Part shown: in pieces, positions 1 through 64,000 of the stretch
How the letters are laid out: each line of letters starts with the position of its first letter
Numbering within the stretch: the stretch's first letter is position 1
Origin: Azolla caroliniana
Taxonomy: Eukaryota > Plantae > Polypodiophyta
NCBI GenBank assembly: GCA_043228905.1
Contig: JBHGNT010000011.1
Location: forward strand, 14,818,001-14,882,000
DNA: 64,000 bases
Reading direction: 5' to 3'
Notes under the pieces: model-generated
Told to the model about the DNA's origin: nothing
Database searches by the model: none
Seen by the model: only the letters and a program-made list of their open reading frames with translations
Position numbers and translations under genes: made by a program

Positions 1-1
1 A

Positions 2-3000
2 TTGGAAGTACCTCTTGCTGATGAGGTCCTAGCGCTACTCCTGCTCGGTTCCCTCCCGGATAGCTGGGAGACGTTGGTTGTCACTTTGGGCAACGCCGGT
101 CCGGAAGGAAAACGGTTATCCCTAGCAAGAGTAAAGTCGAGCTTGCTAGATGAGGAGGCTCGTCGGAAAGACAAAGATACGAGCTCCGACTCCAAAGCGC
201 TCCTTACCGAATCGGAACGCGGAAGACATAGAAACCGTAGTCCCCAGAACCGGGAGAAGTCGGGGACACGGTCAAAGTCAAGGGGGAGGCCTACTTGCTT
301 CTATTGCGGCAAGCCGGGACACTTCCAAAAGAACTGTCGGCATTTCCGTAAAGACAAGGAAACTGACGGTACCGATTCGAAGCAAACCCCGAACCGGAAC
401 GGTAAAGACCGGAACGGTAAAGATCGGAGGGGGCCGGACCGGAAGGGAACGACGGCAATTGCGGCAAGTGAAGAGGAGTTGATGCTCATCACCGAGGAGA
501 GTGAGATAAACCATGCCGGCGACGAGATGACCTGGGTGGTAGACTCTGGAGCGTCGTTCCACCTTACCCCGGACCGGAAATGCTTCTCATCCTACTCAGC
601 CGGTGATCACGGCTGTGTCCGGATGGGGAATGAAGGAACATGCCGAATTGTCGGCATAGGAGACGTGTGGCTGACAACACCAATCGGATGCAAGTTGCTG
701 TTGAAGGATGTCCGACACGTTCCGGAAGTTCGTTTGAACCTGATATCAGCCGGTCGGCTGGATGATGAAGGCTACACGGGTAGCATCCGGAACGGTGTCA
801 TGAAGTTCAGCAAAGGGAGCCTGATTGTGGCTCGGGCCCGGAAGGTAAACACACTGTACCTGATGAATGCCCGGTTATGTCCGGAAGAAGTGAACGTGGC
901 TTCCGACACTTCCGGTGAGCTGTGGCACAAGAGGCTATGTCACATGAGTGAGAAGGGGATGAAGAGGCTTGCAGACGAGAACCTCATTCTAGTGAAGAAC
1001 GTGCATTTAGAGAAGTGCACTGATTGTCTGGCCGGTAAGCAGAACCGGACCTCCTTCCGACCAAGGCCACCGATGAGACGTAATGCACCACTGGAGTTGG
1101 TGCATACGGATGTTTGTCAAGTAGACACGAAGTCACATGCCGGAGCGCAGTACTTCGTGACGTTCATAGATGACCACAGCCGGAAGCTGTGGGCCACACC
1201 GCTGAAGACGAAGGATCAGGTGTTATCCGTCTTCAAAGAGCTCCACGCAAGAGTGGAAAGAGAAACCGGCCGGAAGCTGAAGGCGGTTCGAGCAGATAAC
1301 GGAGGTGAGTACCGGGGGCAGTTCGAGGAGTACTGCCGCTCGAAGGGAATCCAACTCGAATTTACCGTGCCGAAGACGCCGGAACTAAACGGACTGGCCG
1401 AGAGGATGAACCGGACCATAATGGAGAGGGTCCGGAGTATGCTAGCTCATGCAAAACTACCCAAGAAGTTTTGGGCTGAGGCACTGTCGACGGCGACATA
1501 TGTGATAAACAGATCACCCTCAGTACCCTTGGACGGAGACACTCCACAGAGAGTATGGACCGGTAAGGAAGTGTCCTACCGGCATCTGAGGGTGTTCGGG
1601 TGTCTCGCGTACGTGCATGTAGCAAAGGACCGGAGAGGAAAGTTAGATCCAAAGACCCGGCCATGCATATTCCTCGGTTACGGTGACGATGAGTTCGGCT
1701 ACTGAGTGTGGGACCCGGTCGACAAGAAGGTATTCCGGAGTCGAGATATTATCTTCATGGAGGACAAGACGCTCGCCGACTGGGAGTCGGAGAAGAAGAT
1801 AATGAACTCCGAGTCGACCGGTAAGGATAGACTCTACAATGAGCAGACCCAACCGGCAAGAGACCGGTTAGCACTCGAGGAACCAGCCGGTTACGGTGAG
1901 GATACCGAACCGGCAGAAGCCGAAGTAGAGGAAGCTGAGACCGGAACCGGTCAAGACCCCAAATCGGATTCGGATGAAGAGCAAATGGAGGAACCGATTA
2001 CCGAAGCCTGAAGACGTAGATATCCTCTCAGAGAGAGAAGGGCGCCCCGGAGATTTCCGGATGCAGAGCATGTCCTGCTGACCGATGAAGGGGAGCCGGA
2101 AAGCTTCGAAGAAGCGAAGGTTGACACCCACAACCGAAAATGGTTAAGTGCCATGCAGGATGAGATGGATTCCCTGCATGAGAACCATACGTACGAATTG
2201 GTGGAGTTGCCGAAAGGAAAGCGGGCACTCCGAAACAAGTGGGTGTTCAAGTTGAAACCGGGAGATGCCGGCAACCCCCCGAGATACAAAGCCAGGATCG
2301 TGGTGAAGGGGTTCCAGCAAAAGAAGGGCGTGGACTTCGACGAAATATTCGCCCCGGTAGTAAAGATGACCTCCATCCGGATGGTGCTGAGTATAGCAGC
2401 AAGCATGGACCTCGAGGTAGAGCAGCTGGACGTGAAGACGACATTCCTTCATGGCGACCTCGAAGAGGAGATCTACATGCAGCAACCGGAAGGATTTGTG
2501 GAGAGAGGGAAGGAGCACCTGGTATGCCGGTTGAAGAAGAGCCTGTACGGACTGAAGCAGGCTCCCCGGCAATGGTACCGGAAGTTCGACTCCTTCATGA
2601 CCGATCAAGGGTACCATAAGACGCAGGCCGATCACTGCGTGTTCGTGAAGAAGTTCGAAGGAGGGGACTTCCTGATACTCCTCCTGTACGTGGATGACAT
2701 GTTGATCGTCGGACGAGACCAAGGCAAAATACGGATGCTGAAGAAGGCTCTCAACCGGACCTTCTCAATGAAAGACTTGGGTCCAGCAAGACAAATGTTG
2801 GGGATGCACATCATTCGGGACCGGTCAGTGAAGCAATTATGGCTGTCACAGGAGAAGTATGTAACAAAGGTGCTTCACCGGTTCAACATGTCAGATGCAA
2901 AACCGGTCGGATCGACACTTCCGGCAAACTGCAAGTTGTCCGGCAAGCAAAGCCCGAAGACAAAAGGAGAGAAGGCAGATATGATGAAGATCCCATATGC

Positions 3001-3664
3001 CTCTGCCGTCGGGAGCTTGATGTATGCAATGGTTTGTACCCGACCGGACATTGGATACGCAGTCGGAGTGGTGAGCCGGTTCATGAGTAATCCCGGCAAG
3101 GAGCATTGGAACGCGGTCAAATGGATACTCCGGTATTTGAAGGGCACTTCAAATATGTGTCTCCGATTCGGCTCCGGGAAACCTCAACTGGACGGTTTCA
3201 CCGATTCGGACATGTCGGCTGATGTGGATACCAGCCGGTCTACATCCGGATATGTGATGACATATGCAGGGGGAGCTGTTTCGTGGCAGTCAAGGCTGCA
3301 GAAGATGGTTGCATTGTCAACCACAGAGGCGGAGTACATGGCGGCTGTAGAAGCCGGCAAGGAAATATTATGGATGAAGGACTTCATCGGAGAGCTCGGT
3401 ATCCGACAAGAGGAATACCGACTCTACTGCGACAGTCAAAGTGCCATCCACCTTGCTAAGAATGCGGCCTACCATTCCCGGACGAAGCATATCCAGCGGA
3501 GGTATCACTGGACCCGGGAAAGGGTAGATGACCAGGAGTTCGCACTGGCGAAGATTCACACGGCCGAGAACGGGTCAGATATGCTGACCAAAGTGCTGAC
3601 ACCCGACAAGCTGGACGCATGTCGGAAGAGGATCGGGCTGGAAAGACACCCCATGCCGGAGTGA
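2..3664 (+). pseudogene. copia A gag-pol, single frame with two premature TGA stops (1703-1705, 2009-2011)
   Basis: ORFs 2..1705, 1706..2011 and 2153..3664 share one frame; domain order PR-INT-RT-RH. Confidence 0.93.
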
Positions 3665-3674
3665 AGGGGGAGTT

Positions 3675-4320
3675 TGTTGGTAGACAGGTCCCTCCGGATG
3701 GGAAGTGAGAAGAACAGTGCCGACGAACAAACTCGGCCGAGGCCGAAACGGTATGAACCGGATGAGGAGTACCCGACTGCGGAGAGTCGGATGGTGTAGG
3801 CCCGGTATGAACCGGATGAGGAGTACCCGACTGCGGAGAGCCGGATGGGGAGTACCCGATTGCGGAGAGCCGGATGGAGCCCATCGAGGCTACATTTGTA
3901 AATAGCCGAAAAGTCATATTAGTATAAATATGACTTAGGGCAAACTTTTAGTTATAGTTGTCGTTCTTGTTGTTATTCTTTTGTTGTGGTGCAGAAGAAG
4001 AAATCAGAGCGCGTAACTGTACAGAGAGAGAGAGAGAGAGAGACGAGGTCGTTGCCTCTGTTGTAACCGCCGCCTGTGGCGAAGATCTGAGAGCACGAGG
4101 TCGTTGCCTCAGTGATCTCACTGTTGTATATTTCTACATAGTGACAGTTTGCAGCTTGCGGGCTGCCGTGGTTTTTCCCCTATTTTGGGGTTTTCCACGT
4201 ATACCTCATGTGTACCATTTCTCCTCTTTTGTGTCGCGTTTCATTACCTGTTTTTCTGTGTATGAAAAGAATCTCGGTTGTGGCCGAGCGTCGGACATAA
4301 GGAACGTCGAGTTCTCAACA
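3675..4320 (+). repeat. 3' LTR of copia A (646 bp, TGTTG...CAACA)
   Basis: Follows the PPT; TATAAAT near 3923; (AG)n tract; highly similar to 53626-54601. Confidence 0.93.
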
Positions 4321-4570
4321 TCACATGCATCATATGCATGAGAGCATCTATAAAAGAGGGAAGGGGGAGGAGAAAAAATACGGTTTTTTTTTATGAAAAT
4401 TAAGAAGAAGAATTTCGTTATCAAATCAATCGTGTAATCTCATCTTCTCTCTTTCCCAATCTATCTTAAGTACTTTCTCGCCAAAGCTTGTATCGACTCT
4501 AAATCCTTCTTGTCCAGAACCTCGGCGGTTCCGCCTCACGATCCGTGCGTAGTGACGGATCTTCACGATA
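4321..4570 (+). repeat. 3' end of a gypsy-family LTR (family C), interrupted by copia A and itself inserted in copia B
   Basis: Reverse complement of 62583-62898; ends GATCTTCACGATA; right flank GCGT. Confidence 0.88.
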
Positions 4571-7356
4571 GCGTAGCTCTCCGGCTCACGCACTTCTGTC
4601 ACTTTAGTCATGTACGCATAATGATGCGCCATGTATTCATTGTACCCACCCGTACCGCATGACAGGATCCTTCTGGCGGGTTGATCGGCGCAACACACCG
4701 TCACCTGATTTGAGGCCCTTCTTGGCCAGTTCGGTCTTCGTTGCTGAAGATCCGCCTTTCTCCTTTCCGGAGTCGGATACGCACCGATCCGACTCATCGT
4801 TGCCGGTTTCGAATTCCGACATCTTCCTCTTCCCCTTCTCTTTGCGCGTGAACCGTTTCCTCGGTTCCTTGCGCGGGGAGAGCACGACAGAGTCTGCACC
4901 ACTTGCCGTCTCTTCATCCGACTGGTCCAACCGACTCAATCGCTCGTTCGGTCCACTCAACCATAACGATTCTGGACTCTCATCTTGAGTCCCGGCTTCA
5001 TCATCCTCTGCCAGGGCTGATTCAGGCTCACTGGCCTGATCTTCCGGCATTGGGTCGGGATCGGAAGTCGGAGTCGGTACGGAGTACCAGGATGCCGATT
5101 CATCGAACTCGACATCCTGGCTAACTCGGACTTCCTTCGTCCGGGGGTTATAGCACTTATACCCCTTTTGCTCTTGAGCATAGCCGACTAGGATGCATTT
5201 TTCCGATTTTGCATCCAGCTTTCTCCGCTTCTGATCCGGCACATGCACATACGCTATGCTGCCGAATATCCGAAGGTGTCTTAAGTTCGGCTTACGCCCG
5301 AAATACAGCTCATGTGCTGACACCTTGTCACCAATGCGGTTTTGTATGTAGACGACCGTCTGGACCGCCTCCGCCCAGTAGAACCGGGGCATGCTCTTCT
5401 CCTCCAGCATTGCCCTTGCCGCTTCGACGAGTGTCCGGTTCTTCCTTTCGGCCACACCGTTTTGCTCCGGTGTGTATCTGCAGCTGAACTCTCGCCGAAT
5501 TCCCTTCTGCTGCAGATAAGTAGTGAATTGGCCGGAAAAATATTCCTTTCCGCCATCGGACCGAAGGCATTTGATCTTCCTCTCCGATTCCCGTTCCACC
5601 ATCTTCTGGAGGCTCCAGAAACAGTCGAAGACTTCGCTCTTCCGCTCAATGAGGTAGATCCAAGTATATCGAGTATAGTGGTCGATGAAGAAGACGAAGT
5701 ACCGGCTCCCGCCAAGGCTTACACTTTGTGCCGGTCCCCACACATCCGAATGGATGAGATCGAGCATGTTACGGCTCCGGTTCCGTTCGGTGGGGAATGG
5801 AAGCTGGTGTTGCTTCCCAAGCTGGCAGGCTTCACAAATTTTGGCTCTCCGGCTGCTGATCTTCGGCAAACCGACAACGACTTGTTTCGTTTGCAGGTCT
5901 TGAAGCCTCCGGTAGTTGACGTGGCCTATCCGCTTGTGCCACTGGTCGATGTCCGACTCGACCTTCTGTCGATTCGCGAACAGAGCGGTGCCAAAGTCAT
6001 TGGTGTTGAGGATAAACATCCTCCCGTCTCTGCGCCCTTGCGCAATGACTTCGCCCTCATCCTCAATGAAGCACCCGAGGTGCGTAAACCGCACCTGCAT
6101 CCCCTGGTCGACAATCTGACCGACGGACACTAGGTTCTTCGTGATTGTCGGAACGTGTAATACGTTCATCAGCTTCCCTTTCTGTCCGACGTGGCTTAGA
6201 GGGACTTCTTCGACGTGCACGATTGGGTGAGGAGTGTCGTCTCCGGTTTCGACTACTCCTGGTTGATCCGGTTTCTCCAGAAAGGAGAACCACTCTTTGT
6301 GGCTCGTCATGTGGTTTGACGTGCCGGAATCAACATACCACACTTCCTCCATTTTGGAAGTGGTCTTCTTCATTGAGTTTGCCCTTTGATTCATCACCAA
6401 GGCTGGCCCCTTACCGGCCTTTCCGGTTCCGGATCCTCCTGATCCGTTTGCGTAGTGCGAGTTTTGTCGGCCACCCTTACCGGTCTTGCCGGATCCGGAT
6501 TTGTCCGAATCGGCACGCTTTCTCCAGCACTCGCTTTCCCTGTGGCCTTTATTGCCACAAAACCAGCATTCCGTAGCGGATTTGTCTTGCCGACCTCCGG
6601 CACCACCTTGACTCCCCCTACTTGTGGAAGTCCCGGAACTGCTGTCGCCACACTCATAGTGCCTTTGTTCCTGCTCTTGCCGGCCGCCTCCATTGCGTGC
6701 CGACCCACCTCTTCCACCACGCCCACGGAGCCGATCCGTTCCCGTGTACAACATTTGGCTGTCCGGGGATGCACTAGTAGATGCACCGGCGTGGTTCTCC
6801 TCTACAAGGAGCATCGACTGTAAGTCGAAGAATGAGGGGGTATTCACCCTTGTACACACCGCAGTCCGGAACGCTCCAAATTTGGATGCTAGGCCTCCGA
6901 GACATACTTGCACCATCTCTTCTTCCTCTATGGTAACATTGATAGAGGCGAGCGAGTCGCAGATTTCCTTTATCCGACCCGTGTAGTTTGCCACGGACAT
7001 GTTCTTCTATCGAACATTGCTCAACTCCTGTCTGAGTTGCAGCTTCCGGGCAGTGGTGCTTGCGGCGAAAACCTTTTTCTGGTTCCCCAAGCATCCTTCG
7101 GTGTCTTGGTGTCACGGATGTGGCTGAGCAGCTGATCGCTGACACTGGATGCGAAGCAGTACATCACCCTGCTTGCCGCCTGTTCCCATATCGGGAAGTC
7201 CTTGTGTGCTGAGTCGGGCGCCGCATCATTCGCTCGTTCAACATAACTCCAGTACCCGTGTCCAAGCAGGTACTGGTGCATCTTGTAAGACCAGGATGCG
7301 TAGTTGCTCCTGTCGAGCTTCTCCACCGGGAGCGACGTAGCCATGCCTCTATCCAT
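4571..7356 (-). pseudogene. copia B gag-PR-INT, frameshifted near 7075 and 4645
   Basis: ORFs 7021..7356 and 4637..7000 plus a YNEYMAHHYAYM continuation in another frame. Confidence 0.88.
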
Positions 7357-7438
7357 GTCTTCTACTGTGTCTGTTTTCGACCTGTTAGGGTTTTCTTTTC
7401 AAGAGTAAATATCTACAGCAGAGGTTCTCAACCCTTGC

Positions 7439-7450
7439 GCTCTGATACCA
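7439..7450 (-). other. primer binding site, tRNA-iMet (TGGTATCAGAGC)
   Basis: Directly abuts the LTR CA end. Confidence 0.92.
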
Positions 7451-7489
7451 TGAGAATGTAAGTGTTTGCGGAAGCGTAAAACAGAGAAC

Positions 7490-7529
<40 letters not shown>

Positions 7530-7857
7530 AGAACACAATTTCAAAATTATATCAAAACTCTGTACACACACTGTGCTAAGTAACACTATTTATACAAGTC
7601 CTCTTGGGACTGACAGAAGTACCATGTACTTCAATGCTCACACGAGCATCTAACACTTACTACGAGACTATAGCTACCTAGTAGTCTATCCTATACTAGG
7701 CTTCCGATTGGACTTACGGTTACGGATTGCACCCGGCCTCCACTGCTTGCCGGTTCGGTTGCTCACCGTAATACCGATCCGTTTCGCCCGATCCGTCTCG
7801 CTTACCGGCTCCGGCTTATTCAACCGATCCGGCTCCGGTTGAGCTTGCCGCTCAACA
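7451..7857 (-). repeat. 5' LTR of copia B (407 bp)
   Basis: TGTTGAG...TCTCA termini on the minus strand; related to 29503-29934 and 56662-57081. Confidence 0.9.
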
Positions 7858-7970
7858 CCTGCCTCGCTAACAACCCACTCTATGCCCCCAAGTCTTCGTA
7901 AGGGGTATAAAATCTGGCGGTAAGAGAAACAATGGCCTAGAAGATGACAGCAGATTTGCCACGCCTTTCG

Positions 7971-8042
7971 CGCCTATGCCGAGGATCGAACCCGGGTCAC
8001 CCGCGTGGCAAGCGGGAATAATCACCACTATACTAAAACGAC
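7971..8042 (-). pseudogene. tRNA-Asp-derived copy 1, anticodon mutated to GCC
   Basis: 7 differences from consensus, acceptor stem broken. Confidence 0.85.
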
Positions 8043-8332
8043 ATGTTGGTGTTGGAGGAAGTGTAGTATAGTGGTGACTACTACTTGTTCGGATCATGTA
8101 CCGGAATGTCGAAAACATGGCCCGCTGTCGTCCCCAATACATGGTACATGACGATGTTCGTTCGTATATGAACTGGAATACCCATGTGTGCACTTGGACG
8201 AGATCATGGTAATATGTACCCTGCCTCGCTGACGACCCACTGTATGCCCTCAAGTCTTTGTAAGGGGTATAAAATCTAGCAGTAAGAGAAAGAATGGCCT
8301 AGAAGATGACAGGAGATTTGCTCCGCCCTTTG

Positions 8333-8404
8333 CACCGTTGTCGGGTATCGAACCCGGGTCACCTGCGTGACAGGCGGGAATACTCACCACTATACTACAA
8401 CGAC
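8333..8404 (-). tRNA. tRNA-Asp(GTC) copy 2, stem mismatches (possible pseudogene)
   Basis: 4 differences from consensus. Confidence 0.6.
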
Positions 8405-8686
8405 ATGTCGGTGTTAGAGAAAGTACTCTCTGTACTACTGGCTCGAACCATGTAATGGAATGTCGAAAACATGGCCCAGTTTCGTCGCAAATACATGTTA
8501 TGCGAAGAAGTTCGTCCGCATATAAAATGCAATACCGAAGTGTGCACTCGGACTGGATCATGGTAGTATGGACCCTCTCTCGTTGACAACCCACTGTACG
8601 CCCCCAAGTGTTTGAAAGGGATAGAGAATCCAACGGAACGAGCAACAATGCCCTAGAAGATGACAGGAGATTTGCCCCGTCCTTCA

Positions 8687-8740
8687 CGCCGTTGCCGGGG
8701 ATCGAACCCGGGTCCATACTCACTACTATACTACAACGAC
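8687..8740 (-). pseudogene. tRNA-Asp copy 3 lacking the anticodon arm (18-nt deletion)
   Basis: 54 nt; acceptor, D and T arms retained. Confidence 0.9.
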
Positions 8741-9018
8741 ATGTCGGTGTTGGAGAAAGTATCCTTTGTACTACTGGCTCGTACCATGTACTGGAATGTC
8801 GAAAACATGACCCGATTTCGTCGCAAATACATGTTATGCGAAGATGTTCGTCCACATATGATCTGCAATACCCATGTGTGCACTCAAACTGGATCATGGT
8901 AGTATGGACCCTCTATCGTTGACAACCCACCGCCCCCAAGTGTTTGAAAGGGATAGAGAATCCAACAGAGTGAGCCACAATGTCCTAGAACATGACAATA
9001 GATTTTCCCCGTCCTTCA

Positions 9019-9090
9019 CGCCGTTCACGGGGATCGAACCCGGGTCACGCACGTGACAGGCGGGAATACTCACCACTATACTATAACGAC
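9019..9090 (-). pseudogene. tRNA-Asp(GTC) copy 4, degenerate
   Basis: 5 differences from consensus. Confidence 0.75.
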
Positions 9091-9319
9091 ATGTTCGTGT
9101 TGGAGGATGTATCCTCTATACTACTTGCTACGACCATGGATCAGAATGTCGAAAATATAGCTTGGTTTCGTCGCCAATGCATGTTATGTGACGATGTTCA
9201 TCTGCATATGAACTGCAATTCGCATGTTTGCACTGGGACGAGATCATGGTAATATAGAGATTCCCACGGACCGAGATAGAATGCCCTCGAAGATGACATC
9301 AGATTTGCCACGCCTTTCG

Positions 9320-9391
9320 CGCCTATGCCGGGGATCGAACCCGGGTCACCCGCATGACAGGAGGGAATACTCACCACTATACTACAATGAC
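9320..9391 (-). pseudogene. tRNA-Asp(GTC) copy 5, degenerate
   Basis: 5 differences, acceptor stem broken. Confidence 0.75.
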
Positions 9392-9680
9392 ATGTTGGTG
9401 TTGGAGGAAGTGTAGTATAGTGGTGAGTACTACTTGTTCGGATCATGTACCGGAATGTCAAAAACATGGCCCGGTGTCGCCCCAATACATGGTACGTGAC
9501 GATGTTTGTTCGCATATGAACTGGAATACCCATGTGTGCACTTGGACGAGATCATGGTAATATGTACCCTGCCTCGCTGATGACCCACTGTATGCCCCCA
9601 AGTCTTCGTAAGGGGTATAAAATATGGTGCTAAGAGAAAGAATGGCCTAGAAGATGATAGGAGATTTTCCCCGCCCTTCG

Positions 9681-9752
9681 CACTGTTGCCGGGGATCGAA
9701 CCTAGGTCACCCGCGTGACAGGCGGGAATACTCACCACTAGACTACAACGAC
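9681..9752 (-). pseudogene. tRNA-Asp(GTC) copy 6, degenerate
   Basis: 5 differences from consensus. Confidence 0.7.
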
Positions 9753-10034
9753 ATGTCGATGTTAGAAAATGTACCCTCTGTACTACTGGGTCGAACCATG
9801 TAATGGAATGTCCAAAACATGGCCCAGTTTCGTAGCAAATACATGTTATGCGAAGATGTTCGTCCACATATGAACTGCAACACCCAGGTGTGCACTCGGA
9901 CTGGATCATGGTAGTATGTACGTTCTCTCGTTGACAACCCACTATACGCCCCCAAGTGTTTGAAAAGGATAAAGAATCCAACGGAACGAGCAACAATGCC
10001 CTAGAAGATGACAGGAGATTTGCCCCATCCTTCA

Positions 10035-10106
10035 CGTCGTTGCCGGGAATCGAACCCGGGTCACCCGCGTGACAGGCGGGAATACTCACCACTATACTAC
10101 AACGAC
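10035..10106 (-). tRNA. tRNA-Asp(GTC) copy 7, intact cloverleaf
   Basis: 2 tolerated changes (G71A gives a U-A pair; C60T). Confidence 0.9.
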
Positions 10107-10388
10107 ATGAAGGTGTTGGAGAAAGTATCCTCTGTACTACTGGCTCGGACCACGTACTGGAATGTCGAAAACATGGCCCGGTTTCGTCGCAAATACATGT
10201 TATGCGAAGCTGTTCGTCCACATATGAACTGCAATACCCATGTATGCACTCGGACTGGATCATGGTAGTATGGACCCTCTCTCGTTGACAACCCACTGTA
10301 CGCCCCCAAGTGTTTGAAAGGGATAGAGAATCCAACAGAGCGAGCAACAATGCCCTAGAACATTACAGGAGATTTGCCCCGTCCTTCA

Positions 10389-10460
10389 CGCCATTGCCGG
10401 GGATCGAACCCGTGTCACCCGTGTGATAGGCGGGAATACTCAGTAGTATACTACAACGAC
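10389..10460 (-). pseudogene. tRNA-Asp copy 8, anticodon ATC, degenerate
   Basis: 7 differences including the D-loop GG. Confidence 0.85.
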
Positions 10461-10780
10461 ATATGGTGTTGGAAGAAGTATCCCCTATACTACTTGCTGG
10501 AATGTACCGGAATGTTCAAAATATAGCCCGGTTTCGTCGCAGATACATGTTTTGCGTATATGTTCGTCCGTATATAAACTCGGACGAGATCATATGCGGA
10601 CGAACATATGATCATGTGTTCGTCCGAGTTCATATGTCCACTCGGACGAGATCATGGTAGTGTAGCCCCTCGCTAACTGACAACCCTATGTATGCCACCA
10701 AGTGTTTGAAAGGGATAGCGAATCCAACGGAGCAAGAAAGAATGCCCTAGAACATGAGAGGAGATTCTCCCCGTCCTTCG

Positions 10781-10852
10781 CGCCGTTGCCGGGGATCGAA
10801 CCCAAGTCACCCGCGTGACAGGCGGGAATACTCACCAGTATACTACAACGAC
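10781..10852 (-). tRNA. tRNA-Asp(GTC) copy 9
   Basis: 3 differences (two G-U pairs in the T stem, G15C). Confidence 0.65.
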
Positions 10853-11133
10853 ATGTTGGTGTTGGAGGATATATCCTCGTACTACTTTCTCCGACCATGT
10901 AATGGAAAGTCGAAAATATAGGCCGGTTTCGTCGCAAATGTATGTTATGTGACGATGGTCGTCCGCATATGAACTGGAATACCCATGTGTGCACTCGGAC
11001 GAGATCATGGTAATATAGTCCCCCCCTCGCTGACGACCCATTGTACGCCCCTAAGTGTTTTAAAGGGATAGAGAATCCAACGGACCGAGAAAGAATGCCC
11101 TCGAAGATGCCATGAGATTTGCCACGCCTTTCG

Positions 11134-11205
11134 CGCCTATGTTGGGGATCGAACCCGGGTCACCCGCATGACAGGCGAGAATACTCACCACTATACTACA
11201 ATGAC
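11134..11205 (-). pseudogene. tRNA-Asp(GTC) copy 10, degenerate
   Basis: 7 differences from consensus. Confidence 0.8.
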
Positions 11206-11495
11206 ACGTTGGTGTTGGACGAAGTATAGTATAGTGGTGAGTACGACGTGTTCGGATCATGTACCGGAATGTCGAAAACATGGCCCGGTGTCGTCGCCAA
11301 TACATGGTACGTGACGATGTTCGTTCGCATATGAACTGGAGTACCCATGTGTGCACTCGGACGAGATCATGGTAATGTAGTCCCTCCCTCGTTGTTGACC
11401 CACTGTACGCCCCTAAGTGTTTTAAAGGGATAGATAATCCAATGGACCGAGAAATAATGCCCTCGAAGATGACATGAGATTTGCCACGCCCTTCG

Positions 11496-11567
11496 CGCCA
11501 TTGTCGGGGATCGAACCCAGGTCACCCGTGTGACAGGCGGGAATACTCACGACTATACTACAACGAC
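11496..11567 (-). pseudogene. tRNA-Asp(GTC) copy 11, degenerate
   Basis: 5 differences from consensus. Confidence 0.7.
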
Positions 11568-11846
11568 ATGTTGGTGCTGGAAAAAGTATCCCCTATACTA
11601 CTTGCTCGAATGTACGGGAATGTTGAAAACATAGCCCGGTTTTGTCGCAAATACATGTTTTGCGAATATGTTCGTCCGCCTATGAACTGTAATACCCATG
11701 TGTGCATTCGGACGAGATAATGGTAGTGTAGACCCTCGCTCACTGACAACCCACTGTATGCCACCAAGTGTTTGAAAGGGATGGCGAATCCAACGGAGCA
11801 GGCAAGAATGCCCTAGAAGATGAATGGAGATTCTCCCCGTCCTTCG

Positions 11847-11918
11847 CGCCGTTGCCGGGGATTGAACCCGGGTCACCCGCGTGACAGGCGGGAATACTCA
11901 CCACTATACTACAACGAC
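11847..11918 (-). tRNA. tRNA-Asp(GTC) copy 12, intact
   Basis: Single tolerated change G57A. Confidence 0.92.
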
Positions 11919-12195
11919 ATGTTGGTGTCGTGAGGATATATCCTATGTACTACTTTCACCGACCTGGAACGTTGAAAATATAGGCCGGTTTCGTTGCCAA
12001 TGTATGGTATGTGACGATGTTCGTCCGCATATAAACTGGAATACCCATGTGTGCACTCGGACGAGATCATGGTAATATAGTCCCTCCCTCGTTGTTGACC
12101 CACTGTACGCCCCTAACTGTTTTAAAGAGATAGAGAATCCAATGGACCGAGAAAGAATGCCCTCGAAGATGACATGAGATTGGCCACGCACTTCG

Positions 12196-12267
12196 CGCCA
12201 TTGTCGAGGATCGAACCCAGGTCACCCGTGTGATAGGCGGGAATACTCACCACTATACTACAACGAC
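12196..12267 (-). pseudogene. tRNA-Asp copy 13, anticodon ATC
   Basis: 6 differences from consensus. Confidence 0.75.
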
Positions 12268-23216: not shown

Positions 23217-23645
23217 CTGGAGAAGGAGGAGAGGATAGGTGCTAATATCTTGGGTGTAGGTGACATTAGGTATTAGTTGCTTGAGAGAATGTGAGGGAGT
23301 GAAATCACCAAAATCATCGATGACAACATTAGCATGAGCTTCAACGAGAAGGACGCCTTGTGCATTACAATCGATGTGGATGCGACCATTTGGATGGTCT
23401 GGGAGCAAACGACCCGCCATTGGGTAGAAGGGCACCAAAGCCTTGGCCAATGCATCCTCCAACATTTCGAAATTGAAGAAATCACTATTTTTGTTGATGT
23501 CATGTAAAAGTGGCTTCTTGTAGAAGTAGACACTAGATGTGTGAATTCGTGGGATGACCAAGTCTACATTAGAGTTCCAGAGCACATGATTGGGTGTCTT
23601 GCTTTCTGGCACAACTAGTTTTGCACGTCGAATGTTCACCTCCAT
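23217..23645 (-). CDS. HCT: HCT-like exon 1 (143 aa; whole protein 504 aa)
   Basis: LWNSNVDLVIPRIHT, ALVPFYPMAGRL, IDCNAQGVL; ends LLLLQ|GT at the conserved BAHD Q-intron position. Confidence 0.95.
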
Positions 23646-24314
23646 CCTTGATTATAGTATTTGTTTAAAATATTTTGATTAACCACCCACTTAATCACAT
23701 ATTACAACAATTTAACATAACTGTTATTGTCACACCAATCATTAGTTAATCAATGTATACGCAAAGATTATGTTTGATGCTTCATGTTTATCTTTAACTC
23801 TAGTAATGCTAAATGCAGTAATTCAGGTCTTCGTGATTTGGCTAGTCATTATGGAGTTTTTGTTTTTGAAAACATTCTTCATGGAGTGAGCTTTTGTTGT
23901 CTTTTATATTATATCTATAAAAAATGTTGGGCATTAAGATAGAGAACTCAATTCTCAATTTAGGTTGGATCAATTCTTAATTTAGGTTGGATTAAGATAG
24001 ATAAGAACATTCTAAAACTAGATTTTGCAAGTTTAAATTTACAATGAAAAACATTTAAATAGAGAATCTATTTAAAAAATAATTCTAGCTTCAATTATGC
24101 CTATTTCCCAAATGTATGCCAAATGAGATAGAAAAACTTGACAGATTACAAACTCCCAATGTTCTAAAGATGGTTATTATGATTTGTATAGATATAATTG
24201 CCCATATGACAAAGAGTAAGTACGATATTTACTAGTTTGAAACATGTTGTTATCATGTTATACAAATGTTTTGGGTTCAACTCGACGATCGTAATTGTAA
24301 GTTCATGCTAAATC

Positions 24315-24456
24315 CATACATACATACATACATACATACATACCTACATACCTACATACCTACATACCTACATACCTACATACATACATACATACATACA
24401 TACATACATACATACATACCTACATACATACATACATACCTACCTACATACATACA
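24315..24456. repeat. (TACA/TACC)n microsatellite
   Basis: Direct inspection. Confidence 0.95.
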
Positions 24457-24849
24457 TATTCATAAATGCATACATACATACAGATTCATAAATGAATATA
24501 AAAACAAATACATTTGTGAGTTTGACATTCAAAATTTTCTCTCATCTACACATTGTTCAAATACTCACATATATACAAGTATTCTTAATGATTCATTCAT
24601 TCAGTCATGGATGTAACCAAAACTTGTTTACCTCTAGTTAATGAAAACAACCTGAAAGGTTTACATTTACTGACCTTAGAATTATATATAGAAGAAACAA
24701 CTCTCAATAATGCGCTTTAATGCATAGAAAGTGAGTGAATGAATGAATGATATAAAAGAGCTCGGGAAAGGGTGGGCGGGAGGGGAGAAGAGATAGTCAC
24801 AAAGAGTATTAATATCTCATCATGTTACACAACTATTTATACATGAAAT

Positions 24850-24854
<5 letters not shown>

Positions 24855-24912
<58 letters not shown>
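24855..24912. repeat. (AG)n microsatellite
   Basis: Direct inspection. Confidence 0.95.
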
Positions 24913-24914
<2 letters not shown>

Positions 24915-25136
24915 TTGTATATATTGTTATTTTACTTACAACTGGAGCCAACCCTTTAACTTCAAGCGAGCTTTTTATCATCACACCCTTTAGGCTTTTC
25001 CATAGTGTTACCTTTTATTTCTTATTTTTTAGTTTATATGAGGAAAGCTCCCAAACAAATGTGTTAGGCCCTCTAAGGAAGGTTTGTTACCTTGGGGCAC
25101 ACTACTATTTAGTATGTATATGTACAACCCGATAGA

Positions 25137-26032
25137 ATTATCTCACATAATGTGTGTATATATACATATATATATACAATTAATTTCTGGTTGGCTTATG
25201 TGTCTTGTATCACAAAGATGTATTCTCCTAAGACTTTAGATAATCCACAAGAAACACATTGCTTTGTCCACTTTAGATGATCAACAAGAACCGCATGGGT
25301 TTGAACTAGATTGACAAAACAACTCCTCAGGAAAAAACATCTAATATGAACGCACGTGAATAATTTTCAAAAGAACCTTGTACGAATGTTTTTGGCAATT
25401 TACAATGTACGTATACCAACATCTTCTGTATGCAATTTGTCTTCATCAGAGAGTGGTTTTTATTACTACAAAAAGGTACAAAATCCCATAACCCTTATTT
25501 CATAGAATGATAATGATCAAGTTCTTCGCAAACTTTCCTAGTTAATGTCCTCAAATGGTGCCATCTTGCAACGTGATGAAACACAAGTAAGTATTATCTC
25601 ACATAATGTGTGTGTATACACACACACACACACACACACAATTAATTTCTAGTTGGCTTATGTCCCCTGTATCACAAAGATGTATTCTCCTAAGACTTTA
25701 GATGATCGACAAGAACCGCATGGGTTTGTACTAGATTGACAAAACAACTCCTCGGGGAAAAACATCTAATATGAATGCACGTAAATAATTTTCAAAAGAA
25801 CCTTGTATGAATGTTTTTGGCAATTTACAATGTAATACCAACATCTTCTGTATGCAATTTGTCTTCATCATAGAGTGGTTTTTATTACTACAAAAAAGTA
25901 CAAAATCCCATAACCCTTATTTCATAGAATGATAATGATCAAGTTCTTTGCAAACTTTCCTAGTTAATGTCCTCAAATGGTGCCATGTTCTCTTTTTGGG
26001 TCTTGCAATGTGATGAAACAAAAGTAAGTATT
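25137..26032. repeat. tandem duplication, period ~456 bp
   Basis: ATTATCTCACATAATGTG starts at 25137 and 25593; bodies collinear with small indels. Confidence 0.92.
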
Positions 26033-28074
26033 TGGGGTTTTTATTGGATTTATAGTTATGTAGTTGGAAATGATGGTGTGCTCCTATATAATGTGCAAAG
26101 ACATTTTCTACACGATTTTTAGTATCAAAGAGGGTACATTAATATAATTGTCTTGCAAGGACTTTTTTGTGAGATTTTTATTTGAGATAATGGAATGCAA
26201 AAGTTTGCCAAAGAGAGTATATTACAACAAAAACCTTTACTAATTATCTTAAACTTCAAGATAATAGATCTCACCATAATGAGACTTGGGAGGGAGTTGC
26301 GTTGATCCACAACAAGCAAGCATATGAAGTTTGCATGTTTGGAGTCCCAATCCCTAAAAATTAAAGACAGCAAAGCTAATAAAGTCGTATTCTCCAATAA
26401 ACAATTAGAAATGGTCCCAACGTTAATATGACAGCAAATCTTAACTGATTATATACAAACATTTGATGTATTGCTTTCATGGGCAAGAATATTATACTTC
26501 AAATCAATACAATTGTTTGGAAGACGTTCTTTGGAAACGATGGTTGACATATTCACTCAATGTTATGTCTCTTAGATCTTACAATAGCGTCATTACTTAA
26601 TATTGAATACCCTTCACTCAAACATGATTATTGTTATTTTGAGGGTTTGTTTTAGTTGACTTTGTCTAGAACTTTCTTTATGTATGAAAGAGCATGATCA
26701 CTAATATTTCAGGTCTATTGGTGCCTCAAAAATATAATCATGTGGTCAAAACTTATTCACTCGGTCAAGCACGTCAACTATATATATATATACTTTCTTT
26801 TTCTCGGGGAAATAATCTAGGAAGCCCATGCTAATGGCAAACATAATTCCCTATCAGGGCATTCCTCTTTCCAAATGGTTCAAATGGTTCCTCTTTCCAA
26901 ACATTGGCCTCTTTTTTAGGTAGGCCTACACTTGGGATTGAAACAAGAAGTATTACCATTATTTGACATATGTTAGGGTTTCCTTGCACAAATAATCTTG
27001 GAATTGTATACCCTCTTTAAGCGCTCTCGTTTAACCCTCACACTTATCCACGTGTATAGAATACTATGATAAATTCTCACCACGGGATATTATATGGTCA
27101 TGCCCGTAACAATAATAATCACCAATAAGTGCTCATGATATCGATATGAACTTTGAGGGTGAGAATTTAGAAGGTAGCATCTCATGGCTTATTGGCCACC
27201 ATATTGTTAGTGACATTAATTGATGTGCCATTGCGCTTGATTGAGCCTGAATTTCTATTAGTAATGTGCCAACATGTGATGCAAAACAATAATTCATGTG
27301 GAAAGATCTTGCTTGTTTAATGCAATTTTCCTTCAAAATAACATTCACTTAGTGAATGTTGGTGATCAATAATTAGGCATATTTAACATTAGCCAATAGA
27401 GTAAAACATTCATATGTAGGGAAAGTTAATGTTTCTACCTACGAGAGAAAGACTTTGCACTTCTCAATCACTTGTGTGGAAGTGGTGTCATTATGAATTT
27501 TAATTTTTGAAGTTACTCATCCTTATGATAATAATAGGTTGGTATATTTAATTACAAGCGAGCACAAATAGTCCCAACTTAAACTCTACAACTTCTGAAT
27601 ATAACCTTTAACTAGGTTGGTTGTTACTAGCATGATGTGTTAGAAAGATCTATTTAACAACCTCACTTTTTAAGTGAACATTTTGTGACTTTACAATGTA
27701 AGCTTAAAGGAAACTCAAAGTAGATAGAATCCTTCCAACATACAACATTACATGTATACACACAAAAATCCACATCTTTCACATACATAAATACATACAT
27801 ATATTATGCATAACAAACAAAGCAAGGTGGGAGTAAATGGATCTATCCATGAATAGTCAATTGGGTTCCATGCCAACCTAAACCAAGGCTGCTTACTATA
27901 AACCCACAACTTCCAATGGGACTGTACGTCCTTTATCCATGGGTCAATATACCATTTGCGATCGGCATATCCTAGTACTCTTATTTTGTGTTCTAACGTA
28001 CAATGATAATTGATTGTCACTTCCATCAAAGAGGACAACCAACATCAAAAGACTGAAAGGTCCTATCCTGGAAG

Positions 28075-28515
28075 TAATCCTTTACAACCAAGATTACCCT
28101 CTCAAAAAATTTCCAATATTGTGTGTAGATAGGCAAACACATATTGCTTAGTTCTCGAGAAGTTACACAAACAACATTTCAATAGTAGAGTCAACATGGC
28201 CTTACTCCAAAGTTTCTTACTAATCCTTTACAACCAAGATTACCCTCTCAAAAAATTTCCAATATTGTGTGCAGATAGGCAAACACATATTGCTTAGTTC
28301 TCGAGAAGTTACACAAACAACATTTCAATAGTAGAGTCAACATGGACTTACTCCAAAGTTTCTTACTAATCCTTTACAACCAAGATTACCCTCTCAAAAA
28401 ATTTCCAATATTGTGTGCAGATAGGCAAACACATATTGCTTAGTTCTTGAGACATTACACAAACAACATTTCAATAGTAGCGTCAACATGGTCTTACTCC
28501 AAAGTTTTTTACTAA
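28075..28515. repeat. three tandem copies of a 146-bp unit
   Basis: TAATCCTTTACAACC at 28075, 28221 and 28367. Confidence 0.95.
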
Positions 28516-29139
28516 GTTTTGGAGAAAGCTATGTACGTGAAAGAGAGCAATGTTAAGCGCTTGGATCGCACCATGATCCGTTGTGAAAAAGGGTGCATCA
28601 ACAAAGACCTTGTACGGCTAAAGGATCCACGAAGAGGAAATAGCAAGAAAATCAAGGGAAAGGGAAGCTAATAGGTGGGTAAGTGTGAAAGGGTTATACC
28701 CTATATGTAAAACCTATATAAACCACATTGTGGTGTCTTTGTAAGGGTTCTTCCATTTGTAAAGATCTCCCTAGTGATTAAGAGCTCAAGCTTCTTCTTC
28801 TCTTCTTGTAACCTTTAAGTCTAAGAGAGATTAGTGATAATACTTAATAGAGAAACACTAATCTATCTTGTTGGTGCTAGACCTCTTAGCCATAGGGGTA
28901 ATAAAGATATTCTTTGTTTCTGTTGTCTATGAGAGCGAGTGTGAGAGAGTGAGAGAGATATCATTCTTAATCATCATTTAATCGTTAAGTGAGTGTGAAG
29001 CTCGAAGGTGTTCGACAACCATCTTCACTCGATTCGCCACCAAAAGAGTATATACGCCGGTTCGAGCTCCGCAAACGACATCAAGGAGGAATTAACTCCG
29101 TTGAGACATAGATCCTACACAAGCAATCACCCCAAATAC

Positions 29140-29934
29140 TTCAGATTTTCCCACGCACCCTTCGGTGTTTTTGCATCCCGAACGTAGCTTAATAGCTGTT
29201 CGCCCACAAAAGACACGAAACAGTACAACACTCTGCTCGCCGATTGTTCCCACGCCGGGAAGTCTTTGTGTGTCGAATCGGGTGCTGTGTCATTTGCTCC
29301 ATCGACATAGCTCTAGTAATCGTGTCCGAGCAGGTACTGGTGCATCTTGTAGGACCAAGATGCGTAGTTGGTTTTGTCGAGCTTCTCCATCGGAAACGAG
29401 CTAGCCATTCCTCTGTCCATCGGTTTTCTTGTTCTTCTTCGTTGGTTTTTCCTTCAAGCAAAGTCGACTGCAGAGGTTCTCAACCCTCGCGCTCTGATAC
29501 CATGAAAAGAATGGCGTGCGGAAGCAATATAGGAAACCGAACAACAGAAAACGCAGGTTTAATGGAAAGGTTAGGTTTGCATAGTACGCACGGGAGAGAT
29601 AGAGAGAGAGTAAACACAAGAACTTAATTCAAAAATAATACTCGATCTGTACATCGTGTGTGTTCAATGAACACTTTTATACAAGTCCTTTTCGGACTGA
29701 CAGAAGTATTGACAGTACTTCAATGCTCATTGAGGAGCCCCTACACTAACTCCCAAATATATTCCTTGTGGAATATCTTTCCGATGGCCTCCCGGTTTTC
29801 ACACCGATCTGGCCTTCCTACGCACCAGTCTGCGTACCGGTTTCCAACCGAACCGGCCTAACCGATCGGTCCCAACCGATCCGGTCCTCGGCTTGCTCAG
29901 CCGATCCGGCCGATGTTGAGCTTGTCTCTCAACA
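29140..29934 (-). mobile_element. truncated copia G (B-related): 5' LTR 29503-29934, iMet PBS 29491-29502, gag start
   Basis: PBS adjacent to LTR; gag homologous to 7080-7356. Confidence 0.88.
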
Positions 29935-30312
29935 CTTTAAATCCTAGGAATTGAGACAACCCATAAGGGCCAAGTGTGAACTTGCATGGGGGCCTCAGGT
30001 CTGGCTAAAAATATGAGGCTTAACTACCCTCGTTAGGAGATCATTGGAATACGTCGAGACTTTGATCTTGTAGCAATCACACAAGTACCAGGTATGACTC
30101 GATGCCATGTCCTTTTGGAATTGTCCTTCTAGAATGCCCCACTTGACAACACCCCAAATGATCACACAATTAGCATGTGTCAATAACAGGAGATGTTAAA
30201 CTCTCTTCCACACATGCTTAATTTTAGGACAACCACATGAATTAAAATATGCTTGCCATAACCAGGCCCAAACAAGTAATGCATAATGCATCAACAACCA
30301 ACAAAAAAGTAA

Positions 30313-30825
30313 TGTTGGGAATTCGGTCCCTCCCGATGGGATCCGGATGAGAACCGGATGAACCGGACCGGACGGATCTGGAAAGTATCCGGATGAATCC
30401 GGTGTGAACCGGATCCAGGGACATATCTATAAATATGTTTCTGATGTGCCTATCATGGCTATATTTGTAAATAGTCCTAAAGTCATATAAGTATAAATAT
30501 GACTTAGGGCAATCAATTTATGTGTTGTTGTCATTATTGTTGTATAGTGTGGAGAGAGATACAGAAAGGATTTTCTGTTGTAACCACCTGTTCGGCAAAG
30601 GCATAGAGCTCGAGGTCGTTGCCTCTGAGTCTCGTGTTCAAACCTTTTATTCTCATAGTGATAGTTGGATTCTGTGGGCTCCCTTGGTTTTTTTCCCTAT
30701 TAGGGTTTTCCACGCAAACATCCTATGTCCTCTTTGTTGTTTGTGTAAGTGTATTAATCTCCATTTCTGTTTAGATCTTCCATTGAGTGTTCAGCTCGGT
30801 TGTGGCCGAGTGTCTATTCCTCACA
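30313..30825 (+). repeat. 5' LTR of copia H
   Basis: TG...CA, followed by AAC and TGGTATCAGAGC. Confidence 0.92.
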
Positions 30826-31998
30826 AACTGGTATCAGAGCGAAGGTTCTAAACCTTGATGAAAAAAAATGGAAGAGTCATTCGGAAGCATGTTCAAAATC
30901 ACCGGCTCCAACTATCTAGTGTGGAAGTCGAAGATGAGGGACATGTTTGTGGTCAAAGAGCTCTGGCTGTCGGTATAGTTCGGGGACAAGAAATCAAACA
31001 AGATCGATGCCACGACGTGGGAGGTGATGCACATGAAGACGGCGGCATACATACGGTGCTTCATCGACATGAGCCTGTACAACAACTTCAATGAAGAGAG
31101 CAAGGCTCATGTGCTTTGGGTGAAAATCGGCACCATGCTGGAGAGTAAAAATGCCATAAATTGGGTTTCGGTATTCCGGAAGTTAGTGAGACTCTAGTAC
31201 CAAGACGGATCCAACATGGCGGAGCACATGAATACATTCTAGGGACTCATAAATCAAACAACCTCGCTGGAAGTACCCCTAGCCGATGAGGTACTCGCGT
31301 TGCCACTACTCGGTTCCCTCACGGATAGTTGGGAGACACTAGTTGTCACTTTGGGCAATGCCGGGCCGGAAGGAAAACAACTGTCCCTAACAAGGGTAAA
31401 ATCAAGCTTGCTTGATGAAGAAGCTTGCTAGAAGGACCGAGAGTCCGGAACCAATCGGAAAACCTTGGTCACGGAAGATGACCATAACCGGGGAAGAGGC
31501 CGGATTCAGAGTCCTCAATACCGGGACAAATCGGGACGAGGTCGAAGTCAAGGGGAGGCCCGCTTGCTTTTATTGTGGAAAGCCGGGGCACTTCCAGAAG
31601 AACTGCCGACACTTCTGGAAATCCAAAGGGGGAGCCGACACTCCGGAACCGAAGAAGATTTCGGAAAGGAGAGGAACGTCGGTGATCGTGACAAGTGAAG
31701 AAGAACTACTGCTAATCACCGAGGAGAGTGAGTTGCATCTTGTCAGTGACGAAATGACATGGGTGGTCGACTCCGGAGTGTCACTCCACCTGACTCTCGA
31801 CCAAAAGTGCTTCTCATTGTACAGAGCCGGAGATCACGGTTCTGTCCGGATAGGAAATGAAGGTGCATGCCGAATTATCTACATGGGAGATGTGTGGTTG
31901 ACAACATCAACCGGGTGCAAGATATTGTTGAAAGATATCCGACACGTTCTGGAGGTTCGGTTGAACCTGATATTAGCCAGCTGGCTGGATGACGAAGG

Positions 31999-32686
31999 TG
32001 CTGAGAAACGAATTGTCAATCCACAAGAAAAGGAACATGCTGAAATACACAACTTTGAAACACAAAAAACACTGTACACATATTTAACGTGGAAAACCCT
32101 AAGGCGGGAGAAAACCACGGAGAACGGAGCTTCACTATACAATGGATATACAACAATGAGATCAGAGTACAACACTCTCTACATAGAGTGTAAACAGCCT
32201 CATAGGGCTCTTGGCGTATGTTGTTTCTAAAACATAGCTATGGCGCTGTTCACTCACTCACGCTCCCACACACTCTCTTCTCTATCACGCTATGCTACAG
32301 AGGCTCACCCATATATATCCATGTTCTGTTTTCCCTAGGTGTATTTATACTAATATACAGAATAGGCTATTTACAATCATGGCCGTTATTATTATCCAAT
32401 AATAATAATAATAGTCTTACTAATCAACCGACTCATTTGTCGACTGTCGGGTCGGTCCGACTAGTCGGCTTGGTCATCAACCATCCGGTCGGCCCAACTA
32501 GCAAGTCGTGTCTTCGACCTCGATCAACTCTCTTTTGAGTCGACTCCTCAACTGTCGGCCCTCATCCGATCAGTCGGCTACTCCCTGTCTTTGACTATCG
32601 GCTCTCTTCGAGCAGTCGGCTCTCTTCGAGCAGTCGGCTCTCTTCGAGCAATCGGCTCTTCCCACTAGAGGGACATATTCCTAACA
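31999..32686 (-). repeat. 3' LTR of copia I
   Basis: Direct repeat of 37183-37833. Confidence 0.92.
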
Positions 32687-34177
32687 AACTCCCCCATCAC
32701 TCATGTGGGGAGGATTCTGTTATTCCTATCCTCTGTCGACAGACTCTAAGTCGGTCCATCGGTAGTTTCTTTGTCAGCATGTCGGATCCATTGTCGTCAG
32801 TATGGATCTTCACGAGGGAAAACTCTCCTTCTTTGATTTTCTCTCGTAACCAGTGATACCTTCTCTGTATGTGCTTGGTTCGGGAGTGGTATGCAACATT
32901 CTTGGCTAGATTTATGGCACTCTAGTTGTCACAATGAAGCAAGAAATCCCTTTGCTTCATCCCCAATTCGCTGAGAAAGTTTCTCATCCAAATCAGCTCC
33001 TTGCCGGCCTCTACCGCTGCCATGTACTCTGCCTCTGTGGTCGACAAGGACATAGACTTCTGTAGTCGTGACTGCCACGACACTCCTCCCCCTGCATAGG
33101 TCATCACGTACCCTGATGTGGATCGGCTTGAGTCTACATCCCCTGACATGTTTGAGTCGGTAAACCCTTTGAACATGGTTTTCCGACACCATACTTAAGA
33201 CACACACCCAAGGTGCCTTTTAAGTACCCGAGTATCCATTTCACCGCTGCCCAGTGTCCTCGTCCTGGATTACTCATGTCTTATTGTTCCCACAACAAAA
33301 GCTATGTCTGGTCTCGTGTAGACCATAGCATACATTAGATTGCCGACAACTGAGGCATATGGTACTTTCCTCATCTCAACCTTTTCTTTCTCCCCTCTCG
33401 GGCATTGCTTTGCATTTAGCTTGCAGTTAGTTGGTAACACCGAGCCGACCGGCTTTGCTTCCGACATGTTGAATCTTTCTAGGAACTTAGTCACGTATTT
33501 CTCTTGTGACAACCACACCACTTTCTTAGTTCTATCTCGAACTATGTGCATCCCTAAGATCAGTTTAGCCGGTCCAAGATCTTTCATGGCAAATGATTTG
33601 CCTAGAGCTTTCTTCAAGCTTCAGATCTTCCTTGTATCTTGGCTGACTATCAACATGTCATCTACATATAACAAGAGAATCAAGAAGTCCCCTTCATCAT
33701 ACCTTTTGACGAACACACAATGATCGACCTGTGTTTTTTGGAACCTATGTTCCATCATGAAGGACTCGAACTTCTTGTACCATTGGCGTGGAGCTTGTTT
33801 CAACCCATACAAACTTTTCTTCAGTTGACAGAACAAGTTCACTTTCCCTTTCTCCTCAAAACCTTTGGGCTGCTACATGTAAATCTCTTCATCCAGCTCC
33901 CCGTGCAAGAATGTTGTCTTGACATCCAATTGTTCGATCTCTAGATCCATACTGGCAACTGTGCTCAGAACAGTTCTAATGGATGTCATCATCACGATTG
34001 GAGCGAATATTTCGTCAAAGTTGACACCCTTTTTCTATTGGAACCCCTTCACTACTATGCGGGCTTTATACCTAGGCACATTGTTGACTTCTCAAGTCTT
34101 CACCCTGTAGACCCATTTATACTTGAGTGCTCTCTTACCTTTCGACAACTCTACTAGGTCGTAGGTATAATTCTCGT

Positions 34178-34724
34178 TGTCGTGAAGATTTTCGTCCATA
34201 GGCGGAAACCGGGGTGGAATAGGCAAGTTAGTGGTGTGCTACATGTGCACATGTAAACTAGGATATGGTGTATAGAAAGAGAGGGGAAATTTTATCCCAC
34301 ATTGTAAGGTCCCTCCCTCCTTGGGCTATAAAAGGAAGGGAGGGGTCACTTATGAAGGGTTGCCTATTTTGAGGGAGAGAGGCATACCACTTAGGTCGAG
34401 GGTTTCCTATTCGGTTTTAGGGTTTTGGTTAGGGTTTTCTTCTTGGGTTTTCCTTTAGGGTTTTCTTATAGTCGTTTGGTGCGGCCATGGCGGCCACCAT
34501 TGTAAAGCGTTTATGTTTTCTTAATAGAACTTCTTGTTGAGTATCTTGACTCCATCTTCTTCATCTTCTTCTTCTTCTTCTATCATAATGTCATATTCGT
34601 TCTCTTCTCCTCTTGAGCTATGAGCTAATCTTCCATTCGTTATCTTAACCTTTCTCCTCTTCTCCCTAGTCCAAGACCCCCGTGGTCCCGCCCCTTCCAC
34701 ACGCACGCGCGAAACTTCGCGACA
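34178..34724 (+). mobile_element. gypsy-family solo LTR (547 bp) inserted in the RT start of copia I
   Basis: TGTCGTGAAG...CTTCGCGACA termini, TATAAAAG, 4-bp TSD TCGT restoring DSLYENYTY. Confidence 0.9.
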
Positions 34725-37182
34725 TCGTACAAAGAATCCATCTCATCTTGCATCGTGCTCAGCCATTTCTCTTTGTGCTTGTTGGCAAGGACTTCAGCAT
34801 AGCACTCTAGCTCACCTTCATCAGTCAAGAGGATGTATTGACTGACATATGTTGTTGGTGCTCTCCTTTCTTTGAGTGGGTATCTCCTTCCACTCATTGT
34901 GGCTTCAATTTGGATGTCTCTGCCGACTCTACTCTTGGCTCAAGTTCATGTATGTTGATCGACTTCTCAAGGTTGGAAGACTCCAACTCATATTCCTCGA
35001 TCGATCTTAATAGCTTTGCCGACTCAGACTCATAGTCGATTCTGACTTCTGTTGCTTCCAGTCCTCTATGGTCTTGTTTTCCAAGAAGACTACGTCCCGA
35101 CTCCTCACTACCTTCTTGTCGACTAGGTCCCATAGCCTATAGCCAAACTCATCTTCCGAGTATCCCATGAATATGCATGGTTTCAACTTACTGTCGAGCT
35201 TTGATCTCTGATCGTTAACTACATGCATGTACACTAGGCATCCGAACACCCTCAGGTGTCGGTAGGAGACATCCTTTCCTGTTCACACCCTTTGTGGGAC
35301 ATCACCTTTCAACAGTACTGAGGGGAACCTGTTGATAAAATAAACAACCGTGTACGTCGCCTCAACCCAATATATTTTTGGCAGTTTAGCATGCGACAAC
35401 ATGATCCTTACTCTCTCCATGATTGTTCGATGCATCCTCTCTGCAAGCCCGTTCAATTCAGGGGTCTTCGGTATTGTGTATTCGATTCGAATACCTTGGG
35501 ACTTGCAATATTCCTCGAACTACCCTTTATATTCGCCACTATTGTCGGATCGGCAACCTTCAACTTCTGACATGACTCCCATTCAGCTCTTGCCTGGAAC
35601 TCCTTGAAAAATGATTGTACTTGATCTTTTGACTTTAGTACGAAAGCCCACAACTTCCGACTGTAGTCGTCAATGAAAGTCACAAAGTACTGTTTGCCTC
35701 AATGCAATGGAGCATCTACATAACACACATCCGTGTGTACCAGTTCCAGTGTAGCTTCTCTTCTTCTTGGTGGCCGTGTGTGGAATGCTGCTCTGTTCTG
35801 CTTTCTAACTAAGCAGTCGATGCACTTCTGCAAGTGCACTCCCTTTACTTCTGGTTGGTAAATATATACAACCTTCTCACTCATGTGGCCCAACCTCTTA
35901 TGCCATATCTGTCCTGCCGAGTCGGCTGACACATTCACTTCTGACTTGCACAATCGGGCTTGCATCATATACAATGTGTCTTCCTTCTGTGCTCGGGCTA
36001 CTATAAGATTTCGTCGGCAGAACTTCCACTTGCCATTCCGAAAACTACCATTGTAGCCTTCGTCGTCAAGTCTTCCAGTCGATATCAGATTCAATCTGAT
36101 ATTGGGGACGTGTTGAACATCCTTTAGAGTCAGTTGACACCCTGTTGATGTCGTCAGGCAAACATTTTTGATTCCGGCTATCTTGCACTCCTCACTGTTA
36201 CCCATCTTTACATAACCATGATCACCAACTATGTAAGACGAGAAATACTCTCTCGACACAATTATGTGGAAGGATGCACTGAAGTCGATCACCCAAGTGC
36301 ATTCTTCGCTTGCAAGATTTGCATTTGTCTGTTCACAAATGAACAAAAGTTCTTCATTGCTCGTAGCAATGGCTGAAGTGTAGTTTTCTTTAGGAATTTT
36401 CCTGGGTTTGACATTATTACCGACACTCTTTTCCTTTTTAAGGTGTCGGCTGTCTTTCTGGAAATGTCCACACTTTCCACAATAAAAGCACACGAGCTTT
36501 CCTCTGGACTTTGACCTGGCTTGAGACTTTTTTCTCCTTGGTGGACTCCTTTGCCGATTCCTTCCTCTGCCGATGTGTTGAGTCAAATTTGACTCCGACT
36601 GGACTAGGACACCCTTGTCCTTCCTTCTCGCTTCCTCATTCAAGTTCTCTTCTTGACAAGAGGTGCTGAGAGTAACCACTAGGTTCTCCTAGCTATCCGG
36701 CAGTGTGCACATCAACACGATGGGCTGCATAGCATCATCAAGGGGAAATATGGTTGCAACAAGTTGATTTACATACCCCATGAATGTGTTGTTCGATGAT
36801 GCTCTCACCGTCTATATATTTCAGCCGTACGATCTTTCTCATTAGTGAGGTTTTATTGAGGGCGTTCTTCCCCTCATATAGACCTGATAGCTTCTGCCAC
36901 ATCTCGTGGGCATTTGTGTCGTTCGCCACATGCTGAAGGACACTTACATCAACGCACTATCGGATGGTGGCCACCGCCTTTCTGTTAAAAAGTTTCCATT
37001 CCGACTCTAATACCCCCGTAGGTATTTCTGCTCTGTCGATCGGTTCGCACAAGTCTTTGACTATGAGAAGGTCCTCCATCTTTATCTTCCAGTCTGCATA
37101 GTTCTGAGAGCTTAGAACTATCATTCCTAGGAAGCCACTCACACCTCCTTCCATGCTTGCACCTCAAGCTCTGATACCAGTT

Positions 37183-37833
37183 TGCTGAGAAATGAATCAT
37201 CAATCCACAAGAAAAGGAATATGCTGAAATACACAACTCTGAAACACAGAAAACAGTGTACACAGATTTAACGTGGAAAACCCTAAATCAGGAGAAAACC
37301 ATAGAGAACGGAGCTTCACTATACAGTGGATATACAACAACGAGATTAGAGTACAACACTCTCTACATAGAGTGTAAACAGCCTCGCAGGGATCTTGGCG
37401 TATGTTGTTTCTAAAACATAGCTATGGCGCCGTTCACTCACTCACGCTCCCACACACTCTCTTGTGTATCGCGCTACGCTACAGAGGCTCACCCATATAT
37501 ATCCATTTTTTGTTTTCCCTAGGTGTATTTATACTAATACACAGAATGGAATATTTACAATCATGGCCATTATTATTATCCAATAATAATAATAATAGTC
37601 TTACTAATTAGCCGACTCATTTGTCGACTGTCGGGTCGGTCCGACTAGTCGGCCTGGTCATCGACCATCCGGTCGGCCCGACTAGCAAGTTGTGTCTTCG
37701 ACCTAGATCAACTCTCTCTGAGTCAACTCCTCAACCGTCGGGTCTCATCCGATCAGTCGGCTGTTCCTTGTCTTCGACTGTCGGCTCTCTCTGAGTAGTT
37801 GGCTCCTCCCACTGGAGGGACATATTCCTAATA
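37183..37833 (-). repeat. 5' LTR of copia I
   Basis: Adjacent to PBS; TSD GAAGG follows. Confidence 0.92.
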
Positions 37834-39361
37834 GAAGGCTACATGGGTAGCATCCAGAACAGAGTCATGAAGTTTTGCAAAGGGAGCCTGATCATGGCCC
37901 GAGCCCGGAAGATCAACACACTATACCTGATGCATGCCCAGAGCTGCCAAGAGGAAGTGAACATGGCATCCGAAAATGCCGGTGATCTCTGGCACAAGTG
38001 GTTGTGCAACATGAGCCAGAAAGGGATGAGAAGAGTTGCCGAGGACAACCTCATTCCGGAGGTGAAAGACGTGTAGCTTGAGAAGTGCACCGATTTCTTG
38101 GCCGGCAAGCAAAATCGAACCTCTTTCTGGACAAGACCACCGATGAGACGGAATGCACCACTGGAACTTGTGCATACCGATGTATGCCAAGTGGACACGA
38201 AGTCACATGCCGGATCACAGTACTTCGTGACGCTCATAGACGACCAGAGCCGGAAACTGTGGGTCTCACCGCTAAAGACGAAGGACCAGGTATTTTCCGT
38301 CTTCAGGGACTTCCACGCGAGAGTGGAAAGGGAAACTGGCCGGAAGAGGAAGGCAGTTCAAGCGGACAACGAAGGCGAATACTGAGGGTAGTTTGAAGAG
38401 TACTACTGGTAGAAAGGAATCCAGCTCGAATTCACTGTGCTGAAGATGCCGGAATTGAACGGATTGGTCGAAAGGATGACCCGGACCATAATGGAGAGAG
38501 TCCGAAGCATGCTTGCACATGCTAAGTTACCAAAGAAATTTTGGGTTGAGGCACTGATGACGACGACCTATGTGATAAACAAATCACCCTCAACACCCTT
38601 GGATGGAGACATATTGCAGAGAGCATGCATGGATAAAGATGTATCTTACCGGCACCTAAAGGTGTTCTAGTGTCTCTCCTACGTGCATGTAGCAAAGGAC
38701 AAGAGAGCGAAGTTGGATCCGAAGACCTGACCATGTATATTTCTTAGATACGGCGATGATGAGTTCGGCTACCAAGTCTGGGACTTGGTTGACAAGAAGA
38801 ACTTCTAGAGTCGAGACATAGTCTTCATGGAAGACAAGACTATTGCTGATTGGGATTCAGAGAAGAAGATAGGAGACTCTGGGTCGATCGACAGAGATCG
38901 GTCTGAAGAGACAAGGACCTATCCGGCCGGGAGCCGGATGACACTCGAAGAACCGGCCAGAGTCGGACAAGAATGCAAACCGACTGAAGTCCGTTGCACT
39001 ATCGACAATGGAAGCGGAGTACATGGTAGCTGTAGAAGCCGTTAAAGAGGTAATCTGGATGAAGGACTTCATCGGAGAGCTAGGGATCAGACAAGAGGAA
39101 TTCCGGCTCCACTGCGACAGTCAAAGTGCTATCCACCTTGCGAAGAACGAGGCCTACCATTCCCAGACCAAGCACATTCAGAGGAGATACCACTAGCTCC
39201 AGGAGAAGGTAGTTCAGATAAAGAGTTCTTACTGCTGAAGATCCACATGGAGGAGAACGGGTCGGACATGCTGACCAAGGTGTTGTTAGCCGACAAGCTG
39301 GACGTGTGCAGGAGACATATCAGATTGACAAGACATCCCATGCCGGAGTGAAGGGGGAGCT

Positions 39362-39865
39362 TGTTGGGAATTCGGTCCCTCCGGATGGGATCCAGATGAG
39401 AACCGGATGAACCAGACTGGACGGATCCGGATGAATCCGGTGTGAACCGGATCCAGGGACATATCTATAAATATGTTTTTGATCTGTCTGTCATGGCTAT
39501 ATTTGTAAATAGTCCCAAAGTCATATAAGATAAATATGACTTAGGGCAATCACTTTATGTGTTGTTGTCATTTTTGTTGTATAGTGTGGAGAGATAGAGG
39601 GAGAGAGATACATAAAGGATTTTCTGTTGTAACCACCTGTTCGGCGAAGGCGAGGTCATTGCCTCTGAGTTTCGCGTTGAAACCTTTTCTTCTCATAGTG
39701 ATAGTTGGAGTCTGTGGGCTCCCGTGGTTTTTTTCCCTATCAGGGTTTTCCACACAAACATCATGTGTCCTCTCTGTTGTCTGTGTAAGTGTATTAATCT
39801 CCATTTCTGTTTAGATCTTCCATTGAGTGTTCTGCTCGGTTGTGGCCGAGCGTCTATTCCTCACA
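39362..39865 (+). repeat. 3' LTR of copia H
   Basis: Direct repeat of 30313-30825 after the PPT. Confidence 0.92.
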
Positions 39866-40594
39866 AGTACCATCTTCTTGGGAATGTAAATACCCCATAA
39901 CTATTTCCAATATTTTGATGCAACCAATAAAGAGGCATTCAATAAAGTTATGTTTAGTGATATTGTATGTTATTGTAGTGGATGGGTTCATTAATGTACC
40001 ACCGAGACATTTTTGATTCATGTAGCAACAATAAATTTATCACATTGCAGCAATTACTAGATAATGGTGGGAATCAAATTATGCATGCGTTTGGTCATGT
40101 GAACTATAAAAACAGTATGACTCCTCCAAATTTGTATCATATACCTTTTGAACAAGTCTCCTTTAACATTCCTATGGTAAAAGCAGAATGCCCTCGTGAA
40201 TCATTTCACTATCTTCATACCTCAAAGAGTCAAAGACACCCCAATCTCGTATCTCTTCTCCTCCATTACTTTCTGTGTCTTATCTAAACTAACACTTAAA
40301 CTCTCTAAATAATACCCTACATTCCGCAATGGCATCAAATAATATATTCCACGATAGCATTTAGTAAAGTTTTGTGCTATCTTAGTTTAGAAAAAGTTTG
40401 TGATGTAAATGATAATATGTAGAAGAAGAAGATGTTGGTGATGATGCGGAAGATGATTTAGGACTTGTCAGAGAGTCTAGCAAAAAACACAAGTGAAGGT
40501 ATGCACTGTTGCGTAGAGAGAGAGATGTGTTTAAAAAAGATTGCGTTACATTAACCTTCAAACTCTTCTTTACAAGGTAAGTAACCCACTTATA

Positions 40595-43500
40595 TGTTGG
40601 GATTTCGGTCCCTCCGGATGGGATGATGAGTACTCGGCAAGGAAGACCCGGTGAGAACTGGATGATGCAGGCCCGGTGAGAACCTCTCACCGGATGAAGG
40701 GACAAATATGTAAATATGTTTTGGAGAAGCCCATTGGGGCTATATTTGTAAATAATCCTAAAGTCATATTAGTATAAATATGACCTAGGGCAAACACTAT
40801 TGAGTGTTGTTGTAGATAATTGTAAGAGTAACTGTTGTACAGAGAGAGAGAGAGAGAGATAGATACAACGTGAGTCTCTGTTGTAACCGCCACCAGGCGA
40901 AGATTGTGAGCAAGAGGTCGTTGCTTTTCTGTTCCTTTTGTTGTATTCTTCTAGATATAGTGATAGTTTGGAGCTAGTGGGCTCCCGTGGTTTTTTCCGT
41001 TTAGGGTTTTCCACGTAAACATCCTGTGTACTCTTTCTTGATCTATTGTTTGTGTGTATACGTGCATTTCTTCCTATTCCCATCTTTCTTTGGTTGATCC
41101 TAAGACTCGGTTGTGGCCGAGCAATATTTTGAATATTCCTGTCAAACTAGTATCAGAGCAAACAACACAGAAAATGGAAGAATCTTTCGGCGGCATGTTC
41201 AAGCTCACTAGCTCCAACTACTCAGTGTGGAAGTCAAAGATGAGGGACATGCTGGTGGTTAAAGATCTTTGGTTGCCGGTTCAGTTCGGGGACAAGAGAT
41301 CGGATAAGATCGACGCCACGGTGTGGGAGGTGATGCACATGAAGACGACGACATACATCTGGTGCTTCATCGACATGAGCCTGTACAACAACTTCAATGA
41401 AGAGAGAAAGGCTCACAAACTCTGGGAGAAGATTGACATCATGTTCCAGAACAAGAATGCCGTTAATCGGGTTTCGGTATTCCGGAAGCTAGTGCGGCTT
41501 CGGTACCAAGATGGCTCCAGCATGGTGGAGCACATGAATGCCTTCCAAGGGCTGATTCACCAGGCAACATCGTTGGAAGTACCTCTCGCTGATGAGGTAC
41601 TAGCATTACTCCTACTCGGTTCCCTCCCGGATAGCTGGGAGACTTTAGTTGTCATGTTGGGCAACGCCGGGCCGGAAGGAAAACAACTATCCCTAACAAG
41701 GGTCAAGTCGAACTTGCTAGATGAGGAGGCGTGTCGGAAAGGCAAAGAGGTGATCTCCGACCCCAAAGCGCTCTTTACTGAATCGGAATGTGGAAGACAA
41801 AGGAATTGGAGTTTCTATTGCGGGAAGCCGGGGCCCTTCCAGAAGAATTGTCAGCATTTCCGGAAAGACAAGGGAACCGACAATACCGATTCGAAGCGGT
41901 CTCCGAACCGAAATGGTTCGGACCGGACCGGAAGGGAACGACGGTGATCGTGGCAAGTGAAGAGGAAATAATGCTCATCACCGAGGAGAATGAGTTGAAC
42001 CTTGCCGACGACGAGACAACATGGGTTGTCGATTCTGGGGAGTCGTTCCATCTTACTCCGGACCGGAAATGCTTCTCATCCTACACAGTCGGCGAGCACA
42101 ACTGTGTCCGGATGGGGAATGAGGGAACATGCCAAATTGTCGGAATAAGAGACGTGTGGTTGACAACACCAACCGGATGCAAGATGCTGTTGAAGGATGT
42201 CCAACACGTTCCAGAGGTTCGACTGAACCTGATATCAGCCGGTCGGCTAGATGATGAAGGCTACATGGGTAGCATCCGGAACGGTGTCATGAAGTTCAGC
42301 AAAGGGAGCTTGATAGTGGCTCTGGCCCGGAAGGTCAACACATTGTACCTGATGAATGCCCGGTTATGCCCGGAAGAAGTGAATGTAGCATCCGACACTG
42401 CCGGTGAGCTGTGGCACAAGAGACTGTGTCACATGAGTGAGAAGGGGATGAGGAGGCTTGCCAAAGACAACCTCATTCCGGTGAAAGACATGCATCTTGA
42501 GAACTGCACCGATTGCCTGGCCGGTAAGTAAAACCGGACCTCCTTCCGATCAAGGCCACCGATGAGACGGAATGCACCATTGGAGCTAGTGCATACCGAT
42601 GTGTGTCTAGTGGACACGAAGTCACATGCCGGATCGCAGTACTTCGTGACGTTCATAGACGATCACACCCCGAAGCTGTGGGCCACACCGCTGAAGACGA
42701 AGGATCAGGTGTTATCCGTATTCAAGGAGCTCCACGTGAGAGTAGAGAGGGAAACCGGCCGGAAGCTAAAGGTGGTTCAAGTAGATAATAGAGGAGAATA
42801 CCGGGGGCAGTTCAAAGAGTACTACTGCTCGAAGGGAATCCGGCTCGAATTTACCGTGCCGAAGACCCCGGAACTCAATGGGTTGGCTGAGAGGATGAAC
42901 TGGACCGTAATGGAGAGGGTTCGGAGTATGCTAGCACATGCAAAGTTACCCAAGACGTTTTGGGCTAAGGCGCTGACGACAACGATGTACGTGCTAAACA
43001 GATCACCGTCAGTACCCTTGGATGGAGACATGCCACAGAGAGTATGGACCGGTAAGGAAGTGTCCTACCGGCATGTAAAGGTGTTCGGGTGTCTCGCTTA
43101 CGTGCATGTTGCAAAGGACCGGAGAGTGAAGTTGGATCCTAACTCCCGGCCTTGCATATTCCTCGGATACGGCAATGATGAGTTCGGTTACTGAGTGTGG
43201 GATCCGTACGATAGGAAGGTTTTCCAGAGTTGAGATATTATCTTCATGGAGGACAAGACCATTGCCGATTGGGAGTTGGAGAAGAAGATAATGAACTCCG
43301 AAGAGACTGGTAAGGATCGGTTCGATGAGATACGGACCTACCCGGCTAGGAGCCGGTTGACACTCGAAGAACCAGCCGGTTTCGAAGTAGAACCTGAACC
43401 GATCGAAGAAGAAGAGGAAGCGGAAATCAGAACTGGACAGGAACCTGAATTGGATTCGGATGAAGAACAAACAGAGGAGCCGGTTGCCGAAAGCCAAGGA

Positions 43501-45090
43501 CGGAGATATCTTCTCCGGGAGAGAAGAGCCCCCCGAAGATTTCCGGATGCAGAGCATGTGTTGCTAACCGATGAGGGGGAGCCGGAAAGCTTTAAAGAAG
43601 CAAGGGGAGACACCCACAACCACAAGTGGTTGAGCGCCATGCAGGATGAGATGGATTCCATGCATGAGAACCACACATACGAATTGGTGGAGTTGCCGAA
43701 AGGAAAGAGGGCACTCCGGAACAAGTGGGTGTACAAGATGAAACCGGGAGACGCCGGAAATCCACCAAGGTATAAGGCCTGAATCGTGGTGAAGGGCTTC
43801 CAACAGAAGAAAGGAGTGGACTTCGATGAGATCTTTGCCTCGGTAGTAAAGATGACATCCATCCGGACGGTACTGGGCATAGCAGCAAGCATGGACCTCG
43901 AGGTAGAGCAACTGGACGTGAAGACGACATTCCTCCATGGTGACCTCGAAGAGGAAATCTACATGCAGCAACCGAAAGGATTTGAGAAGAAAGGGAAGGA
44001 GCACCTTGTGTGCCGGTTGAAGAAGAGCCTATACGAAGTGAAGCAAGCTCCTCGGCAATGGTACCGGAAGTTTGACTCCTTCATGACCGACCAAGGGTAC
44101 CACAAGACGCAGGCCGATCACTGCGTGTTTGTGAAGAAATTTGATGGAGGAGATTTCCTGATATTGCTCCTGTACGTGGACGACATGTTGATTGTCGGAC
44201 GAGACCAAGTCAAGATACGGATGCTGAAGAAGGCCCTTAACCGAACCTTCTCAATGAAAGACTTGGGTCCGGCAAGACAGATATTGGGGATGCACATCAT
44301 TCGGGACCGGTAGAAGAAGCTATTGTGGCTGTCACAGGAAAAGTATGTGACAAAGGTGCTTTAGTGGTTCAACATGTTGGACGCGAAACCGGTCGGATCG
44401 ACACTTCTAGCAAACTGCAAACTATCCGGAAAGCCGAGCCCGAGGACAAAGGCAAAGAAGGCGGATATGCCTCTGCGGTCGAGAGCTTGATGTACACAAT
44501 GGTGTGTACTCGACCAGATATTAGATATGCAGTTGGAGTGGTGAGTCGGTTCATGAGCAATCCCGGAAGAGAGCACTGGAACACGGTAAAGTGGATACTT
44601 CGGTACTTGAAAGGCACCTCAAGTATGTGCCTCCGATTCGGCTCCAGTAAACCCCATCTCGACGGTTTTACCAACTCAGATATGTCGGCTGATGTGGATA
44701 CCAACCAGTCAACATCCGGATATGTTATGACATATGCAGGGGGAGCTGTTTCGTGGCAGTCGAGGTTGTAGAAGACGGTTGCGTTGTCAACCACGGAGGC
44801 AGAATACATGGCAATTGTGGAAGCCGACAAGGAAATATTATGGATGAAGGACTTCATTGGAGAGCTAGGGATCCGACAAGAGGAATACCGGCTCTATTGC
44901 GATAGTCAAAGTGCCATCCACCTTGCAAAGAATGCGGCGTACCATTCCAGGATGAAGCACATCCAATGCAGGTATCACTGGATCTGGGAGCGAGTGGAAG
45001 ACCGAGAGTTCGTGCAAACGAAGATCCACAAAGAGGAGAATGGGTCGGATATGCTGACCAAGGTGTTGACACCCGACAAGATGGATGCGT
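40595..45090 (+). mobile_element. Ty1/copia element J (A-related), degenerate, interrupted at the RNase H end by gypsy F
   Basis: 5' LTR 40595-41144, mutated PBS TAGTATCAGAGC 41148-41159, gag ATG 41173, pol fragments collinear with A. Confidence 0.93.
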
Positions 45091-46804
45091 TGTCGCGGTA
45101 ATCCGTGAGTGTGTGTCGAAAGGGGCAGGATCACGGGGGTTTCGGACGAGGAAGTGATGGGTGTCGAGAAGCGGACTTCTCTCCAGTCCCGACTGCACTG
45201 GTTGTGGTGCAAACTGGAGCGATTCCGGATGTGTACCGGCGGCTACCGAACACGAGAGAGGGGAGAGAGAGCGAGAGAGAGAGGCCACGCGCGCGTCACC
45301 AACTCAACACACACCACTTATGTACTGGAAACGAAGGGAAATAAACACACCTGACACCAACAGAGACACAAATATGCACAACCTTTTGTATATATAATCA
45401 CAAGAGAAAGATACAACCCCGACTTGGAGCCGGACCAAGGTAGGGTAGGTTACAATAGCAGTTTGCTGCCAAGCCGCCGATCAGGGAGCTCTCGGGCTCG
45501 TCACACCGAGCGGGGTCTTGCATAGGAGACCGAGCAGAAGCAAACCCCAAACAGACATGAACTCTCGACCCGCACCACAAGGAAGAAGAAGAAAGAAGAA
45601 AATCCCAAAAAGAAACCCTAGAACGAAGCAAGAATAACCTACCCCTAACTCTAACGGTATACCCTCCTAATTCAAAATGGGCAACCCCTCTACAAGGGAC
45701 CATCCCTTCCTTTTATGGAACAAGGAGAGGGATGCGTTACAATGTGGGATAAATCCCGATTTACATGGGATTCTTTGTCCCGACTTGACTCCCACTTGGC
45801 GCCATAAAGGCAACCCTATTATTCACACGTTTATACAAGGGTGAGTGCACATGATGCACTCTGTCGATTCTTCTGATATTCCCCGGTTTCTCACCATGGC
45901 TCGGAATCTTTACGACATCCGCCCCCACCAAACCACACGTCCACCGGTACGTGCCAAGTTCGAAGAAGTGTGAGAGATTTCGGGCGGTGAGGAACTGGTC
46001 TTCCGTAATCCGCATTCCGGCTTTCGCGTTGCCCTCACCTGTCGGAACCGTCGGCTCCCGTTCCCTTTCTGCGTTTGCCTCTCCGTAGGCTTGTTCAACC
46101 CATCGATAGGTCATTTGCCGCGATCCCTCCTGCACGTGTGCTCCCTTGTTGGCCCTTCTCTCGACCGCCTGCACGCTCCCCGTTCCTCCGGATTATGCAG
46201 TGTCCTTTATCCAAGGAGCACCCGTGATGGCATGCTTAGCCTCCGAAGACCTTCACGTTGTCTTGGTTGCCGTCCCTTGTCGTCCGTCGCCTTCATCCCC
46301 TCGCCGCCACCTTCCTTCTCCTTGGTCTTACGTTGCCACGTTGGCTCGAACTGCCAAGGTCTCAAGACCCGGTGTGGAGGATCCCTCTCCGGCCTTTTAT
46401 GCGAGATCACCTGAACCGACAACCATCCTTCGCGCCTGTACTGCCGCTTTGGCACCTTCGTGCGCCACACATCCCCTCCTTGTTGTCTGGCACCGCTCGT
46501 GCTGAACTCCGATTACTTCCCATGCACGCGTCGTCGGCCCTTACCCGACTAGATCATCCATCGATGCCTTTTCACATGCCGGTATCCTTTGTGCCCGAGG
46601 ATCACCTCGTAGTAGCCCGCTTGGCCCCTTTTCATTGTGCGCTGTCGTAGTCGGATCGGTGCCATCCGCTCGCCCCCACTAGCTCGTTTTCTCGGCCTGG
46701 TTGCCACGCCAGTCGTTGCCACTCTGGCTGAGCCGACGATATCTCCAAAGCAGGTGTGGAGGATCCTTCTCTGACCTTTATACCATTTCCGGCTACTGAC
46801 CCGT

Positions 46805-47179
46805 TGTCGAGGTTTTCCTCGCGGATGCGTGGAATGAGGCGGGACCTCGGGGGTCCTGTACCAAAGAACAAGAGAGAAAGGAGAAGATGCCCACTACGTG
46901 CGAGAGTAGATTCACAGGGACACGACCCTTCGACACAAAGACGCGAGTGGGACAGCGACACAGGGAGACACAAACGTATGTATGTATTAACAAAGACAAA
47001 CAACACAACACGGAGTCGGTTACAACCGAACAGGCCGGCGAACAGATGCCGATACCTATTCGTAAACGCACAGAAAGGAAGGAGTAGGTTGGAGGTGCTG
47101 CCGGAAGCACTCGGGCATTCCTTAGAGCAGCGCGAGCCTCCCGAAACCTGCACAGAAGGAAGCTATGGCGTTTGCGAAC

Positions 47180-47239
<60 letters not shown>

Positions 47240-47470
47240 CCTTCGCCCACGAACCGACAACACTTCGTCCTCAACTCTCCGCGATCCCTTCGCCCCTCCT
47301 CGTCTCCCTCCTTTTATAGGCAAGGAAGGAGCCGTTTCCCCTTTACTTCCTACCTACCGAATCTGCCTGCCTAGGATCTCCTATGTACAACATAAGGCGC
47401 ACGTGCATGAAGAGCCGGTTCCTATGCTCTGGTGCACCGATTCCGCTTGTGGACGGTTTTCTTCACGACA
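46805..47470 (-). repeat. 3' LTR of gypsy E (666 bp)
   Basis: Differs from the 5' LTR by about 10 substitutions (hand count). Confidence 0.94.
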
Positions 47471-47543
47471 TCCGCCCCCACCTAACCGCGCATCCACCAG
47501 CATGCGCCAAATTGAGTTGGGACGAAGAAAATCGGTCCAGCCT

Positions 47544-50500
47544 TTATTCCCCGCCCGTCGGTTCTTCTTCGGTTTCGGATCGTTCGTCGTCCCGGTCCAG
47601 GTTATCCGGATCCGGCTCGTCGTCGTGACGCTTCTTGAACGCTTTGATCCGCTTCCCAGCTATTGGTATCGCCATTCTCGTGCCGTCGAGTTCCACCAGA
47701 TGGTACGTCCCGTTGTCGTTGGCGCTTTGTACCACGTAAGGCCCGAACCACCTTCTTGCGAACTTCTGTGTCGCTCGGTGTTGGTTGTCGAGGCTGCTGT
47801 CGTAGACTAGCACCCAGTCGCCTTCCTCGATCCTCTTTGGTCGGAGCCGGTGCATCCGGTCAAACCGGGCTTTGTTCCTCGTCCTGGCCACCTGAAGCCT
47901 TTCCGCAGCTTCCTCCACGTCCTCCGGTCTTCGCTCGAGCTGTCGTATGCGCGCCGTCAACAGTTCCTCCCGGCTCATCTCGTCTCTCCAGTCCACAGTT
48001 GCCCATGAGGAGATCGTACGTTCCATCGGCATGATCGGCTTCTGCCCAAACATGAGCTCTGCCGGCATGAATCCGGTGACCGAACTGTGCGTAGTTCGGT
48101 CAGCCCACAACGCGTAAGGCAGCAGCCGTGGCCAGTTCCCGACTTGCCCTCCGCATGCCCGAACTAACGCCTTGACGATCGGTCCGTGTCCGCGCTCCAC
48201 CTTCCCATTCGCCTCCGGATTGTACGCAGTGGTAAGCGAGAGCTTGACTCCTAGCCGGTCGAACAGCTCCTCGGCCTCTTCGGCGTCCAACTCCCCGCGG
48301 TCAGCCACGATCTTCCCGACGCACCCGTACCGGCATATCACGTCCTCGATCAGGAACCGACATACGGCCGCGGTTGTTTTGTTCTGAAGGGCTCGGCCTT
48401 CCACCTGGTTCGTCAGATCTTCCCGAGCCAAGACCAGATACCGCATCTGTCCTACGCCCATCGGCATCGTCACCAGATCTACCATCCATTTGAAGTGGAC
48501 GGTCGGAGGGTACGTAGGGTGAAGCTTGTCCCGATGCCGAACTATGGAGTGCATCTGGCAGCTCTCGCAAGTTGCCACGAACCGATGCACGTCCCGGTAC
48601 AGTCACGGCCACCAGTACTTCCCCTTTATCTTCTTGAACGTGGCCCACGTTCCACGGTGACCAGCCCAAGGGCTGTCGTGGTAAGCCGTTAGCAGCTCCT
48701 CCTGTTCTTCCTTCATCGCCACCACCCGGAGCGGGACGCCGTTCCTCTTCTTCGGGTGCTTCCATCAGTATCCATCCTGCAGAAAGAATCGGTAAGCTTT
48801 CTTCCGGACCCGGTTAGCTTCGTCCTTCGTCCATGACGCATCCGGCATCATTGTCCTCAAAAACCCACCAATCTGCAGCCACTCGCCGTCATACTTGCTC
48901 TCGTCGAAGCCGTTAAGTGCCGGAGTGCTCGCCCCATCGGTCGTCACGTACGCGGCCTCGAAGAAGTCCACGCCGACTTCTTCGTCCTCTGAAACCATGC
49001 CGCCCTCGTCATCAAACCTCGCCCTCGAAAGCATGTCGGCCATGGCGTTGTCTTTTCCGGAAATGTGTCGTATTTCCGGGTCCAGGGACTTGATGTACGC
49101 TATCCACCTGAGCATCGCCAGGTCCGGTGTCGCGCATCCGGAAACCATGCCGAGAATTGGCAGGCAATCCGTCTCGACAATCACTTCCGTCCCGATCAGG
49201 TAGTCTTTGTCGGCCTTTAGTGCCGAAACGATACCCAAGAGTTCGCGTTTAACCTGGGCGTACCCTCGTTGTCGCTCACTGAGGACCTTCGCGCCGAATC
49301 GGATCGGGAACTGAATGCCGTCCCCGTCTTCTTGGTTGACGACCCATCCGATCCCGGTTGGACTCGTATCCACCGTCATGTATACCGGGGTACCCTTCTC
49401 GTAGACAGCCTTCCGGAGTGCCGGTGTTGCTGCAAGAGCTTCCTTAAGCTTCCGGACCGACTCCGTGTGCTCGTCTCGCCACTCGAATTTTCGCCCTTTT
49501 TTCAGCAACCCGTATAACGGCTCCGCAACGTGGGCGTAATGCGGGATCCATATGTGGTAGAATGCGCATGCCCCCAGGAACCTCCGAACTTCCGTAACCG
49601 AGCTACAGTCGGTCTTCATCGCGGAAATAGCTTCTACCTTTGCCGGAGACGGCTTCTGGCCATATGGTCCACATAGGTGTCCGACCACTAGGATTTCCGA
49701 TTGCCCGAAGGCCGATTTCTCCCCGGAGAAGGTGAGCCTCGCATCCTCTAGCCTTTGTAGCACTTTCTCGCAGTCGTCGATGTGTGTTGCAACGAATCGC
49801 CGGCATCCGTCCGGTCCGAGTGTTGCGTCCCTCTCTTCTACCGGGCCCCCCTTGATCGGAATGTCGTCCAGAAATGGCATGGTGATGTCCGGGATGCAAT
49901 CTCTCAGTACCTTGTTCATTGCATTCACCATGTGTGCCACCGAGTTGGTCCCTCCTTGTGGCAGGGTACACATTCGTACTAGGCCGAGGGGAGTTCGCAT
50001 CGTCGTAATGTCTCTGCTCTCCATGGCTAGCTGGAACTGGTCGTACCCCGAGTACAGATCACCGACCGAGTAAATCGACCTTCCGGCGAAAGCCTCCGCG
50101 AACTCGTCTATGGTCGGTCCGATCCCTGCGTTCCGAATGGTCTTGAATGAAGGTCTTGAATGAAGCGCAATGATCCGTCTTTCTTTGGTACGGTAAACTA
50201 TCGGTTCGAGTATGGCGCGCTCGACGGTTCGAGAATACCCATATCGACTTTCTGCCTCAATAGCTCCATCAACTCCGGGATGTGAGCTCTTGGTACCGGA
50301 ATCGGCTTGAGATTCCACGGCACATGCGGTACCGTGAATATCACCATCGGCTCCACGAGTGTCGGGTCTACGCACCCGATCTCTTCCGGCGAAAATGCGA
50401 AGGCTTTCCCGTGCTTTCCGAGCATTCTCCGAAACTGGTCGTCCTCCGCCGGCAGTAGGAACCCGCCCCCACCGATCTTGAGCTCCCGGAGCGTCCCGTC

Positions 50501-51000
50501 GGTGAAGGTGTGTCCTATGCAGGCCGGATCTCGTAAACTGGGGTCCGACGCAACCCCTCTGATTCGGGACTCGCTGCCCTCCGGCAAGGGTGCCGCGACT
50601 GGCCTTACCTTCCGGTCCACAGTCTTGTACTTCATGCTAACTCGGGCCGTAAGATCCGACCCGAGCCCCCGACTGAAGTTCGCGATGACTTCGTACATCT
50701 CTTCGGAACATACCGGTATCGTCCGGTCCTCGCTAAGGCCTTCTCCGGCTACCTTCCTCAGCATTCCCAAGGTGTCGTCGAAGGAGACCGCCTCCAGGGC
50801 TCCACTGATTTCCTCGTCCGGGCAGAGAACTCCGCACGCACGAAGTCGCACTTCCACCCTTGTCCTTTCTCGGCCGATGATGCTGACTACCATACACCCT
50901 CCGTTGTTGGAGAAGCAAAATTTCCCACCTATCGTACAGTCGTGGGGTCTTTTCCGAGTGTCCGGGCTGTCTCGGCCCCACACCTTGGCAGCCCCCTCTA
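47544..51000 (-). pseudogene. gypsy E pol (RT FLDD, RNase H, integrase with HHCC, DDE, GPY)
   Basis: ORFs 50198..50983, 48765..50375 and 47544..48590; stops at 50198 and 48765; 13-bp duplication frameshift at 50139-50164. Confidence 0.92.
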
Positions 51001-51007
51001 AAAATCC
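50942..51007 (-). promoter_or_regulatory. putative -1 ribosomal frameshift signal (G GAT TTT TAG plus pseudoknot)
   Basis: Ends the gag-PR frame; the -1 frame opens into pol; conserved at 60521-60586. Confidence 0.75.
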
Positions 51008-53124
51008 TCCCGGTTCTCGCCACCGAGGGATTCGCGGTTTCTCTCGTGGTTCGGCCGCACCGTCAGAAATTGGACCGAATGGCGCCCGTCCTGGCTTTTG
51101 ACCCTCGCGTAGGCCGAACCGTTGTCTAGCACCTTGGTCTCCATTCGCGCCGCCGTGATGTATGGTTCACCTAATATGACCGGGTGCGAGGACGTCTCCT
51201 GTACGAAGAAGTGCTGGTCAATCTCGACGTCGCCGATCTTGACTCGCACGTTTGGGCAGGCCCCATGCAGTTCCTCGGTGGCGCGCGTCGCCGCCCGTAT
51301 CTTCCACCTGTGCTTGGTGTTCATCGGCCACTTCCCCTTCTTATAGAAGTCCATGGACATCAGGTTTATTTCCGAACCGTGGTCCACCAATGCCACCACC
51401 GGTTCCTGAACATCTCCGATCTTTACCGAGGTCTCCGTGGTCGCTCGGGCCTAGTGTGGCCTCGAATAGTGGCTCTCCGCCCACTCATCTGCCAGCGCCG
51501 AGTCGTCGATGTGCGTCGTCCGCACCTCTACCGGTCTTTCCGGTTCCGTCTCCGTCGACAGCCTCTTCCGTTTCACCAAGTCTACAATGGAGTCGTGGAA
51601 CTCCTTCTTGGCGATCCCTAGCACCTCCCGCAATGACAGCTCCACTTTGCTGTCGAGGATCCGTTCTTCTAGGACCTTTCGTAGGTCCGTAGTCCTTTCT
51701 ATTTCCGTCCCCAATCGGTATCCTCCCTTCCTGGGGTTATCTTGCGAGCTAGACCCACCGGCATCGTTCCGTCGTTGCCCGAATTGGGTCTCGTACCGTT
51801 GTGAGGTCCCGGTCGCTCCGGCTTTCCCCACCTGTTTGTCTTCAACCAGAGCCTCGTAGTTTCGGCAGGCGGCTTCTACAAAGCCCGTCTTCTCCTCGAC
51901 TGGATTGCTCCACCCGGTTATTTCCCGGACCCGTCTCTCAGCGTGGTTCGTTTCATCTTTCCTTAGCCGTGCGCTGGCAAGACCTTCCAGCATTGCCGAC
52001 CAGAATCCGTCTTTGCCCTCCTTTCGGGCCTCGCTGCCCCCGACCCGAATGCCGGCCGACGCCGAGTAGTGGATGGCCTCCACGTGTCGGGCCGCCGCCT
52101 CTTCCATCAGTCTCTTCATTCCTCCTCGCCCGTCGTTTCGGTTCAGGGCCCTCCTGGTGTCGCCGGCGTGCACCCGGCCTTCCCACAGGTACACCACCCG
52201 GTTCCTCAATGCTTCTGCGAAATCGCCGCAGTCCTTCCGGATGTGGCCGACCTCGTCGCACCACATGCACCTGTTCCCTGTTGCCGGCCGTCGGTCACGA
52301 GCCGGTTCGCCGCCTTCCCTTCGAGTCTGGGCGATCTGGAGATCCTTTATTGCCCGCGTCAACTCGTCCAGCGCTGCTCCTCCGGACGAGCCATTGACCA
52401 TGCCGGTCGAAGCCGGACCGGTTTCGAGCCATTCCCGGGTCTCTTCCCTTCGCACTTGCGGTGCCGGTTCAAGCCTCCTTGCTGTGACAGAGCCCGCACC
52501 GGCCGCCCCGTTGTCAGCCCATTCTCGCCGTTTATCGAAACGGCCACAGACTCTCTTAACCGCAGCCCAGTCGGTTGTCAGCCCGTCCTCGGTTTCCAGC
52601 AAGGAGCCGACTTGGTCCCGGTCCCGCTCGTCCACCGACTTGACGAACAGTAGGACCCGGCTCGTATCCAGAACGGTTCGGTCAAGCGCTGAAAGGCGCG
52701 CAAAGCATTCTTCGAACTCCCGGAGGAGTGCCGTCGCGTTTCTTCCCTTTCCGGGGAACTCCACCCATTCCATGAAGTCCCGTTTCGAAAGCCGGAGCAC
52801 GTCGTCCAGCTTGTATTTTTCTAGGAGTCGGCCTTCGAACTCCTCCCAGGTACGGCTCTCCGCCCGCACCTCGAGCACCTCCGCATGGATGCTCGGCATC
52901 GCCACTCGAGGAAACCCGGCAAGAAGCCCCTCTTCCGGAATGTCCCGCATCAGCATTTCTGCCCCGTAGGACGCCAAATACTTCGTGGCATCCTTTCCGC
53001 TGAACCGGCCAATCGTACCGATGACCGCCTCAATGGCTCTGTCGAGGGCGCCGGTGCCCTCGCGTGCACTCAATATCCGATCCACGGCCGAAGCCATGGC
53101 CTCTGCAAGATCCGACCCTTTCAT
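50998..53124 (-). pseudogene. gypsy E gag-protease, one TGG>TAG stop at 51451
   Basis: CMWCDEVGHIRKDC knuckle, VDHGSEIN aspartic protease; copy D has W at the stop position. Confidence 0.9.
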
Positions 53125-53146
53125 CTTCTGCTCTTCTGCCGCCTCC

Positions 53147-53164
53147 TTCACGTCGGGTTCACCA
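53147..53164 (-). other. primer binding site complementary to plant tRNA-Trp
   Basis: TGGTGAACCCGACGTGAA matches the 3' end TTCACGTCGGGTTCACCA of plant tRNA-Trp(CCA), recalled from memory. Confidence 0.85.
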
Positions 53165-53540
53165 AAGATGTCGAGGTTTTCCTCGCGGATGCGTGGAATG
53201 AGGCAGGACCTCGGGGGTCCTGTACCAAAGAGCAAGAGAGAAAGGAGAAGATGCCCACTACGTGCGAGAGTAGATTCACAGGGACACGGCCCTTCGACAC
53301 AAAGACGCGAGTGGGACAGCAACACAGGGAGACACAAACGTATGTATGTATTAACAAAGACAAACAACACAACACGGAGTCGGTTACAACCGAACAGGCC
53401 GGCGAACAGATGCCGATACCTGTTCGTAAACGCACAGAAAGGAAGGAGTAGGTTGGAGGTGCTGCCGGAAGCACTCGGGCATTCCTTAGAGCAGCACGAG
53501 CCTCCCGAAACCTGCACAGAAGGAAGCTATGGCGTTTGCG

Positions 53541-53601
<61 letters not shown>

Positions 53602-53625
53602 CCTTCGCCCACGAACCGACAACAC

Positions 53626-54601
53626 TGTTAGGAAACAGGTCCCTCCGGATGGGAAGGGAGAAGAACAGTGCCGACGAACAAACTGTATAAACCGGATGGG
53701 GAGTACCCGACTGCGGAGAGCCGGATGGTGTAGACCCGGTATGAACCGGATGAGGAGTACCCGACTGCGGAGAGCCGGATGGTGTAGACCCGGTATGAAC
53801 CGGATGAGGAGTACCCGACTGCGGAGAGCCGGATGGTGTAGACCCGGTATGAACCGGATGGGGAGTACCCGACTGCGGAGAGCCGGATGGTGTAGACCCG
53901 GTATGAACCGGATGGGGAGTACCCGACTGCGGAGAGCCGGATGGTGTAGACCCGGTATGAACCGGATGGGGAGTACCCGACTGCGGAGAGCCGGATGGTG
54001 TAGACCCGGTATGAACCGGATGAGGAGTACCCGACTGCGGAGAGCCGGATGGTGTAGACCCGGTATGAACCGGATGAGGAGTACTCGACTGCGGAGAGCC
54101 GGATGGTGTAGGCCCGGTATGAACCGGAGGAAGAGACATATTCGTAAATATGTCTCTGAGAGCCCATCGAGGCTACGTTTGTAAATAGCCGGAAAGTCAT
54201 ATTAGTATAAATATGACTTAGGGCAAACTTTTAGGTGTGTCGTTTTTGTTGTTGTCATTCTTCCTTGTTGGTGCAAGAAGAAGAGAGAGAGCGTAACTGT
54301 ACAGAGAGAGAGAGAGAGACGAGGTCGTTGCCTCTATTATAACCGCCGCCTGTGGCGAAGATCTGAGAGCACGAGGTCGTTGCCTCAGTGAACTCACTGT
54401 TGTATATTCCTACAAAGTGACAGTTTGCAGCCTGTGGGCTGCCGTGGTTTTTTCCCCTATTTTGGGGTTTTCCACGTAAACCTCCTGTGTACCATTTCTC
54501 CCCTTTGTGTCGCGTTTTTTTTTATTACCTGTTTTTCTGTGTATGAAAAGAATCTCGGTTGTGGCCGAGCATCGGACATAAGGAACGTCGAGTTCTCAAC
54601 A
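53626..54601 (+). mobile_element. solo LTR of the copia A family (976 bp)
   Basis: TGTTAG...CAACA; collinear with 3675-4320; no PBS or PPT. Confidence 0.92.
53685..54128 (+). repeat. 8 tandem copies of a 54-bp U3 repeat
   Basis: GAGTAC at 53701, 53755 ... 54079. Confidence 0.97.
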
Positions 54602-56661
54602 ATTTCGTCCTCGACTCTCCGCGATCCCTTCGCCCCTCCTCGTCTCCCTCCTTTTATAGGCAAGGAAGGAGCCGTTTCCCCTTTACTTCCTACCTACCGA
54701 ATTTGCCTGCCTAGGATCTCCTATGTACAACATAAGGCGCACGTGCATGAAGAGCCGGTTCCTACGCTCTGGTGCACCGATTCCGCTTGTGGACGGTTTT
54801 CTTCACGACACCGTGTAGTCTACTCCGCGTCCGGTTCCTTCATTCTCGGCACCACCGTGTGCCGTCCCCCGTCGTCCTTGTTCAGCACCGCCTATGCTGA
54901 ACACCGTCCTGCGATCGTGCTTTGAACCGGCCCTCGGTGGCCATATGCATGTCTCTTGTTCCGCTTTGGGTGCGCCATCCCGGCTCAACACATCGCTCCT
55001 TGCTTGTCCTTACCGGCTACTTTTGAATCCGTAACCGGGCAGTAAGGATTCGCCTCATTGTCCACTCTTCCACGTTGCCGGGTCCCATTCCCTACCGCCA
55101 CCGTCCTTCTCACTCGGTCTCACCCTGCCACGTCGGCTTGGGCTGCTGGTGTCTTCGGATCGGTGTGAGGATCCCATAGGACCGGCCTTCCTTTTCTCCT
55201 CCTTCCATCGACCTTGTCGGAAGGTCCGGTTTTGGTTTGTGGCCACCTCGTCGGCCCGTTACCTCCTTGCCGCTCTACCTTCGTCATCCGATCACGTTCA
55301 CCTGCCGCCACCGTCCTTTCCTATAGGACTCATGTTGGCACTCGGGCCGACCGCCGGATCAGTGTGAGGATCTCGTGGGAAGTCCCCCTTTTCCGTCTTC
55401 GGTTGCCCGCCTTGCCGCCGCCACCGTTCTTCTCTCTAGGTCTCACGCCAGCTCTCATTGCCGGTTGCCGGAGTGTCTAGAACTGGTGTGTGTAAGGTCG
55501 CAGCAGCACCGCTTGCCGTTTTCCCCTCGTCGTAGTTCCGACCTCTGCGTCGGCCTCTTCTATTGGTCACGTTCACCTACCGCCATCGTCCTTTCCTATA
55601 GGACTCACGCCGGCTCTCGGGCTGACCGCCGGATTGGTGTGAGGGTCTCCGTAGACCGCCTAGCCACAGTCCTTTGCCTTCGTACCCTCGCCGCTATTGT
55701 TCGTCACTCTAGGTCTCACGCCGGTTCTTGGGCTGACCGCCGGAGTCTCTAGAACCGGTGTGAAGGATCCTCCTTGGGATTGTTGTATATCGAACCCTGC
55801 CCTAGTCACACGATATACAACAAGCCCAAGGACGATCTGCGTAGGCCTGCTCCTAACTCCCTTCCGGATCGGTTATCCGGAAGTTCGCTCCGCGCGGTTC
55901 TCATCTGGGCTCGTCCATCACTCTGCATTGTCGGGTTCCGTTCTCTTGCCACCACCGTCAGTGTCTTGGTCTTACGTCGGATCCGATGCCGACCGCCGAA
56001 GTCTCTAGATCCGGTGTGAGGTGACCCATAGGACCAGTCTTAGCTCTCCGCTTCGTCCCTTGTACTTCTACCGAATTCGTTGTCGCTCTCCTTGCTGTGC
56101 TCCCGCCTCCATCTCCCTTCTGTTTTAGTATCACGTTGCCCACGTGGGTCGAACTGCCAAAGTCTCCGGTCAAGATGTGGGTCCATCGATTTCGTAACGA
56201 CTCCCAATGAATCATTCGGGGCCACCGACCCTTCTAGTGGTGTCGGTGGAAAGCATTCGTTCCATGATTGATCAAACCCCACCAGGGCTTGATTCTCCAA
56301 TGTCCGGAGTTCCTGCCGGACTTGTTCCGTACCCTCGATCATCTTCCTTTCGATTCCTGACCTTCGCCCGGTCGGTCTTTCTCCCCATGTAAAAGAGGGG
56401 GGACTGGCCCGCACCCTCTTCCGTGTTGGCACCTTCATGCCGAACCTTGCCCTAGTCACACGTTCCATGTCCGGATCGTGCTCCACCCAAATCGGGATAC
56501 TGACCACTCTGATCCCCGGTCGGTTCAACTTCTGATTTCGCTCCCCTCGGTGCCAACTCTCATTCCCTCCTTCTCTGCCGTAGCTCCATCCTCGACCTTC
56601 TCGTAGGCCGTTTCCCATCCGCCTTTGTTGGCATCGTGCCAAGACTCCTCGCTTGTGCCTT

Positions 56662-57081
56662 TGAAAAGAATGGCGTGCGAAAGCAATATAGGAAACCGAA
56701 CAACAAAAAACGCAGGTTTAATGGAAAGCTTAGGTTTGCATAGTACGCACGGGAGAGACAGAGAGAAAGTAAACATAAGAACTTAATTAAAAAATAATAC
56801 TCGATCTGTACATCGTGTGTGTTCAATGAACACTTTTATACAAGTCCTTTTCGGACTGACAGTACTTCAATGCTCATTGAGGAGCCCCTACACTAACTCC
56901 CAAATATATTCCTTGCGGAATATCTTTCCGATGGCCTCCCGGTTTCCGCCCCGATCTGGCCTTCCTACGCACCGGTCTGCGTACCGGTTTCCAACCGAAC
57001 GGGCCTAACCGATCGGTCCCAACTAATCGGGTCCTCGGCTTGCTCAATCGATCCGGCCCATGTTGAGCTTGTCTCTCAACA
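56662..57081 (-). mobile_element. solo LTR of the copia G family (420 bp)
   Basis: Near copy of 29503-29934; TSD GCCTT/ACCTT. Confidence 0.9.
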
Positions 57082-57514
57082 ACCTTCCATCTCTCTAGTC
57101 TTATGTCGACACACGGGCTCGATTGCCGGAGTCTCTGGAATCCGCGTGGAGGGCTCTTCTTCGCGTCAGACCTCCTCCTTGGCCGGTCTTTCTCGCAAGT
57201 CGAGAGGGTCGCTTGCTCCGCACCCCCTCCCGTGGTACCGTCATACCAATCTTCTGCCATCTCGTGGGGCTGGTCCGTCTCCTCGGCGCCGGCTTGTGGC
57301 CTTGATCTTTCCTCTTCGTCGAGAGCTGCGTATGCCTCCGCAATCCTGGCCCCAAAGCCGAGCCTTGCTAACTCTATTTGCCGTTCGACCTCTTCCCGTT
57401 GTGATGGCGCGCCGTTGCGCGCCTTCCTCCTAGCCTTCTCAGCCCGTTCGTCATCTAGCCGTTGTCATACCCTTCCGACCTTCGACCAGTCCTCCGTAAG
57501 GCCATTCGCTCCGT

Positions 57515-58408
57515 TGTCGTGGAGAAAACCGTCCCTAGGTAGAATCGGAGAATAATGTGTGCGAACCGGCCCTTATACGTAGGCACAAGTTTTGTTGTAA
57601 TATATATATTTAGGTACAAGTCGGCATATGTGAATATCCTAGGTAGCATGCATTTGTTAGGTAGAAAATCGAGGCGAATCTCTGTCTGAAAGGACAGAGA
57701 GTAAAGATAATGTAACAGGTTGTGACGGCCTCCCTCCTTGGGCTATAAAAGAGAGGGAGAGGAATCGTAATGGGGATCGCTGTTGTCGAGGACGAAGTGC
57801 TGTCGGACTGGAACCGAGCTCTTCTCCTCCGTCTTTCTCTGTGTTTGCGTTGTGTAGGTTTTCGGGATGCTGACTCTGCTCCGCGGAACGCCCGAGTGCT
57901 TCCGGCAGAGTCTCCATCTCGCGTCTGTGTGCGTGTCTGCGTGCAGGCGTCAGTGCTTGTCGCTCACCGGCCCGCTGGTTGTAACCCCTTTCATCTGATA
58001 TATATATATATATAAACATACACGCATTCATCTTGTTCCAATGGGTTGTGGTTTCTGTGTATTCGTGTGAGTGTGAAGCACGATCGTTGTTTTTCTCGCT
58101 CACCTTCTGCTCTCTTGCTCCTCGGTCCAAGACCCCCGTGGTCTTCATCTCGCGTCTGTGTGCGTGTAGGCGTCAGTGCTTGTCGCTCACCGGCCCGCCG
58201 GTTGTAACCCCTTTCATCTGATATATATATATATATATATAAACGTACACGCATTCATCTTGTTCCAATGGGTTGCGGTTTCTGTGTATTCGTGTGAGTG
58301 TGAAGCACGATCGTTGTTTTTCTCGCTCACCTTCTACTCTCTTGCTCCTCGGTCCAAGACCCTCGTGGTCCCGCCTCGTTCTACATGCACGCGCGTAAGA
58401 ACGTGACA
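57515..58408 (+). repeat. 5' LTR of gypsy D with an internal ~231-bp tandem duplication (57910-58370)
   Basis: TGTCGTGGAGAAAACCGTCC start, TATAAAAG, GTGACA end before the PBS. Confidence 0.88.
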
Positions 58409-60520
58409 TATTTGGTGAACCCGACGTGAATAGGCGACAAAGGAATAGGAAAATGAGGTGATCGGAGCTTGTAGAAGCCATGGCTTTAGCTGTGGATCGG
58501 ATAGTGAGTGCGTGCAAAGGCGAAGGCGCCCTCGATAGAGCCATTGAAGCGATCGTCGGCATGATAGGCCGGTTTGGTGGAAAGGATGCCACGAGCTATT
58601 TGGAGGCCTACTGAGCCGAAATGGTGACGAGGGACATTCCGGAGGACAGGCGACTGACTGGATTCCCTCGGGTGGCAATGTCGAGCAACCATACGGAGGT
58701 GCTCGAGGTACGGGCTGAGGGCCGGACCTGGGAAGAATTTGAAGGGCGGCTCCGTGAGAAATACGGGCTTGATGACGCGCTTCGGCTATCGAAGCGGGAC
58801 TTCATGGAATGGGTGGAGACCCCAAAAAAGGGAGAAACGCGTCGGTGCTCCTCCGGGAATTTGAAGAACGCTTCCCGCGTCTTTCGGTGCTGGACCGGAC
58901 CATACTGGACACAAGTCGTGTCCTATTGTTTGTTAAATCGGTGGACGTGAGGGAGTGGGAGCAAGTGGGCCTCCTGCTGGAGATCGACGACGGGCTGACG
59001 ACCGACTGGCCCGTGGTGAAGAGAGTCTTCGGCCGTTTTGACAAACGACGAGATTGGGCCGATAAAGGCTCAGCGGGAGGAGGCTTTGTTGCAGCAAGGA
59101 AACTCGAGGTACCCCCACCGGCGCGAAGGGAGGAGACCCGAGACTGGCTCGAGGCCGGCTCGACTTCGACCGGCGTTGTCAAAGGCCCGTCCGGAGGAGC
59201 GGCTCTAGAGGAGCTGACTCAGATGGTGAGGGACCTCTAGATTGCACAAGCACGGAGGGACGACGGCGAACTAGCCCATGACCAAAGAAATCCAGCTGGG
59301 CATCGGTGCTTGTGGTGCGACGCGGTCGCCCACAACCGAAAGGACTGCAGGAACTTTGCCGAAGCGATAAGGGCCAACGTGGTGTACCTATGGAACGGGT
59401 GGGTACACGCTAGCGAAACCTGGAGGGCCCTAGATCTGAACATCGGACGAGGGAGAATGAAACGGTTGATGGAGGAAGCGGCGGCTCGCCATGCGGAGAC
59501 CATCCACTACTCGGCGTCGGCGAGAATCTAGGACTCCGGGTTCTAGCCGTTGGTGCTGGAAGGCCTAGCCGGAATACGGCTGAGGAAAGAGGAAGCGGAC
59601 CGCGCGGAAAGACGGGTCCGGGAGGTAACCGGGTGGAGTGACCCGGTCGAAGAGAAGACGGGATTCGAGGAAGCCGCATACCAGAACTACGAGGTTCTGG
59701 TGGAAGACAAGCGCACGGGAAAGATCGGGGGGGCTGGGCCCTCACAATGGTATGAGACCCGGTTCAGGCTGAAGCCGAATGATGTCGGTGCATCCGGCGC
59801 ACCGAACAAGGCTAAGAAGGTCGGTTACCGGTTGAGCACAGAGATTGAAAGGACCATGGACCTACGAAAGGTCTTGGAGGAACGGATCCTCAACAACAAA
59901 GTGGAGCTGTCACTGAGGGAGGTGCTCGGAATCACCAAGAAGGAGTTCCATGACTCCATCGTAGACTTGGTGAAGTGGAAAAGGTTTTCGACAGAGCCGG
60001 AGCCGGAGAAGCCGGTGGAGGTGCAAACGACGCACCTAGAAGACATGGCCCTGGAAGACAAGCTGGCGGAAAGCCACTACTCGAGGCTACATTGGGCTAG
60101 GGCCACTATGGAGACCTCTGTTAAGATTGGAGATGTCCAGGAGCCGGTGGTTGCGTTGGTAGACAACGGTTCGGAAATCAACCTAATGTCCATGGACTTT
60201 TACAAGAAGGGCAAGTGGCCGATCAATGCCAAGCACAGGTGGAAAATACGAGCAACGACGTGTGCCACAGAGGAGATACACGGAGCCTGCCCGGATGTAC
60301 GAGTGAAAATCGGTGATGTCGAGATTGATCAACACTTCTTTATGCAGGAGACATCCTCGCATCCGGTGATACTCGGGGAACCGTACATCACAGCGGCACG
60401 AATGAACAGTTCAACATACGTGTGAGTCAAGAGCTGGGATGAGCGTCACTCCGTCCAGTTTCTGACGGTACGACCGAACCATGAGCGGAACCGAGAGACC
60501 CTCGACGGCGAAAGCCGAGG

Positions 60521-60586
60521 GGATTTTTAGAGAGGGCTATCAAGGTGTGGGGCCGCGATAGTCTGGACACCCCGAGAAACCCCCAC
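60521..60586 (+). promoter_or_regulatory. putative -1 frameshift signal in D
   Basis: GGATTTTTAG, stem GGGCTATC/GATAGTCT, GTGGGG/CCCCAC. Confidence 0.7.
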
Positions 60587-63043
60587 GGATGTACTGTAGG
60601 GAAGAAACCTTGTACCATAGGTAGGAAGTTTTGGTTCTCCGATAGCGGAGGTTGTACAATAACCGACGTCGTTGGCCGGGAGAAGAAGCAGGTAGAAGAG
60701 TGACTCAGGGCATGTAGAGTCCTCGCCCTTGAAGAGGAAATCAACGGAGACGTGGAGGCGATCTCTCTTGATGACAACTTGGGGAAGTTATGGAAGGTGT
60801 TCGAAGAGGGCCTTAGTGAAGACCGGACGATTTCTGTATGTTCGGAAAAGTTGTACGAAGTCATCGCCGACTTCGGTAGAGGACTCGAGTCGGATCGGAT
60901 GGCCCGAGTGGACACGAAGTACAAGACTGTGGACCGGAAGGTGAGGCCAAGCGCGGCACCCTTGCCGGAGGGCAGCGAGTTACGGATGAAAGGGGTCGCG
61001 TCGGACCCAAGTTTACGAGATCCGGCCGGCATAGGACACCGATTCACCGACATAACGCTATGAGAGCTCAAGGTAGGTGGGGGTGGCTTTCTACTGCCGG
61101 CGGAGGAGGACCGGTTTCGGGGAATGCTCGGGAGGCACAAAAAGGCCTTCACATTCTAGCCGGAGGAAATCGGGTGCGTAGACCCGACGATTGTGGAACC
61201 GATGGTGATCTTCACGGTACCGCATGTACCGTGGAATCTCAAACCGATTCCAGTACCTAGAGCTCACATCCCGAAGCTAATGGAGCTGCTGAAACAGAAG
61301 GTGGATATGGGCATCCTCGAACCGTTGAGTGCCGCATATTCTAATCGGTGGTTTACCGTGCCCAAGAAGAACGGCACGCTGCGCTTCATTCAGGACCTGC
61401 AACCGGTCAACAAGGTGACCATTCGGAATGCAGGAATCGGACCGACCATAGATGAGTTCGCGTAGGCCTTCTTTGGAAGGTCAATTTAGTCGGTCGGTGA
61501 TCTGTACTCGGGATACGATCAGTTTCAGCTAGCCGTGGAGATCAGGGACATTACGACGATGCGGACTCCTCTCGGCCTAGTACAGATGTGTACCCTTCCG
61601 CAAGGGGGGACGAACTCGGTAGCCCACATGGTGAACGCAATGAACAAAGTGCTAAGGGATTGTATCCCGGATATCACCATGCCATTCTTAGACGACATCC
61701 CGATCAAAGGATGCTAGTGGAGGATAAGGACAAGACAATCGGACCGGATGGATGCCGGAAATTCGTGGCGGACCACGTCGATGACTGCGAGAAGGTGCTG
61801 CAAAGACTAGAAGGATCGAGGCTCACCTTCTCCGGGGAAAAATCGGCCTTCGGCCAATCGGAGATCATGGTCGTCGGACACCTATGCGGGCCATTCGGTC
61901 GGAACCCGTCGTCGGCCGAGGTAGAGGCCATCTCCGCGATGAAGCGTGACTGCAATTTGGTCATGGAAGTCCAGAGATTCTTGGGAGCATGTGCGTTCTA
62001 CCATATTTGGATCCCGCATTACGCCCACGTCGCGGAGCTGCTCTATGGATTGCTAAAGAAAGGGCATAATTTCGAGTGGAGAGAGGAGCATACGGAGTCG
62101 GTCTGGAAGATGAAAGAAGCACTTGTTGCGGCGCCGACACTCCGGAAAGTGGTCTACGGTAAAGACATTCCGATTTACGTGACCGTAGACATGAGTCCGA
62201 CCAGAATCGGATGGGTGATCAACTAGGAGGATGAGAATGGCACGAGGTTCCCCATCCGGTTCGGTGCGAAAGTCCTCAGTGAACGACAACGAGCTTTGGG
62301 GTATCGTTTCGGCGGTCAAGGTCGACAAAGACTATCTGATCGGGATAGAGGTGATAATTGAGACAGACTCCCTGCCGATTCTCGGTATGGTTTCCGGATG
62401 CGCGACGCCGGACCTGGCAATGCTCAGGTGGATAGCGTACATCAAGTCCCTGAATCCGGAAATACGACACATTTCCGGAAAAGACAACACCATGGCCGAC
62501 ATGCTTTCAAGGGCGAGATTCGATGATGAGGACGGCATGGTTTCGGAGGACGAAGAAGTCGGTGTGGACTTCTTTGAGACGGTGTCGTGAAGATCCGTCA
62601 CTACGCGCGGATCGTGAGGCGGAACCGCCGGGGTTCTGGACCGGAAGGATTCAAAGTCGGTACAAGCTTTGGCGCAAGCTTTGGCGAGAAAGTACTTAAG
62701 ATAGATTGGGAAAGGGAGAAGTTGAGATTAAACGATTGAGAGAGATTGATTGAACTTTTATCTTTGGATTTAAGAAACAAGTTACACGATCAATTTGATA
62801 ACGAATTTCTTCTTCTTAATTTCATAACAAAAAAAACGCGTTTTTTCTCCTCCCCCTTCCTTCTTTTATAGATGCTCTCATGCATATGATGCATGTGAGG
62901 GTACAAGACATGCATAAAATTCATGCTTGCCATTTGGCGCTTATGTATTACATGTGGTGCATGATAACCATGTCACTCATTTTAGCTCTCATGTATGAGA
63001 ATTTACATGTAAAAGTACAATGATAGAAATATAAATTCAACTA

Positions 63044-63115
63044 AATGGCATGGCTTAATGGTAAGCCAATTGACTCCTAACTCGAAGGTGCAAGGTTCAA
63101 ATCCTTACTTGCTCT
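63044..63115 (+). other. tRNA-like sequence with Pol III A and B boxes inside LTR C
   Basis: TGGCTTAATGG 63051-63061, GGTTCAAATCC 63094-63104; D- and T-arm hairpins present, acceptor stem absent. Confidence 0.55.
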
Positions 63116-63164
63116 CCTTGTATATGTATATATATATATATATTTATATATTTATTTATCTAGT

Positions 63165-63420
63165 CACCGGACGCCGGTTCGCCGGATGCCGTCGGTTACC
63201 GGTGCCTCGCCGTCGCCGGATTGCCGTCGGATGCCGGTGTCTCACTAGTGCCGAATGCCGCCGGAACACCGGCTCCATCACCGGTCCGGTTTTGGTTGGC
63301 CGATGCTGCCGCCGGATGCCGTCGGTTACCGATGCCTCGCCGGATGCCGCCGCCTCGCTGTCGCCGTCGGATGCCGTCGGAACACCGGCTCCATCGCCGG
63401 TCCGGTTTTGGTTGGCCAAA
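63165..63420. repeat. GC-rich degenerate repeats (GCCGGATGCCGTCG) in U3 of LTR C
   Basis: Two ~115-bp related blocks ending CCGGTCCGGTTTTGGTTGGCC. Confidence 0.8.
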
Positions 63421-64000
63421 ACCCTTTACGAGTAGCTAGCCCACCTCCACTCTTAGTTCAAGTTACCTTGAACTCTCTATGCTCCACACATAGACACAAA
63501 GATAATATCTTTTGCTCTACCTTATATATGATGAGAGCCGTATTTGTCGTGCCTATGTGGGATATCTCACAAATTTCTCTTTTCCTTTCACAAACTTTAT
63601 ACCCTCATATCTTGACATTTAGTTCTCTGTTTCTCGTGTAATAAAGTGCATTCGAAACTTCCATCATTTTGTACTTAGATATTAAATTTATTTAAAATGT
63701 TATCTTCACAATTATTGTATTATGTGATTCATACTCGATTTTGTACGTTTTATGGGATTTTCACACTATTGTCAAAAATCTTCATGATAACGGCTTACAT
63801 AAAAACAAGGGAGGGGAGCACTCCAGCGCTTAACGAGTTCGACGAGAGCAAGTACGATGGGGAGTGGCTCTAGATCGGCGGGTTCCTGAAGACAATGACA
63901 CCGGACATGGCGTGGACGGAGGAAGAGACCAACCGGATTCGGAAGAAAGTGTACCGGTTCTTCCTACGGGATAAGTGCATGTGGAAGCACCCGAAGAAGA

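What the first reader, a model, noticed from the sequence alone, without database searches (positions are those of the whole stretch)
34174..63793. Gypsy family with 4-bp TSDs and an apparent CGT target preference
Seen: three complete insertions have 4-bp TSDs: TCGT (34174/34725), CCGT (46801/54811) and ACGG (62579/63790, reverse complement CCGT). Three one-sided junctions read GCGT (4571), GCGT (45087) and CCGT (57511). All six are NCGT/ACGN with a central CpG, whereas the copia elements here have 5-bp TSDs without CG. Known: most plant LTR elements make 5-bp TSDs with weak sequence preference. Inference: a sequence-selective, possibly mCpG-selective, integrase without a chromodomain, steering insertions into other methylated TEs (all six are inside TEs).
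Basis: partly seen in the sequence, partly recalled or inferred. Interest (0 to 1): 0.75.

Follow-up and report, generated by a model that had tools for sequence, protein, structure and literature searches.

The report
Fern retrotransposons that insert at CpG
A large family of jumping genes in a probable fern genome inserts almost only into CG dinucleotides and duplicates 4 bases, a habit already described for the moss Phygy lineage it likely belongs to; nothing found here shows that the CG must be methylated.

Summary
All three 4-bp TSDs are in the window; two one-sided junctions gain matching far ends beyond it (GCGT/GCGT; CCGT/CCAT). Genome-wide, 1357 of 1535 outer LTR starts of one subgroup have CG at TSD positions 2-3 (background 2.8%), 97 have TG/CA and 2 TA. 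In 27 of 27 complete elements at least one TSD copy keeps the CG, so TG/CA is mostly later deamination. The motif is symmetric VCGB, not CGT. The elements have a tRNA-Trp primer site and no chromodomain or extra RNase H. This matches Phygy (Neumann 2019: 4-bp NCGN, Trp primer), described there as specific to Physcomitrella; placement in that clade could not be tested without reference sequences. New here: a probable fern host, close relatives in liverworts and ferns, and the sharper motif. The methyl-CpG steering idea is unsupported but not excluded: targets lie in repeats more often than random CGs (81-89% against 53%), but CG-blind copia elements nest as often (93%). A word search of the scan's earlier findings returned nothing on this trait.

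The parts
34174..34177 (.). TSD TCGT, left copy (right copy 34725-34728)
34178..34724 (+). Solo LTR (E1) of a related family, about 4.2 kb per element and likely non-autonomous, inserted in a copia coding region
   Evidence: family members have the Trp PBS and the PPT, and gag similarity but no close pol match in the 8 loci tested
46801..46804 (.). TSD CCGT, left copy (right copy 54811-54814)
46805..47470 (-). 3' LTR of the complete element E2 (666 bp; 10 mismatches in 664 aligned bases against the 5' LTR)
47471..47487 (-). Polypurine tract abutting the 3' LTR
47544..48602 (-). Integrase reading frame: DDE core, long helix, SH3-like C-terminal domain, acidic tail; no chromodomain
48765..50636 (-). 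Reverse transcriptase and RNase H reading frame (pol is broken into several frames in this copy)
50998..51450 (-). Aspartic protease piece
   Evidence: E 0.001, below the curated cut-off
51451..53526 (-). Open frame holding gag (DUF4100-like); its first ~120 codons lie in the LTR
   Evidence: (E 6e-5, below cut-off)
53147..53164 (-). Primer-binding site, 18 nt complementary to the 3' end of host tRNA-Trp(CCA) with its CCA tail
53169..54810 (-). 5' LTR of E2, interrupted by a copia solo LTR at 53626-54601
62579..62582 (.). TSD ACGG, left copy (right copy 63790-63793)
62583..63789 (-). Solo LTR (E3) of a sister family, inserted in the RNase H region of the element starting at 57515
   Evidence: family integrase about 70% identical to that of E2
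4321..4574 (+). Truncated E3-family LTR end (4321-4570) followed by GCGT (4571-4574); no far end found in the window
45087..45917 (-). GCGT (45087-45090) plus the 3' LTR of element E4; its far end lies at window-equivalent 77757 with GCGT; E2, E5 and E3 lie inside it
57511..64000 (+). CCGT (57511-57514), 5' LTR 57515-58408, Trp PBS from 58413 and gag-pol of element E5; far end at window-equivalent 67018 with CCAT

Best explanation
These are Trp-primed, chromodomain-less Ty3/gypsy retrotransposons, likely of the Phygy lineage, that insert at VCGB sites with a 4-base stagger, and their integrase likely reads the CG base pairs as sequence without needing methylation. Shown: 4-bp TSD, near-obligate central CG, avoidance of T at position 1 and A at position 4, Trp PBS, PPT, and gag-PR-RT-RH-INT with no added targeting domain. 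Inferred: a foamy-virus-like intasome kinks the target at the central pyrimidine-purine step (PFV consensus VYRB, 4-bp TSD) and direct base contacts narrow YR to CG, since TA is practically never used. Candidate contacts, untested, are the conserved loop between the first two strands of the C-terminal domain (Q274, H275, K280, R284) and E104, which aligns with PFV Ala188. Inferred: after insertion the host methylates the junction and the duplicated CG decays to TG/CA. Nesting in other TEs likely reflects the CG-richness of young TEs plus heterochromatin bias or selection shared with copia.
For: Counts for one LTR start: 2701 in all, 1166 internal behind the PPT (33), 1357 CGN (32), 1456 YRN (34), 2 TAN (73), 20 TCGN (74), 40 NCGA (95). 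Background: CG 2.8% per base, T before CG 34%, A after CG 34%. Of 27 complete elements whose ends were called without using the TSD: 17 identical TSDs, 7 differing only by C>T or G>A in the CG, 3 other; all 27 have CG on at least one side (43, 81; one of the 7 was picked as an exception). Phygy: 4 bp NCGN, tRNA-Trp 81%, no extra domain. PBS matches genomic tRNA-Trp (94, 96, 97). Model pLDDT 76; best fold matches PFV and Ty3 intasomes. PFV consensus KWK\VYRBMWM (79). Copia nests as often.
Against: No Phygy reference sequence was available, so clade membership rests on diagnostic traits. Complete copies are mostly 6.6-7.7 kb, below the Phygy range of 7656-9968 bp. 79 of 1535 starts are neither PPT-preceded nor YR and were not inspected genome-wide (2 such in the C1 sample: one mutated PPT, one shifted CG). 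L034 has CCAT on both sides; L106 and L109 have unmatched ends. Targets lie in repeats more often than random CGs (44 of 54 and 50 of 56 against 160 of 300), which a methyl-reading integrase would also give. The random CGs come from only 20 stretches of one contig. The contact residues are a guess from alignment.
Confidence: 0.75

Rival explanations
1. The integrase reads methylated CG (for example by an arginine-guanine-methyl contact in the widened major groove) and so steers insertions into already silenced DNA without a chromodomain.
For: Targets are enriched in repeats over random CG sites, also among the youngest copies (9 of 12 under 1% LTR divergence by DNA repeats; 11 of 12). No host-gene domain in 48 of the 66 frames beside the 19 non-repeat targets. 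The junction CGs decay like methylcytosine. No chromodomain is there to explain the bias.
Against: Copia nests equally with no CG preference. Decay shows methylation after insertion only. CpG o/e around targets equals that of random CGs in both non-repeat (0.59 against 0.60, n=19) and repeat DNA (0.98 against 0.93) (low power). No methyl-binding domain is seen. In a tree fern 88.87% of CGs are methylated, gene bodies included, so in such a genome mCG would discriminate little.
Confidence: 0.17
2. The preference is only shape readout: a flexible pyrimidine-purine step, as for PFV and MLV, with CG being the commonest flexible step in TE-rich DNA.
For: The V..B edges and 4-bp spacing match PFV.
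Against: TA is used in 2 of 1535 junctions, and TG/CA junctions are paired with an intact CG on the other side, so other YR steps are practically unused.
Confidence: 0.05
3. The family is TatI (also 4-bp TSD and Trp primer) or a separate lineage that reached the same traits by convergence.
For: TatI: 4 bp, tRNA-Trp 75%. No direct phylogenetic test against Phygy was possible.
Against: TatI carries an added archaeal-type RNase H in all cases; none is detected in this pol or in full-length relatives. NCGN is reported only for Phygy.
Confidence: 0.08

Closest known systems
Phygy (Ty3/gypsy, non-chromovirus; Neumann et al. 2019, PMC6317226; passages and supplementary table MOESM5 read)
   Same: 4-bp NCGN TSD, tRNA-Trp PBS, no chromodomain or added RNase H, coding region filling most of the interior.
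   Different: Described there as specific to Physcomitrella; here the host is probably a fern, with 50-67% identical relatives in Riccia, Adiantum and Ceratopteris. Elements are about 7 kb against 7.7-10 kb. The motif is resolved to VCGB. Several sister families occur, one likely non-autonomous.
Prototype foamy virus intasome (Serrao et al. 2015, PMC4422553; passages read)
   Same: 4-bp TSD, symmetric V..B edges, central pyrimidine-purine step; best sequence and fold matches of the integrase along with Ty3.
   Different: The PFV preference is weak and accepts any YR; here CG is nearly obligate. PFV is a retrovirus; identity is only about 19-24%.
TatI and Selgy (same survey)
   Same: 4-bp TSD; TatI also uses tRNA-Trp.
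   Different: TatI has an added RNase H, Selgy uses tRNA-Ala, and no NCGN preference is reported for either.
Fungal Ylt1/SN_1006 non-chromodomain gypsy lineages (Novikova 2010, PMC2864245; passages read)
   Same: Gypsy elements without a chromodomain. A link through the DUF4100-type gag is recalled, not shown by a call.
   Different: No named sequence of these lineages was compared, and their target motif was not found in the passages read.

Membership tests
Phygy | RT/RH/INT domains group with Physcomitrella Phygy in a tree | not testable with these tools
   The reference FASTA of Neumann 2019 is too large to read; no hit named Physcomitrium among those listed. A quick tree only shows a clade with Riccia and Adiantum proteins.
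Phygy | 4-bp TSD | tested here: met
   19 of 31 paired ends are identical over 4 bp, none over 5
Phygy | NCGN target | tested here: met
   1357 of 1535 genome-wide; 119 of 135 sampled junctions
Phygy | tRNA-Trp primer-binding site | tested here: met
   18-nt match to the tRNA-Trp(CCA) 3' end with its CCA tail
Phygy | No chromodomain, no added RNase H | tested here: met
   Pfam scans of the window frames and full-length relatives; the model ends in an SH3-like domain and a disordered acidic tail
Phygy | Length 7656-9968 bp (descriptive; the paper calls size of little value for classification) | tested here: inconclusive
   7030 bp without the nested copia LTR; most complete copies 6.6-7.7 kb
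TatI | Added archaeal-type RNase H in pol | tested here: not met
   No such Pfam hit
Chromoviruses (Tcn1, Galadriel, Reina, Tekay, CRM) | C-terminal chromodomain or CR motif; Met or self priming; mostly 5-bp TSD | tested here: not met
   No Pfam chromodomain, Trp PBS, 4-bp TSD; the CR motif was not searched separately
Methyl-CpG-selective integrase (hypothetical) | Prefers methylated over unmethylated CG | not testable with these tools
   Indirect tests neutral; no methylome or assay at hand

The most novel reading that the evidence does not exclude
A land-plant-wide (moss, liverwort, fern) retrotransposon lineage whose integrase itself recognises methylated CpG at the centre of its 4-bp target, an epigenetic-mark-reading integrase that places new copies in silenced DNA with no chromodomain or host tether.
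Probability: 0.15. Interest if true: 0.75.

Novelty: new member of a known kind. Interest (0 to 1): 0.3.

Why it matters
Almost all plant LTR elements have weak target preference; this lineage is the known exception. The data extend it from one moss to a probable fern, with close relatives in liverworts and other ferns, and sharpen the rule to a near-obligate VCGB. With at least 1500 insertions of one subgroup, some with identical LTRs, the genome offers a ready data set for asking how a foamy-virus-like integrase narrows a loose YR preference to CG, and whether methylation matters. Practical points: LTR annotation that demands perfect or 5-bp TSDs will miss these elements because the TSD decays quickly, and each insertion duplicates a CpG. 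If methyl-selectivity were shown it would be a targeting mechanism I did not find described, and of tool value.

Tried and rejected
Single-sequence structure prediction failed (pLDDT 36); the alignment-based one worked. Searches for distant relatives with flanks found none in viral contigs or prokaryote genomes. Cluster look-ups gave no moss names. The Atlas search gave only generic integrase clusters. My first end-calling script missed subfamilies with different LTR ends and was replaced; 26 of 58 loci still have no far end called, mostly because nested inserts likely push it beyond 8.5 kb. L107 was dropped as a doubtful end call; the 4 solo-LTR ends were called allowing one mismatch to the left TSD and are kept out of the 27-element count. 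L110 was dropped from the junction set as a mutated PPT. GingerRoot (6-bp TSD, DNA transposon) and the Yarrowia papers gave no bearing. Literature searches: NCGN with retrotransposon returns only Neumann 2019 as relevant (44); Phygy + non-chromovirus + fern returns none (89); no paper on a methyl-CpG-selective integrase appeared (55). Subscription papers, REXdb updates and Repbase are outside the library, so a fern record of Phygy may exist; two large supplements of Neumann 2019 could not be read.
Full report
1. Observation. All coordinates check out. Three insertions have identical 4-bp flanks: a 547-bp solo LTR (TCGT), an 8006-bp element on the minus strand (CCGT) and a 1207-bp solo LTR (ACGG). 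Two of the three one-sided junctions were closed with DNA beyond the window: the LTR at 45091 belongs to an element ending at window-equivalent 77757 with the same GCGT, and the element starting at 57515 ends at 67018 with CCAT against CCGT. The junction at 4571 is a truncated LTR end. All eight flanks tested have matches in other loci, so 'inside TEs' is a fair description.

2. Anatomy. The complete element E2 has LTRs with 10 mismatches in 664 aligned bases, a primer site with 18 nt complementary to tRNA-Trp (tRNA-Trp genes confirmed in the genome), a polypurine tract, and gag (DUF4100-like), protease, RT, RNase H and integrase in gypsy order, broken into several frames. No chromodomain or second RNase H is detected here or in full-length relatives. 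The three LTR types searched in the genome are distinct families of one lineage: E3-family integrase is about 70% identical to that of E2, and E1-family elements are about 4.2 kb, with gag similarity but no close pol match. Named relatives are from Riccia, Adiantum and Ceratopteris at 50-67% identity. A host acyltransferase gene in the window is most identical to fern proteins (the top row by E-value is an angiosperm protein at lower identity), so the host is probably a fern; the genome has 523 Mb.

3. Genome-wide test. An exact 20-nt LTR start occurs 2701 times; 1166 follow the polypurine tract and are internal. Of the other 1535, 1357 (88%) have CG at TSD positions 2-3, 99 more have another YR step, of which 2 are TA and so 97 TG or CA; 79 are unexplained and include mutated tracts. 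Background CG frequency in 200 kb of evenly spaced stretches of contig C1 is 2.8%. Among the 1357, T stands first in 20 and A last in 40, against 34% each in background CGs. The motif is therefore symmetric VCGB. In 135 distinct sampled junctions, position 1 is A70 C40 G20 T5 and position 4 is T64 G46 C21 A4. These counts cover exact matches only and so favour younger copies.

4. The exceptions are mostly decay. I fetched the first 55 non-internal starts on contig C1 plus 3 picked exceptions. For 27 complete elements the far end was called without reference to the TSD: 17 have identical TSDs, 7 differ only by C>T or G>A within the CG, 3 differ otherwise, and all 27 have CG on at least one side. 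By eye, five further pairs differ at position 1 or 4 in the direction expected for deamination in the CHG context formed with the LTR end (C|TG, CA|G). This decay indicates methylation after insertion, not before. Against: L034 has CCAT on both sides, and L106 and L109 have unmatched ends.

5. Controls. Copia solo LTRs have 5-bp TSDs (13 of 17 exact) with CG in 5 of 28 junctions, 5.7 expected. Flanks matching another locus or an LTR-element protein: this lineage 44 of 54 (positional sample) and 50 of 56 (similarity sample), copia 26 of 28, random CG sites 160 of 300, random positions 60 of 200. So nesting exceeds what CG density predicts, but the CG-blind copia family does the same (p=0.57 on DNA repeats). 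The repeat library is made of my own loci and is incomplete: 5 of the 19 non-repeat flanks proved to carry retroelement-type domains and none a host-gene domain (48 of 66 frames scanned). The random CGs come from 20 stretches only. CpG o/e around targets equals that around random CGs within each class.

6. Mechanism. The integrase model (pLDDT 76) matches PFV and Ty3 intasome structures best. PFV makes 4-bp TSDs with consensus VYRB, kinking the target at the central step, with base contacts from Ala188 and the C-terminal Arg329 (Serrao 2015, passages). The V and B edges here are the same; the centre is narrowed from YR to CG, and the absence of TA argues for direct base readout beyond flexibility. 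E104 aligns with PFV Ala188 and, with Q274, H275, K280 and R284 in the C-terminal loop, is conserved in 88-98% of the 50 aligned homologs that cover it. These are untested candidates. Methyl-CpG readout is structurally conceivable, but nothing here requires it. In a tree fern nearly 89% of CGs, gene bodies included, are methylated (PMC9122828, passages), which would make mCG a poor guide to TEs if this host is similar.

7. What is known. Neumann et al. 2019 (passages; supplementary table) state that Phygy elements prefer NCGN, with 4-bp TSDs in 100% of 186 elements, tRNA-Trp priming in 81% and no extra domain, and call the clade specific to Physcomitrella. PMC6911290 (passages) also reports 4-bp TSDs for Phygy and Phygy nested in Tcn1. 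Four diagnostic traits are met here, size is slightly below range, and the phylogenetic test could not be run. TatI is excluded by the missing added RNase H. My searches found no paper on Phygy in ferns or on methyl-selective integration, within the limits of the library. The scan's earlier notes hold nothing on this trait by words; the 8 of 45 same-genome notes shown concern other gypsy families.

8. Verdict. A real and strong feature, and an already described one: a likely new fern member of the Phygy kind, with a refined VCGB motif. Interest 0.3. The methyl-CpG reading remains open at about 15%.

Noticed in passing
window 7863-16800: Tandem array of about 24 units of ~354 bp, most carrying a tRNA-Asp(GTC) gene on the minus strand; 23 genes called, two with anticodon ATC and one read as Gly.
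   Followed up: no
G000:C8:17801960-17818955, C5:10105608-10112205, C16:4993948-5087205: tRNA-Trp 3'-end matches also lie in tandem or clustered arrays (about 1.2 kb and 0.87 kb spacing), so tRNA gene arrays seem a general trait of this genome.
   Followed up: no
L106, L139, L109: L106 and L139 share the same 24-bp target flank in a repeat. L106 (ACGT/GCGG) and L109 (CGGC/ACGA) have near-identical LTRs but unmatched ends, suggesting recombination between copies or integration of the two ends at separate CGs.
   Followed up: partly
P0340: A ~41%-identity relative with a DUF4100-type gag carries a C-terminal PHD finger after the integrase, a possible histone-reading targeting domain in a sister lineage.
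   Followed up: no
L253:~2000-2240 (minus strand) and L307: A different Trp-primed element in metagenome contigs with a candidate ~200-bp LTR has ACGT and ATGT junctions, hinting that the CG rule extends to more distant families.
   Followed up: no
window 53626-54601: Copia solo LTR nested in the 5' LTR of E2, with 8.4 copies of a 54-bp unit; its 5-bp flanks do not match.
   Followed up: partly
window 45091 to window-equivalent 77757: A 32-kb nest: element E4 contains E2, a copia LTR, E5 (with E3 inside) and a further sister insertion in its own 5' LTR.
   Followed up: partly
window 18986-20155 (+) and 21145-22263 (-): Host genes between the TE blocks: an F-box/kelch frame and a BAHD (HCT-like) acyltransferase frame.
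   Followed up: partly

Follow-up and report, generated by a model that had tools for sequence, protein, structure and literature searches.

The window, a 64,000-nucleotide stretch of the Azolla caroliniana genome, carries two elements, E and D, that by their sequence are decayed copies of Phygy-type Ty3/gypsy LTR retrotransposons. E has LTRs, a primer binding site, a polypurine tract and a target site duplication, with the domain order GAG-PR-RT-RH-INT of Ty3/gypsy elements (Table 1). Its LTRs are about 97.8% identical over 644 aligned bases, and the ACGG duplicated at its ends fits NCGN. The complement of the primer binding site is located in host genes called tRNA-Trp(CCA) at all four loci checked. 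We assigned E and D to Phygy by two features listed in REXdb, the NCGN target duplication and the tRNA-Trp primer site. Among 20 fetched E-like copies, the duplication is an exact NCGN in nine and has one mismatch in four; an end is unresolved in three and the remaining four lack an LTR pair. Clusters of the tRNA-Trp 3' motif are also present in the genome at G000:C8:17796786-17823371 (~1.2 kb spacing), C16:4989495-5105657 and C5:10105608-10112201, and are probably tandem tRNA gene arrays.

Table 1. Positions of the main features of elements E and D in the window
Feature	Position	Strand	Remarks
5' LTR of E	53169..54810	-	broken at 53627-54596 by another repeat; ACGG flank
Primer binding site of E	53147..53164	-	complementary to 3' end of host tRNA-Trp
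gag-PR reading frame of E	50998..53124	-	first ATG after primer site at 53124
CCHC knuckle in gag-PR of E	52269-52228	-	
Premature stop (single) in gag-PR frame of E	51451-51453	-	
Protease motif LVDHGSE in gag-PR of E	51390-51370	-	
Slippery heptamer G_GAT_TTT of E	51001..51007	-	predicted -1 shift site
TAG stop of E gag-PR frame	50998..51000	-	first half of 6-nt spacer (50995-51000)
Stem 1 of E predicted pseudoknot with 15-nt loop	50964..50994	-	50994-50987 with 50971-50964; 7/8 positions pair
Stem 2 of E predicted pseudoknot	50941..50982	-	50982-50976 with 50947-50941
pol of E	47544..51004	-	linker of ~125 codons in -1 frame, then RT, RNase H, integrase
3' LTR of E	46805..47470	-	polypurine tract before, ACGG after
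D cassette	60521..60587	+	heptamer 60521-60527, TAG 60528-60530
D stem 1 (predicted)	60534-60541/60557-60564	+	8/8 pair
D stem 2 (predicted)	60546-60552/60581-60587	+	

Pfam reports DUF4100 and a weak aspartic protease upstream of the gag-PR/pol junction of E, and RT, RNase H and integrase downstream of it. Neither a chromodomain, an archaeal RNase H nor an extra ORF was found by Pfam on five ORF pieces of the broken E, the pol of which extends to the polypurine tract. Stops and frame breaks disrupt pol in this copy, and pol is also broken in all 20 E-like copies that were fetched. The nearest named homologues are Physcomitrium patens proteins with 62-70% protease identity; others are from Riccia and Adiantum. 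A PDB sequence search with the protease alignment returned a best E value of 0.36, and a viral_contigs search gave no relative. The protease active-site motif is D-H-G in E and D-N-G in D (60156-60176, plus strand), where D-T/S-G is usual. In 20 homologues the D and G are invariant and the H nearly invariant. The protease made at the Gag level may be a weaker one.

Other repeats lie in the window. The one that breaks the 5' LTR of E has 54-bp tandem units and resembles 3749-4320; it is probably a copia solo LTR, as 3749-4320 is beside a copia element at 1-3700. Several Ty1/copia elements, some broken, occupy 1-7000 and 31000-45000, and at 7800-16800 a unit of 350-360 bp is repeated in an array, ~25 times and in diverged form. 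D is broken in RNase H at 62583 by an LTR-end-like start (TGTCGTGAA after ACGG) resembling 4321-4574.

The zero frame ends GAG GAT TTT TAG in E (51010-50998, minus strand) and GGG GAT TTT TAG in D (60519-60530, plus strand). A first-pass annotation had claimed a common cassette at this junction, and we located its heptamer, TAG, 6-nt spacer and both stems in E and in D. The -1 frame it gave, FLE.A.KVWGRDS, is also read in both. The stems are where it had placed them but not of the extent given: stem 1 is best drawn over eight positions, with one C.A mismatch in E, and stem 2 reaches 7 bp. In both elements, four unpaired bases separate stem 2 from the 3' strand of stem 1. Rfam at an E value of 5 or below returned a single chance match on the wrong strand for 50800-51150 (E value 1.2). 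From the shift site to a conserved KYK motif before RT runs a linker of ~120-150 codons (50630-51004 in E, minus strand) that resembles no known family.

Conservation of the frame offset and the heptamer

We surveyed the offset between gag-PR and pol in this genome and in metagenomes. In 59 of 60 genome copies chosen by similarity to E or D, pol is at -1, and the one exception has an indel in the site. The heptamer is kept in 85 of 90 scored genome loci, 30 of which were chosen by a pattern containing most of it. The pattern GATTTTTAG-N12..22-GTGGGG has 2526 exact matches in the genome versus 17 for the reversed control, though this count is mostly copy number and the evidence for selection is conservation across families. 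A 6-nt spacer accounts for 1928 genome matches and a 5-nt spacer for eight.

Scoring was possible at 60 of 80 metagenome loci, where an open pol frame overlaps with the stop of the zero frame; the other 20 had no pol match (16), ran off the contig end (one) or were broken (three). Pol is at -1 in 58 of the scored loci and at -2/+1 in two. Grouped at 90% protease identity, the 60 form 23 families, reaching down to ~61% identity to E, with pol at -1 in 21 and at -2/+1 in two. In 17 of the 23, the open stretch of pol is 961 codons or longer. One of these families, L185, shares its linker with P. patens predicted proteins and falls in one supported clade with other families. PR and RT in a single frame, the arrangement that the first-pass annotation had held to be incompatible with its reading, is not a family trait: it was found in none of the 60 similarity-picked copies and none of the 23 open-pol families.

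Database proteins were examined for the same junction. The C-terminus of 120 Gag-PR homologues is DF in 56, NF in three and PL in 27, the last mostly a few residues past DF/GF, and an RT domain is listed in none of the 120. PR is joined to pol-frame sequence in 36 of 228 database proteins. Half of these (18) are named Physcomitrium gene models with joins at varied places, and the joins look like predicted introns, an annotation artefact. P0159-P0170 and other P. patens predicted proteins join across the frameshift at many places after KDFGE. A frameshift would explain why gene predictors invent introns at this junction. In one further protein, P0264 (1374 aa, from an ENA contig, 45% PR identity), PR reads through into RT; it represents a sister lineage with both in one frame, or else a copy that has mutated.

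An X_XXY_YYZ-like heptamer, conserved at the nucleotide level, lies in the zero frame. It is G_GAT_TTT in 18 families, G_GAT_TTC in two, G_GGT_TTT in one and G_GTT_TTT in two, such that in all 21 of the -1 families pol lies behind G_GAU_UUY or G_GGU_UUU. Known variants of -1 sites include G_GA in the X positions (PMC5009743). The heptamer starts at the third, wobble base of the codon before it. This base is G in all 23 families, although that codon encodes nine different amino acids (E, P, S, A, Q, V, M, R and T); with local codon usage and each amino acid counted once, the expectation is ~8e-5. This pattern across families indicates selection on the signal at the RNA level. The stop is more variable. 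Four of the 21 -1 families have it five codons later, which rules out an adjacent stop as a required element, and elsewhere it is TAG, TAA or TGA. Given this variation in identity and place, the adjacent stop is not part of the required signal.

Predicted pseudoknot and routes into pol

Twenty-five cassettes were aligned with MAFFT, without internal gaps through stem 1. RNAalifold recovers stem 1 unprompted, with double changes in six of its eight pairs. In a 10-pair version of the stem, 88% of cells are paired compared with 24-46% for slid partners. For stem 2, the loop scores 16.2 against its own downstream strand and 13.0 against strands swapped between families, a difference reached in none of 100000 permutations; in a control region both values are 8.7. 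As the families are related, the permutation counts for the stems are inflated and are not to be read as probabilities. Against a shuffled downstream strand, stem 2 reaches p<0.05 in 13 of the 25 sequences (E 0.07, D 0.79).

Folded singly, all four cassettes tested form stem 1, with z scores of -2.33 for L156, the only notable one, -0.02 for E, +0.91 for D and -0.30 for L186. We treat the structure, in which stems 1 and 2 covary across families, as a predicted H-type pseudoknot. The predicted structure begins within the 5-9 nt downstream that are typical of a frameshift signal, and it covaries. The first-pass annotation had named two sequence-based checks of its pseudoknot. The first, covariation over many copies, bears it out for both stems. 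The second, structure prediction, does so for stem 1 by RNAalifold on the alignment, but singly neither E nor D folds better than its shuffles.

Because the frame offset, the wobble G, the 6-nt spacer and the covarying stems are all conserved, programmed -1 ribosomal frameshifting at G_GAU_UUU, after the protease and at the gag-PR/pol junction, is very likely. Recoding of this kind had been proposed from E and D; conservation of the frame, selection on the heptamer and covariation in both stems now support it. The pseudoknot 6 nt downstream would stall the ribosome with GAU in the P site and UUU in the A site. A minority of ribosomes would then slip back one base and make Gag-PR-Pol, with the predicted junction E-D-F-L-E, while the others would stop and release Gag-PR. 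On slipping, the A-site tRNA-Phe would re-pair fully and the P-site tRNA-Asp poorly. GGAUUUU is a tested -1 site of PEMV2 in wheat germ extract, where dependence on P-site re-pairing is described as only moderate (PMC4737148). The expected products are abundant Gag-PR and rare Gag-PR-Pol, a ratio we infer from this scheme. Protease would then be packaged as abundantly as Gag, and the amount of RT, RNase H and integrase would be a few percent of that.

Other routes into pol were weighed against -1 frameshifting. Ogre-like splicing, in which some transcripts would lose the stop and have gag-PR joined to pol, is very unlikely. The database gene models that join both frames are in line with such splicing, as is the conserved CAG|GTT of the two -2/+1 families, a possible donor. 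Yet 18 of the 21 -1 families lack any AG|GT donor at up to 60 nt from the stop. An Ogre-like length gap or stop-rich spacer is absent, and we found no non-coding spacer with conserved splice sites. Splicing also leaves the wobble G, the fixed spacer and the covarying stems unexplained. From relatives, 135, 97 and 238 poly(A) reads (mostly 85-95% alike, in both orientations and possibly including DNA) span the junction at ~4-9x per run with no joint listed, though these data are thin.

Separate synthesis of pol downstream of the gag-PR stop, whether through re-initiation, leaky scanning or an internal start, is more improbable again. In its favour, the stop is close to strong structure and the linker of every family contains some AUG. 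The first AUG of the pol frame is not conserved, however, varying from codon 4 to codon 109 among families, and the linker upstream of it is conserved as protein. The linker as a whole can be aligned as protein, with a third-position excess from ~codon 40 in four family pairs. Re-initiation would also leave the heptamer without a role.

Slippage of RNA polymerase or reverse transcriptase on the T run, adding a base so that the change is in the RNA, has hardly any probability. Most families do have a run of five T, but the two with G_GAT_TTC have only three and others four. The RNA reads, at low depth, show no listed indel at this position, and a pseudoknot at 6 nt suits the geometry of a ribosome. 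Least probable, and largely refuted, is an offset that is an inherited defect in copies mobilised by in-frame helper elements: the decay of E and D and the broken pol of all 20 fetched copies would fit it, but the offset is common to 23 families down to ~61% protease identity, most with a long open pol, and no in-frame family was found among them. Stop-codon readthrough was rejected since pol is outside the zero frame.

A sister family with pol in the -2 frame

The two metagenome families with pol at -2/+1, L151 and L156, end CAG GTT TTT (T/G)AC TAG. The sister family that they represent, which in this genome is at loci L191-L210 and L223-L232, was missing from the first-pass annotation. The sister-family pattern has 98 exact matches in the genome and its control none. 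At all 20 loci scored the -1 frame closes, either at once (18) or within 25 codons (two). The -2 frame is free of stops over 300 codons at eight of the 20, and two of the copies have indels in the cassette that place pol in the zero frame.

Ten of the 20 loci, chosen as the least decayed in appearance, were fetched. Nine have LTR pairs, which are 98.7-100% identical and mark the copies as young. Among these nine the target duplication is an exact NCGN in seven, and the element is ~7.9-8.0 kb long in eight. Five of the ten have a -2 frame in which pol runs uninterrupted over 1152 codons.

The site is AG_GUU_UUU, followed by the same predicted pseudoknot fold after a spacer of 5 nt, one base closer than in the -1 families. 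A 10-bp stem 1 is fully paired in 16 of 20 loci, and stem 2 is 8 bp in L151 and L156. Relative to the stem, neither the U run nor the landing frame is displaced compared with the -1 families; the incoming frame alone is shifted. The zero frame reaches this U run with a delay of one base, and a slip of -2 would land in the same register to the pseudoknot. In a pol tree of 26 rows, L151 and L156 group together (100/100) and are nested within the -1 families (99/100). The tree was midpoint-rooted, with distant homologues outside; five short family rows and three short protein rows were omitted. RNA reads for the sister family number four, five and one and leave the junction uncovered.

Entry into pol by -2 is probable in this family. 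Since +1 and -2 reach one and the same frame, pol could instead be entered by +1, at UUU_GAC/UUU_UAC or at UAG, which we consider unlikely. On AG_GUU_UUU the P-site tRNA is without a good -2 partner, and changing the first base of a U6A site abolished its RNA-stimulated -2 shift (PMC3458567); both points favour +1. Against it, re-pairing at +1 is poor on the common variant UUU_G. The stem starts inside UAG and, we infer, would be open by the time the stop occupies the A site. The site also equals the arterivirus -2 site GG_GUU_UUU at seven of eight bases (PMC4937337). Finally, -2 shifts are described as optimal at spacers 1-2 nt shorter than those for -1, a preference that the one-base shorter spacer of the sister family matches (PMC3458567). 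Splicing, with CAG|GT as a possible donor, is more doubtful than a +1 shift. Two successive -1 shifts were rejected because the -1 frame is closed.

We lean towards the sister family as a candidate for a natural -2 frameshift driven by a pseudoknot and derived from -1 ancestors, a reading drawn from frames, fold and tree. The broader picture, which appears rather more plausible than not, is of a bryophyte-fern lineage with a -1 pseudoknot frameshift after the protease, in which a young branch switched to -2 at an arterivirus-like site. The -1 and -2 signals share one pseudoknot and differ by one base in spacer and register, so the determinants of shift direction could be tested on natural signals. 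If the reading is true, the pair is a natural test of the mRNA-tension model of shift direction. To a recoding specialist, the -2 branch would be the most surprising part.

Comparison with known systems

Both the mechanism and the gag-PR/pol layout are already known from retroviruses, and it is the cassette in plant LTR retrotransposons that is probably new. We found no description of such a signal in plant retrotransposons in the openly available literature searched, with the 2003 survey (Gao et al.) covered through the 2016 review. Neither 'ORF' nor 'frame' occurs in PMC7466625. The plant cases that this review cites from the 2003 survey are +1-frame only, and for -2 shifts it names phage Mu, arteriviruses and Trichomonas vaginalis virus 1, none of them a retrotransposon (PMC5009743).

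The closest named lineage is Phygy in REXdb (Neumann et al. 2019, PMC6317226), with which E-like elements share the 4-bp NCGN duplication, the tRNA-Trp primer site, the gypsy domain order and a compact internal region. At ~7.0 kb, they are smaller than its 7.7-10.0 kb, a range derived from one species. In Additional file 5 of REXdb the ORF organisation of Phygy is entered as 'ND', and for none of the plant lineages listed are GAG-PROT and RT said to be in overlapping frames (PMC6317226). Overlapping GAG/PROT frames are recorded there for Tcn1 and Selgy, with the mechanism not given. Ogre and Retand, of the Tat group, split PROT from RT at the same place, Ogre by a spliced intron spacer and Retand by a single stop, but unlike E-like elements they are described without overlapping frames (PMC6317226). 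If the -1 reading is true, the ORF layout of Phygy is filled in and plant LTR retrotransposons gain a defined -1 frameshift signal. The 23 natural cassettes would then be a ready covariation set for plant ribosomes.

Alpharetroviruses, including Rous sarcoma virus, carry PR at the end of Gag. Rous sarcoma virus has a single shift with a pseudoknot (PMC3835772). The first-pass annotation had held that retroelement shifts usually lie between gag and PR; a shift after the protease nevertheless has precedent at the pro-pol junction of beta- and deltaretroviruses (PMC5009743, PMC3835772). As predicted for E-like elements, these retroviral pro-pol and gag-pol junctions combine a -1 shift, a slippery heptamer and a downstream pseudoknot after PR. 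MMTV and HTLV need two shifts, whereas gag and PR of E-like elements are in one frame. E-like elements further differ from retroviruses in the heptamer G_GAU_UUY, the non-seed plant host and the lack of env.

The slippery heptamer of the dianthovirus RCNMV is G GAU UUU. Its stop directly follows the site, as in E and D, and the 2016 review describes the dianthovirus site only as G_GA plus an adjacent stop (PMC5009743). The umbravirus PEMV2 has the identical heptamer, GGAUUUU (PMC4737148). Both viruses are described with a bulged hairpin, long-distance pairing and a 5-nt spacer, while the E-type signal is a local, predicted H-type pseudoknot at 6 nt (PMC4737148, PMC5009743).

In the sister family, an RG_GUU_UUU site is combined with a long -2 ORF and a closed -1 frame, as is typical of arteriviruses. 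RG_GUU_UUU is the purine-degenerate form of the arterivirus site. At arterivirus nsp2TF, GG_GUU_UUU is likewise followed by a long -2 ORF (PMC4937337). The common variant of the sister family also shares with it an immediate stop in the -1 frame. In PRRSV a protein complex acts on a C-rich motif ~10 nt away, with no RNA structure described, whereas the sister family has a covarying predicted pseudoknot 5 nt away (PMC4937337). The arterivirus protein-stimulator motif CCCANCUCC was not seen in the aligned 72 nt of the sister-family cassettes. Given this and the pseudoknot, the sister signal resembles the arterivirus signal but is not the same. Unlike arterivirus nsp2TF, the sister family relies on the -2 frame for all of its RT, RNase H and integrase.
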